NCBI GenBank assembly: GCA_965202585.1 | Contig: OZ241828.1 | Coordinates: forward strand, 20,088,001 to 20,152,000 | DNA length: 64,000 bases | Direction: 5' to 3' | From: Thalia democratica | Taxonomy: Eukaryota | Shown here: piece by piece, positions 1-64,000 of the stretch | Layout of the letters: every line of letters starts with the position of its first letter | How positions within the stretch are numbered: position 1 is the first letter of the stretch | Made by a program: the position numbers and the translations under genes | The notes under the pieces: model-generated | The model's input: the letters and a program-made list of their open reading frames with translations, nothing else | Told to the model about the DNA's origin: nothing | The model's database searches: none

Positions 1-1956
1 TGAGGTGCTTCGCAGGTACAGCGACATATTTAGAAATGAAGATTACTTGAGAGAATTTTTTTAATGAAAACTGTATTCTTGCGAAAGTTTTTTTAGAATA
101 AACCGTTGCCATTTTAACTAGTCGTCTTTTTGTTTATTTAAAGTCAATTTGTGTTTAAACGACTTAATATTTAAACACAGAAGTATATTTTAAAAAGATA
201 AACTCTCAACTATCTAATATGTTACTGTCTTTGTATGTACTAGAAAAGTTATAAAAGTTCAGTATCTATTTCAATTCGCTGTTAAATAATTTAAAACATT
301 TCGTGAATACTATAAAATAAACTTAGGCTAGTTTTTATTTTTTTAACTTTGTTGTATTCTTAATTTTTTTAAAGTTTATAAAGCATGATGTAGTTATTGT
401 TTTGGTAGTATCAAAACATTTTTTTTGGTATAATAAAACATAAACAAGTAAAAGTAACATTAGAATTTTATTGTTCTCCTCTTATCTGCTAAGTAACCAA
501 GTTGCCATAAAATTGCGAGTTTGTTTTTAAATCATAGCCGTTAGAAATGAAGCATTCTTATATTTAATTGTGAAATATTTGTACTGTTTTTGTTGGATAT
601 AAAAAATTGACACTCAGTTGAAAGTCACAATGTCAATGGCCGCTCGGTATGGGAAGCTCAAACTCTGACAACTGTGCTTTGGAGTGTTGCTTTTGAGTAT
701 TCTTAATTTAGTGGTTGTTACCGTGTCTTTTACTTAAATGGTGTTTAGCTTTTATTTAGTAACTGGTGTTAGATTTTGCAAATTAAGCTGAACAAAATGT
801 TTTTTTTTACAATAAAAATTTAATAGTAACATATTTAATGCGATGGTGTTGCTTTACAGACAAACTTACTTGAAAATATTTAAAAAATTCAATTTCAGCG
901 GTAATAAGTTCTGTATTTATTTAGGTTTTTCTTAACATACGTCTTAAGTAGAAGTTTAAGTGCTTAAGTACTTGTTAAAATAAATAATAACTATAAGTTT
1001 GTGATTTAAAAGAAATTATTTTCGAAATATTTTTGATTATATTAGTTATCAAACTGTTTTAGAAAGGTTTTACCTAATCCAGCATACTTAACATTTTCTA
1101 ATTAGTTTTGTTCTGGATATAATCTTGATAAAGATTGAAATTAAAACTCAACATTTTACATAAGTTTAAGCCTTAAACTTGAGCTTTTAGATTTTTTAAT
1201 AACCTTAAAATATAAGCTTAATAAAAAAAAGAATAAAAAACACTTAAACAAAAATATCCTTCTGTAAAGGTTTTTAAAATAAAATAAAAGTAAAAATCAG
1301 TAACTTTTCAAACATAGTTTTTTTTTTATCAAATAGTTTATTGATCTATAGAATTAAATAAGTAAGGCCCTGTTATTAAAACTCAAGGTTTAGTTTTAGT
1401 TGCAGCAGCTTTCTCAATAATTTCAAATTTCCCAAACAAACAAAAAATTTTTAATTAATTCCAACTAAGTCATAGTCTTACTTAAATTACAAGAATTATA
1501 TAAATTATTTATAATATATTTTTTTAATTATGAAGTACAAAATAAAAAACTCACATAAAAAGCAGTTTGAACGACCCATTTTACAGTAAGAGTCAAAATA
1601 TTCTACCTCAAAAAAATTGCAGAAAACCCCAGAAAACGGTTTATTGTTGCAAGGGGTAGAGTTTGAGACTGATGTTTAAAAAAAAAAGATTCTAAAACCT
1701 TTCAACAATTCACCAATGTTAAAAAAAATAGTTGTTTATATTTTTTGTTAGTTAAATATATATCTGTAAATGAACAGGAATAATTATACTTACTTGCTTG
1801 ACCTTCAAGATGCATTTATCCTTGTAGCAGAGGGAAGAGTGAGATATTTTATATGCTATAAAATAAGTTTGTTATCAAGTTTAAGTTTTCTGAAATTTCA
1901 TCACTAGTCACAGTGTTTTATGTTATTTTTTGTAACTTTTGTATTAACAGGTATTG

Positions 1957-1993
1957 CAATTCAATTCAAGCTTTAACAGCTTGAATTGAATTG
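1957..1993. repeat. Perfect 16-bp inverted repeat with 5-nt loop
   Basis: CAATTCAATTCAAGCT-ttaac-AGCTTGAATTGAATTG read directly. Confidence 0.85.
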
Positions 1994-4900
1994 ATTAAAG
2001 GGATTAAAAACAATTTTGTTGCTTATTTGAAACAAATTAATGTTTTATTTTTCTGAATTAAAATATTTGCAATAAATTATTTAAAAGCCCTTCAATTGGG
2101 CTCTGTGTAAGGTGATTCAGTTTGTCTCATCATATTATTTTCTGCATATACATAATTAAACATTTAATTCTAGGAAATATTTTTTAAGTAAAAATGTTCA
2201 AAAGTACTGTAACAAATAAGCTTATAAGCTTTTTTAGTAAATCTGCTATGTTTGTCATAAAAGACTGCCAACCTCTGCTATGGACTATAAAAAGCTGTTT
2301 AACCTTGCAGTGTTGGTGTTAATTGTAAATGCTGTAATTTTTACATTTAGATTGTCATGAGTCTTACATGAAAACATTAGTGCTTATTTAAACGAACAAA
2401 ATATAAAATTATTATTTTAGTGATTTTTTATAGAAATGATCTTGCTTAGATTAAAAACTTTTGCAAAAATGTCTGATAAAAAAACATTCAGACCCTGTTC
2501 CTTGATTACAGGCAAATTCCATGTCATGTTTTTTCAGTTTTATCAGACAAACTTGAATTAAATTTGTAGAACTGGCTCTCAAAATGTTCAAAAGTTATGC
2601 ACACTTGAATTTACACTAGGATGTTTAGTAAGTTATTTTTTATTATTAGTTGCTTTTGTTTTATAAAGCTTTATTAATATATTAAGTGTTATTTGGTATA
2701 TACAAAGGTTAAACTTTATTCAATGTTTTCTTTACATATTGAAAAAAATGATATACATAGGACAGCTACACATACTGATAAACACTGGTCTAACATGTTG
2801 TTTTTTTTTTCAAAGTCAACTTTTCAAAGTTTAAGATGATTGAAAACTAGTTAGTCATTTGATTTTTTATATACCAAATATTTAGACCAAGTTTTTGAAA
2901 TTTATGTTTAAAGTTCAATAAATATACATAGTACAATTATGTACAAAAATTATTTAAGTATACAGTTTATGACATTTTATATTTGATTGTTAAAAATGTA
3001 TTCATTTGTTGTGTTTTTGAATATTTTTAACCAATTTCTTGACTTATATTTTTCCTTGCTATGTAGTTTGATATAAAAAGAATGTTAAGCTAAGGATTTG
3101 TTATTTTCTACAACTATCTTGTTTTGTTTAAAAAGTTTTCACAACTGATAACAAAACTTGATAATTATTTTTTTGTTATAAAACTTTACAGAGTTCATAC
3201 TATAGAAAAAAAGAGCGTTGTACACAAACTTCATCAAAAACTTTCAAAGATTTTGCAGAACTGGTCATTTTTGATATACGAAGTTAGTCAAACTTAGTTT
3301 TTATATACTTTTGTGTTATCTAGCTGATTGTAATTAGAAATATTGTAATAAAAAGAAAAAATACAATAAACTGTAAACTGTAATGACTACCTAATAAAAT
3401 AAGTTATGAAGTTGTTAGAAACTAAAATTAATCTTATGCAGTAGATTGTTTTTTTTATTAAGTTTAAAAATTGTTTTTGTTCTTATTATAGAGTTTTTGA
3501 AAAAATTAAATATTGTTATATCTTATAAAAGTTTATATACTTAATTAGCAATTTTAAAAATGAATAGTTTTTTAAAGTTTTTAAACTTATATTCTAAAAA
3601 GTTTTACTTCCAAGACTGTTTTAATATATATTTTTTGAAAATAAAATTAGGGTGTTTTTAATTTAGTATTAGAAAAATTGAAAAGTATTGTTATATTGTC
3701 ATGTTTGAATTTTAACATAATAATGATTTGTAATCTTGGAGTTATTTACAGTTTGTTATCTTTTTTATTATTCTAGCTCTTAAATAGTTAATTCTTGGTA
3801 TTTAAAATAAAACTTTCTTCTAATAAATCATAACAAATTAATTAAAAAATCTTTAGTTTAAAAAAACAATTTTTTATTATAGTTATCACAATCTTTATTA
3901 CTCAATCAACATTCTGGTATAATTTTGATTTTACCAATAAAGTTTTTTTATTTAAGTATAACTTAGAAGTGAGTAACCTTTTTAGTCACTGAGCCACATT
4001 TTTAGAAGAGTTTTTAGCAGGTCACAATATTTAAAAAATGAAAAAGTTATTGAAATCAAAGTTATTATAATTTAATTATTTCACTACCAAACTAGGAGCA
4101 CGTTTCTAATATTTGATGCAAAGCATCTCAATTTATTTTCTAGTACAATTTAATTAAAGTTAAAATATTTATTGCCATTTATTGCCCACTCGTACTACAG
4201 CCTTTTGATTTTTTTTTACCAAAATAAATTGAATTGTCATGTAGTTGTTTTACTTTTTGTTGCCTCTGGTATTTATTGAATATTTTTTATTAACATTTCT
4301 TAACATGGGATATTACTTTTATATGATTTAAGGGAATACTTATAATTACTTCATCTTTGAAATTAAACTATCATTTTTGATAATATTAACTACATTTGGT
4401 TGGTATTGGTCCAGTCTTGATTGTATAAGTTTTTAATTGTACTTTTACTGTTAGATTGTCAGTAAAAAAGTGTTTAATTTAATTTTTAGGAACTAAGTTG
4501 TTTTTGTGTGAGTTTATTTTTTTATAAGTAATGGTTTTTTATCAGATTTCAATCCATCATTTAATTGTCACCGCTTATCATTCAAAATTATTATTGATTG
4601 ATGATTTTGTTTTGTTTTTTATTTAAGTAAATTTATTTTAGAATTTTAAACAATTTTTTTAAATAAATTTTATAGCTTTAAATATTTTTAGTAAATTGGG
4701 TGAATAGCTCAATGAACTACAAGTCTTTTTACACCTCAGGTCTTATGGCCATGCTAATAAATGTAAATTTATGTTTGTGTTCAATAATTATTTATTTACT
4801 ACTATTTTTTCAGCAAACATTTCATACAACCATCAAAATGGCATGCTTTTGTTTTTAATTTAATTTAAAGCTTTTAATATATCTTTCAAATTCGAATATA

Positions 4901-5244
4901 AAAAGCAGTTTGCTATTCATTTAAATGTTTTACTTATAAAATATTTGATAGATAAAGTTTTTAGGTTGTTATTTTGTATTTTAATAGTAATATAAAGTTG
5001 TTTCAAACTATTTAAAAGGTATTTAGTATATAACATTTTTTTTGAAAAATTTCAACTAAGTTTCTGTGCAAATGCGTGCTACTTTGAAAATTGCATTTTT
5101 TAATATAATAGCGTTTGTCCATTAAAAAGTTTATGAAGTTTGAAATTAAGTAAAATTTTATGCATTAAGTATTTCTCACTTAAAACAATAGTGTAAAGTT
5201 TATAAAATAAATAAATAAATAGTAAAGTAAAGACTCCCTAAGAT

Positions 5245-5272
5245 AAGTCAAGGTCATAGGAGGTCAAGTTCT
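5245..5272 (+). promoter_or_regulatory. Candidate nuclear-receptor element (AGGTCA-n4-AGGTCA, DR4, overlapping a TCAAGGTCA monomer site)
   Basis: AAGTCA AGGTCA tagg AGGTCA AGTTCT in very AT-rich DNA; motif match only. Confidence 0.3.
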
Positions 5273-6423
5273 CCTTATTTTTAATGTCAGTCTTGTTTTA
5301 TAAACTTTTATTAAGCTATCAGATAATTTTTTTTTGCTAAACAAAATTTCAAATAGTTTTAGAGACAGAAGGGGTCAAATTTTATGAGTTTAATTGGTTT
5401 CTAAGTGGAGCTGCAACCTTAAAACCTTAAAAACAAAAGTCACTTGGAATCTATCTCATTCTATAACTTTTAAAAAGATGCTATTTAAACTTTAGGACTT
5501 TTTAACTTTTTTTAACTGAAAATTTTAAAATTTCATGAAAGGGTCCCACTTTTTTCAATCTCTGAATTTCTTTTGGGTGTAATGGTCATATATTTTTTGC
5601 TTGCTCAAAAGGTTAAAAAATATATAATTAAACAGACTAGGAACATTGAAAAGGTACAGATCAAACTTGAAAATGAATGGGCACAACGTTTAACAAAACA
5701 AAAGTTAAACGAATAAAGTTAATTAAAAAAAACATGGTCTTTAAAAGATAGATGCAAGTACAACACAATTGTTTTTCAAAACGGTACAGTAACTCTAAGA
5801 TAAACAGGAATAAACCATATTTTTATTCAAATAAGTAGGTATTTGAAAATGAAAAAAACGATAAAATTTGGCTAAAAGCTGAAACATAAGCACTTTTGTC
5901 TGGACTTAAAGTGTCAACCAAATCGATATACTTCCTAAAGACCCCTATCTCAAAAAATGTCTGAGAAGATGTTTTTTTCTAGCATTTTAAAATTTTTGAA
6001 AAAAGTCGAATAGCAAATCCTGCCCTCTATCTATTTGTGAATCAAAATAAATATTTTTAACATAAAATCTCTGAGCTAAAATTTTATTTGTAGACTTACA
6101 AACTTTCAAGTGTTTTTAATATTTATTATTAGGGTTTGTTTGAATATAATTTATATAATTAAAAAAAAATTAATAGTCACCCAAAATTTTAGTTTATTAA
6201 AATACTAGCTTTATACTTATGTTAGAAATATTTTGCCATTGTAAATTGTATTCATATGTTTATATTAACCTCAAATTTAACACTAAGTATTATTTAGTAA
6301 TATTAAAGTTTTTTAGTTTTCAAAACATATTAAGTTCAGATTTTAAAACTTATAACAGTATCAAGATTTAACTTTTTAAAGTTTTTTGAGTTGTTATTTA
6401 GTTTTATTGCTGAGTTTTGGGTT

Positions 6424-6749
6424 TAGCGTTGCCAAAAAACCTGAAATCCTGGAAAATAATTAAAATCTGGAATTTTAAATAGATTTTACATGTAAGGTAA
6501 TGAAAATTAGGTAATATACGTAAAATTTAATATATTCAATAATTTTTTTTAGTGGTATTCAGGATTTCATTTAAATGTTACACATTTAATCTAGCTTTAC
6601 ATTATCTTTTTAATTTTGTTATACTATTAAAGACAGTATTTTACCTATATTTTAGTGCTTTACTAAAAATTTAATTTTTTTTTTGTATTTTATAAATCTG
6701 GAAGAAATCCATAAAATCTGTAAAAATTCAAACAATATTTGGCAATCTG
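6424..6749. mobile_element. Decayed MITE with CAGGGTTGCCA-type ends
   Basis: Left TAGCGTTGCCA and right TGGCAATCTG resemble the TIR of the element at 46233-48337; no TSD recognisable. Confidence 0.3.
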
Positions 6750-8553
6750 TAAATGAACACCAGTTAAAAATCTCTTAATTAAAATTTTGTTAAATCTTAG
6801 TTTGTGTAAATTATATAGTTTATCAAATATATTTATACTTTTTTATTGTAATCTTTATTAACCGGATCTCTATAAACTTTTTTTAGTCTCTTTTTTTGAG
6901 TCCTTTTACAATTTTAAAAGATTTGAAATGTTATGTAACTATAACAATTGTTTAAGGTTATATAGTTAAATGGGTATCCAATTTTTTAAAACTGTTAATT
7001 AACGATGGTCCTTATTCAAAAGCTTTAAGTATATACTAAAACCATTTTTTCAGAATAGAAAATTGATTAACTTTTAAGATATAATCAGTTTTCTATAAAG
7101 TTTTGATACAAACCTATGAAGGAGAATTATTTTTACCAATTTTCCTACAATTAGAAACGAAAACTAAAATAAAAGAATATCTTCTCACTTTTGAAGCAAT
7201 CTACTTAAAATGTTCAGAAACTGTTTTTTTAACATTAAAATGATTAAAAAAAAATTGTAAAAGTAATTTTAATACGAACTCTTTTTTCTACTCAAAAAGC
7301 CAAACAGTCATGGTAACTCAGGCTAGTAAAACTTTTTAGAAAAACTCAAGCTAATTTGAAGCTTTTTTTCATTAAAATTTGAAAAAATTCAGACTGACTT
7401 AAGCTTGTTTGTAAACTCTAAACTAGCTTTTATGAATTTTAAATAATTTTTTTTTCCTCTATAAATTCATTTATTTTGGTGAAACTATAATTTTATTAAT
7501 TAAAGTTGTTTTTTGAGTTGTTGATTTTTATTATGTTTTTTTTTAAGTTTATTACTAACTCAGTTCGATGTATCTCAGTACATCAAACTGACTTTGTAGA
7601 TATTATAATTGTTCTTTGACTATTTCTAACGATTCAAATTTAAATATAAAATTCCACACAATGCGTAGCGTAACTAGTAGAATTAAGTTTCAATAGCTTT
7701 TGATTAAAAGTGTAAAATCTTTTTAAAATTAAATGAAGCTGAAACTATAAAAAAATACTTTAAATTTAACCTTGTTTAGTTTTACTAGAGTAATAGATTT
7801 TGCTTCAGAGAGTGACTAACTGTGCAAATAGTTCCTTATTTTATAAAGATTAGACTGACATAGTTTAAAAAGGCATGCTGAAAAACTTTATAATGAGATA
7901 GTTTTTTTAAGAAATAATCTTTTTATTTTCCGCCCAACCATGAAGAACCTATTGAACTTTTTATATATGATTCTTTTCATCTTAAATGTTAATTCGAATT
8001 TTAAAAAACTGTTAAAAGCAACTGATGGCTTATTTATTAGTTCATAACATTAAACTTTAAAACAAAGTGATCTTTTATTGTCTTAATTATAATTATAGTT
8101 TTATATGTAATTTGTAGTTTGAGTTTTTTTTGTTGGTTTCACTTTAGCTTTTACGTTGGTTTTTAAATTTTTTAAACAGCGGGCCGGACTAGCTAAAAAA
8201 TTCATTCCAAGCCACGCTTACTCAAAAAAATAAAAAAACTTCTAATAAAAAAAACTAAAAAGCAAAAATATGATAAAATGATAATTTAATAAGCACTACT
8301 ATGCATTGCAAAATCAAAAAGCACATTTGAAAATATATTTACAGAAAAGTTCAATATATTTGTTTTTTGAAATTTGTTTTTAAGCTAAAAAAGCCGCAAG
8401 CCAGAAGTTTATATTTGTTGGCTGTATTCGGCTCACAGGCAATCCCTATTTTAACATAGCTTTGTCAAAGCTTTTTTATTCTGTTCATGAAGTCAATTGT
8501 CAAAGTAAATAACATGAGTTATATTTTATTTTTGTTAGCTTTATGCATTTTAG

Positions 8554-9361
8554 GGGCATAAGGGTTGGTAGCTTTAATTAAAAATCCAATTTTTATAAAA
8601 AAAAGATCTTCAAGGGCCGAATTTATTTTAATTAGTTGTAGTAACAAATAAAAATACTATTTTTAATAAAAAGTGTGAAAAAAGGCTAATAAAAAAGCAC
8701 TAGTAATTTTTATTTTTTAACAATGTTTATATTTATATATTTTTCAAAAACGTATGTTATTAGCCGAAAAGTACATTGTCTGGTCCTCAGTTTGCCAAAT
8801 TACAACAAATTTCAGTTTAAAAACCTTTACCTGAAGCTAAAAGTTGCTTTTTACAGTTTTTTATTGTTGAACTTCATTGTTTTTGATGTACAAGGTTTCA
8901 AAGTTGAAGAATTAAGTAGATTATTTATGGAAAGGTCAAATAAAAAGGTCAAAAAAAAAATTACTAAAACCTATCTTTTTTAGTTTTTTAATTTTTTTTC
9001 AGTCCAATCTTAAATTAACAAAAAATTGCATTATAGTAATATTTATTATAACAAGCAAAACATTTTTTGGTAATGAAATACTTATTTTTAAACTAAGATT
9101 TTTTTGAAGTTGCAAAAAAAATTTCCGAAAAATAAAATGAGTACTCAAAAAATTAAGGTGAAGATATGTTTCAGTGTAGTTTTAAATTTCTTACAAAAAT
9201 GATATATTTGTAATCTATATATGTTTCTTATCTTGTGTTTGTATCTTAATAGTTAACTTGAGTTTTTATATTCTTGAGAAACTGATTCATAGTTCATACT
9301 TTAAGCGTTCTTATAAGAGTCTGTTAGTTTTCGTAAAACAAATCCCTACTCCCCTATGCAC
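8554..9361. mobile_element. Non-autonomous Kolobok-like DNA transposon (degenerate)
   Basis: Imperfect TIRs GGGCATAAGGG / rc GTGCATAGGGG, flanked on both sides by TTAG (4-bp direct repeat); ends resemble the element at 62002-62644. Confidence 0.5.
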
Positions 9362-11600
9362 TTAGTTTGTTGTAAGAGAAAAAGTTTGATTTATTTTCTA
9401 GTTGATTAAAACTTAAGATGGTAAGTACTTGGTTTGTATTAGTGATTAAAACATTTGAAAAATTAGTATTGTAACAGATTGGATTTTACTGTTTTAATAA
9501 TTATTTTCTTTTTTCTATTTATTGTTATTCGTTTAATTTATATATCTTAGTTTGCTGGGTTAGTAATAGTTAGTTTATTTAATGACTTTTAGTAATTAAA
9601 TACTACAAATAAATAAACTGTTTAACCTTTGTAATTCTGGGTGTTTTTAATCGTACATCACACACATAAAACAGTTTTATAATAAAATAAAAACTATTGA
9701 ATTAAAAAAAAAAATTTGAAGATGAATCATTTTCCTTATGTTTTTTGTACTAGTATTGATATTTTAACATAAGCTAATTTCATTGAAATAACTCTTTTAA
9801 TAAGTTTAATACTTTAAAAAAATTGGTGAGTATTTACAAAATTAACTGCCAACATATTTGCAAAAGTTAATAGTTTACCTTAAGTTTTAATTTAGTTCAC
9901 TAAATTATACAACAAACACAAATTTTTCTACGTTTAATTTATTGCGTTATTTTCTTAACTAATTTAATATATTTTTTTCATTTTAATTGTTTTGGTTCAT
10001 TGAACCACTGTGAAGGCTTTATTCTTTTTAAGTATTTTCTTTATTTCTTTACCTTATGTATATTTGCATTTTCCTATATATTATTCTGTACTGTTGATTT
10101 TTATTGTAAAGTTAATTTTTACTTATATGAATTGTGATAATTGTTTTTGTATCTTCATTTGTCTGCATTATACCTCTCTCTAGATATTGACTTTCAAGAT
10201 ACTTTCTAGATACTTTCAATAAATTCATGACTTGCTTATGGCTGAAAGTAATGCGAGATGATCAAATATTTCCATATATTTGATGAGATACAACAAGTTT
10301 AGATCCGCCGAAAGTTTCCCGTTAAGCCTTTAAAACTGCCATTCTACGGGTAAGCATTCTACCAATATCATCTCAAGGTTTTCACATTCTGCTGTGTCTT
10401 AAAGACCAAACTTTCTCGGACCTAGTTTAGCTGCTTGTTTTTACTGTAATTTTGAGCTTAAACTTGAGATGATAAGACAATATGTGGTGATAATTATATT
10501 CTTCCCAGATGTTTTCTTTGTTATGCGCATAGTCATATAAGTTATCACACAGTAGTATTACTCAACACTTAAAAAGTGATCAGTTTTCTAAATGCTGAGA
10601 TGATACTAATAGTTGATCATCTGTCTTTACTATCCTATTGTTTAAGTTTGTTTTTGTGAATATTATTGTCTGAAACATTAGCTTATTTCTTTAGATGCCA
10701 ACTATAAATCTTCCTATTCCTTCAAACCTAATTGAATGCTGCTCAATCAACCTTAAAAATTTAATTCAGATACCTTGACTGCTCAGATCAAGATACCATC
10801 ATTGGTGCTCCTTTTTTAAGGCTGAAACATTCATGGATCCTCGAGAATTATCATTAGCTAGTTAGACACATTTGAAAACAAGCTCCATGGTTTGAAGTTT
10901 AACTCATATTTGAATTACCCATACTACTTACTAGCTGTATAGCAATTTGTGAATATATTTCAAGATACATTTCTTCCTATAACTTATGCTTCCTAAATCT
11001 TCCGGGCTCAATACACATTCAGGTATCTTGGTGCTCAATCCTCAATACTGTGTATGCTTAATAAAGATCCTTAGATTTATAAACAAAGTAGTTTACTGAT
11101 AAGGCTGACTGTAGAACATACTTTAAACTTATATCACTTAGTTCATATATAAGTAATTTAGATTGCTTGTTTAAATAGTGTGCGCTAGTTGTTGTTGATG
11201 TATGAAGGGAGCGAATTGTAACTGCGGACAATTCGTGGCTCGACCTTGATAACTTGGGCACTTTGTTATTTGTTACTTATTGCTATATACTGTAACGGTT
11301 CCATCAACTTAACATTATCATTCCTGCCTAAACTAGATTCATTTCGAACAATATGAACAATTTCTATGAATTTTTTAACGTTTAGATATTGTTACTCCTT
11401 TAGATTGATCCTGTTTTTTTCATACTTATTAAAGACATTTTTGCTTCATACTTAAAATCCTGATAACTCCAATAAACTTCACGCAGGCTTTTTTTTAAAA
11501 CCACAAACAGAAAAACAAAAACTTAACGTATAGTGGCTTGTCGAAGAGGAGCCGCAGAACATGTAAAATGTTTGGCATCTCTCTTCTGTTTGTTGCAGTT

Positions 11601-11789
11601 TTAACTGCTGCTTCCCCCGGTAATCTTCCGGTACAAGTACGGCACTCCGTAGTAGGCCACTGTTCCCAATACACCGACCTTCACTACAATCTTCCCGGTC
11701 TTCTTCCAGTCAATCCCCTGCTGGTCATCCGCGCTCGCTAGTTGTCGCACTTTGCAATGCTCTTGCTTCAGTTCGTGGTGTTCACTCAC
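11601..11789 (-). CDS. Probable last exon of giant gene 1, encoding a C-terminal transmembrane tail anchor (VSEHH...IVVKVGVLGTVAYYGVPYLYRKITGGSSS*)
   Basis: GC-rich ORF with no ATG start, immediately preceded on the minus strand by CTAAC-CAG (branch point and acceptor); phase 0 matches the donor AAG|GTTTGA at 12035. Confidence 0.75.
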   Translation of the reverse strand: MSEHHELKQEHCKVRQLASADDQQGIDWKKTGKIVVKVGVLGTVAYYGVPYLYRKITGGSSS

Positions 11790-12035
11790 CTGGTTAGTTT
11801 AATTTTTAAGTTTGATAAAGTAGTAATTAGTTGAAAAATAAAAATCTTTCAAATGTCAGGCTTTACAAGTTTAAACGATTTTACACTGTATGAATATTCT
11901 GTTTCTAACACATTAAAAGTAAATGCAAATACAATAAAATTTTAGATATAATATTACTTAAATTAATCTATAAAAAGTAAAGCTTAAATAATTATTTTCG
12001 CTAAACAGCTATAAAAAACAACATCATCATCAAAC

Positions 12036-15000
12036 CTTGCTGACTTGACTCCTGCCTTCCTCGGGCACTTTTGCTACTTCCTTCTTGACGCTCACTGCTT
12101 CCTTCTTGACGTTCCCTCCCTTTTCCATCTCCTTCTTGACGTGCCCTCCCTTTTCCATCTCCTTCTTCAGGTTCTTCGTCGGTTGCACCCCAAGCATTCC
12201 CACGTTGCTGCCCTGCAAGCTCACCCCGTCCTCGCGGAACACCGTGTAGTTCACCATGTACGTCTGCCGCGACTCCTGCGACTCCCTCACGCTCCTGCTC
12301 GTGCTCTGGTGCGAATCTACCATCCTCTTCTCCTTGGCGTTCTGCCCTGAGTGTCCCACCGCGCTCTCGCTCTTGTCCTCTTCCGCGACGCTCTTGAAGC
12401 TCTTGAGGCTCTTCTTGTCGTCGAGGACCAGCTCCCTGGACGTGATCCTGCTTATGGAGGTGGCCGTGGCGTGCTTCTCCCATTTCACAAACTCCGACTT
12501 GTCCGAGAAGTTGGACGGGCTCCTGACTACTTGCTCCTGCTTCTTGTAATCTTTCTGCTTCCTCTGGTAGCGTTCCTTCTCCAGGTCTTCTTTCCTGACG
12601 TCCACGCTCGAGCCCTTACACAGACTCTCCTCCGCCTGGGATACCTCCTCAATGTACCGGAGCAACTCCTCTTCATCCTTGTTGCTCGGCTCCTCCGCCG
12701 TAAGAGATTTCTCCTGTTTCCTTTTGTTGCTCGGCGCGTACTCTGCCAGCCCTATGGTCCTCAAAAATCCCGACAGCCCGTACTTGGCCACGCTCGACGT
12801 CCTGCAAGAGTTGTCCTCCTGCTTGTACGACACGTTGTCGCCGGTGTGGTGCTCCGACGGCTGGACTGATGCTCTCACGTCGACGTCGCTCTCCTGCGGG
12901 TTGTCCAGGTTCGTCCCGGAGTTGTTACGCGGGAAAGTTGTCTCCACGCGCTGACCGGATCTGTCGGCCCTCAATTGAGCGAATTCTCGATGCTGCTCGG
13001 TGAACCTCGAGTAGCTGGGCTCCGACGGCCTGTAGCTTTCGGCTTGAACCGTGAACCTGGAACAGCTCGGTTCTCTCAGCTGGGAGTAGCTGGGATCTAT
13101 GTTGACGGAGCAGCGCTCGAGGTAGTACTGCTGATCCACGCTGCTGACTTTGTTGACGATTTGCTCCGTTTGACAAGCCTCTTCCACTCTGGTCTTCTCG
13201 TGGACGCTCTCCAAAGACTTCCTCCTCAGGTCTTCCGGGTTGTCCAGAGCCGTCTGCCACGAGTCGACGCTGCCCCTGCTCTGCTGGCTCTGCGTCAGGC
13301 TGAGCTTGTTGCTGTGCTTGCTCCTGCTGTGCTTGCTGCTATCGATCGCGCTGTGCTTGCTCGAGTGGCATCCCATCAGGTCCTTGGTGCTGATCAACAG
13401 CTGGACCGAGTCGGATTCCGCCACGGACCCGGCAGCTTCTTCGACTGGCTTCTCGGCGAGGTCTTGCAAGAACTCGTCCTCTTCTTGGATGTAACACGGC
13501 TGCTGCTGTTCCGGTTCGTTCAGATACACTTCGGAGTGCATGCTCAACTTGTCTGGGATTTCGCTAGGATACTCGAACTTTGGCTTGTTGCCCACCTGAG
13601 ACGAGATGAGGTCTTCCGACTCGTCTTCAACTAGTTCCTGTATGTCGTTGTGCTCCGACAAGTAATCAGGCAAGTCTTCCACGCACTCGGATATCGGCTC
13701 CGGTATGGGCTCCGTGAACTCTTCGTGGTGACTCGGCGGCAGATACTCTTCGCCCTCCGACTCTTCCTTGTGCTGCGGCTCCTCTGCCTCGGCCTCTTCC
13801 TCCTGCTCAGGTTCCGCCAGAACCTCTTCCTGCTCCACAGAGTCTTCTTCCTCTTCCGAGTACGTGGCTGACGCTCCCAGCGCGAACTTGAACCCGTCTG
13901 TCAGATCTTCAAACGCGTTGCTGAGCCGCTTGGGGTACTCGACCAGCGTGGCGATGTCTTCCACCACCGCCCTCGTCATCTCTTTGCTCACGTTGTACAT
14001 GTAGTTGTACGTGCTCTTCTGCAAGGTGTAAGTTCCGTACCTGCTGGTGCTCGCGCCTTGGTACTTGCCGTGTATGTCCTTGGCCGGCGCAGGCTTTTCC
14101 TTCTTTCTTTTGGGGACGGGAGAATTGAGAAGGGGACTTGTGGTCACGCTGTTGAGGTACTCCTCGAACGTTGGCACCTTCTTCTCAGGCTTCGGTTCCT
14201 TGACCTCCTCCTTTTGCACGGTGATCGTTTCCTCTTCCTTGGGGAAGTAGTAGTCGGACTTGTCGTCTGGACTCCTGTACCTGACAAACTGGTAGTCCTG
14301 TATCTCGTGGCCCATCAGGAACTGGTTCATGATGCTCTCCCTGAGGCTCTTGTCCGAGTACTTGTTGTTGCCGGGATGCAAAATGTCGTCTTCAGATTCT
14401 GGATGTTCATCCTCGGCTTGTTCGTTCACTTTAGTTTGAGAGATGCTCTGCTGTGCAATGAATTCGTCCTCAACATCATTTTGTTTGAATTCTTCTTTGA
14501 GGTTTTCTAACTCGTTTTGCACAAAATTGCTGTGTTCCTTATGATCAGTTTCCAACAGTTTATGTAGTTTGTCCTGCTCCTTGCGAGCGTCTTCTAGAGA
14601 CCTCTGCAGGAAATCGTTGTATGGCAAGACCTCTTCTACTACCTGAGGTTCTGGAAGTTCTTCTACTTGCTTAGGTTCTAGAAGTTCTTCCTGAGGTTCT
14701 GGAAGTTCTTGCTCAGGTTCTATAAGTTTTTCCTGAGGTTCTGGAAGTTCTTGCTCAGGTTCTGGGAGTTCTTCCTGAGGTTCTGTAAGTTCTACCTGAG
14801 GTACTGGAAGTACTTCTTCTACTTGCTCAGGTTGTGGAAGTTTTACTTCAGGTTCTGTAAGTTCTTCCTCGGGTTCCGAAGGAAGTTTATCCTGCTCCTT
14901 GCGAGCGTCTTCAAGGGACCTCTGAAGGAAATCGTTGTATGGCAAGACCTCTTCTCCCTTAAGTTCAGGAAGATTTTCTTCTACCTCAGGTAATGCTTCC

Positions 15001-18000
15001 TCAGGTTCCGAAGGCACGTGCTCTGTAATGTCGTCCTGGTCATCACTAAAACCGTCCTGATCTTCCTTGTCACTAATGGCGCTGTAGCAAGGCGCGTTCT
15101 CCTGCCTTGTGTCTACCTCACTCTCTTTCCGAGTAACTTGAACGGCTTCTTTCTCTGGTTTCTTACCAGTTAGGATCTCCTCGTCTACAAGGATCGAGTC
15201 TGCCGCTTTCTTTAATATATTAGCGTCGAAGATGGTCGGAAAGACTCCGTGCTCGTCAGTGAAGCGAGTCTCGACGTTCTCGTTTGATATTTTCTCGATG
15301 AGGCCGCCCGATTCGTTGTAAGCGTGCTTTCTGACGACGTCCTGCACAGAAAAGACGACTTCCCTGGCTGATTGAACCACGTTGTTCTGGTTCTCGTCCT
15401 CTAGAGGCGTGGAACCTAATATGTGCCCGTGGGTAAGAGGTTTCGTGAAGAGACCTATGATCCCTTGAGTTTTATCTTGCGCCCTTTCGCTTATAGCGCT
15501 AAAGTGGTCAAAGTTGTTATCTTTGACTGGGTAGTTCTCGCATTCTTGCAAGTACATCTCGTTGGCGAGGTTGTTCGAGTACTCTATCAGGTTTCTAATC
15601 GATCTGATAAGCCTCTCTTTCTCAGGTTCGTAAAAAGATTCCTTGCCTAGAATTTGTCCCTCTGTTAAGGATTGAAGGCCAATCTTTCCTAGGTTGTTAG
15701 ACTTAATCTGGTAAGGCGTCTGGTCATCTAAGCTGACCGACTTGATCACTGAAACAACTTCTTTCACCACGTTGTAGCTGGCAGTGCCAAGCATCGTTCT
15801 ATTATCGTATCTACTTGATGTAAGGTTGAGGTCTAGCACTTTCTCTAAGACGCTCGCGATCACGTTAGGGTTCTCTTCGGGGAAGAACTGCTTCGCGTCT
15901 TCCAGCTGCAGAGTTTCCACGGCGGTTTCTCCGTCGCCCAGATCGGTCGACTCGTCCGGTGCGGATGTGAGGAGGTTGAACGTGGATTGCACGACCGTTT
16001 TCGCTGATTCGATCAGCTTCTGGTGGTCGTCGTTCGTCACCGGGCTTTCTAATAGCAATTGCTCTGGTGTTAAAGAGTCTATGCCGAAGCGGTGCAAGAC
16101 TGCGGTTGAGAAATGGTTGGGATTGGTAAGACTGTACTTGCTGGCTTCCATGTTGTCGTTTGACTCTGTGACTCTTTGTTGAGTGTTTGTGTAGTCTGAC
16201 TTTAAAGTTTTGTTGGAGACAGATTTAGCAGTGCTCAACAAGTTCCTGACGCTCTTAACTAGATTTTTTTGGTTCCTGTCCTGAATGAAATCGTACCCTG
16301 TTAATTGCTGCATCGTCAACGATCCGAACCCGAATCTCTCGTAGTTGCTGGTGGTTCTGAGCAAGCTTCTCTTGCTGCCGCCCGAGTTGGTGCTTGCCAC
16401 TCTCTCAATGAGACTTGCAACCACTCTAGCACTTTCCTTGACCGTTGAAGCGGAATCAAAGGTGGCTTTGGAGATTGATTTTTCCTGCGCCGTGTCGAGA
16501 ACGTCCCTTAAAAGATCTTTGACCTCTTCTGCGTCCGGTTGGTCTTCAAGACTCTTTTCTAATTTGTGGTCGCTTTGATGGTGCACCACAGATTTTACTA
16601 TTTCATATTTGGATTCTACCACCGCCTTTGCGGATTCAATGAACTTTTTGTGGTCCTCATTATAGACTTTACTCTCTCCAATCAACTGCTTCGGAGTGAG
16701 GGCTTCCATGCCGAATTTGCACAAGACTTGCGGGTCCGGTTGGCGGGAAACCAAGTGCTCGGGGGTGTTGAGAGGTATATCAGATTTGTACGACCTCAGG
16801 TGAGGATAAAGATTGATCCTGGATTTGGCCTTCTCTTGCAAGTAGCTGCCGTTAATGACCAGGTTCCTTACTGATTGGACCAAGTTGCTGTGATTCTTGT
16901 CCGGTATTTCCTTCCTACCCAACAGCTGATCGGTGGTCAAAGAGTTGAAACCGAATCTTTCAAAGTTGGACGTGCTAGATATTTCCTTATGATCACTACT
17001 GGATAAGAGTGCCACTTTTTCAATGGCTGACAAGACCGCGTGCGCTTTATGATCTTCAGGACCAGCATTGCCCGATAAAGACTGCAATGTGTCCTTGACT
17101 ATAGTATCCATGGCCCTATTGCTGTCCAAGACGTTCTTAAGTACCTTGACCACTGCCTCGTGGTCGTCAAAGTCGGCAGAACAATCAGAATTATTACACT
17201 GACCTGAATTTTCCACTGTTTCCAAGGTCTGCACCCTCTGCTTGAGCGTGCCCAGTTCGCCGATACTCCTCTTCAGGTTGTTCTGCAGCACCTCCGCCAT
17301 GTCCACAACGTCCTCTGCCACGTCCTGGCCCAGGTTCGGGTCGTCCTGGTAGCTCGCGCTGTCCCTGTCAAGCTGCTTCATGCGCTCCTTGAAAGAGTCC
17401 TTGAGGTTGACGTTGTCCTCCAGCCTCGCTTGCAGCTCCTCGGCGATGTCAATCATCTCGTTGGCCGCTCCCGCATTCCAGGTCGCTCCCTCCTTCAAAT
17501 CGTCAACCGACTTGACTCTCGACTTGAACGCCGTCAGCATCTTGATGTCGGTCACCTGCGTCTTCCTGGACTGCTCCGTCAAGTCGACCATCTGCCCCGC
17601 AACTTCCCAAACGGCCCGGTTGATCACCTCCTCAAGCGACGCCTTCGGGTCCTTGTGCTGCCGGTAGAAGTCCCTCAGCAGTTTCTTCTGCTCCATCGCG
17701 GTCTTGGCGCTCTCTTCGAGCATCTGCGGGGTCTTGTCGTCGAACGCGGTGATCTCGATCTGCTTCTTGAGCTCCTCCAGCTCCCTGAGCGTGTTGGTGA
17801 TGTCCTTGTGCACCAGGGTCATCATGCCTATGGTGTCGTTGCCCATGTCCGACGCGAACTTCTTCGCCCTGCTCTCCCTGTCTGACGCGTCGATCCTGGT
17901 GAGAGTTTTGTCGATCTTCTCCGCGGCTTGCTCCACGTCGTCCATCAAGAGCTCTTCGAGGTCTATGACGTCACACAGCGTGTTGTGGATCGCCTCCTTG

Positions 18001-21000
18001 GTCTCCTCCTCGATTCCGTCCATGTTGGTCACCTGCACCTTCATTGTCTTCTTCTGCTTGAAGTTGTACTCGACGTGGCGCATCAGCTGCTTGATGGACA
18101 GCACCATGTCGTCGGCCAGCGCGACAAACACCTCGTCTTCCTCTCCTTCCCTGTTGTTCCTGACGAGGTTGATCCTCTCGCTCAGGCACTCGAGCGCCTT
18201 GTGGTCGCACCTCAGGTTCTCGTCCGACTCGTCCACCAGGTCAATGATGTCCGACATGATGCCCATGACGATGCTGACGCTCTCGCCCACGCTCCTCGCC
18301 TTGCTCCGCCTCCTCGTGAGAAAGTCGCCCTTCACGCTCGGCTGGCTCACGTGCGTCTTGAGGCTGCTGGCGTCGTCGCACGCTCTCGAGCGGTGCTGCT
18401 CGTTCTTGATGCTGGAAAGCGCGCTGCTTATCAGCTGCTGCACGTTGATGGCCTGCTGGCTCCTCGCCTTCGTGAAGGGGTTCGTCGACACCTCCGAGAT
18501 CTTTTCGGTCACGTAGTTCGTCCTGGACTGGCAAGGAAGCACCAGCTCCACTGCCGAGGTCTCCTCCTTCTTGATGGCCTCGATCTGCTTCTTAAACTCC
18601 GTGATCGCGTCCACGTTGGACTTGAGCTGGACGTGCATGCTGGCGATGGATTCGAGGATGTCGTTCACCAGCTGATCGGCGAACTTGTACACCTCCGACT
18701 TGCGGTCCATCTTCTCCATGGCGTTCTGCACGGCCTGCAGGTTGTTCTCCGAGCACACCAGGTCGTCCCTGAGCAGCTGCTGCACGTCCACCACGTCGCA
18801 CGCGATGCAGTACACCTGGCTCCGGTGCTCGTCTCCCACTCTCGCTCCCAGCGACTTGATCTGCGCGATGAACTCCGCGTTGACGTTGACGTTGTACTCG
18901 ACGTTCATCTGGACGAACTTGCACACGTCCACGATCTCCACCGAGACGTCCACCGCCTTGTCGCTGTCGCACTCCTTGATGATCATCATGCCGCGCTCGC
19001 GCATCCCCTCCAGGTCCTGCACGTCCTGCGCCAGCTTGTTGCACGTCTCCTCCACCATGTCCACTATGTCTCTGGCGATGCCGTTGATCACCGAGTCCGT
19101 CTCCGAGAGGACCTCCTCTTCTTCTTCCTTCGGCTCTTCCTTGGCCTCTTCGTCGGCCAGGTGCCTGACTTCGGTCTGCGAGAGGGACAGGCTCTTCTCG
19201 GCTTCAACGACCACTTCTTCCTCGCTCTGGTCCTCCAGCAAGAGTCCCCTGAGCATCTCCCTGAACTCTGCCAGCTCCTCGATGTGCTCGTCTATTTGCA
19301 CCGGCACGTCCACCATCATTCTCATGAACCTGTCCAGCAGCAGGTGCTGGAGGTCGTTGTCCTTGATCTGGTCGGTCAGCCTCGACTGCTGGTTGCACCT
19401 CAGCTTCAGCTCGGTGAACTCCTTGCTCCTGTTGCTCAGGTCGGCCTTCAGCGCCTCGTCCGTGTCGATGAGGTCGTTGCACGACTGCATCAGGAAGCAC
19501 CGGTCCTCGTCCTTGATCACGTTCGGCACTCTCCTGGTCTCCTCCAATATCTCCCGCTTCCTGGTGATCTCCTTGTCCAGGTCTTCGAGGTACCGGTCCG
19601 CGATTTCCATCATGTCCAAACTCGACTGCACCCAGAACGGGTCCTGCGACTTTTGCAGCGGCTTGGCGAAGTTGCGCTGGATCATGCTGGCCTTGTACAC
19701 GTTGCGCGAACCGTTTATCTCGCACAGGATGATGTCCCTGATGTCGTTCTTGTAACCCGTCGACCACGTCTTGTGCGACTCCGCCTTTTCTTCCTCCTTC
19801 TCCGGTTCGGCCACTTCTTCGATGTTTAAGTCGCATTTGACCTTTTTCTTGCCGCCCTTGTGGGATTTTCCAGACTTTTTGCTGGCTACAGACTTTGTGT
19901 CTGGGATGACTTTAGTCTTTGGTGTGTCTTCTGCTGGCTTCTGCTCGGATTCACTTGGAGATTTTCCGACAGACGACTGCTTAGACTTGTTCTCCTTGAC
20001 CTTCTTGTTCAGCATGGCCAGGGCTTCCTTGATTTTCTCCCCGGTCATCTCCAGACTGTCATACTTGACTGATTTCCTGTCTGTCTTCTCCGAGACGTTG
20101 TCCTTGACAGACTTTGCCACGCTCGTGTTGCTGTCTACCGGCAGCGGCTCCACAGAGCTCACGACGCTGACCTGGTCCACGTTTGTATCTGTGATTTCGC
20201 TCGTGCTCTCGTAGCTGTCGACTCCCAGGTCTTTGATCTTTTTCTTGAGATCTCTAACTTGCTGGTCGCTGCTCTTGCAGTAGTTCAGCATGACCTGGTT
20301 GTTCAGCCGCATGTCCCTGATGATCGTCTTCATGTAGAACTGCTCCTTGCCGTTGGTGTCTGTTTGCATGAGCTGCTCCTCCCTGAAGTACCTCACCTGC
20401 TTCACTGCGCTCCTCATGTCCTTGTGGAGCGTCTTCTCGAGGTCCAAGGCGTCCTTGGCGAGGGCTATGACAATGCTCCTGTTCTCCGCGTTCAGGACCG
20501 GCACCGACTTCAGCTCGCTCCTGATCTTGTCTTTCTCGTTCGCGTCCTTCAAGAAGATCTTCTGCATGTCGGCGCAGAAGCCGTGGACCTCGTTCGCGTA
20601 GTCCGACAACGGCAGGTCGTCGTTGACCGACTCTATCGCCTTGATCTGGTCCTTGAAGCTGTCCAGGGTGATCTGCTGCCTCTCCAGCGCGTGCCTCGAC
20701 GCTTCGATGATCATCACGGCGTCTTCCGTGATCTCCATCACCTGGCTCTTGCTCTCTTCCACCTTGTTCTCTTCGAACTCCTCGTCCGAAACCTCCTTCT
20801 CAAAGTTCACCGGTACCATGTCGATGTTCTTGCTCGCGCTCAGCGACTTTATCTGGCCCTTGAGCAGCTCGATCTCCTTGTAGTCGTGCTTGAAGTTGTT
20901 CTGCAGGACGCTGGCCAGGCTCACCATGTCGTTGGCGATGTCCGAGATGGAGCTCTTCCTCTCCTCCTTGTAGAAGTGCTGCGACCTCTTCTGCTCCTCC

Positions 21001-24000
21001 CGCAGCTCCTTCAGCGTCTTCATGTCGTTGACGTTGATCGAGGACACCTTGCTGATCGACTTCCTGTTGACGGTGGCCACCGGCAGAGTGTAGTTTATCT
21101 TGTTGATGGTCGAGTGGGCCCTGATGGTGGCCGGTCTGCTCGCTTCTTTGAGGCTTTGGATCTTGCCCGAGACGCCCACGTAAGAAACGATGCTGGCGCT
21201 TTTCATGCTGGAGTCCAGCAGGTGCATCTGAGATTGCTTGTTGTTGGCCACTTTTGATTCTTTGAGGTTCACGTCAATGTTCCCAAGAAGTGAAGATATT
21301 TTGCTGATGCTGATATTCGCATTGCCTTGGACCTGCAAGAAGTCTTTTTCCGGCACTATGGGACTTGTGTCGTTGTTTTTAGCGCCTTTTATTGACTCAT
21401 TACTGCTAACTGATGTATCGTCTACAGACTTTACAAGATTAATATTTTTAGCTCCTTTAGATGACCCATTACTGCTAATTGATTTATCGTCTATAGACTT
21501 TAGGTGATCATTGTTTTTAGCTCCTTTAGATGACCCATTACTGCTAATTGATTTATCGTCTATAGACTTTAGGTGATCATTGTTTTTAGCTCCTTTAGAG
21601 GACGCTTTACTACTAACTGATGTATCGTCAATAGACTTAACAAGATTATTGTTTTTAGCTACTTTAGATGACCCATTGCTACTAATTGATTTATCGTCTA
21701 TAGACTTTAGGCGATCATTGTTTTTAGCTCCTTTAGAGGACGCTTTACTGCTAACTGATGTATCGTCAACAGACTTTACAAGATTATTGTTTTTAGCTCC
21801 TTTAGATGACCCATTACTGCTAATTGATTTATCGTCTATAGACTTTAGGTGATCATTGTTTTTAGCTCCTTTAGAGGACGCTTTACTGCTAACTGATGTA
21901 TCGTCAACAGACTTCACAAGATTATTGTTTTTAGATCCTTTAGATGACCCATTGCTGCTAATAGATTTATCGTCTATAGACTTAAGGTGAGCATTGTTTG
22001 TAGCTCCTTTGATTGACGAAACACTACTATCTGATTTATCGTCTAATGTCTGTATGTGAACATCGTCTTGCTCTCTTGGAAGTACGTCAATGTTTTTGAT
22101 ACCTAATGATGTTATACTCATGTCAATCTTAATGCCTTTTAAATAAGCATTGCTAACGCTTTGTTCCTGTAGGTCATTTTGTAGCTCTGTGGGGCTAGTA
22201 ATAGCTTTGCCCAAAGAAGAGATCTTGCTAATGCTGCGTTTGTTTACCCTGTCTACGCTGGAACTCTTATTATCATTATTTGGATCTGCAAATGGGGATA
22301 CTTTGTCCACTGTATCACTGTCTGAGCTGAAATCTGCTTGTGTTTCCTCATTAGCAACCATTATATGTCTTATTTCGTCGTTTTTCCTACCATATGAGAG
22401 GTTTTCGCTTGTAATTTCTCTGTTTGCGTTGTCTTGTACTTCTAGTTGGTTGTCTTTATGTATGTCATGGTTTTGGTTGCCTAAAGAAGATATCTTACTA
22501 ATACTAGGCTTGTTTGTGCCGTTTTGTAAGTCTACAGGACTACTTTGCGGTTGTATATGTTTATGACTTGTGCCAATGTTTTGGTTGCCTACAGACACTT
22601 CTTTGCTAATGCTCTCTACTATAGTAAAGTCCTGTATGTTCTGTTGCTCTTGTACGAGCTTTGTGGGTCCTGTTTCGAGCTTCATTTTATTTAAAGAAGA
22701 TAAGTCGCTCAAGGTTAATTGTATGCCGCTCTGCGCTTCCAAACCGTCATTTTGCAGCTCTTTCAAGCTCAAATCGTAGCCTATCTTGTCGGCCGAGGTT
22801 ATCTTGCTCAGATGGTCGCTGTCCTGCACCGGCAGTTGGTCCTTAAGCATTTCTCTGAGCACGTTGTCGTTGGTAGAGTCGTTTTCTACAAAGTCTGAGA
22901 AGTGCAGGTCACCCTCCGAGGTCATTTCCGACATTTTCGAGCTCTTGTTGTCTTTGACCTTGGCCTGCTGCTTTTTGCTCTCGTTTATCATGGCTTTGAG
23001 CGCTTCATTGTCGGAAGGCTTGTTGCCGAGAAGTCCGTTCAAGCTCATAGGAGATTCCACCTTGTTCAGGTTTTCAAAATCTTCCAGGTGTTCCTGGTGG
23101 TCCTCGATGACAAACTCCGAGAACAGATCCTCGTTCTTGGTTCGCTCGTAGTCTTCGAAGCTCCTGGTGTGCTTGAAGTCATCGCTATCTATTTTAATGT
23201 CCTTTAAGAGCTTGTCGTCGTTGACTATTTTACTCAAGCTAGACTTGTCATGATCAATTTTCCTAGATTCGTCTACGAAGCTTTTCGACTGTATGTAGTC
23301 GTTGAAGCTGGACACTTCGTAGCTCCACTGGTGGTTTATGACGCCGTCCTCGTCGAACTGCGAGTCTCGCCTTATTACTTGAGGTTTTTCCTCCTTGACG
23401 CGCTGTATCTCGCTCAAGGTTATGCTGGGAGACGGGTCAGAGGTCTGGCTCGCCCGGAAGACTCCGTGCTGCTCGAAGGCCTCGACTATGCTGTCCTCCG
23501 CCTTGAAGGGACCTTCGTCTTGGTCGTAGTGCAGTTTTGATTTCTCTTCCTGGGAAGATAGTTTGTTTTCCGTGTCCTTTTTGCTCTGTGGTCTTAGCTT
23601 GACCAGTTTTTTGGCCTTCTTTTTGCTGGGCCTTTTGTATTCATTTTCCTGCCTTTCCAAGTTCTTGCCGCCGTGCAAGAACTTGAGGGTGTCAAGATTG
23701 TCCTTAAAGTTTATGAGTTCCTGGTCATTGATAGTCTTGATGGTCTCAACCAAATGAATATCGTCAGACTCTTTTTGCAGGAGGTACTTGAGGCCGCCGA
23801 CGTTGGCTCTGAACTTGTCCAGTTCCTCATTGTTCAACTCACTGAGAGTTTCAAGCATTTTTACGGGGTCCTTGATGTGCGAGAAGTCTTTGTGCTTTAT
23901 CTTGCTTGACAGCAAGTTCATGCCTTTGAGGCTCTCAAGGTCCGACATGTCGATATTGGGCAGCTTTGGTTTTGATATTGGGTCTTGTTCTGTGCCGTTC

Positions 24001-27000
24001 TGCACTTTGCTTACGGACGGTTCCATGTTTTGGTTATCGCTGTCCTGCCTCTGCACGTTGTAGACCTGCACGATGCTGTGATTTGAAATGTTTTCAATGT
24101 CTTGGAAGTCTTTTTTGGCCAATCCGACACCTTCTGTGTCTATGGAATGTACCAGGCTCTGGTTAGAATTTTTGACTGTTAGGTCGCCCATCTCAGTTCT
24201 TGGTGCGCTTATGGCCTCTCTTAAGTTTGTGCTCTCATTAAGACTGTTATCAGAGACCTTAATGGTTACATGGTCCTTTTTAGACGTGTTTACTTCTGTT
24301 GTGTCCCTGTGTACTATGAAGTCCAAGAGGCTTTTGTTCAGCTTGTCGTTGGACATTATCAAATCAGACTCTCTGATGTCGATATCGTCATTCAAGACTA
24401 TGATGTCGTTTGAGCTCTGGTCGGCTAAACTTTGCAAGCTGGTTTCGTTGTCGCCGTTGGATTCAGATTTGTTTTCACTCAAGTTAGACATTTCTGACTC
24501 TTTATTAGACATTGTCTCACTTTCAGGCTGTTGAATAGATGTTATCTTAGTTTCACACTCTTTTGTGGGTACCAAGTCAATTTCAGACTCATTGTTAGAG
24601 ACTGTTTCAGTTTTAGGTTCTGTTTTAAAGACTGTCTCATATTCAGGTTCTATTATAGGTGTCATCTCAGTTTTAGGCTCTGTTATTAGTGTCATCTTAA
24701 TTTCAGACTCTTTGTTACTGATGTTGTCATTGTCTGAGACGTCTTTAACTGTGTTGTCGCTTTCTGCCAAGCTTTGCTGGCTCTTTTGAGAACAAGCTAC
24801 GCTGTTGTTCTCATTCCATTGATTCACACTGTCAATGGCCTTTGAAAACTCCGTAGACAAGTTTGAACAGTAAGATTTGGCCTCTAAAAGCTCTTTGATA
24901 GCTTCGTTAAAGAAGGAAAACTGGCTTTCTTTTTCTGCTGTCTCGGATGCCTCTTCCAATTGGCCGATTACTGAACGCGATTTTCTCAGTATTTCATGCT
25001 CAATAAAATTGTTTGATCCAAAAAATTTTGGAAGCACTTCGTTTTCAAAAACCGTGCAAACGATCTCGCGTAAGTGTAAGGCGGCATCGAAAGCTGAACT
25101 CTGGCTTATGACGGAACCCTTTTCGGATACTGTATCGTTTTCTGGCGCTTTGTATAATGCCATATATGATTTAGACTCTTTATTAGATACTGTCTCAGTA
25201 TCAGACTGTATGTCAGCTAAGCTCAGCTTGCTGTTTTGAAATTTGGTTCCTTTCTTGATATGTTCCATGGCCTTTTCAAACTTAAAAGACATGTTTGAGT
25301 AGTAAGATTTAGCCGCAGACAACTCTTTGTTGGCTACTTCGACAAAATAGGACTGACTTTCCTTGTTTACTGACTCGTTGAAGGTGTTTAAAAGATCGGT
25401 CAATGAAGTAGACTCTTCAGACATGCCAGATTTGAATATCCCTGGAAAGGTTTTGATCAAAGATGTGCATACTATCTTTTGCAATTGTGTCATGGCAGAT
25501 AGCTTGCTGGCAGAATCTCTTAATTTGTCCTCTCTGGTCTCTGAATCGGACTTTGCGATGCTCAGAGCGTCAATTGCATCGCTTAACTGGTCGATGGCTT
25601 TGCAGTTGTCGTCTGAAGAGCTGCTAATTACGCTTAGTTGAGACTTGAGCATTTTAGCTGCCGTTGCCGAGTCTCTGGCAACTTGAGAGATGCTCTGGGG
25701 GTTGTATACAGGGGTGGTGTTCCTAAAGACGTTATCTGAAGGTTGTGCAATGTTTGCAAAGACGTTATCTGGGGTTTTATAACTGTTTCCACCTATATCC
25801 TTAGAAGTAGTGGCCTCATTGCCACAGTTCTCGTCGGAAGAGCTGCTTATGACGCTCGTCTTCGATTTCAGGGCCATCATCTTGGCCACTATCGCCTCGT
25901 CCCTCGCCATCTGGCTCGAGCACGCGGTCAAGATCGAGCTCACTTCGTCCAGGCCCCGATTCAGCTGCTCCGGCACGTCCATGAGTCCCTGCAGCAGATC
26001 TATTTTGCCTTGCACCGCGTTGAAGTTGCTCAGGATGTGGTCAAGGTCGTGATCGCCCTGATCCACGTTCATGCTCGCCACTGCCGCCTCTACGATGTGC
26101 GAGGGCTTCCTAAGCAGCTCCTCGAAGCTGTCCAGACCCTTGAGGTCGGCCACGTTCGCGGACCTGGGCACGTGCGTCGCCGGATTTATCTTAATTATGG
26201 GCAGGACGGTCTTGGAATTCGGACTGTCTGTGTAGGCCGAGGTTAGAGCCGAATTTGCCGCCGTGACGTAGTTGTCAATGGAAGACGGGTACTCCTGGAC
26301 GTTCAGTTGGTCTATGAAGGTCTCTATTGACGACATCTCGCTCACAGAACAGCTTTCTGTACCGCTGTCTGGTTTTTCGGTGTCCAGACTGGGTATTTGG
26401 CTTAGTTTAGTAGCGTATTTGAGTACTTTAGCCACGGCCGGGTCGAATTTTAGCTTAACATTATCAGAAGCAACAGATGAAACATTGCTTTTAGCCTCTA
26501 TTGGCTTGACAATGTTCTCACGTTCATCTGGTAAAGACATATCTGATAATTCGGCGGGTAGACATGTGTCTAGGCTAGGTAGACACTTACAAGATGGTTC
26601 CTTGCTTATGAATTTATGATGACTGTAAGATTTGTCATATACAAAGTCATAATGCTCTTTAGAGAATGTTTTATAACTATTATTCTCTGCACTGACTCCT
26701 GTTTGTACCAACACATCATGCATTGAAGCTATTGAGCCATCATTGTGCATTAGGATGTCGTTTGCTGACCCTGGTATGAAAGATACCTTGTCAATCAGCT
26801 GGAAAAAGTTGCTTTTGCCATCATTGTTAACATAGGAACGCTCATTTGGCCTTTTTTGATTAGATTTAGACATAACTTTCTTAGTTGAAGACTGTCCTAT
26901 GTTGAAAGACTCATTTTCTACTACAGATGGTAAGTTATCCTTACCTTTTTGGCCTAATGTATCATCCTTAGCCCTATTATAGTTAGTCTTACTCCTAGTA

Positions 27001-27269
27001 TAACGTTTGCCTTTACGCTTAGAAGATAGCAACTCGTTATTTTTACTTAAGTTAGTGTTTTGTGAGTTATTAGACAACTCATTTGTATATTTATCAGATG
27101 ATACGGGCGTAGAAACTGTGCATAAAGGCAGTTCCTTGTTTTCAGACGAACTAATAGTAGTGTTAGACTTATTTAAAGAGTTATCCTCAGTACTTAAGTC
27201 AGAATCTGATGACCCTGACTGGTAGAGAATCTCATGTACTTTAAATGTATTAAAATTACTCTCAGACAT
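12036..27269 (-). CDS. Giant gene 1, main exon (5,078 codons; about 5,140 aa with the last exon): acidic, largely low-complexity protein with helical-bundle repeats and several tandem repeats; no recognised family
   Basis: 15.2-kb uninterrupted ORF in an AT-rich genome; first ATG at 27269 (the track start at 27284 is TTG); internal protein-level repeats with synonymous divergence; 3' end coincides with a GT donor. Confidence 0.88.
14566..15030 (-). repeat. Coding Glu/Pro-rich 7-aa (21-bp) repeats bracketed by two copies of EVLPYNDFLQRSLEDARKEQDKL
   Basis: PEPQEEL/PEPEQEL units; the 23-aa block occurs at about 14884-14952 and 14566-14634. Confidence 0.85.
21369..22010 (-). repeat. Coding 69-bp (23-aa) tandem repeat, about 9.3 copies, with A/B alternation
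   Basis: A=KGAKNNDHLKSIDDKSISSNGSS, B=KGAKNNNLVKSVDDTSVSSKASS; order ABABABAAB. Confidence 0.95.
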
Positions 27270-27483
27270 ACTTAAATACAACAAACAAATAAAAAATTAT
27301 TGTGATACTAACGGTTTTCCACTTCTGTATGGTTCGGACACGACAACACTGACTTTGCTTGCTTTATTCTTGCTTGTAGACTCTTGAAGAGGCGAAATTC
27401 TTGTACATGCAGGCTGTTTCTGACTTGGTAAAACTTGTAGTTTGTGAAAAAATTCAAAAATATCTTGACTTCTATTGTTCGTG

Positions 27484-27504
27484 TGACGTAATTGCCATAG
27501 CAAC
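27484..27504. promoter_or_regulatory. CRE/PAR-like TGACGTAA abutting an RFX X-box-like palindrome ATTGCCATAGCAAC in the shared divergent promoter
   Basis: 12/14 match to GTTGCCATGGCAAC, near the middle of the 553-bp gap between the two ATGs. Confidence 0.55.
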
Positions 27505-27822
27505 TTTAAAATTCCAAATTTTTTTGTATGATTGTGAAACTGAAATCATATCATTTAATGTGGATCTAATTACGATTTTAGTATATTTTATTATTACTTA
27601 TTTAGAATAATATTTTTAAATAAAAATATTCCATGATATATTCTAGTAATTGACCATATATTTTATTTTTTTGTTTACTGTTTTTTGTGCTCGTTTTTAC
27701 TGTGTTTTATCTGAAAATATACATTAATTGCCTTACTATAAACTGTTAAGTGTATATACGTATTGAATTATTGTATCTAAAACTTGTTATTTTGCATCTT
27801 AAAACTGTTAATAGACCAAAAT

Positions 27823-30800
27823 ATGTCATCGGAAGATATAAGCGAGTTTAAAGTACACGAAATCACATACACTTGTAGTGGATTGAGCATAGAACAAGAT
27901 AAAAACGACAAAAATAAGTCAAATAAAACCGAAACTAAAAACTTAGGTGAACAATCATCACAATTAAATCCAAACAAAATAAATAGTGATTCTTCCTTGT
28001 CTACAGTCTTAACATTTCAATCAGTTTTAGAAAGTTTAAGTTTTACGGATGAAAAGAATAAAACTTTATCTAGCCCATGTATCAATAACTCATTTACATC
28101 TTTTATGAATGCTTTGGAAAACTCAAATGCAAAATACACCAAGTACAATCAATCTTCTAAATGGACATCTAACCTAAAAAACAGAGACTTAACGAACTTA
28201 TCTAGCAACTGTGCTTATTCTTTAAACAAAAACTCTACAAACCAAGCTACTAAGGCACATAAACCTCTTAATAAAAACCAACCAATAACTGCTAATTTAG
28301 AAGAAACTAAAGAAGCAAAGAACGTATCCTGTTCAGATCAAGCCCCTACAAAAATCAACAAAAACCTTACTCAAATTAAGCAATGTGAACAAGTAGTTAT
28401 CTACAAGGAAATCGAAAATGCAGTACTTCAATCAGTGAATGATGTGCTTCAATCAGATCAATATGAAGCAAACATGGTAGCAGCAATCAAAGAAGTGATG
28501 GACTGTAAGAAGCTGTCCAAGTCAAAAAGACAGAAGATATCCTCAATAATGTTAGTTTTAAACCAGTTTTCTAAAAGAATAAGCGCAAGTAACATTATCA
28601 GTCTAAAAGATCAGTCTTTTGATCCAAGCTTTTTTATCTACAATCAACTTTTAGGCATAGAGCCAGTAAATAACTTAGTTTTTAGCCATGCTATAAAAGT
28701 AGCTAACAAAGTTATAAAAGATTATACTTGCTTTTCTGATTCAAAAAGCAGTTTTAGTAGTGTTTTTTCTGAGATATCTAACAATAAAATAGATCAAAGC
28801 ATATCTAACAGTAACAGTATTTTAAATGAAAACAAAAATAAAAGAAATAGTGCAGTAAGTGATAAAAAAGATATTAGCATAGTTAGTTTTAAACAAGAAA
28901 TTATTAGTTTAAGTTCATCATCTACTCTTGAAAACAAATTTAGCTCTACTGATAAAAAATTAAGTTTAAACAAAGAATATAAGCAAATTGACACTCAAAA
29001 AATACAAAACACACTTGAGAGCATTTCTGAAAGTCTTAAAGAAACTAAAAACAGTTTTAACAAAACTCAATCGTTAAGTAAAATAGACAAAAGTGTTATT
29101 TCTTCTGACAAAAATACTGAAGTAAAACAATCAGTTTCTATTGAAAATCAAAGCAATCGTAAAGAAATGCTAGAATGCTTTAAAGACATTGACGATACTT
29201 ACGATAACTTGGTGCAAAGTCTCACTAAACAGTTGGAAAATTTAGATGATAATATAACTAACAGTTCAACTAAAAACTCTGATATAATTTATGATGTTTA
29301 CACAAAAAGTGTTAAGTATAATAACCTGAGTCCAATTCCAAATACACAAACTGAAATAGTTAAACAAGAACATATAGAAAACAAACTAAATAACTTAATA
29401 GTAGCTTCTGATATATCTCTAAATTATAAGTCTACAGATAATGATCTTAAACCATTTAAGAATCCTCTAAATCAATTTAAAAATACTAAAAAAGAGGAAA
29501 ACATAGAAAAGCAAAAACCTAGTACCATAGAAGTTACTGATATTTCTCAAAGCTGTACTTCTAATGAAAGTGCTTACGAAAGGTTTTACTTTCATTCAGA
29601 CTACAGATGTTTTAGGGACAATTGTAATAAAAAATCTTCATCTTTAAACGGAGAACCATTTCAAAATCGAAATAACAACGAAAATTTTAAGGTTAACCAA
29701 ATATGTCCAGCTGAATGTCATGGTATAAAACTAAGTAGCTGTAATATTAATGACCAAATCAAATCAGTAAATTCAAGTATTGATTTAAGTAGTAAGGTTT
29801 CAGATATTAATCCTGACATAAACAATCAAAAATATTTAGTTGAAGACCAAAACTTAATCGTAAGAACAGATCTAATTAAAACCGAACTTTTTAGTAGTCC
29901 AAGTAATAAATCAATCGTAAATAAAAACAGTAATAAAGAGACACCAAAACATTTTGAGAGTGTAGACAAATCATTTAATAGTCTAGTTCAAACTTTAACT
30001 GAGCAGCTAGAAGACATTGAAGTCAATGTGCCTAGCAGATTAAGTTTAGATACTTTTGATTACGACGGTTCAGAAATGTCAAATCATGACCAAAGTACTA
30101 GTATAGATTCTAAAATCGTAAGTAAATCTTTAAATATAAGTAAGAGTATAACTATTGACAACTTTGAGCCTATAGCAAGCCATGAAAAAATAAAACTTAA
30201 AAAAGAAAGCAGTTCTGAAAAAAATAAGACATCAAAACGTTTTACAAATAATAAGTCTTTTAATAACTTGGTTCAAACTTTAACTGAACAGTTACAAGAC
30301 ATTGATGTAAATGTGCCTAGCAGGTTGAGTTTAGATACTTTTCAAAGTTTAGAAGTAGAAAGTAAACCTTCAGAAAAGTATAGTTGTTCTAATGGTAAAG
30401 CTGAAAGTGTTACAAACAAAATATTAAACACTGACAAAAATGTATCAAAATTAAAGATTTCTGAAAATAATTTGACAAATTGTTCCAAATTTTCATCTAA
30501 TTATGTTAGTACAAAATCTTTTTTAACAAAAAGTATAATAGAATCTGTCAAAAACATAGATTTTAACTTAAATGATATGAAAAACTCAATTTTAAACTGT
30601 GTTTTACAAGTAGGTAGTAAGTATGGAAAAAACCTCTCTAAAGTAAACGTAATTGAACACTTAAGCTCGATTAAAGACTTTAAATTAGATAGTTTCAAAG
30701 AAAATGAAACAACAAAAGTTTATGACTTTCAGATAAATAGTATCGAAGAAGTGTGCAAGTTTTTAGAGAATGTTTTTGATAAAGAAGCAAGTTCTTTAGA

Positions 30801-33800
30801 TTTAAAAAGCAATGTTGAATTTGCATCATCAACAAAAAGTTCAGAAATAGAAAACAAAACTAACTCGTTTTCAAACACAAATCTAGAAAACAACATGAAA
30901 CCAAAAACACATAATAATGACTTATATGCATTTGAAAACCCTTCGAAAAATACTGAAGAAATTAGAAATGTTTTAAATAATTTTTGTAAAATTCCAAGCA
31001 ATGATTTGTACACTTTTGAAAGCCCTTCGAGAAATACTGTAGAAATAAAAAATAATTCAAATAATTGCAATAAGATACCAAATAATGATTTGTACACTTT
31101 TGAAAGTCCTTCAAGAAATACTATAGAAATCAAAAATTATTTTGAAAAAGACACAAGTAATGAAATTGTTAATTCTAATTCTCATTGTACATTTAAAACG
31201 ATTTACAAAAGCTTAGATAACAATTCTGTAAGCAATAATTCAGTGAAAAACCCAGTTGTTAAAGAAACTGAAGTGATATCTTGTAAAGGCGATTCTTATT
31301 GCATGAAAGAAGAAACTTTGTACGAAACAATAAGTAACAGCGCTACAACAAAATCGTATAAAACTGACAACTTCAATGGCTCTATTGAAAAAGCTGACAC
31401 AAAATCAGCAGACAACACGCTTTTTGAAGCGATTTCACAAGAAACAGACAAAAAAGTGAGTTCTAAAAACAATGACAAGTTTAGTCGAAAGTCATTTAGC
31501 AACAAAGGTTCTTGCTATCTAACAGATACAACACAATCTATGAAAACTTGTCGAGCAAGCCCTTATACCAGTGACAAACTAGAATATATAACATTAAATG
31601 ACCAAGACTCTTGCCAATTTACAGAATCTATGAAAACTTGTCAAGAAGGTAGTTTGGAAAAAGTCAATTTTAAAACAAATCAAGTAATTAGGGATGCATC
31701 TTTGTCTTCTTATAAAACAGGTCTGCAGACATTAAATTCAGAAAAACTTTCCAATTTAAAAGACAACAAGTTTGATGCAAACTACAACTCGATTATTAAT
31801 ACAATTACTGAAAACAGTTTAAAGTCTAAAGTTTCAGAGTTTGAAAGTAACTTGACTAACTGCACAGCTCAAAAAAGCTTAAAATCGGGAACTACAGAAC
31901 ATGAAAGTTGTAATTTAGAGATTTATCTAGAAGAGTCTAAAGCAGACAACAGTTATTTAGAAAGTTTTATCAGTGATGATGGTTTCAAGGCGAAGACAGA
32001 CGCTTTAGAAAGCATGCTTAATGGACACGAGATTGAAAACAGTTCACTTTTGAACTGCGTCTTACAGGCAGGAGATAAGTATGTGGGAATCAAAACTAAT
32101 CTAAATAACGAAAACTTGGATACAATTACGGAAAACAGTTCTATACTAAACACAAAACAAGATAATGACTGCAAGTTGAAAACAGTTGAAATAAATCATA
32201 AAATACCCAAAACTAACATGTTTACTTTTGAAAGCCTTTCAAAAAGTACAGTAGAAACTGATTTAAAAAAAGAAAATAAGACGCTAATCAATGACTTGTA
32301 CACTTTTGAGAGTCCTTCCAGAATTACTGTAGAAGTTTTAAAAGCTTTAACACCAAACAGCTCTGTTTTAAACACAAGTTCAAGTAATGGTGATCGTTGC
32401 AGTGTAAGTAAAAAACAAGGTGAAAAGTCTGAGAAAATACCTAAATGCGATTTATACACTTTCGAGAGTCCTTCAAGAAATACTGTAGAAATTAAAAACA
32501 ATGCAGAAGGTAATAAAAACATTGTAGAAGGGCAAACTAAGAGTTATGATGCTGAAAAAAACGCATTTATGAACGAGCTAGACTCACTGTTGCAGTGTGT
32601 TCAAAAAGCAGCAGACAGTTCTAGTTCAAAAGATAATTTAAACAAGGAAAATTTGATTACATACAGTGAAAAACTAGTAACACAGAAAATCTTTAAACAA
32701 GACGAGATTTTAGCAGAGCAAAGTAAAAGCATTCAATACAACTCTTCTAACAAAAGCGCAAATGTTGTTGAAAGTATAAGTCATTTAGCAGAAGATTCTA
32801 AACAAAAGAAAAATTTTAAGACCATTGGAACTTCAGAAATCTGTAAAGATGGTTTAACTGATAACAAAAATGAGACTGAGACAGTTTACAAGTATTGCCA
32901 AGAAAACAAAAGTTATTATACTGACTTTAGTTTTGCAATGAAAGACAGTGTAGACAAATACTCAAAAATCACAAAGTCTGCACAAAATACAGTTGATAAA
33001 ACTGAAAACTCAATGTCTACCGAACCAACACAAAATGATAAACTTAATATTGTAGAAACGCCAGTTGTAGAAAATTTATCAGAAAAATGCAATTCAAATG
33101 AAATAGAGCATAAACAAAGCAATCACTATCAAAGTTGTTATGAAAGTAAAAGCAGCTGCGAAGAAATAGAAAACACAATAGAATTAAATCAAATTTATGT
33201 GGCGGGATCTATAAGCAGTTACTTCGAAACATGCTGTGAAGAATTGTCTAAAAAGTTGCAAAAACTCGAACTAGGAACAAATAAAAACACAGAAAATTTT
33301 GAAAATGCTCACGACAACATGAACTATTCAAAAGTTTCAAAATCTTTAGATACTAACAATTTAGACTTGGTTAATAAAGATCTAGTAAACAATGCCCATA
33401 AATCAGAAAACATAGTCAGTGCAAACTTGGTGTTTCCCAACTCAGACGCAAAGGATTTCACGGTAGAAACCTCGCAAGACACAAACAAAATAGAACTGTT
33501 TCCAAGCTCGAACAGCAGTGAAGAAACCTTGCACAACATAACGAGTCTGAGAGAAACAGACTCTTATTTCAAATCCACGGAGAGCAGCGAAATGAACAGT
33601 GTTCTGGAACAGATCAAAATGAGTTTGAAGAAAGACATAAACGAAATTGACGTCTTCAACGAAAACTTGCACTCGCTAAAAGTTTCCGGGGTTGTGAAAA
33701 ATAACGGTTTCGCAGGGCTATTTAATAACTTTTTTGACAAAAACAAAAAAGTTGAAATTGAAAATGATAATGCAAACAATATTGATAGTACTGTAAATCA

Positions 33801-35769
33801 CAGTGTGTTAAGTAAATTAAAAATGTCCTTTAATCCACCCAGTAATTTGAACAACATGTTTGATAATATGATCCAATCGAAACTTTTGAACACTCAGCAA
33901 GAAACTAATTCAGTAAACAACGAATTTGTAGTCCAGAATGTACAAGTCGTACAAAATGAGCAGCTTGATTTTGAAAACATATATCCCAATGTACTAAATG
34001 AACAGTTGGATAACACAAACGATAATAATCCACTTTCAAACTATGCGAGCTTACTATTTGGTGATGCCGATTTGTACGCAAACTTTATGCAGAAAGATAA
34101 AAACAACGATCTCAATTACCTCCTTGATACCGAGTTGAATGATGTAAGCATGAAGCCGAATCATTTGAAAAGTGCGTTTATTAATTTAGAAAAAGATCCC
34201 GTTCAAATAGACGACTTCCTTCAAAACAATGAGTCTAATCTCCAGTTTACAAAGTTTGAAAATTTTGATGGTGAAAAACCTTCTATTCAAAAGATTTTTG
34301 AAAAAATGAAAAGTTCAGAAACTGTTAAGCCGGTGAAAATGTTCACCAGCCCTTTTAGGTTTTCAAATCTTAAACAAAAAGTTATTGATCAACAAAATAA
34401 GATTTTAGAAACTGTGGAAACCTTGAAAAAGTATCAAAGCAAGCCCTTTAGGTCTTTATTAACTACAGATTTCAAATCGAATTTGACAAACAAAGAAAAA
34501 AGTTTTCCAGAAGTTGTGAAAAGTCCAAACAAAAGTTTTCATGATGAATCAAACAACAGTCTGCCAAAAAAGCAGGGCAATCTTCACTACAAAGACATAA
34601 AGTCTGAACTTTGCTTGAAAGCAAACAAATCTAAAAAGCATAGGAAAATGTCAGAAAATTTTATTGAAAAAATGGAAACTTTAAATGAAATTGTTGAAAC
34701 AAACTTGAACAAGTTTAACCTCAAAGAAATGTCTAAGGAAACTTTCTTCAGTGCAAAAGAAGAAGCCGATGTTTGTGATAAACCAAAAGTTAAAGATTTC
34801 GTTGGTTCACAAAACGAGGTATTAGAAAAAAACCAACAAAACACAATCAATTTTGTAGTAGAAAATGAAAAATTAAGTAATTCATACAGTTTAGTACACA
34901 GTAAAACAGAAAATAAAGTTTTTGATAAATGCTCAGTTGGAGACAGTGTTTCTAACAACATAGAAATAGAAGATTTTATTTCATCCATAAAAGATTCAAG
35001 CCAATCTATAAGTACAGTTAAACCTAAGGTTTTACAAGTTACAACAGAAAGCAAACCTACTAAAACCAAGCAATCTAAAACTTACAAAAAAGAGCGTAAA
35101 AACAAAGCGAAAAAGTCTGAAAAAGTAAACAAAACCAAAAGTAAAAGCAGTGTCAACAGTTTAAAGGTTCAAAAAGATCTGAAACGCGCACAATCTAAAA
35201 AAGAAGATAAATGCATGTCTGCTATTGACTTTAAAACTGAAAAAGAGTCCATTAAGTCTGAGTGTACACTTAAGTTACAGGAACTACTAGATGAAAATTA
35301 CTCAAAAATATCTGAAAAAGCTTCTAAACAGGCTGATCAAGAAGATACGTATATTCTCAGGGACAACAAGTTTGTAAGAAAACATGCAAAACCGTCAAAG
35401 AAAAACAAAACTGACAAACCAGAAAAGAAACATAAAAGTGTTGCAGATAGCAACCACGTCATAGTGCCTACAAAGTACTTGAAAAAATCTCTGAGAAAGT
35501 CCAAGGGAAATTTCAAGGAATTGTGCAAGAGCGTCGTGTCGAAAAACAGCGCTCTGTCGCTGACGAGCCTCGACAGCTTCAAGAGCTCGTACAGCCGGAC
35601 GGACAAACGCGTCGTCATCATAGACGAGTTCGTCAACCAGAACAAAGAAAAGCCGCAGTATTCCGAGATGGCGCAGCTGGTGTACCAGCTGTCGATAGTG
35701 GCCACTTTCATTTTCATGGCCCAGGTTGGCTGCCCGGCCCTGGTGAAGCGTTTCAGTCACGGGAAATAA
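27823..35769 (+). CDS. Giant gene 2 (2,648 aa): Ser/Asn/Lys/Glu-rich, largely disordered protein with a C-terminal transmembrane tail anchor; no recognised family
   Basis: 7.9-kb ORF; first ATG at 27823; C-terminus LVYQLSIVATFIFMAQVGCPALVKRFSHGK*; AATAAA about 40 bp after the stop. Confidence 0.88.
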   Translation: MSSEDISEFKVHEITYTCSGLSIEQDKNDKNKSNKTETKNLGEQSSQLNPNKINSDSSLSTVLTFQSVLESLSFTDEKNKTLSSPCINNSFTSFMNALENSNAKYTKYNQSSKWTSNLKNRDLTNLSSNCAYSLNKNSTNQATKAHKPLNKNQPITANLEETKEAKNVSCSDQAPTKINKNLTQIKQCEQVVIYKEIENAVLQSVNDVLQSDQYEANMVAAIKEVMDCKKLSKSKRQKISSIMLVLNQFSKRISASNIISLKDQSFDPSFFIYNQLLGIEPVNNLVFSHAIKVANKVIKDYTCFSDSKSSFSSVFSEISNNKIDQSISNSNSILNENKNKRNSAVSDKKDISIVSFKQEIISLSSSSTLENKFSSTDKKLSLNKEYKQIDTQKIQNTLESISESLKETKNSFNKTQSLSKIDKSVISSDKNTEVKQSVSIENQSNRKEMLECFKDIDDTYDNLVQSLTKQLENLDDNITNSSTKNSDIIYDVYTKSVKYNNLSPIPNTQTEIVKQEHIENKLNNLIVASDISLNYKSTDNDLKPFKNPLNQFKNTKKEENIEKQKPSTIEVTDISQSCTSNESAYERFYFHSDYRCFRDNCNKKSSSLNGEPFQNRNNNENFKVNQICPAECHGIKLSSCNINDQIKSVNSSIDLSSKVSDINPDINNQKYLVEDQNLIVRTDLIKTELFSSPSNKSIVNKNSNKETPKHFESVDKSFNSLVQTLTEQLEDIEVNVPSRLSLDTFDYDGSEMSNHDQSTSIDSKIVSKSLNISKSITIDNFEPIASHEKIKLKKESSSEKNKTSKRFTNNKSFNNLVQTLTEQLQDIDVNVPSRLSLDTFQSLEVESKPSEKYSCSNGKAESVTNKILNTDKNVSKLKISENNLTNCSKFSSNYVSTKSFLTKSIIESVKNIDFNLNDMKNSILNCVLQVGSKYGKNLSKVNVIEHLSSIKDFKLDSFKENETTKVYDFQINSIEEVCKFLENVFDKEASSLDLKSNVEFASSTKSSEIENKTNSFSNTNLENNMKPKTHNNDLYAFENPSKNTEEIRNVLNNFCKIPSNDLYTFESPSRNTVEIKNNSNNCNKIPNNDLYTFESPSRNTIEIKNYFEKDTSNEIVNSNSHCTFKTIYKSLDNNSVSNNSVKNPVVKETEVISCKGDSYCMKEETLYETISNSATTKSYKTDNFNGSIEKADTKSADNTLFEAISQETDKKVSSKNNDKFSRKSFSNKGSCYLTDTTQSMKTCRASPYTSDKLEYITLNDQDSCQFTESMKTCQEGSLEKVNFKTNQVIRDASLSSYKTGLQTLNSEKLSNLKDNKFDANYNSIINTITENSLKSKVSEFESNLTNCTAQKSLKSGTTEHESCNLEIYLEESKADNSYLESFISDDGFKAKTDALESMLNGHEIENSSLLNCVLQAGDKYVGIKTNLNNENLDTITENSSILNTKQDNDCKLKTVEINHKIPKTNMFTFESLSKSTVETDLKKENKTLINDLYTFESPSRITVEVLKALTPNSSVLNTSSSNGDRCSVSKKQGEKSEKIPKCDLYTFESPSRNTVEIKNNAEGNKNIVEGQTKSYDAEKNAFMNELDSLLQCVQKAADSSSSKDNLNKENLITYSEKLVTQKIFKQDEILAEQSKSIQYNSSNKSANVVESISHLAEDSKQKKNFKTIGTSEICKDGLTDNKNETETVYKYCQENKSYYTDFSFAMKDSVDKYSKITKSAQNTVDKTENSMSTEPTQNDKLNIVETPVVENLSEKCNSNEIEHKQSNHYQSCYESKSSCEEIENTIELNQIYVAGSISSYFETCCEELSKKLQKLELGTNKNTENFENAHDNMNYSKVSKSLDTNNLDLVNKDLVNNAHKSENIVSANLVFPNSDAKDFTVETSQDTNKIELFPSSNSSEETLHNITSLRETDSYFKSTESSEMNSVLEQIKMSLKKDINEIDVFNENLHSLKVSGVVKNNGFAGLFNNFFDKNKKVEIENDNANNIDSTVNHSVLSKLKMSFNPPSNLNNMFDNMIQSKLLNTQQETNSVNNEFVVQNVQVVQNEQLDFENIYPNVLNEQLDNTNDNNPLSNYASLLFGDADLYANFMQKDKNNDLNYLLDTELNDVSMKPNHLKSAFINLEKDPVQIDDFLQNNESNLQFTKFENFDGEKPSIQKIFEKMKSSETVKPVKMFTSPFRFSNLKQKVIDQQNKILETVETLKKYQSKPFRSLLTTDFKSNLTNKEKSFPEVVKSPNKSFHDESNNSLPKKQGNLHYKDIKSELCLKANKSKKHRKMSENFIEKMETLNEIVETNLNKFNLKEMSKETFFSAKEEADVCDKPKVKDFVGSQNEVLEKNQQNTINFVVENEKLSNSYSLVHSKTENKVFDKCSVGDSVSNNIEIEDFISSIKDSSQSISTVKPKVLQVTTESKPTKTKQSKTYKKERKNKAKKSEKVNKTKSKSSVNSLKVQKDLKRAQSKKEDKCMSAIDFKTEKESIKSECTLKLQELLDENYSKISEKASKQADQEDTYILRDNKFVRKHAKPSKKNKTDKPEKKHKSVADSNHVIVPTKYLKKSLRKSKGNFKELCKSVVSKNSALSLTSLDSFKSSYSRTDKRVVIIDEFVNQNKEKPQYSEMAQLVYQLSIVATFIFMAQVGCPALVKRFSHGK
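30916..32490 (+). repeat. Six dispersed copies of the motif NDLYTFESPSRNTVEI in giant gene 2
   Basis: Copies near 30916, 31000, 31084, 32215, 32289 and 32449. Confidence 0.9.
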
Positions 35770-35770
35770 T

Positions 35771-35812
35771 CTGAGATGAGATTCAAATCATAACCTGAGA
35801 TGAGATTCAAAT
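35771..35812 (+). repeat. 18-bp direct repeat CTGAGATGAGATTCAAAT x2 just after the gene 2 stop codon
   Basis: 35771-35788 and 35795-35812; the second copy runs into AATAAA. Confidence 0.8.
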
Positions 35813-37783
35813 AAAGTGGCATTAGATGTCATGTAATGGTCAATAAAAATCAATGTGTAAAAAATGTTTAGTTGTTTTATCGTTATGTAACAATTGTTTT
35901 TATATATTTCCCAACTAATTTATAGTATATTAAAGTTTTTTTCAAAAATTTTGTCTAGGTATTAATTAGTTATTTTTTTAAATAGTTTTATTTTAGGCCT
36001 TATGTTTTTGTACTTTGTTAAATATCTATAACGATTATAAACATTTTTATTTGCTTAAAATTAAATTAGTTAAACTATGATCTCAATAGAGTTATTTATT
36101 ATAAAACCGTTTTCAAGGTTTATGTTTGAATCTCTTACAGTGTAACGTTAACTTAAAACTTTGTTGAGTAAATTGTTAAGGAAGAATTGAACAAAAATTA
36201 GTGGTATAAATAGTTGTTTTTAAAATCGCCAAATTTTTGTAAACAATTTTGAGAAGCTTTTAAAGACATGATCTCGGAATAACTAAAGTTTCTAGAAAAA
36301 CATGAGTTAACTCAATACTAAAATATGCTTATAAACTTATGACTATATGTATTTTAGTAACATAGAAATGTTTTAAAATTTTTATAATTGGACAATACTT
36401 AGTGATCTCAATGTTAAAATTCTAAACCTAAAAAAATATTTATTACTTAAAAATTTGTCACCCGACTTGCCGTAATTCAAAAAAAAATTTAGTGTTTATA
36501 AGCAATTATTGGTATACTACTTTACATAAGACGTGTAGGTTGTTAGAAAAAACGTCTGTAGTTTTAAAATATCTTATTTTTTTAATGGATATATGCTTTA
36601 ACTACTGTTTTCTTTGCGTAAATACTGTTGAATATTTTCATATACTGTATAAGAAATCGAGAGTTTTTAATACTCATGTTATTAAATGTCTCGTTTGATA
36701 CAAAATAAATGCTTTATTTATAAGTTAGATAAATCTTTTTAAAGCACTCCTTAACTTATTTCTTAATGATATATTTATATCTGTTGCAAAATGTAATTTG
36801 GAAAACAACCTGAACATTTTATTGAAATACTAAACTTTATGAGAGCTTTTGCAAAATAATCAGTTTTATAAGTAAGGTGAAAGAGGTGCTGTAAAACCAA
36901 TTGTATTGCATAAAGAATTTTTGTTCTGATATAAATCCTGGAAATGTTACTTTACAATAAACATTTCTACTAACACATTAGCTACAACATTTACACGATT
37001 ATGTTGTTTACGGCGTTATATAAAGATTTTTCAATGTTCTACAGTTTTGTAATAAATTGAGAACCAGTTAAATAAGTAGAGTGTGTACTGCCGTTTTTTG
37101 TAAACAAATTCAGTGCCATAAAATTTTTATCTTTGTGTAACATAATAGTGTTGTGGCATTGACTTAAAGCTTGATTTCAAATAAAAGTTAGCTATAATAC
37201 TTAGTTTAAAGTACTAACTCGAGGTAAATAAATTTTTTTAAATAAAAAGAATTAATGTAATCAGTAAAAAAAGATAATTTATTTTAACTACCTTTACATA
37301 GAGAACGAAACATTGTAGATATAGAAATTACAGTAAGTTTATAAGTATAATGTTTTTTATCTAGGAAAAAAAATACTGAAAATGCATGTTTAAGAAAATA
37401 AGTTCATTGTTTTTTTTTATAAAAACGTCTTGATAAGATTATTTTAGTAAACACATCAATCTAATTTTTACTTTTGTTGTTGTTTTAAAGATTATAGTCA
37501 TTTCTATTGCTTTTATTTCAGTTTAAGTGTAAAAGTTGAAATTTAAGATTGATGTTATTTATACACTATGAAATATCATTCTAAATAAGATGTATATAAT
37601 AGATGTGTTAATATTTAAACTGCCTAGTATGTCTTATAGGCGTGAACAGAACGTAAATTATGTTTACAGTACTAAAAAATCAAACTATAAATTATGACCT
37701 TGTAATCTACCAAGTTCCAAATAAATTCTTCAGTTTTAATTTTTGTTTTGATAATGAAAATTTAAAATGTACTAGCTTTACAT

Positions 37784-38049
37784 CAGGGTTTCCCAAAGTG
37801 GGTGGTACCGCCCCTGGAGGCGATTTTAGCAAGTCGGGGGCAATAACTAGTAAAGGGGAAGTTGGTTTAAAATTTTGGGCAGTCATAGAATTTTAAAACT
37901 TACATTTGATATAATTGAGTTACAGATGAAGAAAAAAAAGATCATAGATGATTTTAATGGTAGTTTTTTGAGAAACCTTGTTGGAGGGGGTCATAGCTTT
38001 TATAATTTCTTTATAGGGGGCCATATAAAAAAAAGTTTGAGAAACTCTG
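37784..38049. mobile_element. hAT-superfamily MITE (266 bp)
   Basis: TIR CAGGGTTTCCCAAA / TTTGAGAAACTCTG and a perfect 8-bp TSD CTTTACAT on both sides. Confidence 0.9.
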
Positions 38050-38930
38050 CTTTACATGAATATATTTAAGTTGTGTTGAAAGTTACAACTTAATTTAAAA
38101 ATATTTAATAAAGTTGCTTTTATTGTAATAATAGCGCATATCATATGTAAATAGTAAATTTAGATTAGCTTTTATCTATAACTTTTTAAAAGTGTAAAAT
38201 TGTAGAACATTCAAAACTTAAACATAATTTTCTACACTTTTAAACTTTTAATATTGATAAGTTTGTGTAAGTTACACTCAGATCTTACTTTTTTAGAAGA
38301 TAAAGATTTATTTTTAGAGTTCCTTCGAACTTTCTTTCAATTTTAAACGATACTGTTCTACAAAGTTAATTTAGATCTTTTTTATAGTTGTTTAACAGTA
38401 TACGTCTGTCATCTTTCTTCAATGGCTACACCTCTATGTGTATAAAAAACATTCTGTAGTAGTATAGAAAAGCTATTTATGTGTTAAACGTACATATATA
38501 CTCTAAAATGTCGAATATAATTCACTTTTATAGGTAACATTTAATGAAAAGTAGATTTGATATTTTAAGAGTAAAATATTTGATTTTTAGAAAGTTTTTT
38601 GAATTATTGACAGCCAAAGCTTTTACGGAATTATTGTATTTATAATGAGATTAAATATAAACTTCTTAAATTTGTGCATTCATTTCTGATTAACAACTGT
38701 ATTTTGTGTTTGATTATAGCTATGAAACCATTTTAAGTTTAACTACTGCATTTATTTTGCTTTAAATAGTTGCAAACTCTTAAAAAACTAGAACATTTTC
38801 AGTCTTAACAAAGTCATTTTTACAATCTTCGTGTACGAAGTTAATAGGTATACTCCGTTTCGCTAAATTAATTTTTGGTCCAACTTTTGAATATAAGCAG
38901 ATCACGTAGACTTATGTCAAATTATTATTA

Positions 38931-39460
38931 TAGTTTATTGAACGACAAAAAACGCTCAAAATATTTGGTCCTAGGACCTGGTGCACGAAGAACGTTTCGG
39001 TTATCGAGTCGCACACCACGGATACCTTTTAACGTCTTTTCTAGGATTCTACCTAACTGTTTGTTTATCATAAACATTAAAAAGAAGTTTGTGAAGTTAT
39101 TATGCTTGTTGTCAGGTTAACATTCTTTTTTTTTTAAACTTTTCACATTAGACTGCTAAAAAAGTTGTGCTCAAAACAGAATGGTAACAACTTAAAATAA
39201 TAAAATAAATACTTTTAATGTAATAGCTTAACCACCATCTATTAGAAGAACATTACTTATAAAAACTAAGTAAGGGTACGTTAAAGGTTACATATTATCG
39301 TTGACTAAGTTTTCTGTGAACAGAAGCACTTTAAAAAAAATTGTCCTGGACAAGATGTTAAAAGGTATTCGTGGTGTACGACTCGATAACTGAAAGGTTT
39401 TTTCGTGCACCAGGTCATAAGACCAAATATATTAAGCGCTTTTTGTCGTTCAATAAACTA
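38931..39460. mobile_element. Tc1/mariner-like MITE (530 bp) with about 116-bp imperfect TIRs
   Basis: 38931-39046 is the inverted copy of 39344-39460; TA on both flanks. Confidence 0.75.
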
Positions 39461-40034
39461 TATTTTAACTATATATTTTACTAAAAAACCCTTTAAAAAT
39501 AAAACTTGTGTACTTAGAAAGTGAACAAAATCTTTGAATACTCATTGTTGTAAATCTCTGAAGGATTGTGTTTCTATGTTCAATCTTATGCTATTAAAAA
39601 CTTAAACTCCTAGCAAACAAAACCAGTTTAAGTACAACCTAAATCTATAGAAAGTTTTATTGCTTCTCAAAATGTTTATGTAGATAATTTTATAAGTATC
39701 AACATGATTTAAAGTTTATTTCCAGTAAATACAAGATATAGTTGTCAGATTTTAATTAGTAAAAACCTTTACTAGATAAAACAAACAAATATCTAGCATA
39801 CTAATAGTAGAATTATAGCAATTCATGAAGTATGGAAACTTGTTTTTAAATTATTATTGCTTTAATCTTTCACTTGAAGACTACGTGGGTTATTGTGCTG
39901 CAATAAAAATATAAGTGCATTAAACATTTTTCTTCAGCTTTTAAAGAACTTGGTCAGTTTTGAAAACTTGTGCAACAAGTTATTAATTTAGGTACAAAAA
40001 TATCCGTTTTTTGATTGCCTTAAAAATGACTTTT

Positions 40035-40151
40035 CCTGGACAAGACGTTGAAAGGTATCCAAGTAGTGTGCGACTCGGCAACCAAAAGTTGCTTCGTGCA
40101 CCAAATCCTTTGACCAATATTTTGAACACTCTTTTTTCGTTCAACAAACTG
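40035..40151. mobile_element. Solo, more diverged TIR of the same Tc1/mariner-like family
   Basis: Colinear with 39344-39460 (tcctggacaaga...cgactcg...ttcgtgcacca...cgttcaacaaactg), followed by TA. Confidence 0.7.
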
Positions 40152-42264
40152 TAATAAGAAATAAACGACTGCAGATGTTAAACTAAATAGGCGTGAAGAG
40201 AGTTGTAAGAAGGATCCTTTTAAACTCACAAGGACAAAAACAGCTCTATTTAAAATTCGTCCAAGACTTCTTTATTTGAATGAGTGAGTATTTTTTTAGA
40301 TATTAACATGTTAAATCACCAGTATATTCACGAGACAATGTAAGTCTACTTTAAAATAAAAAAACTGTTTGCTTAATTTTTTTTGTGTTTATTTTATTCA
40401 AAACTTTTCGAAATCAATTCATGTAACGCAATGATGATTCAAGATAAGTTCTAAAACCTATTAGAAAAAAAATATTTAGTGAATAGTCCTTACAAGGTAA
40501 GACTGTTTTGTTAATCAATAAAAACAAAAGCCATATTTTTGAGTACCAACAATTTTAGTAATAACTTATTCTGTTAAATTTAAAATTCTTATGTAAACAA
40601 GTTTAAATGAACAAAGTTAGGTTTAAATAAGGGGTAGCAACGCATAACCTACCGGCTGAATTCAATTCGTATTTTTCAGCTGCAAATAAAGTCTTTAAAT
40701 ACAAATTTACATGTATTTAAATCTTTAAATACAAATATTTCGAAGTTTGCTTTTAGCTTGAACTTGATACACACAAGTGCTGGTTATTAAATATTTTCTT
40801 TAAAATTTTGATTTTAAAAAGCTTTTTTCTACTTAATATATATTTTCAAAACTTAGCGTACAACCAAGAATATTTTTACAAGTCCAACCAGCGAGATTTT
40901 TTTTTTGCTAGTCTTATTATTTCGGACAACTTCACATTAAATAAATAGTTAAGCTAGTTTATATGTTTAAATAGTTAATTAAAAAAATACATTCAAGTAA
41001 AGGTATTCCTTATAGAAAGTAATAGAAATACGATGATTTATTGAAAACTCAATTATATTTTCTTGTGATAGTATCTACTTACTTGTGATTTAAACTTGTA
41101 TTTTGAGTAATACAAGATCTACAACAAGTAGATAATTTAAAATAAACAAACTCACTTTTGGCTTAAGTAAACAAAAATTTATAGCCTGCGGTATACTTTA
41201 TAATTATAAAAAACTTGTGTAAAAGAAACTAATTTAGCCTCTTTCAAATCAAAAATTGACAAATACGTTATGTTTTGTGCAAACTGTGACGCCTTTATTG
41301 TTTAGTTAAAAAATTACTGTAATATATACTTTTTTATTTTAAAGTAAAACTGTTTAAAGTAATGTGGCCCGCCAAGTACTTTTTTTTAGTAAATCTGTTT
41401 TAAGTAGGCTGTCAACCGCTACTTTAATAAAATAACATATTTCTGTGTTTACCTAAAACTAATTTATATATACACTACCTTAATTCAAGTTAATTTTTAT
41501 CAATTAAAAATTAATATTTGTAATGCTAATCAATTTTCAATGATGTTTACAGATTAATTTATATTTAGCATGTAATTTGTGTTATATAGATAATAAAACA
41601 TCAGAAACTACAACTTATAAACAATATCACCTAAATTATAGACACTTGGTATATATTGTGTATAATGGCTGCTAAAATTAACTGCAAAGTTTGGAAATAA
41701 AGTAGATTAAATGCTAAACAATTAATTAGTAAAGTCATATCTTGCAATGCACTTAAATCTCAAGAATCTTTGGTAAGCATATTATTTCAAAGTTAAGAAA
41801 AACTTAAAAGGCTAAAAGCTAAGTAGTATTAATTAAAATCTTCAAAAAATATATCAGCTTAATGAGTACTTACTTAAAATAACAAAATAGACAAACAAAC
41901 TACAAAAGTATAGTAAAATCAAAGTATTTACAATTTAAAGGCTGTTTGCCTTTGATAATGGATGCACTTTTTTCCCAGATTAAAAACGTTGGGTACATAA
42001 AAAGACAGACAGTTATAAAACTGTACAATGAACAAGTTTGAAATATTTACAATCTAGTGACTGAAACTCTTTGCCAATATTCGCGCTAATTTATATGTTT
42101 TTTAACAAATCAAACAAAAAAAAAAAACTGTTTGTTTACTATTTACAAACTTTAATTTTTTTTTATGTTGCTTTATTTAACACTGAGCGTGTTGAAGTTG
42201 CTAATTACAAATTATAAAACATAAATTGTCACAAACAATGACAAAGAGTTCTATGACGTCACAA

Positions 42265-45200
42265 TTAATTTCTAGGAATTCCGGCGACAACAGATTCCTC
42301 GATACCGCAGTGGTTTGATCCCCTCAATATTTTGAAGTAGCCATGGTCACCCCAATCTGTGTTCCAGCTATTTGCTACTAACCTGTGAATTATAAACAAA
42401 CTTAAAAGTAAATATTTTCAAATTAATTAAAGATACGTAAAAATACTTATAATAAAGAAATATAATTTATTAAAATTTTTTGTAAACAATAAAAAATAGC
42501 CAGTTTTTTGCTTTGTTATTTAAATACCAAAAACAATAAATAATATAATAAAAATATTAACCAGTATTTAGTTCCATCTTCAACTCCCCATCCCAAAATA
42601 CGGATAGCGTGTCCTCCCAAGAAGTCCCCGGTAGTGTGTTGGTAAACTCCTGCGAAAAAGTTAAAATTTATCTTATTTATTGACCCTTATAGCCTCTTTA
42701 TATATAAGAAGTAAGAATTATATAGGTCTCAGGTTTGCACAAATATTCTCAAGTTGATTTTGAAGCCTATAAATATAAATAAAAAAGTTAAATCGTAGCA
42801 TAATAAACTTAACACCTGTGCTTAATCTTTACATTCATAGTTCTAAAAAGCTAGCTAATAATACTTTCAATTTTTTATCAGTGTAAATATAAACTATTCT
42901 TAATTCAACATGCATATAGCTAAATATGAAAAATGATAGAGTAACCATTTGTACGGATAACTTTGACTTATAATATGCGAATTCTTAAAAATATTTCCTA
43001 ACCCTTTTTCTTAAAATCGTAGATATAGTTCTTAAACTAAATTTTAAACCCTAACTTTTACTTATAATCTAACTGTAAAATTACTCGGAATTTTGATCTT
43101 CAAGAGTAATATGTTAACCTAATCCACAAAAAAAAAATGTGCAAGAGTCCACTGAAATTTTTTATACACTTTCTTTATTTTAGCATTTAATATATACTAT
43201 AGACATGTTAAAACGAACCAGATTTGTAAGTAGGGAAATCACTGTATACACTGAAAGCTTTTTCTAAATAAATAAATACTAAAAGAAATATAACTAGCCA
43301 GATTTATAAGTAGGTAAGTCACTATAAACACTAAAAGCTCCTTGGAAATTAATAAATATTTAAATAAACAACATAACTAGATTATAAACTAATATGTTAT
43401 TTATTCAATTTGAATAGATAAATACAAGAAACAAACCAGATTTGTAAGTAGGGAAATCACTGTATACACTGAAAGCTCCTTCTACAGGTCCGTTCTTAAT
43501 AATTTCCATCTGAATATCAAGCTCTGAATTGGGCAGACTGTAAGAGTGATCTCCGTAATACTTGTCATGGTGATAGTTGATTTGCTTGTTGCCCTCGCAA
43601 CGATGCCTGCATTTCGGAGTGGGGATTTCACCGCTACAATTTTGCCTTTTTCCTGTTTGGAGTGTTAAGTGTTGTAAGGCAGTAATTAAATTGAAAATTA
43701 GTTAGTTAGTTACAAAAAGTTTAAAAATTTCGTTAAAAATTTAATTTATCATTTCAATAAATTTCCATAGTATGATGTTATACAATTTTTTCTATATATT
43801 TTATTACTTATTAAGTTTAAAGTATTTTTAAATACCACAATCTAAAAAACAACATACATGTAAAATATAGACAATATAAGTCTATTTAAAGCAAACAAAT
43901 ACAAAGTACTTCAACAATCTTAATAAACATTTATTAGAAAATGTACGTTTTAACTACTCATTTCATTGAATAGATGTCTAACCAATATATAGCAAAAAAC
44001 TTTTTTTTATTTAATCTCTTTTTATAAAAATAATTTACATTGCTAAAAATAAAGACAAACTTAAAACTTAAGTAAACTAAACAACGATTATTTTATAGCT
44101 ATTAGTCTAAGATCTAGGCTATGGAGTAAATATGTTATTACTAGATTTTTGTACTTTAAAACATTTTAGCACACAAAATCTGTAATGACAATAATTATAA
44201 AACTCAACTTGAGCAAATTTACACTTACAGGCAAAATTCAATAGTTATAACTTAAATTTAGGATTATTTCATTTAGTATTATAAGAAGTAAATTAGTGAT
44301 TTTAAGTTGTATAAAACAATTTATTCTAACTTTACTTTATGTTTTTAATAACATTAAAAAGTTTATCTTGTATTTTAATACTTAATTTCAAGCTTTTTAA
44401 AAAATTCAAAGCAATTTGTAAATAGCCACAATTAAAAATTAGTTAGTATAAGTAAAAGGAAGTTACTAATCATTTTGAAATAAACATTAATCACAAATTT
44501 CTAATTGTGGTGTAACAAGTTTAATACTTACCATGAGTTGTCATATTTCAATCTAAGGAAGTGAATTTTAAAAGCTTCTATCTCTAACACATTTTTATTA
44601 AATATTTTTAGTAAACTTATAAACTTTTTAAACGGATAAATTAAAAAAAATTTTGAAAAATAAAATCTTAGGTAAATTTAGTTTTTATTTAAATTCTGAA
44701 AAAATTCAACATATTTGTCATTGTGTAAACTATTTAGTAGATTATTTTGTAAGTAAACGTACATGATATGAATTATGTTTTACATAATATTTTCAGAAGT
44801 TTAAAACTGATAAAAAACTACTAACTTAATATAATAAAAAATATAAATAGCTTGTTATCACAAACTTTTTATAACTTAATCACATAAAATCTAGTTTACG
44901 GGAGTTTATTATGCTACACTCAAAATAATAAATCATAAAATTTTCTTATCAAAAAAACCTTGACAAGTAATAAATTTATATTTGGCTAAAATAGTAGTGA
45001 ACGATATTTTTTTATTAAAAATAAATATTTTAAAATATAAACATACTGTTTTGTTAAGTAAGAAATGTTATTTTTACGTTTAAGTTGATAAAAACAAAAG
45101 GTTGTTTAAAAACCAAGTAGTTGTAAAAGTATTTTGCTCAGTATATGTATATACTACAAAACTAAGTTGTTTTGAAAATAAAATATAGCTCTTGTACCTA

Positions 45201-48200
45201 TAAAGTTCAAACAACAATGCTCAAAAATTTTAAACTTTATCAACATTAAACTACTTAACATTTCATTATACACGTTTTTAGAGAAATTTACGAAATGCTA
45301 ATATTATAAAGATACTTATACAGCTATAAAATGTTTGGCTAAAAGAAGTAGTAACTTTAATGAACTATATAATAGTATTTAAACTATTTTACCTATAAAC
45401 TACAACGAAGAATATTTAAAATAATTAAACTTTTAAGCATTAAACTACTTAACATTTCATTACACACAAATTTAAAGGTTGACCAAAACCAAATCTAATG
45501 AACAAGATATTATAATTTTTGATAACAAAAATAAAAAAATAGTTTTAAATGTCAAAACTTCTACAATTTTTAATTAATTAAATATTACATTAAAATATAA
45601 ATGTGGTCTACCAAAATTCAAAACAAACAAAATGTTTGAATACATTTGAAGTATGTTTATTTAAATGTTGAATAATGACACTTATGAAAGTAATCACATG
45701 ATTTTTGTATTGTTTTTCTTTATATTGCAATGTTCAAAATTTTAAAATCAGATATTTTGAAGATTAAGCAAAACTAATGGGACTTAATTAAATATTTTAA
45801 TAAAAAAATATCACATGATATTTCAATGTTTTCTTATGTGTTGCAACATTTGACATAAGATAATCAGAACTTTCGTACAAGTAAAATTAGCAGATTTTAA
45901 TAAAAAAAATTATTACAAAAGTTAGCACATGATTTTTTTACTGTTTCCTATACTGCAATATGTGACGTAATATATTGTAAATTTTTTACATTAAGCAATA
46001 TTTGGTAAACTTAAATAAAATTATTTTAAAACTAAGAATTAAGCTTTTGATTGTTAAATATTTGTTATGTTATGATTATTTAGTTTTGTGGTTTAAAAAG
46101 TATAAAATTTTGTATATTAGGCGTTAATCATTTTCTCTTTATACCGTTCAAAAATTAAACTTTTTAACTTACAGAAAATACTGAATTACACATAAATGCT
46201 CATTTTGAACTTTATACTTCTTATTATACATACAGGGTTGCCACTCTTCAAGCCAAAAAATCTTCCCTGAGTGACCAAAAATTTCCCTGAGTAACCTTAA
46301 ATTTCCCTGAGTTTCCCTGAGTATTTTTCAAATCTTAAAAACAATTTTTTCTCTTCTAACACAAATTATTAATACCTCATTCTCATTTTTCTTCTTTAAT
46401 AATAAAAGGAAGGTTGTATGTGTATGCTTCTGCATTAAATTTATGAAAAAAACTGTTTTCAAAAACTCAATCTTAAAAGGTTTAAACCAATTAAAAATTA
46501 AAAACTAAATTTTTGCACAACTTTGTGTAAACTTGTTAGTTAACTTTCTACATAAAAGAATAAAGTTTAATTTGTTTGACATTTTAATTGACAAAATTTA
46601 ATTATACTATAATAATAATTTCACATGAAGAACTCACTTAAATGCATACATAATAACTTCATTATGACTTGTATGTCTTTCCTAGCAACTGTTCTGAATG
46701 CAGTAAATAAAACTTAAAAGCTTAACATTATTGTAAAAAAACTTGCAAAAAGAAAGTTTAAAGAAATAGCTAAAGAAATATCTCATATCAAAGTACAACT
46801 TAATACCTAACAACTGACACAAAATAATCTAAAATTAATTTTTTTTTATGTCTTTTAGATGTTCATACACAATCTATTTTAAATAACTGAAAAAATAATT
46901 TTGATTTTAAAACAATTTCACATTACCTAATAAAAAAATCTTAATACTGTTTTTTTAAGTATGCAATTTCTAAATCAATAGTTTAAATTTTATTTTCAAG
47001 TTTATTTGCGTTGTCCTTAGCAGCTATTCCTCTTGCTAATAATTCTTTCATTGCTTCTAAATCAGACTGTTTGTTGGCATCTGCAGTATATTTGTCATAG
47101 TCTTCATTCAAACATTTGAGTTGCTTTGTAAGTTTACTTTTTTGTTATCCTAACTTGCTCAAAGCATCACCTTTATTTAGAACATTTTTAGCAAAGCGCT
47201 GTTGCTCAAGATATGCCAAATATTAGGCCCTAGAAGATTTTACAAGTTTTAACAATTCAGAACTTAGTTCAACTGTGCTTGGTTCTAGACTGTTTGCATA
47301 TAGATGATCTTTGATCATTCTTCGGGACCTTATTGTCATCTCTCCCATATTAGTTGATATTACTTCCTTATTTAAGCTAAAGCCCCGTTCAACACTTGCC
47401 TGGCCATTGTTAAGCACAAAAACAGCCTCAAGGACTCTTGTTAAATCTTTATACTTGCTTGGGATATCGAGTGTGTCAAAATAAAAGGTGTCTAAACTGT
47501 GACTTTTTTCAAGAAAATTTTCAAAAAGTATTTGAGTGTTAGAAGAACTTAACAAATCAATGTATTGATTAATGATGTCATCACCCTCTTTTGCTTTTAG
47601 TATCTTCATGCTGACAAGTTTTTGGACCAACCTTGTAAAGTTTCTGACACAACGGTCTTTACCCATTCCAATTAGACATGCCAGATTTAAAACAGCAGCC
47701 CTTCTTAAAAAGTTCAAACCAACAGTCATTCTTGTTTTAATTTTTTTTATTATAGCAAATATAAAAAGTTTACATTCATTGTGAAATGACTTGAACAAAA
47801 TGTTAGAAACTTTACCTTGATTTAGCAAATCTTGAATTAAAGTAGAAGCAGCACAATACAGAAGAAACTACATAAGTAACTAAAAATAAAAAGTTTATTA
47901 GAACTTTTCAATGAATAGTTAACAACAACTTTCATTTCTCTAAACTGTTTGATTTTACTTAAGTAAATATAAATTTAAAACTTAAAAAAACTACAATGTT
48001 AATACTAAGAATATTGAAGAACTAGCCGCAAGGCTAAAAAAATTCTAAATAACCACTTAAATAATAAAAATTACTACTTTTGAACAAAATATTGAAACTG
48101 GATTAACTAAACCTCATTCTAGATCTAGAAAAAAAATTTCCCTGAGATTTTCAAAAACCTCCCTGAAATTTAGAGAAAAAATCAAAACTTCCCTGAGTTT

Positions 48201-51200
48201 CCCTGAGTTAAAAGAAAAATGCCAAAATTCCCTGAGTTTTCCTGAGATTCCCTGAGTTTCCCTGAGATTTTCTACAGTTTGAAAATTCCCTGAGATTTCC
48301 TGAGTTCCCTGAGTTCCCTGAGTGTGTGGCAACCCTGTACATAAGATTTTGCATAACATGTATTTTAATAATTGTAATTTATTAATTTCTCAATTGTACT
48401 TAAACAATATTTTTAAACAATAGTTATTTTAAACCAGGTATTTTGTTTAATAAAAAATTATAACTGGGTTGTTTTTTTACACAGTTTTTAGAATACAAGC
48501 CACACTCTATGAGCTGTTTTGTAAACTAGATTTTAAATGTTTTTAAACAAGCTTGTTCATATGGTTAACAAATTGTTTTACCAACTATATGCTACAACTA
48601 TGCTTATCAGGATGTTTTAACAACATTTGTAATATAAAAAATTTTGGTATAAAGTTTTGAAAGATTTTGTTTTGTAATATAGTAAGAAAAAGTGTGAGTA
48701 CTTAACTCTTAGTTTAACACAATTAATTTTTATTTACAACAAGTAAAAATTTAAAACAATATTATTTTTATATCAATTTGAAAAAATAGCATATACAGTA
48801 AACAAGTTGTCTATTTTTTAAAATACAATAATAAATGACAGAACAATTATTTATTTTGTAAATTAGAGCAATATTTGATTTTTAATTAACCTGAGGATTA
48901 CATGTTTGACAACATATTTTATAAACGCGTTAAATTAAAAATACATATGTAACATGCGTATTCTTAAAAGCATTTTAAATTGGTGAAAATACAACTTGAA
49001 GTTTACTAGAAACTTTTAAATTGAAGCTTTTTATCAATTTTCTTGTACAACAATTAACTTAACCTACTATTAAGAACGGTTAAAATAATTTTCACAAAAA
49101 TATTAACAATTTTTCTGAAATTTTTAAAGCTTATACATAAACACTATTACAAAAACAAATAACCAACTTTAATTGTAAAAAATATTATTTTTTTGTTTTT
49201 TAAGTTTTTATGTACCTTCCAAGAATAAAATTTTAAATGAACGTATTTACATCATGTTTTGAAATATAACGTTTTTCCATTACCGTAAAACTAGTTTGCT
49301 ATTATTACGTATTATACAGAATAAAAATTATTTGTCAGCAAATGAAAGTTGTTGTTTAAAAATTATATTTAACTAATCCTTTATAAGCGAAAATATACTT
49401 ATAAAAGTTTTACGAAACAATAAATCGCTACTCAAAGCAATTAAAATTCTATTGAGCAATCAATATGTTTGAACTTATTTAACTTGTTGCAAAAGTTTAT
49501 TGCTTTATTTTTCGATTTATTATTTTGTTTATTGTGAACCATAAGTGTCTGTAGTTTGAAAAAACTTTAAGAAACATTACTGTAAATAAATCAATAAAAC
49601 TAGGACTTTTATTTTAAAACAGCTACTAAGAAACGGGTTTTAACTAAAGCTACACATTAATCTACTACTTTTTTATGGATTTTATTTTTCCAAATTAACT
49701 GTTACTATATTGTTTTAAAATGACTATAACTGAAATAGTAGTTGCCGCACAATTGGAAGAGCATTACATTTAAGTTAAGTCAAAAATCGTATATATACTT
49801 GTTACATTTGTTATACATGTGAATTTTTTAAATTTTAGGAAATCTTTTTTTAATAATGAACTTAGTAAAAATAAAACTACAAATAGTGTTGTAAATGAAG
49901 ATGGTAAAAAAGTCCCTGGAAAAACAACTTTTATACTCAAAATTACTCAACAACTCAAATTTAGTCTGAAGTTAATAAAATATAAAAATTTAGACCAGCG
50001 TTTCTAAAGTGTTTGACATTATCCCCTTTGGAATTAGCTATCAGAAATCAACAACTAGTAAGATGCTATTAGTAAATGGGTAATTAAGTAGCAAAGTGGT
50101 AGATATTTAATAAGGTGTGTTGAGTCATTATGTGTCACCAGATACCGCGGTGAATGTAATAAAATCCCCCAAATGAAAACAACTTACCAGGTACGTGATG
50201 TTCACATGGGGGTATTATATAGGGTTGGCATGTTTTAGTGTCCCCATAAAGTCCACCAGATACCAGTCCGTGGTGAACCCAATACTTCCATGCGCTGCCA
50301 GGCCATCCTCCGTCGCAACTGTGTGGAAATAAAATAATCAAAAAAGTATATAATTGCTCTTAAAGGAAAATGAAAGTCGAACTAATATTACAAATATATT
50401 GTATGCCATAATCGAGCTTATACACTAATGAATACTTGAATTTACAAAGTAATTCATAACAATAATATAGAAAATGTAAAACTCATGTAGTTAAGTTAAT
50501 TATATTGCACAATTTTTTAAAGATTTATCTGTATAGGCTAAAATAAATTACCCATTTGATGATCATGGTGATTTGCATGTATCATGTTTACGAGAGAAAA
50601 TACATCTAAATTAAGCACTGTAATTACAACGAAACAAAACAATTTATTCATTTGAAACTAAAGCAACATAACCAAATAAATTAAGAAAAAAATATATAAT
50701 AAAAAACAAAACATACCCATCCCCGCACCAGAACCCGCAGCAGGTCAACAGATCTTCAGATGAAATTTCAACGTTGATCTTACCTCTGCTGTGGACACAT
50801 ATCCTGTCACTAATTGCTTCCACGGCACCGAACGCCCAACATGATCCGCATGATCCCTGTGTTAAAAGTGTGGTTAGACTAAAAACGACCATAATGTTAC
50901 TTATTACCACGTGTTTTTTAACAAATTCTATCGTAAATGGTCTGTTTTTGAATACACTATGCAACAATGAGTATTTTACACTTGATATTAAATTAAGCCA
51001 GAATTTAAATTAAGCATGTATTGCGAGATTTATATAATTAACATATATTGTCTAAAATACAACAAACATTAAAGACACACAGAAATTTACTAGCTTTCAC
51101 AGTCTAAGTAATCATAATTATTAATGTTGAACAGTTCTAGCTTCTATTAAGTTTAGGTTTGTATGCATGACTTATAAAGAAAAAGAAAAATTTACATTTT

Positions 51201-52347
51201 ATGATGTTTACTTAGTGATGAAAAACATTCGTTTATACTAGTCTAATAAGTTCCAATTTTTTACAAAACAATCAGTTTTAAAGCCCAGTTCAATACAAAA
51301 GTGCTAATTATATAAGTCCTTATCAAACTGTTATAGAATTGTAATAACTAACCTGGTCTCTAATTTCACTGATAGTTGTGCAATTTGGCCAATTTTCTCT
51401 GGAGTCAAAGTTTTCAGGTAATTCCAGCATTCCGAATTTCAACTTGTGACTCCTGAAACAAAAACAAATAATAATTAAGTATGTAGGTTTGTATGTAAAA
51501 TAAAAATCCAGGCCACAAAAACTTAAATTACAACTTCAGTTTTTTTTTCTAACGTAATATAGAAGTAGTATGTATATATAGTAGTATGTAATAAAAATCA
51601 ATTTATTAAAAAGTTTAGATTTATTTACTGGTACAGTTTAAGTAGGTACTTAGTCTACGTTTATATTTTAATTTAAAAAACATTAGAAGCTTTACTTTTT
51701 TTCTTTAAAATTAAACACAAAGGTTATATAAAAACTCAGATTTTTTATAAAAAACTAAAAAAAATTCATTTACTTCAAAGGAAGTTTAAATCCTCCATCC
51801 AATTTAGCTCCACACAATCTCTTTAAATCTTCAGGTTTGTAAAAATTCGGGTCGAAATTGTGGGCTGCCTGTAAACATAAAACTGAGTTAAAAAAAAATA
51901 ATACAATCAAACTATTTAGCTTGGCTGCTTTGAAAAATGTCTTTTTTTGTACATTAGTTATTAACTACAAACAGGTCATATTTTCATAACAGCATAATGT
52001 TATTAAATAGAAAGGTATATAATAAAATAGTTTAGTATATTTTCAAAAGATATATTTTGTTTGAAACATGTTTGAAACATTAAACTGTAAAACACTTTTA
52101 TTAGGTCATATTTAAACTTTAAAATATAACTATTACATTTAAAACCCCCACCATTAAGTAATAAACTTCATTAAAAACTATTTAAGATATCAAATGTTTT
52201 TATTAGTAAGTAATAAACAAAACATACCTTCCAAGTAGATTTGGGGTTACTGTTGATATGTTCAACAATTGAATGAAAAGTGTCAAAACTATTGCAGTTT
52301 GCTATGTAAGCAAGTTGAACTAACAACAATGTTGTTGCTAATTTCAT
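42265..52347 (-). CDS. CTSB: Cathepsin B (papain-family C1A cysteine protease), complete, 8 coding exons, 335 aa
   Basis: Exons 52347-52228, 51868-51774, 51452-51353, 50856-50717, 50318-50188, 43652-43437, 42649-42562, 42382-42265; all GT-AG and phase-consistent. Signal peptide, [11 protein letters not shown] (catalytic Cys), occluding loop [17 protein letters not shown] (His), NSWNTDWG (Asn). Confidence 0.97.
43219..43340 (-). repeat. Two intronic copies of the 3' end of cathepsin B exon 6, each with its own acceptor and donor (45 and 42 nt)
   Basis: 43219-43263 tttag|AAAAAGCT...TCTG|gttcgt; 43299-43340 ccaag|GAGCT...TCTG|gctagt. Confidence 0.9.
46233..48337 (-). mobile_element. Internally deleted hAT-like DNA transposon in cathepsin B intron 5
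   Basis: TIR CAGGGTTGCCA / TGGCAACCCTG, TACATA on both flanks, many subterminal TTCCCTGAG repeats, transposase remnant inside. Confidence 0.85.
47223..47828 (-). pseudogene. C-terminal fragment of a hAT-like transposase
   Basis: [17 protein letters not shown] resembles the S/NAxxERxFS signature of the hAT dimerisation region; the catalytic N-terminal part is missing. Confidence 0.7.
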
Positions 52348-54357
52348 TGTTTATTACTAATATTCTGTTAAAAAATATTAGTTGAATTATAGTATCATGA
52401 TGCGGTAAATACTTTTTATATTAAAGCAAAAGATAAGTTGAACTAAAATAATACTTTTAAAAGATATTTGTATTAAAAACACTCTTAATTTTATAACACA
52501 TTTGAATTTTTATAAAAAGTTCAAATGTTAAAAAAAAATTTTAAGCAATAATACTAACTGAAATCATTCTGGTACAAGGAACTAGTAAAACTTTTAGCAA
52601 CAATTTTTTGTGGTAGATCACTAAATAAAAAAATGTTTTGGTATTGCAAACTTTTAAAGCACTTTAAAGCTATAACACAGATGTGCAACTAATATTGTGT
52701 AACGTTTTATCAAATAACAATTACAGTAGTTTAAATATAGAAGTAAAACTAAGACACACATAGTAAAAAAATAAAAATAAGACACACATGTTAAACAATA
52801 GTGAATAATATATAATAGTGAATGGTATATAATAAAAAATGTGTAAAATAAGACTAAATGTGCTTGATAGTATAAAAATGTGGTAGATAGTAAAAACTGA
52901 ATGAAAGTTATATTTTGAATGTTGTAAATATTAAGAAGCATAATGTACAATGCAGCAAAAAGTAACTTAAAATAATACTTAAAATATTTACAAATCAATA
53001 AATCTGAAAAACGTATTTATACAATAAAAAATTAGTTATTAATAATAGTTGTTTTATACACAATATATACAGAAGTAAGCTTATAAACCATCTGAATCTT
53101 AAATAGTTACACAATAAAAAGTATATATATACAGAAAATTACAAAGTAGTAAAAAAATCTGAAAAACTTTCAGTATCTATTTAAATAAAGGCTTAGCTAA
53201 ATAATTACAAATAAAATCTATCTCTGCATAAAAGAAATAAAATAAACGTATTTTAAGTCATAGGATGCTGAAGAATTTTGGCAAAAAAAGCATAAGTTAG
53301 TTCAATTTAAACTATTAATAATAATTATAAAACAACGTATTAGTATTAAAAAACTGAAACAACTGAACTTACTTAATAAACAAACCAATAACACAACATC
53401 ATAATGACTTGAAGCTTTTTCGATTTAACCACAAGAAATTATAAGAATTACTCATTTGAAAGTAATAAATTATTAAAAATAAAGCTAAGTAGCGCCCATA
53501 AGTGATTAAAAAATTAAACTTTCTTGAACTTCAAGAATAATTTTTTTTTTAACATTTAAATGAAACAAATATTTTTATGTTAAAAATGTAATCATAAACT
53601 GTTAAAATTTTTTAGATATTATTTTTGAGTTAAATTAATTTTGTAGTAAGGTTTTTTAATAATTTTTCAAATTGTTATATTCTAAGCAGAGACTTTTTTT
53701 GGTAAAAATACCCATAAAAAAGTTGTCATGTTTTCTCTTAAGAATTTATTAATTTAATCTTTGTTAATTCTATTAATGCAAGTTATGATGAGCTTTTTAA
53801 CATACTTAATCATAAATTAATATTAAAACCTTAACAAAATAACAACTGAACTAAAAAGAAAGTTATAATTTGATTAAACATCATAGTTGAATTTTTTTTT
53901 GTTTTAACATTCAAACTATTCTTATAATTTCATAAGTATTAGTAACCAGAAAAATGTGCAGAATCTTATTTGATTATTGTCAAGTAAAATATGTTTATAA
54001 AAACTTTACAGAAAGTTTTGTTTGAATGCACCCAATAAAATCATATTGATGCATGTAAAAAAGTTATAAAAGATATACAGAAAGTAAATGCTTAATGAGT
54101 TCAAAGTTATTTCAAAGAAAAAGAATGCTTTTATAAAAGGATTACAGAGCAATTTAAAAACTTTGAAGAAAAATACGTCGGTTTAGTATTTGTTACATTA
54201 TTATTGGAGATCAAAAAAGTTTAAGATCTCTTTCTACTGACATCTCAAGGTCAAAGTTTCGGTATTCAAATACATCAACGGTAAGTTTAAATTTCACCCT
54301 TTCATAAAACTAGTTGTTTTCTGATGGTAACCAAACAATAAGTTTTAAATCTGAACT

Positions 54358-57300
54358 TTAAGAGCTCTCTTCACTTATCGGCAGGTCCTTATGATCAAAC
54401 TTCAAATTTCCGTCTTCACTGAAATCGTGCACCGTGTGGCCGTCGCCCCTGACAACCCACTTGTAGGTTAGCAACCCCTCGCTTCCCACGGGTCCCCTCG
54501 CGTGTATCCGGGTCGTTGACACCCCAACTTCCGCCCCCAGCCCCATACGTTGACCGTCCGCAAACCTGTGTTGAGAAATAAGAATTTGATTAAAATAGTA
54601 TGTTATTTAAATATTATTTGTTAAAGTTATGTAACTAATGTAAATAATTTTTAAAAAATCATAAAGCTATAAAAGTTTTTTTCAAACTTACATTGCTTAA
54701 TGCTAACTAAAACGATAACAAAAAGTGACAGTTAGAGTTTTACTACTAAAAGTTAATTTAAAATTTATTTGATTTAAAACGCGTAAACTTTGTATGGCCG
54801 TCAACAACATGCTTTAAGTAGCAAAAAAAATAATTGGCTAAAACAGAGCACTAAACATCGTTAAGAAAAGTACTTATTCTTTATTTCACTAGACAAATTT
54901 ACTAAAAAACATACTTATGACATACAGTTACAAAACAAACACACACCTAGTACTAGTATTATGGAACACACAAGCACTATCAACATTTTGCAGGAAATAA
55001 TCAGCATTGTCCTGGTTATTAGTGACAATGGAATCGGTGTGAGAACTTCCATATTGAGATATGTGATCTACAGCGTCTTGTACATTGTCCACTATTTCAA
55101 TACAACACTCCATTGCAGAGTATTCATGGTTTAGATTTACTGTTGATGTAGGTCCGAATAATAATCTGTTTGTTAATTGTTTGTTTATTAATATTGATTT
55201 CAACACAACGATTTGTTGATGTATGTTCAGTGTGTAAAGATACTTTAGATGTAGGTCCAAACAACAATCTATTAATTAATTCTTTATTAATTATAATTAT
55301 TTATTTTTATTGAACTATTTCAATACAAAATCTAATAGATGAGTATTCAGTATTTAGTTGTACAACAGATGTTTGAACAAATAACAATAATCGAAATCTA
55401 AAAATAAATTACTATTTGTTTCTACAATTTTACACTACATTCAATACAAACCTGGAAGCAATCTTGGGTCCGAGGTGTATTTTAACACCCTCAGCAGCCA
55501 ATATATCGTTCAACTGTTTGAACACAGATGTGTGAAGTAAATCTTTGTGAATCAACAATGTTTCCATTGCATTACAAGCTGCTGGATAGTTACATTTCGC
55601 GTCACGTACTACTCTGTAGGTTTAAATATCACAAAAGATATTAACTTTACATCAGTGTACGACTTTTAAGTTTATTAATTATAATTTTTAAAACGTATAC
55701 AGTTAAACATTTGAAAAAAAAATACAAAAACACATTGATTTTTTTACATCTGAGCAAAAACTATATTTCTATATTTAAATTTAGCAAACATCTACTTTAA
55801 GCATTTTGTGTATAAAAATGAGATCAATAACATTTCTGATATAAAGTATTAGCTCAGAATGTAATTTTACACGGGTAGCTTAAATCTTAGTTAATAATCG
55901 TTTACTGACAAATTTTTCATACCAATTTAAGTAAAATCACAACGTTTAAACAAGTTCAGTTCAGAACAAAATGGTTAATAAAAATCAATGATCATCAACA
56001 ACAACCTTTTTAACAAGTTATAATTTAACAAATTACCCTATATAAATATAATATAATAAAAAAGAATATTACCAACCTGCAAGCCTGATCAACACTGCAG
56101 TCCCTATCAACAAACACGTGACAAACACCCTCGCTGTGGCCCAGCACTGGTACACCTGCCGGGGCGGCCTTCTCCTGGATGCCACGGACCATGTCGCTGC
56201 TTCCACGGGGTATAATCAGGTCGATGTGGCCCTTGCAGTTGTCTATCAGTTGAGACGTTGCTTCTCTGCTTTCTACCTGTTAAAACAGTGTTTCTAATTA
56301 GAGAGTTCATTGAATAATATTTATTTGCAGTTGTCCATCAGATGCGATGTTGCTTTTCGAGATTCGACCTGTGAAAATAGTTTTAAGTTAGGGGGTTCTG
56401 TTTATGTATACTTAAATTTTATATAACAGCCCCCTAACAGCCTTACTTCGGAAACTCGGTCTAAATATCGTCAAATTTTACTTAAAAGTAAATGATACCA
56501 ACCCTGGTTTCAGTATGACTGAAGGGGTGATTTCTTTTTTAGAAACAATCAATGATGCATGAACAAACTAATGGTTTCCTAACTAATATCGACGCCTTAC
56601 TTTGGAAACTACTGATATACATTTTGCGAATTTTAAGTATTACCACTTAATTTAGCTAGTTTATTTTTGCTTAGCTTTTATATTGCACTACTTAAATGAA
56701 TATCAACTAAAAAATTTTTGTAAATCATAAAATATACATAGGATACAAAACATAATATCATAATAATTTCAAGATTTAGAGAGTTACTCTCTATTTTTAT
56801 GTAGCCTTATGTAGCTAAAAATGTTATGTACTAATAAAGTCATGATAAATACAACTAACCAACTGTGCAGCATCTGAGCATTTATGAAGATCCAAGCTGT
56901 CTTGTACTAGTTTATGCAGGGCCTTGTTAGTATTCAGTGATTCCTTCCCGCCTTTCAACAGCACCCCGTTACCTGTTGCAATGGCGAGTGATGCTATTTG
57001 CGGCAGGCAATCCGGCCTGCTCTCGAATATTATGAGAACAACTCCTATTGCCACGTTGATCTGCTCTGCTGTGAGGCCTTCTGCTAGCTGTAATATTATA
57101 CAGATTTGTATAGTTATTTTGCAAGTAAATTTCTCAAAATTTTACAACTCCAAGATTTTAGGCTTATTCGAATATAACTTTTTTGTTTGAGATTTTAACA
57201 ATATTTTTATTTTGGTGAGTAACGAACTTTAATCATTCTAACTGCTAAAAGTAAACAAGTAAGTAAGAATTTTTTTGTTTTTAAGTATAAGTTTAACTTT

Positions 57301-60300
57301 ACATTCTTCAAGTTTACAATAAATTCCTGCAATTCAGTTTTCTTTTTTACCATAAGAATTTACGTTTCTTAAAAATCTACCTATTTCTCAGATAACAACA
57401 TTTAAAGCTTATTTTTGCAGATAAAATAATACTTCGTTTATGTTTTATAGTATATATTTAAATAAGATGCTTGTTAACCAATAACATATAAAAAAAAAGT
57501 TATATTACCTGTCTCCTCAACAATATCTTGCCCAGTTTATCGCAACTGTCTTGCGCAACCTGTCTTATACCAGTGGCCAGCTCATTTATTTTAGCTGGTG
57601 ACATTACTAATCTGCTCACCATTGATGGTGACAATTTTGAATCCTTTTTTGCGTTTGCTACGTCTATCTGTAAGAAATAATTTACCATTATTTTTATTCA
57701 CGTATTTTTATACTATATTCTACAAATGTAACAATTTCAATGTATGTATTATAAACCTCCTTAGTTTTGGTTTTCAAATACATTATTATTTTGACATCAG
57801 TTTCAGAACCTAATTTTCCATATTATGAGTAAAAAATATATGAAGTAAGTGTAAAATTAAAAATTTGTTATCAAATTTGTTCATTTTAAATGATAAACCT
57901 ATATAATAAGCTTAACAAATACTTTCTATAATTATGCAGTTAGATAATGTATCAAAATTGTAAAAGATAAAAAACAACCTATGTATAACTAAAAATATAG
58001 CAAAAACTATTAAGTATTAGTTGTTTATGATACAGACTTTTTTTACAAATTATGTTATATTATATTCTATATCTATGTTAGCAATATAGAATAAAACAAT
58101 ACTTTTGCATACTACTTAATATTTATTTTAACAAACCATATTAGCATTTATGATTTTATCTTGCCTCTCAATCAAAAGATCTGCCATCTTATTAAGAATT
58201 TCCCTTCTTTCATCTCCTGATAGTTGCTGAAGTTTTCTGCTGCCGTTTCTAGCATCAACACCCTGATGTGTGTCGGATGTTGCTTGCACTTCTGATCTGT
58301 TTTGTTTATTAAATGTTATTTGAAACAGCATTTACTTATATGATTATTAATATAGGTTGATACCTAGTGTGTGTCAAATGTTTATTGAGAATCTAACTTT
58401 AAACATTAAAAATATATTATTTTAATGTACTTTAAAAATGAATATTTAGTTTCTGAAGCTAATCGAACTTCTGACCCTATGTTAATAAATGGTTTTCATC
58501 ACAACGGTAGCTTTTTAATTTCTAATTTCTAATTTTAAATTTCGTTTTAGTTTGCGCCTCCCATAAGGATCCTATTGTTGCCTCCGACTTTGAAGCGGCT
58601 ACATCTCAAAAATTATTTTGAATTTTTAAAATCTGTAAAAAGCATCTTGTAGCTTAGTAAAAACTATATAAAATAAGATCAAAAACCAAAAAAGGGTGTT
58701 TACCCCCCTATGCCCTTAATACTTAATGAATGGCTGATGTAAACAATAATCTTTACTCATTTAACTCAATACATTGTAGGTAATATTTAGATAATAATAA
58801 GTCACAAGGCTTATAGGCTTGTAACAAAAGACAATATGGTTTTGAATCTGCATGTGGCCTTTTCTTTTTTGGACCAGTAAAATGAATGGAAAAAAAGTTA
58901 AAGTTTAGGCTAAAATAAGAATAAATAATGTTTTATAATAAACTATTTATCTGGTGTCCAGAAGTTTAATAACATTTTATCTTGTGTTTCAAAACTAAAA
59001 ACAAAACTTATAAATCATTGCAATCAACTTATAAATTACTAAAATTTAAGTAGATAAAGAGACTTACGCTTTAATTAATAGTTATTAGTTGTAAAATATA
59101 AATAGTAAACTAACTTATCATGTGTGAAGAAAGTACCAATTTCTTTTCCATTAACAATATCCAGCAACATAGTAGTACCTTGTTTGGAACAACCATTACA
59201 AATTACTACTGATGTACCGTGATTTAAACACCACACTGATGATTCTACCTGTTTTTTAATAAAGGTAGTTTAAAAATAAAAAAATTCAACGAAAATATAA
59301 ACTTTAACAGAAATTAAATAGAATTATAGTTAATGTTGTAACTGTTTTGTAATTAAGCTAGTTTTAGCATCACAATTACATTGAAAGTATTTTTTATCAA
59401 ATAAATTTAAACCGTGCATTTGTTGTTTTTAAAACCTGCGGTTAACATTTTACCACAATTTTTTAGTACAACAAAATTTAAAACGAAATTAAAATCTTTT
59501 GGGTAAGTTCTATTGAGTACTAAACAATAAAAAAGTATTGGAATAAATAAAAAAACACTCTATTTCTATCAATCAAACTGAAGTAAATAAAAAGTTTCTT
59601 AAAATTTTTACGCAAAAACATTTAATCAATTATGGTAGCTTAACTTTTGAGAATAAAAATAAGCTAGGGCTTAAATTTAGATTAAACACAAATAAAAATT
59701 CAACTTAACAAAAACTGATAATACAAAGGAAACAAAAAAAACAACAAACCTTGGAGTCCATACCACCGAGTCCAACATTGGACTTTTCTCCAAACTCAAC
59801 TTGATCGCTGAACACTTGAGGGCAGTAAACAGGTATCAACTTGCTGTTTTCAACACTCGGGGGCGCTGTTAGCAGTCCGTCGACGTTCGACATCAAAACT
59901 AGTAAGTCGGTGTTTGTTTGTACTGCAAGTCTGTGAAAAATAAAAAATTAAAATAAATTGCATTTTACATCGCTGTAAGCATGTATTTTAACTTGGAAAA
60001 ATACTATACTTCGATTGTTTACGTAGAGTTTATATTAAAAACTCTTAACTTTATTAAACTATCTTTTTACCTTGCAGCTACTTCATTTATAATTTTATAA
60101 AAATTGATTATTTTTAAACAAAATTCTTACCTAGCAGCAAGTGAATTATAACCACTTATTTAAAAAAATTTCCGAATAAAAAACAACTAACCTGTCAGCA
60201 AATTATAAATGGTTTTTTGTTTAACAGAAAGTAATGAAAGTATAAAATAAGCATTAAAAAATACAAACCTAGCAGCTAGTGAATCATTGTCGCTTATTTT

Positions 60301-61760
60301 GATAGCTCCTTGGACATCTTTAGAATGGGGTACAGGAGCTGCAGCATCGTTTGTGTTAATAATTGGTACAATAGATAATTGTAACAAGTTGTCAATAGTT
60401 GATCTGTGTAATATTAATTTGTGTTAATGATGGAAACTACTGATAATTGTAACAAGTTGTCAATAGTAGATCTGTGATAAAATATATTTGTATTAATGAT
60501 GGGAACTATTGATAATTGTAACAAGTTGTCAATAGTTGACCTGTGATAATATATATTTGTATTAATGATGGGAACTATTGATAATTGTAACAAGTTGTCA
60601 ATAGTTGATCTGTATAAAATATATTTGTGTTAATAATGGGAACTATTGATAACTGTAATAAGTTGTCAATAGTTGACCTGTATAAAATATATTTGTGTTA
60701 ATGATAGGAACTATTGATAATTGTAATAAGTTGTCAATAGTTGACCTGTGATAAAATATATTTGTGTTAATGATGGGAACTATTGATAATTGTAATAAGT
60801 TGTCAATAGTTGACCTGTGATAAAATATATTTGTGTTAATGATGGGAACAATTGATAATTGTAATAAGTTGTCAATAGTTGACCTGTGATAAAATATATT
60901 TGTGTTAATGATAGGAACTATTGATAATTGTAATAAGTTGTCAATAGTTGATCTGTGAAAAATATATTTGTGTTAATGATTGGAACTATTGATAATTGTA
61001 ACAAGATGTCAATAGTTGATCTGTGAAAAAGATTATTTTATTATCATAAAGACAGACTTTGGTTTTTAGAATTCTTATAAATTTAAAAAACTTTTTAAAT
61101 CAGACAAAAAATATCAAATGAATAAGTTGTTTGCTACAATAACTAAGTAATATTATAATCTTGCCGTATAATTCAAATAAACTGCATTTGTACTCATATA
61201 CAGATGCCAAGCAAAAAGTCTTAAAAATGGAAGATACATTTTAGCTTAAGTTAGTTTAGTTTAAAAGATTCTGTATTAGAATAAAAGTTTAAGTTTTGAT
61301 CATGTAAAACAAATTTCTTTTACCTTAGCACACCTCTGCGTTTAATTTAAAGTAAATACAGTTTTTACAAAAATATTTGTAGTGAAAAATAAACTAAGAT
61401 TTGAACAGAAAATCAAGATATATTTTGTCACTTACCTTAATCTTAATATTAAAAAAAACAGCTATAACATGTTTTTATAGATGTTATTATTTTACCTCAG
61501 TGCATCTCTGTGTTCAACATCAAGATCCCTCCTACTAATCAACACTTGTGCGGTATTAACACCATACTGTCCGAACATGGCATCATATAATGACATCAGC
61601 CCTGCTTGTCCCACTGCAGCGCAAGACTGGTTGTTGATCAGGGAAGTTCCCCTGTTGTTTCTTATGGTTTCGCGCACGCTCTTGCTCAGCAGCGACTCCT
61701 TGTGGAGGATTTGTCTTCCGAAAGCGACCGCCCCGCTCGACACTATCATCACTTCTTTGC
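54358..61760 (-). CDS. ALDH18A1: Bifunctional delta-1-pyrroline-5-carboxylate synthase (glutamate 5-kinase + glutamyl-phosphate reductase), 11 exons; N-terminal exons lie beyond the window
   Basis: Exons 61760-61496, 60403-60269, 59930-59750, 59248-59115, 58296-58137, 57667-57509, 57087-56860, 56276-56077, 55613-55452, 55165-54947, 54565-54358; all phase-consistent. Motifs [84 protein letters not shown]. Confidence 0.96.
55196..55397 (-). repeat. Two diverged intronic copies of the 5' part of P5CS exon 55165-54947, each behind an AG
   Basis: 55268-55196 [24 protein letters not shown] and 55397-55310 ..[26 protein letters not shown] versus the exon [26 protein letters not shown]. Confidence 0.85.
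56321..56371 (-). repeat. Intronic copy of the 5' end of P5CS exon 56276-56077 with its own acceptor
   Basis: tttcacag|[15 protein letters not shown] versus ttttaacag|[16 protein letters not shown]. Confidence 0.9.
58693..58719. mobile_element. Solo Kolobok-like terminus
   Basis: CCCCCCTATGCCC|TTAA resembles the ends of 8554-9361 and 62002-62644; no partner end found. Confidence 0.35.
60066..60205 (-). repeat. Two or three short intronic copies of the 3' end of P5CS exon 60403-60269, each followed by a GT donor
   Basis: TCA CTT GCT GCT AG|GTAAG (60153-60131), GTA GCT GCA AG|GTAAAA (about 60085-60071), and weaker GCT GAC AG|GTTAGT (60199-60192); the exon reads TCA CTA GCT GCT AG|GTTTGT. Confidence 0.7.
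60374..61030 (-). repeat. 68/69-bp minisatellite, about 9.5 units, each made of the splice acceptor plus the first 19 codons of P5CS exon 60403-60269
   Basis: Units start near 60374, 60442, 60511, 60580, 60648, 60716, 60785, 60854, 60923 and 60991; sense unit tttatcacag|(R)[18 protein letters not shown]. Confidence 0.95.
61318..61347 (-). repeat. Decayed intronic copy of the 3' end of P5CS exon 61760-61496 with donor
   Basis: tttaccttagcacacctctgcgtttaa versus the exon edge tttacctcagtgcatctctgtgttcaa. Confidence 0.75.
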
Positions 61761-62001
61761 CTAAATAAATTTTTAGATTAGTTTTATTCTAATTATTTTT
61801 TTATAAACTGCACATTTTAAAATATATTTAAAAAGTTTTACTCTTCATATTTACTATAAAAAAAGTTGTTTTTAAGATAAAAAAAAATATTAAATAATTC
61901 AGTTTTTTTTTAATTGTTTAAGCTGCAGGTTTTAATATTTTACAATTTAGGACACATTCTATTAAAAAAAAATTATATATTATATATTTTGTTAGATTTA
62001 A

Positions 62002-62644
62002 GGCCATAGAGGGTAAGCCATGTTTTTTACAAGATTGTATTATTTTATAGGGTTTTTACAAAGCTTCAAGTTGCTTTTTACCGTTTTATTAGTTTTTGAG
62101 ATATGATCAATCGAATTCGGGCCGCATAGTAGGTTTCCTATGGGAAGAGAAAACTAAAATAGCAAAAAAAGACTATTTTGTTTAAAATATATCTCCTTAT
62201 ACATTTTCAAGTTATCTTCTTAAAACTTTCACCATTGAATCTTTATACAATAACAAAAAAACTTTACTTTAGACTTTAAAAATTTTAAGTAAAAGTCTTT
62301 TTAAAAACAAAAACCACTTTTTTTTATGATTTTTTTTTCTACATTTAAAACCATTTATAAGTAACTTTTTTTCTTATAATGAAAGGAACCTTTCCTTAAA
62401 ATTTGAAGAAGATTGCTTGAAAAATAAAGAAGGAGATAGATTTTTGAAATTTCCGAGAAAATTGACTTCAGAAAATTTGTGGTCCATATGTTTGTATCGG
62501 AAAACTTTTACTAAAAAAATTCTCAAAAGTTAAATTATACTTTTAAATTCTATACAAAATGGCTTGTAGTTTTTACTTAAAGCTTTCATATAAAAGCTCG
62601 AGTCATTGTTTTGTAATAAAAAAATGTTGGACCCCTCTATGGCC
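62002..62644. mobile_element. Non-autonomous Kolobok-like DNA transposon (643 bp)
   Basis: Perfect 12-bp TIR GGCCATAGAGGG and TTAA on both flanks; GG...CC termini rather than the CCY of piggyBac. Confidence 0.75.
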
Positions 62645-64000
62645 TTAATTTACAAAAGAGTAAAAGAACATATTAAAAAATACTACTTTCTTTGAATATT
62701 TTAAAGTTTACAATACTTTTATAAATAAAAGAGTATTTATAGACTTTGAATATTATGCAACTAGTTATTTGAATATGACGTAACATAAAAAATTATGAAA
62801 ATAAATTAAAAGCTAATCTTTTTCAATGTAATGATTTGTTTTAATTTAGTTAATAAAACCAAACTTCAATAAACATATTAGGTTTGGATAAAAAACATCC
62901 ATTAAATTTTACCATAAAAAATTTGAGAATAATAATAAAAATAGTAATCTATAAAATTTGGATTATAAACAAGTTAACAAGTTCAATTTTCTAATAATTT
63001 ACTATAAGTTACTTATATAGCATTACCATAAAATAACTTACACTTGACTTCGAACCTATATTTAGTATTTATTGTGGCAGTGGCTTGTACTATTCAGTAA
63101 AAATTTTAATGATATTTTTCTTTGTAAGATAACAAAAATAACAGAATAACTAAAGGTAAGAAGAACTAAAGGTAAGGGTATAAAACTAAATACTAATATA
63201 AAGCCTCTAAACAAAATCCAGTACTTTTCAAAACTCATGATCTTTTATTAACTGAGGATATTCACAGTACAAATACACAAGCTTAAAAGAGATACTGCAG
63301 TTATTTAGAAAAATAAATATTGTTCATACATTTAAACTTGAAGTCTGTATGTATGCAAACTTGTTATTTTTTAACTTATATCTAAGCATAAAATATAATT
63401 TTTGTACTTGTTGAAATCTAATTATTATTTTAAAGTATTTTTTCTAAGTTAAATTTTATATGCATTTATACATAAATTTTCCAATTAACTCTAAACTTGT
63501 AAGTTATTTTAATCTAAATTTTTACTTCTGAAAATCATTCTTTTTTAAGTTTTAAGTTTTTTTGATACATGATGACTTTGACTTTTATATCATCACTACA
63601 AAAAACAAATCATATTTTTTCATTAGTAATAAGATTATTTATGCTAAAATAGTGTACGCCTCCCCCTAATAGAATATTAATCTAATTTTATTAATTTTGT
63701 ACGAATGTTTTTGTCAGTCTCAAGTTATCGCCTTTTATATCAATCAAATAAGTTAAAACTTATTAATGAGTTTTTATAATTTTAACTGCGTTTGGTGTTT
63801 TGTTTATGTTTATTTTTTGTTTAATATAAATACTTTTATTTTCATACTTCTCATTGTGTTTCCTTTTTAATACCTTATTACTTTTAATACCAGTTACTCA
63901 GTTTTGATACCTGAGTCTAACATTTTACAACAAACAATATAATAATAACAATAATAATTTTATATTCATTCGAAACTATAAAGTATAAATATAGCCTACA

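What the first reader, a model, noticed from the sequence alone, without database searches (positions are those of the whole stretch)
11601..35769. Head-to-head pair of giant paralogous tail-anchored proteins (about 5,140 and 2,648 aa) of no recognisable family
Seen: two divergent ORFs only 553 bp apart, with essentially no bulk similarity but three shared landmarks in the same relative roles: the N-terminal FKVHEI[LT]Y motif, a QLLG...PVxN...I..A..V[VI] domain (six copies in gene 1, one in gene 2), and a C-terminal TM ending GxPxLx[RK][RK]. Inference: an ancient inverted duplication, after which each copy expanded its own repeats. The two would be co-regulated, very long, mostly disordered scaffolds projecting from an organelle surface, such as a tether, spacer or sheath. 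The X-box hints at ciliated cells or sperm. I recognise no homolog, but could not search.
Basis: partly seen in the sequence, partly recalled or inferred. Interest (0 to 1): 0.82.

Follow-up and report, generated by a model that had tools for sequence, protein, structure and literature searches.

The report
Orphan giant membrane-anchored gene pair
Two very large neighbouring genes of a marine tunicate, read in opposite directions from one short control region, encode proteins with no known relatives that share an identical short tip and a membrane anchor at the tail. They are kept intact in a related species, but their function is untested.

Summary
The two ORFs are real. Gene 1 is on the minus strand: 5,140 aa once a 246-bp GT..AG intron is removed. 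Gene 2 is on the plus strand: 2,648 aa. Their ATGs are 553 bp apart.

Of the three "shared landmarks", one holds firmly. The N-terminal FKVHEIxY peptide occurs at a real ORF start only in these two genes across the 802-Mb genome.

The tail anchor is clear for gene 2. For gene 1 it is marginal and depends on an intron that no RNA confirms. The two C-termini show no detectable sequence similarity.

The "QLLG domain" is real in gene 1: six units arranged as three 210-aa super-repeats, the most constrained part of the gene (dN/dS 0.12). The claimed copy in gene 2 is not above chance.

Marine metagenome contigs carry the same head-to-head locus from a relative (dS about 0.14). Its ORFs are intact, every gap is a whole number of codons, and the X-box is conserved. 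dN/dS is 0.42 for gene 1 and 0.40–0.69 for gene 2.

Gene 1 is not mostly disordered. It has at least 14 helical 42-aa repeats that fold as long four-helix bundles (pLDDT 91).

No homolog, Pfam family or specific fold match was found, and no RNA evidence.

My best reading is a pair of lineage-restricted, organelle-anchored tethers that present a common tip motif. That mechanism is inferred, not shown.

The parts
12036..27269 (-). Gene 1, exon 1 (5,078 codons from the ATG at 27269)
   Evidence: Open frame. The ortholog in metagenome contigs is intact over 3,287 codons, with 18 gaps that are all whole codons; dS 0.136, dN 0.057, dN/dS 0.42.
11790..12035 (-). Gene 1, predicted 246-bp intron (AAG|GTTTGA ... 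AACCAG|GTG)
   Evidence: Read from the sequence. GC is 0.21 in the intron against 0.53 in the next exon. No RNA support. If the intron is not spliced, the protein ends at the TGA at 12030-12032 without a membrane segment.
11601..11789 (-). Gene 1, exon 2 (62 codons plus stop), encoding the putative tail anchor
   Evidence: GC 0.53. Single copy in the genome.
11631..11690 (-). Gene 1, putative TMD IVVKVGVLGTVAYYGVPYLY, followed by the tail RKITGGSSS (+2)
   Evidence: The 19-residue Kyte-Doolittle mean is 1.46, the second highest in the protein. GRAVY is 1.32, which is marginal.
27222..27245 (-). Gene 1, N-terminal tip motif FKVHEILY (residues 9-16)
   Evidence: Three of the seven shared codons differ synonymously from those of gene 2 (read). 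The motif is unchanged in the relative.
27270..27822 (.). Shared 553-bp intergenic region, the presumed bidirectional promoter
   Evidence: About 94% identical to the relative, with a 64-nt block free of change around the X-box. All three indels seen in organisms A and B fall in this region.
27491..27504 (+). X-box-like RFX site ATTGCCATAGCAAC (12 of 14 to the palindromic consensus)
   Evidence: 0.11 matches expected per window. Identical in the relative. A CRE-like TGACGTAA at 27484-27491 abuts it.
27823..35769 (+). Gene 2, single-exon CDS (2,648 aa plus stop)
   Evidence: The ortholog is open over 848 and 1,872 codons, interrupted only by a 100-N scaffold gap. dN/dS is 0.69 and 0.40 for the two stretches.
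27847..27870 (+). Gene 2, N-terminal tip motif FKVHEITY (residues 10-17)
   Evidence: The first 40 codons show no difference from the relative.
35677..35745 (+). Gene 2, TMD LVYQLSIVATFIFMAQVGCPALV, followed by the tail KRFSHGK (+3)
   Evidence: Highest hydropathy in the protein at 1.98. GRAVY 1.77-1.88. The relative keeps the TMD with three conservative changes and an identical tail.
17214..20957 (-). Gene 1, helical core: at least 14 copies of a 42-aa helical repeat (residues 2105-3352), grouped in fours
   Evidence: HMM E-values of 1e-13 to 1e-16 per copy. The AF2 model of residues 2721-2905 has four helices of about 40 residues each, pLDDT 91.2, pTM 0.85. GC3 is 0.85-0.97.
15255..17174 (-). 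Gene 1, three 210-aa 'QLLG' super-repeats (residues 3366-4005), each holding two FGxxSLTxxQLLG-plus-helix units
   Evidence: AF2 model all-alpha, pLDDT 70.5, pTM 0.73. dN/dS 0.12. A 67-aa TARA fragment is 57% identical to unit 5.
21373..22045 (-). Gene 1, 69/138-bp tandem array (the 23-aa Ser-rich KSIDDKSISSNGSSKGAKNN... repeats)
   Evidence: Most of residues 1501-2000 are absent from the relative (387 codons). GC3 is 0.24-0.36.
14642..14816 (-). Gene 1, 21-bp array (acidic PEPQEEL repeats)
30931..31141 (+). Gene 2, 84-bp array (NDLYTFESPSRNTVEIKN repeats)
   Evidence: The relative carries an extra tandem copy of about 1.07 kb of this region.
33373..35592 (+). Gene 2, constrained C-terminal third (residues 1851-2590)
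   Evidence: dN/dS is 0.23-0.27 here against 0.57-0.76 upstream. There are local GC3 peaks.

Best explanation
This is a single-copy, head-to-head pair of giant protein-coding genes. It appears restricted to one lineage of marine, planktonic tunicates.

Both proteins start with the same short peptide (MS-x5/6-FKVHEI-x-Y). Both end in a single C-terminal hydrophobic segment followed by a short basic tail. They are therefore most likely tail-anchored proteins whose whole mass faces the cytosol.

I read them as long organelle-anchored tethers or spacers. The anchor fixes the C-terminus in a membrane. The weakly hydrophobic TMDs with +2 and +3 tails fit the mitochondrial outer membrane (or peroxisomes) better than the ER. 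The common N-terminal tip binds a shared partner at a distance. The middle serves as a rod and spacer.

In gene 1 the middle is an ordered chain of long four-helix bundles and three strongly conserved 210-aa helical modules. These probably form a second, gene-1-specific binding platform, flanked by acidic, indel-prone low-complexity stretches. In gene 2 the middle is mainly Ser/Thr/Asn/Lys-rich low-complexity sequence that evolves almost neutrally but stays in frame, with a constrained C-terminal third.

The shared 553-bp region carries a conserved X-box, so the pair may be driven by RFX factors in ciliated cells or sperm.

Shown: the genes, the motif, the repeats, the folds, conservation and selection. 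Inferred: the membrane anchoring, the target organelle, the tether function, the RFX control, and whole-gene (rather than 5'-end) duplication.
For: - Gene structure and motifs.
- The FKVHEIxY pattern marks an ORF start only in these two genes across the 802-Mb genome. The shared codons differ at three synonymous sites, so the constraint acts on the peptide.
- Hydropathy and TMD/tail values. The rule that a low-hydrophobicity TMD plus a positive tail favours mitochondria or peroxisomes over ER comes from PMC5450235.
- The same head-to-head locus occurs in three metagenome contigs of one relative, with ORFs intact. Gene 1 shows 18 gaps, all whole codons, and no stop among about 680 substitutions; dN/dS 0.42. 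Gene 2 gives 0.69 and 0.40.
- Regional constraint: QLLG modules 0.12; gene 2 residues 1851-2590, 0.23-0.27; gene 2 codons 1-40, no change at all; large middle stretches, 0.6-0.9.
- Organisms A and B show indels only in the intergenic region across the 6 kb examined.
- Ordered core: 42-aa repeat HMM and four-helix-bundle model at pLDDT 91.
- X-box.
- Conserved ends with a divergent long middle, and a 20-50-residue capture motif at the extreme N-terminus, is how golgin tethers are built (PMC5267433). This is an analogy only.
Against: - There is no transcript evidence. No run on record as RNA held the locus, and two runs of unknown kind from the same samples and study showed only spurious short matches.
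- Gene 1's anchor depends on an unconfirmed intron, and its TMD is weak (GRAVY 1.32, with a Lys inside).
- The C-termini of the two proteins are not detectably homologous, so 'both tail-anchored' could be coincidence.
- The TA-targeting rules were derived in mammals and yeast, not in tunicates.
- The N-terminal motif matches no known linear motif that I could name.
- Conservation of the X-box across only about 6% divergence is weak evidence: a 21-nt site survives by chance with probability about 0.27.
- dS varies five-fold along gene 1, so the regional dN/dS values partly reflect mutational heterogeneity.
Confidence: 0.4

Rival explanations
1. The two genes are unrelated and share only their first 40 or so codons. 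A small inverted duplication, or gene conversion, of a promoter-proximal segment gave both genes the same start. The bodies and C-terminal anchors have independent origins.
For: Every test beyond the first 40 residues fails: BLASTP, the QLLG HMM, the 42-aa repeat HMM, Smith-Waterman ranking, and the C-terminal genome searches. Composition and codon usage differ greatly: GC3 is 0.65 in gene 1 and 0.28 in gene 2.
Against: Both have the same unusual overall design: giant, essentially single-exon, no signal peptide, a basic juxtamembrane stretch, a single C-terminal TMD ending G-x-P-x-L-x-[RK][RK], and a 7-9-residue tail. Large parts of both evolve near-neutrally and gain or lose repeats quickly. 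An old whole-gene duplicate would therefore be expected to have lost detectable similarity.
Confidence: 0.3
2. The conserved N-terminal stretch is primarily a nucleotide-level element, for example for translation initiation, trans-splice or 5'-end processing, or promoter-proximal regulation. It would be mirrored on both sides of the bidirectional promoter and would not be a protein-binding motif.
For: Gene 2's first 120 coding nucleotides show no difference from the relative, synonymous sites included, where about seven would be expected. The 17-nt TTTAAAGTACAYGARAT is 88% identical between the two genes (pair I6).
Against: The motif lies in frame at almost the same codon position in both genes (9 and 10). 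Three of its seven shared codons differ only synonymously between the genes. This is the signature of selection on the peptide. Similarity also extends at the amino-acid level to MS... and NKSNxT.
Confidence: 0.1
3. Gene 1 is not membrane-anchored. The intron is not used, and the protein ends at ...SQVSKV as a soluble giant scaffold. Only gene 2 is tail-anchored.
For: There is an in-frame TGA immediately after the putative donor. No RNA evidence exists. The gene 1 TMD is marginal, with GRAVY 1.32 and an internal Lys.
Against: Exon 2 stands out at GC 0.53 against 0.21 for the intron. It keeps a 62-codon open frame in phase with canonical GT..AG sites. It ends in a hydrophobic segment plus a basic tail of the same layout as gene 2.
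Confidence: 0.2
4. These are AKAP-like scaffolds. The recurrent amphipathic helices, such as LIESAKAVVES and LVQSVRNLV, would dock RIIa-type dimerisation domains of PKA or of ciliary or sperm RIIa proteins.
For: This rests only on my own reading of the translation, together with the cilia or sperm hint from the X-box.
Against: The hydrophobic positions follow a heptad a/d/g pattern (positions 1, 2, 5, 8, 9, 12, 15, 16), not the 4-spaced pairs of RII-binding helices (my own reading). In the AF2 models these helices pack inside bundles. Pfam finds no AKAP family. No binding test was run.
Confidence: 0.05

Closest known systems
Tail-anchored golgin tethers (giantin/GOLGB1, golgin-84, CASP) and golgins in general
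   Same: Very long cytosolic proteins fixed to an organelle by the C-terminus. Function sits in a short (20-50 residue) motif at the extreme N-terminus. Paralogs share the ends while the long middle diverges (PMC5267433).
   Different: No sequence or Pfam relationship. The N-terminal motif is unlike the golgin capture motifs (from memory). The ordered part is predicted as intramolecular four-helix bundles rather than a dimeric coiled coil. The TMD and tail values point away from ER/Golgi. The proteins are 1.6 to 2 or more times longer than most golgins.
Nesprins / KASH-domain giants
   Same: Giant proteins with a C-terminal transmembrane segment and a rod of tandem helical bundles. They link an organelle (the nucleus) to the cytoskeleton.
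   Different: The tail beyond the TMD is only 7-9 residues and has no PPPX-type KASH peptide. Pfam finds no spectrin repeats and no CH domain.
Rods of tandem helical bundles (talin rod, alpha-catenin/vinculin)
   Same: Serial 4-5-helix bundles forming an extended scaffold that may sense force. These are the weak structural neighbours (Z about 4).
   Different: Z values below 5 are within noise for helical proteins. The best Foldseek matches are designed four-helix maquettes and ClyA, which means generic geometry. There is no sequence similarity.
Mitochondrial/peroxisomal tail-anchored adaptors (e.g. MAVS, MFF, Miro, GDAP1, ACBD5)
   Same: A moderately hydrophobic C-terminal TMD followed by a short, positively charged tail (PMC5450235).
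   Different: Those proteins are 10 to 50 times smaller and belong to defined families. No homology was found.

Membership tests
Tail-anchored (TA) membrane proteins (a topological class) | A single hydrophobic TMD within about 30 residues of the C-terminus | tested here: met
   In gene 2 the TMD is residues 2619-2641 of 2,648, Kyte-Doolittle 1.98, the top segment of the protein. In gene 1 it is residues 5112-5131 of 5,140, Kyte-Doolittle 1.46 and GRAVY 1.32. The gene 1 case is marginal and depends on the predicted intron.
Tail-anchored (TA) membrane proteins (a topological class) | No N-terminal signal peptide and no other TMD | tested here: met
   The N-termini are polar. The only other hydropathy peaks are amphipathic helices of the bundle region, at 1.5 or below.
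Tail-anchored (TA) membrane proteins (a topological class) | Post-translational insertion with the N-terminus facing the cytosol | not testable with these tools
   Needs expression and localisation experiments.
KASH-domain proteins (nesprins) | A luminal peptide of about 30 residues after the TMD, ending in PPPX | tested here: not met
   The tails are RKITGGSSS (9 aa) and KRFSHGK (7 aa). Pfam finds no KASH, spectrin or CH domain.
Golgins | Sequence membership of a golgin family (GRIP, GRAB, golgin-84, giantin or CASP domains) | tested here: not met
   No Pfam family at E<=0.1 apart from one sub-threshold Bag6_BAGS hit. No homolog in the large protein databases.
Golgins | A predominantly dimeric coiled-coil rod | tested here: inconclusive
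   The AF2 monomer models give intramolecular four-helix bundles. Oligomeric state was not modelled. Gene 2 is mostly low-complexity sequence.
RFX (X-box) regulated ciliary or sperm genes | An X-box (GTNRCC N0-3 RGYAAC) in the proximal promoter | tested here: met
   ATTGCCATAGCAAC lies 222 bp upstream of the gene 1 ATG and 319 bp upstream of the gene 2 ATG. It matches the palindromic consensus at 12 of 14 positions, with 0.11 expected per window, and is identical in the relative.
RFX (X-box) regulated ciliary or sperm genes | RFX-dependent expression in ciliated cells | not testable with these tools
   No RNA data could be laid on the locus.
AKAPs (PKA-anchoring proteins) | An amphipathic RII-binding helix with 4-spaced hydrophobic pairs, or an AKAP family domain | tested here: not met
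   No AKAP Pfam family. The helices show heptad a/d/g spacing (read) and are buried in the predicted bundles. Binding was not tested.

The most novel reading that the evidence does not exclude
The pair defines a previously undescribed type of organelle tether. It would consist of two giant tail-anchored proteins, co-expressed from one RFX-controlled bidirectional promoter, that anchor in the mitochondrial outer membrane and use an identical N-terminal octapeptide to hold a common partner such as the axoneme or another cytoskeletal element. One protein would be a stiff rod of four-helix bundles and the other a floppy spacer. Such a pair could position or slide the single sperm mitochondrion, or organise organelles in ciliated cells of pelagic tunicates.
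Probability: 0.12. Interest if true: 0.7.

Novelty: new variant of a known kind. Interest (0 to 1): 0.45.

Why it matters
If the reading holds, this is a lineage-restricted solution to a general problem: how to hold an organelle at a defined distance from something else. It would be built from protein modules without known relatives.

Those modules include:
- a 42-aa helix that assembles into four-helix bundles of roughly 60 Å (my estimate from the approximately 40-residue helices);
- a 210-aa helical module under strong constraint;
- an eight-residue tip motif that is unique in the genome.

The locus is also a clean natural example of a protein whose ends and length are selected while most of its sequence drifts. 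Frame and ORF are kept across dozens of indels with dN/dS of 0.6-0.9. That is useful for thinking about entropic spacers and about how orphan giant genes evolve.

On present evidence it remains an uncharacterised orphan pair without expression data.

Tried and rejected
NO RESULT FROM SEARCHES
- Pfam on both proteins: nothing except a sub-threshold Bag6_BAGS hit.
- Exhaustive phmmer search with gene 1 residues 2800-3990: one 67-aa TARA fragment only.
- Word-indexed searches: gene 2 residues 1-420 and gene 1 residues 4250-5078 found nothing. Gene 2 residues 1850-2648 found only the close ortholog.
- ESM Atlas, twice: no usable hit.
- Whole-genome searches for paralogs of four large pieces and of both C-termini: self-hits only.

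FOLD SEARCHES
- The QLLG super-repeat model gave no Foldseek hit at E<=0.001, and VIA-align Z stayed below 5.
- The four-helix-bundle model matched only designed maquettes, ClyA and generic bundles. I rejected these as evidence of kinship.

RNA EVIDENCE
- Both run searches listed no RNA holder.
- Two runs of unknown kind (X10, X11) gave only spurious matches of about 20-33 nt.

REJECTED IDEAS
- Gene 2 holds a QLLG unit.
- Gene 2 holds 42-aa helical repeats. The best hit scores -2.5 bits, within the shuffle range. It lies at residues 1923-1947, overlaps a BLASTP alignment with E 6.5, and coincides with a GC3 peak, but it is not significant.
- Foreign or viral origin of GC-rich gene 1. The GC excess sits at third codon positions. 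Earlier notes describe the same GC3 mosaic across this genome. The gene has a predicted (unconfirmed) spliceosomal-type GT..AG intron and a syntenic ortholog.
- Pseudogene or chance ORF.
- KASH, golgin and AKAP membership (see the membership tests).
- The apparent break of gene 2 in the TARA scaffold. It is a run of 100 N, a scaffold gap that I left unfilled, not a mutation.

OTHER
- The initial self-BLAST for repeats returned only the identity hit. It was replaced by a chunked search.
- Complex prediction was not used, because there is no specific binding claim to test.

Full report
**1. What is there**

The window is very AT-rich (about 22-30% GC outside genes). It holds one long GC-richer block at 12-27 kb.

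Two giant ORFs face away from each other.
- Gene 1 is on the minus strand. Its ATG is at 27269 and the frame is open to 12036.
- A canonical donor (AAG|GTTTGA) and acceptor (AACCAG|GTG) define a 246-bp intron. A 62-codon exon (11601-11789) then follows in phase. The product is 5,140 aa.
- The exon has GC 0.53 against 0.21 for the intron. No RNA confirms the splice.
- Gene 2 is on the plus strand, 27823-35769, a single exon of 2,648 aa.
- The two ATGs are 553 bp apart.

**2. The three 'shared landmarks'**

*(a) The N-terminus holds.*
- The first 40 residues are 42% identical, with an invariant FKVHEI-x-Y block.
- A degenerate DNA pattern for this octapeptide hits five places in the 802-Mb genome, against two for the reversed control.
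- The three other hits lie in short or stop-interrupted frames and are chance matches.
- The shared codons differ at three synonymous positions (CAT/CAC, GAG/GAA, ATT/ATC). This argues for selection on the peptide.

*(b) The C-terminus is weaker than stated.*
- Gene 2 ends in the most hydrophobic segment of the protein (Kyte-Doolittle 1.98, GRAVY 1.77-1.88) plus the tail KRFSHGK.
- Gene 1 ends in a weak segment (Kyte-Doolittle 1.46, GRAVY 1.32) plus RKITGGSSS.
- Beyond the G-x-P-x-L-x-[RK][RK] pattern, the two tails are 15% identical.
- Neither retrieves the other from the genome at E<=10.

*(c) The QLLG domain is real in gene 1 only.*
- Six units in gene 1 are significantly similar to each other (E down to 1e-19).
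- They are organised as three 210-aa super-repeats at residues 3366-4005.
- An HMM of the six units does not hit the proposed gene 2 copy.
- That copy's Smith-Waterman score (42) is beaten by an unrelated gene 2 locus (47).

Overall BLASTP between the proteins gives nothing better than E 0.066.

**3.

*Helical core of gene 1.*
- Gene 1 contains at least 14 copies of a 42-aa helical repeat between residues 2105 and 3352. Each scores E 1e-13 to 1e-16 against the repeat HMM.
- The repeats are grouped in fours.
- AlphaFold2 on one group (residues 2721-2905), using the other groups as its alignment, gives four helices of about 40 residues each. I read this as a long antiparallel four-helix bundle. 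pLDDT is 91.2 and pTM 0.85.
- Its nearest structures are designed maquette bundles (TM 0.69) and ClyA, which means generic geometry.

*The 210-aa super-repeat.* It folds as an all-alpha domain (pLDDT 70.5, pTM 0.73) with no convincing structural neighbour.

*Gene 2.*
- It has no match to the 42-aa repeat. Its best score is -2.5 bits, while shuffled sequences reach 7.9.
- It is 30-40% Ser+Thr+Asn.
- About 75% of its windows fall on the disordered side of a charge-hydropathy plot.

*Private repeats and charge.*
- Each gene has its own tandem arrays.
- Gene 1 carries a net charge of -255.
- Both proteins become basic just before the TMD.

**4. Are they functional genes?**

*No RNA.* No RNA could be brought to bear.

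*Evidence from organisms A and B.*
- DNA contigs from the source species and a second organism cover the 6 kb examined.
- They show many substitutions and only three indels, all in the intergenic region.
- Of 182 variant positions, the 40 listed gave 5 synonymous to 9 non-synonymous changes in gene 1 and 5 to 21 in gene 2.

*An orthologous locus.*
- The last protein search found an 82%-identical ortholog of the gene 2 C-terminal part on a 19.9-kb TARA Oceans scaffold.
- Two further ENA metagenome contigs carry the same lineage, differing at 13-25 nt in 9.9 kb.
- All show the same head-to-head arrangement.

*Selection.*
- Gene 1's ortholog is open for 3,287 codons. It has 18 gaps, all whole codons; dS 0.136, dN 0.057, dN/dS 0.42.
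- Gene 2's ortholog is open for 848 and 1,872 codons; dN/dS is 0.69 and 0.40.
- The only interruption is a 100-N scaffold gap, which I left unfilled.
- The middle parts gain and lose sequence quickly. The relative lacks most of the 69-bp array of gene 1 and has an extra copy of about 1.07 kb in gene 2.

*Regional dN/dS.*

| Region | dN/dS |
|---|---|
| Gene 1, QLLG modules | 0.12 |
| Gene 1, residues 2541-2720 | 0.19 |
| Gene 1, four-helix bundles | 0.35-0.57 |
| Gene 1, residues 501-1500 | about 0.9 |
| Gene 2, codons 1-40 | no difference at all |
| Gene 2, residues 331-1850 | 0.57-0.76 |
| Gene 2, residues 1851-2590 | 0.23-0.27 |

dS itself varies from 0.04 to 0.24 along gene 1, so these ratios are approximate.

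**5. Regulation**
- The intergenic region holds ATTGCCATAGCAAC, a 12-of-14 match to the palindromic X-box, with 0.11 expected per window.
- A CRE-like TGACGTAA abuts it.
- Both sit in a 64-nt block that is unchanged in the relative, within a region that is otherwise about 94% identical.
- This is suggestive, not proof, of RFX control.

**6. Homology**
- There is no Pfam family.
- An exhaustive phmmer search of 1.84 billion representatives with gene 1 residues 2800-3990 found only a 67-aa TARA fragment. It is 57% identical to QLLG unit 5, so a more distant relative also has this module.
- The other searches were blank.
- There are no paralogs elsewhere in the genome.
- Earlier notes of this scan call the organism a marine tunicate. 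The metagenome hits fit a planktonic animal.

**7. Interpretation**

The pattern is this:
- a unique, strictly conserved N-terminal peptide;
- a C-terminal anchor of the tail-anchored type;
- a long middle that keeps its frame and length class while much of its sequence drifts.

That is the design of membrane-anchored tethers such as golgins, where a 20-50-residue N-terminal motif does the capturing (PMC5267433).

The TMD and tail values are a low-GRAVY TMD with a +2 or +3 tail. By the rules of PMC5450235, these favour mitochondria or peroxisomes over ER.

I therefore propose two organelle-anchored tethers that share a tip ligand. Gene 1 adds an ordered rod and a conserved 3 x 210-aa platform. 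This is inference (confidence about 0.4).

Whole-gene inverted duplication is plausible. Only the first 40 or so codons are demonstrably homologous, so a 5'-end duplication is a serious rival.

KASH, golgin and AKAP memberships were tested and not met.

**8. Verdict**

This is a real, conserved, selected pair of orphan giant genes with novel repeat modules. The paralogy claim is only partly supported.

Function, expression and localisation remain open. Interest is moderate.

Noticed in passing
window 12036-27269 (gene 1) and 27823-35769 (gene 2): GC3 is extremely mosaic within single exons. In gene 1 it ranges from 0.24 to 0.97: codons 2001-3300 have third-position T at 3% and A at 8%, for example AAC 66 against AAT 1. 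Gene 2 sits at 0.12-0.4 for most of its length but reaches 0.78-0.86 in its last 100 codons. Neighbouring housekeeping exons have GC3 of about 0.32-0.45. Earlier notes of this scan describe similar GC3 islands across the genome, and one says that GC3 rises with exon length. Gene 2, an 8-kb exon with GC3 0.28, is an exception to that rule.
   Followed up: partly
window 15971-27269 compared with L012:1-9863: Synonymous divergence from the relative varies about five-fold along gene 1 (dS 0.044-0.24). It tends to be highest in some GC3-rich or constrained segments, while dN is fairly flat (0.02-0.07). Intergenic divergence is about 0.06. Regional dN/dS therefore mixes constraint with mutational or gene-conversion heterogeneity.
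   Followed up: partly
window 27484-27491: A CRE-like octamer, TGACGTAA, directly abuts the X-box. Both lie in a 64-nt block that is unchanged in the relative.
   Followed up: partly
L011:9878-11756 compared with window 30628-31888; L011:2101-2277 compared with window 21359-22696: The metagenome relative carries a tandem segmental duplication of about 1.07 kb inside gene 2. It also lacks about 1.3 kb of the 69-bp array of gene 1. All of these changes are in frame, so the length of the spacer parts turns over quickly.
   Followed up: partly
L002 (TARA_SAMEA2621006 scaffold_348829, 533 bp): A 67-aa ORF is 57% identical to QLLG unit 5 of gene 1. It is evidence of a more distant planktonic relative with this module. 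The similarity stops abruptly after YEPEKER, so the short scaffold may be chimeric or carry an indel.
   Followed up: no
window 43588-43601: A second X-box-like site, GTTGCCCTCGCAAC (two mismatches), lies in the region that earlier notes assign to a cathepsin B gene.
   Followed up: no
window 27272-27296 and 27800-27822: Both ATGs are preceded within 1-9 nt by a pyrimidine-rich tract ending in AG (tttgttgtatttaag|tATG and ctgttaatag|accaaaatATG). This could be a trans-splice acceptor, as is common in tunicates. It is untested.
   Followed up: no

Follow-up and report, generated by a model that had tools for sequence, protein, structure and literature searches.

The window analysed here is the whole 64,000-nucleotide stretch of Thalia democratica contig OZ241828.1, and it carries two giant genes that are transcribed divergently, ~550 bp apart (Table 1). 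Gene 1, on the minus strand, had been credited in a preliminary description with an open reading frame of 5,084 codons. This figure is right if codons are counted from a TTG; from the first methionine (27269), 5,078 codons run to the splice donor described below. We compared the gene with its counterpart in a sister species, represented by two ocean metagenome contigs (L008 and L009; ~84% identical), so that all comparisons given below cover this one other species. The last third of the giant exon (1,655 codons) evolves under purifying selection (dS 0.475, dN 0.078, dN/dS 0.16). Downstream of gene 1, an island of 62 codons forms the sole GC island in 11.6 kb, and no open reading frame of ≥70 aa was found on the minus strand of the same 11.6 kb.

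Table 1. Features of the giant-gene locus in the window (a slash marks an exon–intron boundary).
Feature	Position	Strand	Basis or remark
Gene 1 exon 1, coding part	12036..27269	-	Open frame; Met at 27269; 5,078 codons to donor
Gene 1 N-terminal motif MSESNFNTFKVHEILY	27222..27269	-	Common to gene 2 (first 16 residues)
Donor AAG/GTTTGA	12030..12038	-	Read-through stop TGA (12032-12030) is part of the donor
Putative terminal intron, 246 nt, 15-24% GC	11790..12035	-	Composition and sister-species comparison
Candidate branch point CTAAT	11826..11830	-	37 nt before acceptor, in a conserved block; inference only
Acceptor AAACTAACCAG/	11790..11800	-	AAACTCACCAG at the sister-species counterpart
Exon 2, 62 codons and TAA, phase 0, no ATG	11601..11789	-	Codon usage, dN/dS, Fisher p 2.4e-5
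Hydrophobic segment IVVKVGVLGTVAYYGVPYLY	11631..11690	-	Flanks KKTGK and RK; 9 residues from C-terminus
Probable 3'UTR, ~1.5 kb	10080..11600	-	Part 11190-11600 compared with sister species
Gene 2, 2,648 aa in one ORF, start MSSEDISEFKVHEITY	27823..35769	+	Divergent paralogue; no Pfam family
Gene 2 C-terminal anchor LVYQLSIVATFIFMAQVGCPALV, then KRFSHGK and stop	35677..35745	+	Kyte-Doolittle 1.98-2.04

At its 3' end the giant frame reads AGC AAG/GTT TGA, with the exon closing at 12036 and the GT at 12035-12034. The gap that follows (12035-11790) is AT-rich and its 3' end carries CAG at 11790, immediately before the GTG (11789-11787) that opens the 62-codon frame; the codons span 11789-11604 and TAA closes them at 11603-11601. 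GC content is 54-60% before the gap, falls to the low value given in Table 1 inside it, and is 52% again in the island. Both ends of the gap have the form of a spliceosomal GT-AG intron of locally used types, flanked by coding sequence in phase 0 on both sides. Acceptors in the window are for the most part (A/C)CAG; of the 11 local donors, four read GTTTGT and seven carry T at +3. The four GTTTGT exon ends (60268, 59749, 55451, and 43436) belong to CTSB and P5CS, and one of them is proven by alignment, as joining 43436 to 42649 restores an ungapped match to residues 108-166 of human cathepsin B (E 4e-28); GTTTGN donors are in use in these two genes, as had been proposed. The candidate branch point lies in the block TCAACTAAT, which is common to all three sequences (the window and the two sister-species contigs). 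A CTAAC beside the acceptor (11797-11793) was rejected as branch point, its A being only 4 nt from the AG and its sister-species counterpart reading CTCAC.

The sister species has the same layout, with AAG/GTTTGT, a gap of 325 nt, CAG, and 64 codons, and its read-through stop sits one codon later. Indels between the two species in the exons are of 3, 51, and 6 nt, all multiples of three, whereas those in the gap (4, 49, 31, 2, 1, 1, and 1 nt) include no multiple of three, a pattern that marks the interior of the gap as non-coding; the two gaps differ in length by 79 nt. Identity is 83% at the end of exon 1, 71.5% in the intron, 82% in exon 2, and 93% in the first 200 nt of the 3'UTR. With overall identity already at 84%, the shared short splice motifs are weak evidence when taken alone. 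Nevertheless, donor, acceptor, frame, and peptide are kept while the gap diverges, and this comparison strongly supports the join. The 246-bp intron proposed earlier between the giant frame and the 62-codon frame has therefore held up, in its GT...AG ends, its phase 0, its locally used donor type, and its like layout in the sister species. A search of sequencing runs turned up no RNA run matching positions 11300-14300; the three runs that matched are genomic contigs of uniform depth that cover exon and intron alike.

Scored with gene 1's own codon-usage table, the proposed frame of exon 2 leads its closest competitor among the five remaining frames by 24 nats (in calibration, true-frame chunks scored 7 to 45 as the 5-95% range and wrong-frame chunks -86 to -26), and its GC3 of 0.66 is like that of gene 1. 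Codon usage thus selects the frame noted earlier, in the phase of the giant ORF. Compared with the sister species, exon 2 has a single indel (6 nt) and a dN/dS of 0.25 overall; its last 38 codons reach 0.13 (p 2.4e-5), whereas the 480 codons preceding the tail are under weaker constraint (~0.36). In neither species does the frame contain an ATG, and both have an in-frame stop three codons before the acceptor. Exon 2 is protein-coding, under selection in this frame, and unable to start alone.

Were gene 1 not spliced here, its protein would end at 12030 and the island would be conserved, non-coding 3'UTR. Non-coding conservation does exist at the locus, the 3'UTR beyond the island being even better conserved (93%) than the island itself. 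However, one frame of the island shows an excess of synonymous substitutions (dN/dS 0.13-0.25, p 2.4e-5 and 2.8e-4), the island's sole indel is of 6 nt compared with UTR indels of 1 and 2 nt, and its codon usage and GC3 match gene 1, so that we give this reading hardly any credence. Tunicates trans-splice and have operons, and acceptor-like sites occur just before the ATGs of genes 1 and 2; the island might accordingly belong to another transcript, either as a downstream cistron trans-spliced to a spliced leader at 11790 or as an exon of a different gene. Such a cistron would need its start codon from the leader, given the missing ATG and the upstream stop in both species, and we know of no tunicate spliced leader that supplies one. 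Furthermore, no other exon or ORF was seen within 11.6 kb downstream, gene 1 is the only gene upstream on the minus strand, and the phase of exon 2 fits the gene 1 donor. We regard an origin in another transcript as very improbable and infer cis-splicing of exon 2 to the donor at 12036.

Beyond exon 2, identity to the sister species is 93% in the first 200 nt and 89% in the second, against a dS of ~0.5, and we therefore recognise a conserved 3'UTR beyond the exon. GC content stays at 30-36% down to about 10200 and is about 21% further on. The first sense-strand AATAAA sites (10105, 10045, and 10023) lie at this GC step, there being none within the intron and none for 1.9 kb after the ORF stop. 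Searches for the joined form gave no match, whether by the last 200 residues of exon 1 in a protein database, by the exon 1/exon 2 junction pattern or a degenerate pattern for AYYGVPYLYRK in JGI metagenomes, or by the junction pattern in the animal's own genome, where a processed (intron-less) copy was looked for.

Taken together, these comparisons indicate that gene 1 very probably continues into a small terminal exon that had been overlooked and that supplies a conserved, weakly hydrophobic tail. In this model, the GT-AG intron would be removed and the giant exon, with its 5,078 codons, would run on in phase 0 into the 62 codons of exon 2, followed by the conserved 3'UTR of roughly 1.5 kb. 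The joined product has 5,140 aa (5,078 and 62 codons) and would be largely low-complexity or helical, without a known domain. Its predicted C-terminal peptide consists of DWKKTGK, a 20-residue weakly hydrophobic stretch, RK, and 7 further residues.

Gene 2 offers a comparison for both ends of this product. The N-terminal motif MSxxxxxxFKVHEIxY is common to genes 1 and 2 (10 of 16 positions match, with FKVHEIxY in register), its alignment score of 48 was reached by none of 5,000 shuffles, and the 802-Mb genome holds only these two true copies. Three more matches to the DNA pattern for FKVHEIxY (L002, L003, and L006) have closed frames and were discarded as chance, a control having given 2. Long BLAST matches between the bodies of the two genes were likewise set aside, as they reflect low complexity only. 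At the C-terminus, gene 2 has a clearer anchor than gene 1, placed inside its single ORF without a terminal intron; it is the only such segment in gene 2, where no other window exceeds 1.0 on the Kyte-Doolittle scale, and GC3 rises sharply to 0.8 over the final 80 codons. The tails of genes 1 and 2 align with a local score of 29 (p 0.008, that is, 0.8% of shuffles), which no other gene 2 window attains against the gene 1 tail. The likeness of the two tails, invoked earlier as support for the join, is modest yet above chance, and gene 2 backs the join more strongly than was then seen because the first 16 residues are shared as well. Judged by these similarities at the two ends, genes 1 and 2 are paralogues of like build.

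Few relatives of either gene were found. Pfam searches with gene 1, gene 2, and the tail returned nothing but a sub-threshold Bag6 match, a word-based search with gene 1 residues 4300-5079 gave no match, the PDB sequence search gave noise only, and the ESM Atlas yielded no usable match. An exhaustive HMMER search with gene 1 residues 2850-4049 against 1.84 billion proteins recovered one 67-aa fragment, encoded on a 533-bp ocean contig. Rfam families were absent from positions 1-13000. AlphaFold2 gave an all-helical model of residues 2690-3390 at low confidence (pLDDT 42.6), too poor, like its model of the tail, to serve for fold comparison. By these searches, homologues of the giant protein appear to be confined to close relatives.

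The C-terminal segment of gene 1 is only marginally hydrophobic, at a Kyte-Doolittle value of 1.46 over 19 residues compared with a usual threshold of ~1.6, and a rough Hessa sum is about +6 kcal/mol. Lys and Pro each occur once among its 20 residues, Gly four times, and Tyr three times. Elsewhere in the 5,079 residues of gene 1, the highest-scoring 19-residue window reaches 1.51 and includes three acidic residues; the N-terminus is polar, with no signal peptide or second membrane span. In the sister species 17 of the 20 residues are identical, the changes being I>T, L>I, and T>A, the KKTGK and RK flanks are invariant, and the 9-residue tail after the segment ends in GGSSR instead of GGSSS. 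The signal for outer-membrane tail anchors was defined on Bcl-xL as basic residues on both sides of the span (PMC2172731), and KKTGK before and RK after the segment agree with this rule. In addition, the GET pathway selects against weak spans and basic tails (PMC5214336). We suggest that the tail probably tethers the gene 1 protein to a membrane inside the cell, where the stretch would most likely act as a tail anchor inserted post-translationally, with the huge N-terminal part remaining cytosolic. Low hydrophobicity and basic flanks speak for the mitochondrial outer membrane or peroxisomes rather than the ER, although either of them as the target is a guess. Of the earlier proposal of a tail-anchored membrane protein, the join, the basic flanks, and the short tail stand, while the anchor itself stays putative, the segment being only marginally hydrophobic; the exclusion of a KASH domain was correct, with 9 residues after the segment, no PPPX end, and nothing in Pfam at E up to 1.

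The join could also be real and the conserved peptide serve as a docking or folding motif, for example a short hairpin that binds a partner, leaving the product soluble or peripheral. The marginal hydrophobicity and the richness in Lys, Pro, Gly, and Tyr suit such a role, nearly all residues of WKKTGK...YYGVPYLYRK are fixed, polar ones included, and AlphaFold2 draws the tail as a hairpin of two strands with no confident helix (pLDDT 44.9). A position 9 residues from the C-terminus, basic flanks, and conservative hydrophobic swaps, on the other hand, fit a weak anchor, and the paralogue gene 2 has an unmistakable anchor at the corresponding position, likewise ending in G-x-P-x-L-x-basic-basic. 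We consider a docking motif rather unlikely, and it is on balance probable that gene 1 comprises two coding exons spliced into a product of ~5,140 aa with a C-terminal tail anchor.

This two-exon model admits a refinement, which is not an alternative to it, in which the last intron is removed only part of the time and acts as a switch: transcripts that retain it would encode a soluble protein ending in ...SKV, and spliced ones the anchored form. A stop follows within two or three codons of the donor in both species, and SLMAP (TA1/TA2; PMC2712456) exemplifies tail anchors placed on last exons of their own that are used alternatively, while syntaxin 3 has a soluble isoform (bioRxiv 10.1101/162958). 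The read-through residues, however, differ between the species (V versus VC), and we hold a switch to be doubtful.

An annotation that missed the last exon would make gene 1 a soluble orphan of 5,079 residues. The exon provides the sole hint of where the protein acts and makes it recognisable as a counterpart of the neighbouring gene 2 product. The case also illustrates that a sharp GC contrast between exon and intron and a sister species at dS ~0.5 can together settle a gene model without RNA. The finding is soundly described as a correction of a gene model, not as a new system or class of mechanism. If true, a pair of giant membrane-tethered proteins in one animal lineage would be a modest, testable lead on organelle positioning or tethering. 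Going further, genes 1 and 2 (5,140 and 2,648 residues) might be the first two members of a family of giant organelle-anchored tethers that is restricted to one lineage and defined solely by MSxxxxxxFKVHEIxY and an anchor ending in G-x-P-x-L-x-basic-basic. Such proteins would span, as long tethers or spacers, the distance from an organelle surface to a binder of the N-terminal motif, and the last intron of gene 1 and its strongly conserved 1.5-kb 3'UTR would govern whether and where the anchored form arises. We offer this extension as speculation that we consider unlikely.

Among known systems, gene 1 resembles tail-anchored proteins of the mitochondrial outer membrane in having one C-terminal hydrophobic stretch of ~20 residues, which two or more basic residues flank on either side and a 9-residue tail follows, and in lacking a signal peptide and any further span. 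It differs from them in its unrelated sequence, in a weaker putative span that holds Lys and Pro, and in a putative cytosolic part of 5,100 residues, which is far larger. Giantin/GOLGB1 and the KASH nesprins are giant rod-like proteins held by a C-terminal span. Gene 1 is like them in its thousands of residues, mostly helical (by low-confidence prediction) or disordered and predicted to face the cytosol, with a single putative span at the end. Unlike nesprins, it continues for 9 residues beyond the putative span where they have about 30, it lacks PPPX and any Pfam match, and no calponin-homology or spectrin domains were detected in it. Homology to golgins is also absent. Separately encoded anchors provide a further parallel, in SLMAP and syntaxin 3 as cited above and in DMPK, which has tail-anchored isoforms (PMC2778554). 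While alternative use in gene 1 is conjecture and the paralogue gene 2 has no such intron, the putative anchor of gene 1 is, as in these three, encoded separately from the rest of the protein, so that splicing would decide anchoring.

Gene 1, the giant minus-strand ORF, can be read as having an exon edge at 12036, followed by GTTTGA, and the frame of exon 2 opens directly after an acceptor AG. As both exon edges fall between codons, the two frames join across an intervening sequence that ends in AAACTAACCAG. Exon 2 lacks an ATG and is preceded by an in-frame TAA three codons before the acceptor AG, so it cannot be a separate gene. It is the sole GC island in the 11.6 kb that follow gene 1, where we found no ORF of at least 70 aa on the gene 1 strand and no Rfam match. 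Codon usage taken from the GC-rich half of gene 1 favoured the island's claimed frame by 24 nats over the best of the other five; under the same score, random true-frame pieces of gene 1 ranged from 7 to 45 and wrong-frame pieces from -86 to -26. GC content by codon position was also alike in the island (0.58/0.37/0.66) and gene 1 (0.54/0.32/0.75).

Features discussed here, with positions in the window
Feature	Position	Strand	Remarks
Gene 1 giant ORF	12030-27284; first Met 27269	minus	ends ...AGC AAG GTT TGA
Predicted terminal intron	12035-11790	minus	246 nt; 15-24% GC vs 54-60% GC before
Predicted exon 2	frame opens 11789; TAA at 11603-11601	minus	62 codons; 52% GC island
Putative strongly constrained 3'UTR element	11190-11600, perhaps to ~10080	minus	11190-11600: 89-93% identical to sister species vs 71.5% for intron
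GC-richer block	11190-11262	minus	almost invariant vs sister species
KKEMEKGGxV tandem unit	12100-12170		10 codons; near exon 1 end; varies in length
FG-x-x-SLT-x-x-QL-x-G copies	~15600-16950		gene 1 residues 3439-3880
AT-rich tandem repeat	~21370-22050		gene 1 residues 1740-1965; DDKSISSNGSSKGAKNN / LVKSVDDTSVSSKASSKGAKNN units
Acceptor-like site, gene 1	27270-27300	minus	1 nt before ATG
Acceptor-like site, gene 2	27790-27822	plus	8 nt before ATG
Gene 2	27823-35769	plus	2,648 aa, one ORF
CTSB and P5CS genes	42649-61840	minus	source of local donors

Local donors were read at sharp GC drops in the cathepsin B (CTSB) and P5CS genes (n = 11). At +3, where a purine is usual, seven carry T (GTTTGT, GTTAGT, GTTGGT, GTTAAT), and GTTTGT accounts for four (60268, 59749, 55451 and 43436). 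The exon ending at 43437 and the exon starting at 42649 align ungapped with human cathepsin B residues 108-166 (E 4e-28), the joined peptide passing the junction as YKSG|VYQH, which shows that GTTTG donors are really used in this genome. Local acceptors are mostly (A/C)CAG, like the site at 11790. The donor consensus of these genes is unusual, and the gene 1 donor at 12035 groups with the same pattern.

A search with the tail peptide returned one database protein, P0002 (49 aa, 85% identical), encoded on two ocean metagenome contigs of a sister species, L008 (5,979 bp) and L009 (4,252 bp, Tara sample). These share 97.5% identity, and along its full length each matches the window at approximately 84%. 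Both show a large ORF that is open at the contig start, then AAG|GTTTGT, a 325-nt AT-rich gap, AAACTCACCAG, and 64 codons plus stop. Conservation of short splice motifs is little proof at 84% identity, and the weight of this comparison rests on frame, indel pattern and substitution pattern. In a three-way alignment of the window, L008 and L009, identity was 83% at the end of exon 1 (indels of 3 and 51 nt), 71.5% in the gap (4, 49, 31, 2, 1, 1 and 1 nt), 82% in exon 2 (6 nt), 93% in the first 200 nt after its stop (2, 1, 2 and 1 nt) and 89% in the next 200 nt (3, 9, 12 and 2 nt). The gap cannot be read through in either species, and the read-through stop is shifted by one codon (V* in the window, VC* in the sister species). 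By Nei-Gojobori counts, exon 2 as a whole had dS 0.52, dN 0.13 and dN/dS 0.25, and its last 38 codons, from W to the end, 0.62, 0.08 and 0.13 (Fisher p 2.4e-5); exon 1 had dS 0.475 and dN/dS 0.16 over 1,655 alignable codons. The last 480 codons before the donor were relaxed (approximately 0.36), so that the tail is a constrained segment beyond a looser linker. Within the stretch of the KKEMEKGGxV tandem unit, one individual's contig lacks 30 bp at 12114 and the sister species lacks 51 bp, both changes in frame.

Conservation of the sequence following exon 2 greatly exceeds that of synonymous sites (dS ~0.5), and indels there do not keep to multiples of three, which points to a conserved non-coding 3'UTR. 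Sense-strand AATAAA is absent from 12035-10106, where approximately 3.6 would be expected from local composition (P ~0.03), and next occurs at 10105, 10045 and 10023; GC remains at 30-36% down to ~10200 and then drops to ~21%. These patterns fit a transcript that would run through the gap and exon 2 to ~10080.

The preliminary description had proposed a hidden terminal intron from the ORF end AGC AAG|GTTTGA and the same-phase 62-codon frame after CAG, both of which are confirmed, and its statement that GTTTGN donors are used here is confirmed by the cathepsin B junction and the four local GTTTGT donors. Frame, indel pattern and substitution pattern bear out the intron, which is well supported on sequence grounds; the join of exon 1 to exon 2 is very probably real and would be a useful gene-model correction.

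The divergent neighbour, gene 2, starts approximately 550 bp from gene 1 and is its paralogue. Both proteins begin with MS, six residues and FKVHEIxY; this match scored 48, which 0 of 5,000 shuffles reached, whereas gene 2 scored at most 31 elsewhere. Across the 802-Mb genome, a degenerate DNA pattern for the motif recovered the gene 1 and gene 2 copies as the only real ones, three other matches being rejected for closed frames. At the other end, aligning the tails brings G-x-P-x-L-x-basic-basic into register; the score of 29 (p 0.008) is higher than for any other gene 2 window, in line with the resemblance already described. The predicted ends of gene 1 would match those of gene 2 only when exon 2 is joined. 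The two genes share the intergenic region, and the acceptor-like sites before both ATGs (pyrimidine run plus AG) may belong to introns in the 5'UTR or serve as spliced-leader acceptors.

The predicted gene 1 product is an orphan, a family-less protein of an already known kind. Neither gene 1 nor gene 2 matched a Pfam family, no long homologue of gene 1 was found, and ESM Atlas and PDB searches gave no lead. Among 1.84 billion representatives, a single 67-aa fragment carries the FGxxSLTxxQLxG motif; it comes from a 533-bp ocean contig of a third, more distant taxon (L010:99-254). Gene 1 has five or six copies of this motif, each followed by N/DH-x-x-L/I-V/I-x-S-V/A-R/K, and no known family matches it. 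The motif region (residues 3580-4080) is the most constrained part of gene 1 (dN/dS 0.04-0.09), and a Pro/Glu-rich repeat (PEPQEELPEP, residues 4100-4210) reaches 0.39. The centre (~residues 2000-3300, GC3 >0.9) is predicted, with low confidence, to be all-helical. GC3 forms a mosaic inside single ORFs. In gene 1 (12036-27269) it is 0.25 at residues 1800-1900 but 0.95 at residues 2200-2300; in gene 2 (27823-35766) it stays at 0.16-0.43 until the last 80 codons, those encoding the anchor, where it jumps to ~0.8. Constrained parts thus seem to be marked by high GC3.

The C-terminus of gene 2 is a clear anchor, LVYQLSIVATFIFMAQVGCPALV-KR-FSHGK (Kyte-Doolittle ~2.0), and that of gene 1 reads DWKKTGK-IVVKVGVLGTVAYYGVPYLY-RK-ITGGSSS. 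The tail anchor suggested for gene 1 is plausible but putative: the hydrophobic stretch, its basic flanks and the short tail are present, but Kyte-Doolittle hydrophobicity is low (1.46 vs the usual 1.6). Also against an anchor are a rough Hessa-scale sum of ~+6 kcal/mol, the Lys, Pro, four Gly and three Tyr in the stretch, an internal acidic-amphipathic window scoring as high on Kyte-Doolittle, and the absence of a confident AlphaFold2 model for the tail. In its favour are the position of the stretch, ending nine residues before the C-terminus, basic residues on both sides, the few changes from the sister species (only I>T, L>I, T>A) and the paralogue's clear anchor at the same place. On balance, the sequence leans slightly towards a membrane anchor, a plausible reading consistent with the paralogue; the target organelle would be a guess. 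The tail is not a KASH domain, as had been claimed and as both its sequence and the Pfam search indicate. Published findings also favour the anchor: the ER pathway rejects weak spans and basic tails (PMC5214336), and basic flanks on both sides, in which the gene 1 tail resembles Bcl-xL, are the outer-mitochondrial-membrane targeting rule found for that protein (PMC2172731).

Follow-up and report, generated by a model that had tools for sequence, protein, structure and literature searches.

Exon edges in two genes, cathepsin B (CTSB) and P5CS, were found to be reiterated within their own introns as direct copies that carry the splice site with the edge; such echoes occurred at 6 of 18 RNA-confirmed exon edges in the window, i.e., the whole 64,000-nucleotide stretch of DNA that was analysed. 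The echoes are tandem duplications with units of 60–140 bp. We consider it slightly more probable than even that they arose as germline tandem duplications straddling splice junctions, the young units of which exchange sequence with working exon edges.

Both genes, and all features described below, lie on the minus strand. CTSB occupies 42265..52350, with 8 exons seen, exon 6 at 43437–43652 and an intron 5 of 6.5 kb. Its identity was assigned from stop-free coding pieces, the Pfam domain Peptidase_C1 and a match to a PDB cathepsin B (E 1e-20), and in an RNA contig of run X3 the exon that ends near 42650 was joined to exon 6 with nothing between them. The part of P5CS in the window (54361..61765) carries the Pfam domain AA_kinase and matches the PDB P5CS entry 7f5t (E 5e-17). 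Its introns at 55166–55451, 55614–56076, 56277–56857, 57088–57508, 58297–59114, 59249–59753, 59927–60274 and 60404–61495 were confirmed by RNA in run X3, in which the joints had CT..AC ends and depth was confined to exons. The host is a very polymorphic marine animal. Haplotypes diverged by approximately 12% in introns, and allelic divergence was extreme in P5CS, at approximately 9% (92 of 1017 bases in read contigs), with 29 of the 34 listed exonic variant sites at third codon positions. Polymorphism in CTSB exon 6 was only approximately 0–2%.

We searched for echoes with a shuffle-based scan of the 18 RNA-confirmed edges, in which z ≥ 8 defined an echo and reverse-complement probes served as controls. 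The controls reached z 4.6 at most, whereas 6 of the 18 true edges reached the threshold. All main cases, which the initial annotation of this DNA had listed as CTSB exon 6 and the P5CS edges at 55165, 56276, 60403 and 61496, were recovered by self-BLAST, TRF and local alignments; its weaker cases near 55645 and 58448 gave z values of 0.5 and 3.7, the level of the reverse-complement controls. The echoes were direct repeats, arranged head to tail in the orientation of the gene, and their units reiterated the splice site (CAG or AG|GT). The largest array was resolved by TRF with a period of 69, 10 copies and 93% identity, and tandem offsets were 92 at 56276, 103 and 223 at 55165, and 82 and 138 in CTSB. 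RNA joints placed the authentic boundary inside one terminal unit at 55165, 56276, 60403, 60275, 61496 and 43437. Copies of 5′ edges lay upstream and copies of 3′ edges downstream, an arrangement that had been described from the outset and that tandem duplication gives.

The copies were present in the reads. A haplotype mis-join, which the initial annotation had named as the finding that would overturn it, did not hold: k-mer contigs of run X1 spanned CTSB exon 6 with both of its echoes and the echoes at 55165 and 56276, with 0 differences over 43230–43463, 55080–55486 and 56219–57117. Echo copy number differed between haplotypes and between the window and a related organism, organism B. The copies were silent in bulk RNA. 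Only authentic joints were seen among the joints listed, and RNA depth over the echoes was zero in runs X3 and X5; this evidence is at the level of contigs, and rare or low-level use of pseudo-sites lies beyond its reach. Every P5CS pseudo-acceptor would, if used, lead to a premature stop, which agrees with the earlier statement that use of any P5CS acceptor copy would cause a frameshift or stop. Each P5CS echo carries one splice site, and its other end runs into intron sequence. With one splice site per copy and no RNA over any of them, relics of alternative or mutually exclusive tandem exons were excluded. Also rejected was the gain of an intron through tandem duplication of an exon segment containing AGGT, as the echoes carry 8–30 nt of pre-existing intron flank; they sit within older, longer introns, not at new intron positions.

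In CTSB, the donor edge of exon 6 has two echoes, E1 and E2. E1 (43299..43345) repeats the terminal 47 nt of the exon, followed by a GC pseudo-donor. Its exon part was 87% identical to the exon 6 donor edge and kept 13 of 14 residues, and its 6 differences were distributed 0/0/6 over the codon positions. All four third-position C were altered compared with none of 12 G/C at positions 1–2 (Fisher 5e-4), and 4 of the 6 changes were C to T or A; that is, E1 lost C-ending codons that are kept in all sampled working CTSB alleles. Base composition was rejected as the cause of this pattern, and of that in the P5CS array described below, since G/C sites at positions 1–2 were unchanged and those at position 3 were changed. 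None of the six third-position states was found in any sampled functional CTSB allele, tblastn detected no donor paralogue of E1 within the window, and among contigs of runs X1, X3, X4 and X5 none but the reference haplotype was found for E1. Within X1, the echo block with E1 was carried only by a reference-like contig of depth 37.5, and neither of the two main organism B haplotypes has E1. When three units were aligned with gaps, the result supported an old CTSB unit of approximately 82 bp. Homology between the E1 flank and the local intron start was marginal (shuffle p 0.06). A dispersed repeat at 43349–43394 was dismissed as probably spurious AT-rich matches with 80% likeness.

E2 (43211..43266) is a near-identical copy of the exon 6 edge with a GT pseudo-donor; its identity was 94.6% over 56 nt, with a core of 40/40 identical positions (echo of the donor edge at 43219–43266). 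The downstream flank of E2 is the intron start that adjoins the single exon edge of organism B, and joints in run X4 span 43189/43202 to 43429. A 40/40 core within diverged flanks indicates a probable recent conversion or exchange. Organism B had 1 or 2 CTSB units per haplotype compared with 3 in the window. RNA depth was zero over E1 and E2, although CTSB depth exceeded 1000, and on this ground a micro-exon reading of the two echoes as frame-preserving cassettes of 42 and 45 nt was rejected for bulk RNA.

P5CS exon 60275–60403 has copies on both sides. Beyond its acceptor edge, a minisatellite at 60404..61043 comprises 9 extra units, or ×10 counting the authentic one (TRF score 1110), a copy number that is taken from the assembly and that k-mer contigs cannot confirm. 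Each unit, repeating every 68 or 69 bp, combines 13–14 nt of intron with CAG and the first 55 nt of the exon, and the sequence where units meet is compatible with microhomology (AAA/AAATA) of 3–5 nt. All nine pseudo-acceptors keep CAG, and 7 of the 9 copies keep 18/18 residues. The array consensus differed from the exon at 5 of 54 positions, all of them third positions. Among copies 2–10, variable-site events at codon positions 1/2/3 numbered 2/1/9, with 8 in 13 intron sites; that is, 3 events at 36 sites of positions 1–2 were observed compared with 17 at 32 third-position and intron sites (P 5.6e-5), and variation among the array units is not neutral. At 60361, the working exon of runs X4 and X5 shows the array state; both X1 haplotypes have the reference state there, not the array state. 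Run X4 had no depth over 60480–60879, and the array was without depth in organism B. RNA skips the array, as a loose end of run X3 at 60405 continues into exon 61496. In-frame read-through of the 69-bp units was rejected; the 68-bp units break the frame and every pseudo-acceptor reaches a stop. The allelic divergence of approximately 9% equals the array-to-exon difference, so the array variation most likely stems from exchange with functional alleles.

Downstream of the real donor of the same exon, a ladder of three pseudo-donors extends over 60069..60199 with spacings of 77/61/60 bp. The nine acceptor copies claimed earlier upstream of the exon were recovered to approximately 61043, and the donor copies claimed downstream correspond to these three sites. 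All 4 occurrences of the motif GCTGNNAGGT in the window fall within 60069–60276. In the ladder alignment this core is conserved and the remainder has decayed; the echo at 60120–60161 is 79% identical to the real donor edge. The three pseudo-donors keep AG|GT (GTAAGA, GTTAGT and GTAAAA) and are closer to the donor consensus than the real GTTTGT.

The remaining P5CS echoes are older. The acceptor and exon start at 55165 have two old copies, A at 55200–55298 and B at 55314–55388 (z 14.2), with differences by codon position of 10/4/8 and 5/6/12, respectively; AG is lost in B. The acceptor 56276 is echoed at 56325..56384 together with the first 44 nt of exon 56077–56276, in a 92-bp tandem unit (78% identity over 60 nt; z 21.8). 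Its differences (3/1/6) include AGC/TCT for Ser and AGA/CGA for Arg, 11 of 14 residues are kept, and use of the pseudo-acceptor would lead to a stop after 15 codons. The weakest case is the decayed echo of donor 61496 (exon 61496–61765) at 61315..61352, with 74% identity over 38 nt, z 8.1, differences of 3/3/3 and a stop codon inside.

The general synonymous excess proposed for the echoes did not survive the criterion that the initial annotation had set for its own refutation. Third codon positions held 38 of 76 pooled differences (50%), compared with 39–44% expected under a null of one constrained and one neutral lineage (P 0.03–0.17). The older echoes fit this expectation. Two young cases, CTSB E1 and the array, exceeded it, indicating that something beyond decay acts on them. 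Accordingly, the description of a kept protein with changed third positions stood for E1 and the array and partly for 56276, and it did not stand for 61496 with its stop or for the donor echo of 60275, and in 55165 A and B it ended after the first 7 codons. The suggestion that echoes were captured from divergent functional alleles fared in a similarly divided way: allelic divergence, the third-position differences of the array and its state at 60361 support it in P5CS, and the six states of E1 do not support it in CTSB. Metagenome contigs, scanned twice with degenerate patterns of CTSB and P5CS exon edges, yielded 0 matches. A homologue search with the 71-aa CTSB exon 6, under a length filter that left out full-length proteins, gave no candidate either.

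The echoes are best explained as small germline tandem duplications, with units of approximately 60–140 bp, that straddle a splice junction; some have expanded to short minisatellites. The working edge is the unit joined to the exon body, and the other units are silent intronic pseudo-splice sites. The working copy tolerates synonymous change only, which would account for the older echoes. We propose that young units keep exchanging with working edges, including those on the homologue, by gene conversion or unequal crossing-over; as alleles differ by approximately 9%, nearly all at third positions, allelic sequence already filtered by selection would enter the intronic units. We infer both the exchange and its interallelic component. 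Against this explanation stand the E1 states seen in no sampled CTSB allele, with exon 6 so little polymorphic, and the reference state of the X1 haplotypes at 60361; the explanation also leaves the conserved ladder core and the junction excess without account.

That excess was approximately 20-fold: duplications occurred at 6 of 18 junctions compared with 6 of 359 probes in other non-coding DNA, a junction count inflated by the choice of a window that has echoes, with detection bias contributing only approximately 1.3-fold. A junction-specific mutational process would supply the missing cause. Breaks in divergent introns may be repaired from the homologue, anchored on the exon and with microhomology-mediated template switching, and the second copy would then be allelic at birth; flap- or Okazaki-type duplication at exon-positioned nucleosomes is the other candidate. 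The distance between haplotypes in introns and P5CS exons, the microhomology at the array unit junction and the agreement between array-to-exon difference and allelic divergence are all consistent with such repair. However, no donor allele was found for E1, the mechanism is one that we infer, and ordinary unequal exchange explains the ladders once a duplicate exists; we regard this process as unlikely.

Alternatively, selection may reach the echoes themselves. A damaging unit that converts or recombines with the exon would create defective alleles, and the echoes would form an archive of coding-competent silent cassettes, held by a second-order cost in a very large effective population while synonymous sites drift under AT-biased mutation. 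The tiny selective cost makes us doubt this, as approximately 47–55 nt of homology at 87–93% identity should convert rarely; moreover, the older echoes decay evenly across codon positions, and the sample is small and chosen after the fact. On the other side, E1 changed at six third positions and at none of positions 1–2 where working alleles keep C-ending codons, unused array copies vary codon-wise, and E2 points to exchange with the exon as an event that happens.

A role in splicing appears quite improbable, whether the pseudo-sites act as NMD decoy or poison sites or as extra U1/U2AF landing sites for a weak authentic site. It would fit the near-consensus AG|GT of the three pseudo-donors within otherwise decayed units, the CAG kept by all nine array acceptors and the premature stop that follows use of any pseudo-acceptor. 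However, a splicing signal does not predict codon-wise variation, the joints listed include none at a pseudo-site and echo RNA depth is zero, echo B has no AG and E1 has GC instead of GT, and the array and CTSB echoes are missing from the main haplotypes of organism B and so are not conserved. Plain dead tandem duplicates, with a coding-like pattern due to chance and a constrained exon lineage, or in a weaker version assembly artefacts of a heterozygous genome, are very hard to credit: the pooled share is not clearly above the null, the outliers were picked after the fact from short sequences and the array copy number is beyond confirmation from contigs, but the within-array and E1 G/C-site P values and the zero-mismatch contigs across diverged echoes speak against them.

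To a bolder reading we give tentative credence well short of even. In this hyper-polymorphic species, echoes may arise preferentially at exon edges via exon-anchored repair between very divergent homologues and persist as exchanging, coding-competent silent cassettes; purifying selection on proteins would then reach into introns, and throughout the genome these would store exon-edge variants already filtered by selection. Should the unused copies prove to vary in this codon-structured way across the genome, it would show either that exchange between alleles shapes the non-coding DNA of hyper-diverse species or that selection can act via gene conversion on copies that are not expressed. Gene predictors will be misled by reiterated, near-consensus pseudo-splice sites and by intron stretches that look coding, and function tests based on dN/dS will be misled likewise. 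The arrays also offer a natural setting in which to study how the spliceosome selects one of several identical sites.

Several known systems resemble parts of this pattern. In the 1990s, Jeffreys and co-workers reportedly described conversion-like interallelic events and unequal exchange in human minisatellites; such exchange would carry unit variants from one allele to another and spread them within an array, which is what we propose for P5CS. Here, unlike in those minisatellites, the terminal unit is under protein-coding selection, so imported variation would be codon-structured, and exchange is only proposed. Chicken immunoglobulin pseudo-V segments and Neisseria pilS are silent donor cassettes for gene conversion. 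They offer an analogy for an archive, being unexpressed partial copies that are coding-competent as sequence donors; however, they diversify the protein and are clearly selected, whereas the peptide is conserved here and donation is only hypothetical. Mutually exclusive tandem exons are likewise local intragenic copies of coding sequence that keep the peptide, but an echo is only a partial copy with one splice site, cannot be spliced in frame and is absent from RNA.

Gao and Lynch are reported to have described, in 2009, duplication inside genes and the gain of introns through tandem genomic duplication. Both processes have been reviewed (PMC3443670), and work on Drosophila (PMC2891723) and potato RdRp (PMC4974935) also bears on them. 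As in the echoes, small intragenic duplications reiterate splice signals, the extra copy leaves with the intron and NMD tolerates mistakes; in contrast, no new intron formed here, a pre-existing junction was copied with its old intron flank, and the copies form ladders. The initial remark that no named mechanism exists for this pattern was too strong, since junction-spanning tandem duplication and minisatellites are known, e.g., the F7 IVS7 VNTR (PMC1557585). In that 37-bp VNTR of human F7 intron 7, the first unit spans the exon 7 donor and the reiterated pseudo-sites are silent in normal splicing (PMC1557585). The echoes share its plan, a minisatellite made from an exon end and its splice site in which silent pseudo-sites follow the authentic one. 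Tandem copies of splice junctions are thus known as isolated curiosities; here they occur on a third of the tested junctions of one window. Unlike in F7, an acceptor carries the largest array, copies occur at several junctions of one gene, and the units diverge from the exon and from one another chiefly at third codon positions.

CTSB (cathepsin B) and P5CS both lie on the minus strand of a window that is AT-rich (20-33% G+C) outside two giant ORFs, and their exon translations matched Peptidase_C1 and AA_kinase (Pfam) and solved structures of cathepsin B (E 1e-20) and P5CS (E 5e-17). The giant ORFs are intronless, point apart (5084 aa, 12030-27284, minus; 2661 aa, 27784-35769, plus) and contain internal coding repeats, e.g., a 69-bp periodicity at 21370-22069. 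CTSB intron 5 (6.5 kb) holds a stop-free 214-aa ORF (47226-47867, minus), a possible transposase remnant without a Pfam match, which lies between short tandem repeats of the TTCCCTGAG type at 46256-46322 and 48132-48323. Four public runs were compared with two stretches of the window: X1 (DNA, organism A), X3, which behaves as RNA of organism A (exon-only depth and joints with CT..AC ends), X4 (DNA, related organism B) and X5 (a marine metatranscriptome). At 58480-58880, inside a P5CS intron, word depth reached 1e5-1e6 with many loose ends in both DNA runs; this segment is a very high-copy dispersed repeat.

Every main echo, i.e., a direct copy of an exon edge and its splice site in the adjoining intron, was found again by self-BLAST, TRF and local alignment where the initial annotation had placed it. 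Probes of 50 nt of exon and 15 nt of intron were searched in each edge's own intron; 6 of the 18 edges known from RNA (eight P5CS introns and CTSB intron 6, fixed by X3 joints) scored z 8-36 against shuffled sequence on the gene strand, with reverse-complement controls at 4.6 or less. Two cases described earlier as weaker (near 55645-55672 and 58448-58476) scored at control level. The echo units, 60-140 bp long, are arranged head to tail; copies of 5' edges lie upstream and those of 3' edges downstream, as had been described, a geometry that any junction-spanning tandem duplication yields. The CTSB block, where E1 (43299-43345) and E2 (43211-43266) copy the donor edge of exon 6 (43437-43652), comprises three units of ~82 bp, one carrying an insertion, and the P5CS echo at 56276 is a clean 92-bp tandem. 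P5CS exon 60275-60403 has copies on both flanks: an array of acceptor units upstream (60404-61043) and a ladder of three pseudo-donors downstream (60069-60199). The nine extra array units have periods of 68, 69, 69, 68, 68, 69, 69, 69 and 68, a count that is as assembled; k-mer contigs do not resolve the 69-bp copy number. The exon-derived end of each array unit gives a TTAAC branch-point-like motif ~21 nt before the next CAG (60404-60440), so that array copy 2 may supply the authentic acceptor with its branch point. Within the 64-kb window, the 10-mer GCTGNNAGGT is present at four places, all in 60069-60276 (ladder and real donor). All ladder copies keep AG|GT and a GCTG core, the remainder of each unit having decayed, and the pseudo-donors are closer to consensus than the exon's real donor.

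A haplotype mis-join, named beforehand as one possible refutation of the observation, was contradicted by X1 contigs that crossed the CTSB, 55165 and 56276 echoes with zero mismatch (43230-43463, spanning E2, E1 and the exon edge; 55080-55486; 56219-57117). The window base at 43549 and 43591 was absent from both X1 haplotypes and X3 and present in X4 and X5, indicating that X1, the best-matching public DNA run, does not simply represent the assembled haplotype. Within X1, a single contig carried the CTSB echo block; its depth of 37.5, compared with 67.5 where both haplotypes are the same, fits carriage by one X1 haplotype. The two main haplotypes of organism B jump from 43429 to ~43200 and therefore have a single CTSB unit; a minor haplotype has two. 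E2 marks the original junction, because its following sequence is the intron start adjoining B's exon. X4 depth was nil across 60480-60879 of the array.

The echoes are not used in bulk RNA at the level of contigs, which drop rare isoforms. X3 joints ran from 43439 straight to the CTSB exon near 42650 and from 60405 straight to P5CS exon 61496, bypassing the echoes and the array, and depth on the echoes was zero at a CTSB depth > 1000. As had been predicted, any P5CS pseudo-acceptor, if used, would derail translation, reaching a stop after 15-102 codons.

Differences from the exon at codon positions 1/2/3 were 0/0/6 for E1 and 1/1/0 for E2 in CTSB, and 10/4/8 (55165-A), 5/6/12 (55165-B), 3/1/6 (56276), 3/3/3 (61496) and 2/1/3 (60275 donor echo) in P5CS. 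A rate model in which the echo evolves neutrally and the exon is filtered by selection gave an expected third-position share of 39-44%. The synonymous excess claimed in the initial annotation exceeded this null in E1 (P ~0.006) and the array, but the six pairs pooled without E2 gave 38/76 (P 0.03-0.17), so that the whole set comes close to showing no excess, the outcome named as counting against the claim. In E1, third-position C was changed at 4/4 sites, always to T or A, and G/C at positions 1-2 at 0/12 (P 5e-4); with the peptide kept, these changes look like relaxed codon bias. Between the array consensus and the exon there are five differences, all at third positions, plus a sixth, AAC/AAT, which is the duplication breakpoint. 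In copies 2-10 of the array, all of them unspliced, the 36 sites at positions 1-2 had 3 variable-site events, the 19 third-position sites had 9 and the 13 sites of the intron part had 8. This codon-wise deficit at positions 1-2 (P 5.6e-5) rejects free decay of the units.

X1 contained two P5CS haplotype classes (depths ~44 and ~33). Divergent X3 contigs differed from the window at 92/1017 P5CS exon bases (~9%), and 29/34 exonic variant sites, among those listed, were third positions. Organism A P5CS (55452-60403) has two allele classes ~9% apart in exons, nearly all at third positions. This divergence equals the array-to-exon difference (5/54), and at 60361 the array has the state that is functional in X4 and X5. 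An exchange of sequence between units and the working edges of different alleles would thus be expected to give the P5CS signature. The 40/40 identical core of E2 with its diverged flanks indicates, at the sequence level, exchange or conversion with the exon. Capture from functional alleles, as originally proposed, accordingly suits the array but not E1, of whose six states none was found in X1, X3, X4 or X5. No paralogue that could have donated E1 was present in the window or among the read contigs matched to the stretch. CTSB exon 6 polymorphism is ~0-2%; 10/84 bases of its flanking intron differ between two haplotypes, the exon being nearly invariant. For the E1 pattern, second-order selection acting by way of conversion would be a better fit than capture from a sampled allele.

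Junction probes reached z>=8 in 6/18 cases, compared with 6/359 non-junction, non-coding 65-mers, the latter from two duplicated loci (Fisher 3.8e-6). With every predicted edge of CTSB and P5CS included, the proportion is ~6/40, and the excess is inflated because the window was picked for its echoes. In simulated duplicates, a slower-evolving exon extended detectability only ~1.3-fold. Besides the junction echoes, local direct duplicates confined to intron or intergenic sequence were clear at only two places, 45189-45477 (95 nt, 78% identity) and 39329-40153 (137 nt, 76%).

In the mechanism we propose, silent junction-spanning tandem duplicates and minisatellites would keep exchanging with working, highly divergent alleles, and we consider it probable, if narrowly, that the echoes are such elements. 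This reading leaves the junction excess, E1 and the conservation of the donor core without explanation. Overall, the initial observation was confirmed and its interpretation was partly supported.

The human F7 IVS7 37-bp VNTR, which reaches across a donor and whose pseudo-sites are silent, shares with the echoes both the repeat across a splice site and the silence of its copies (PMC1557585). Tandem duplication of short stretches within genes, with repetition of splice signals, is accepted as one way in which gene structure changes (PMC3443670, PMC2891723). Given these two precedents, the kind of structure is already known; what is new here is its density per gene, the ladders flanking one exon on both sides and the codon-structured variation in unused units.
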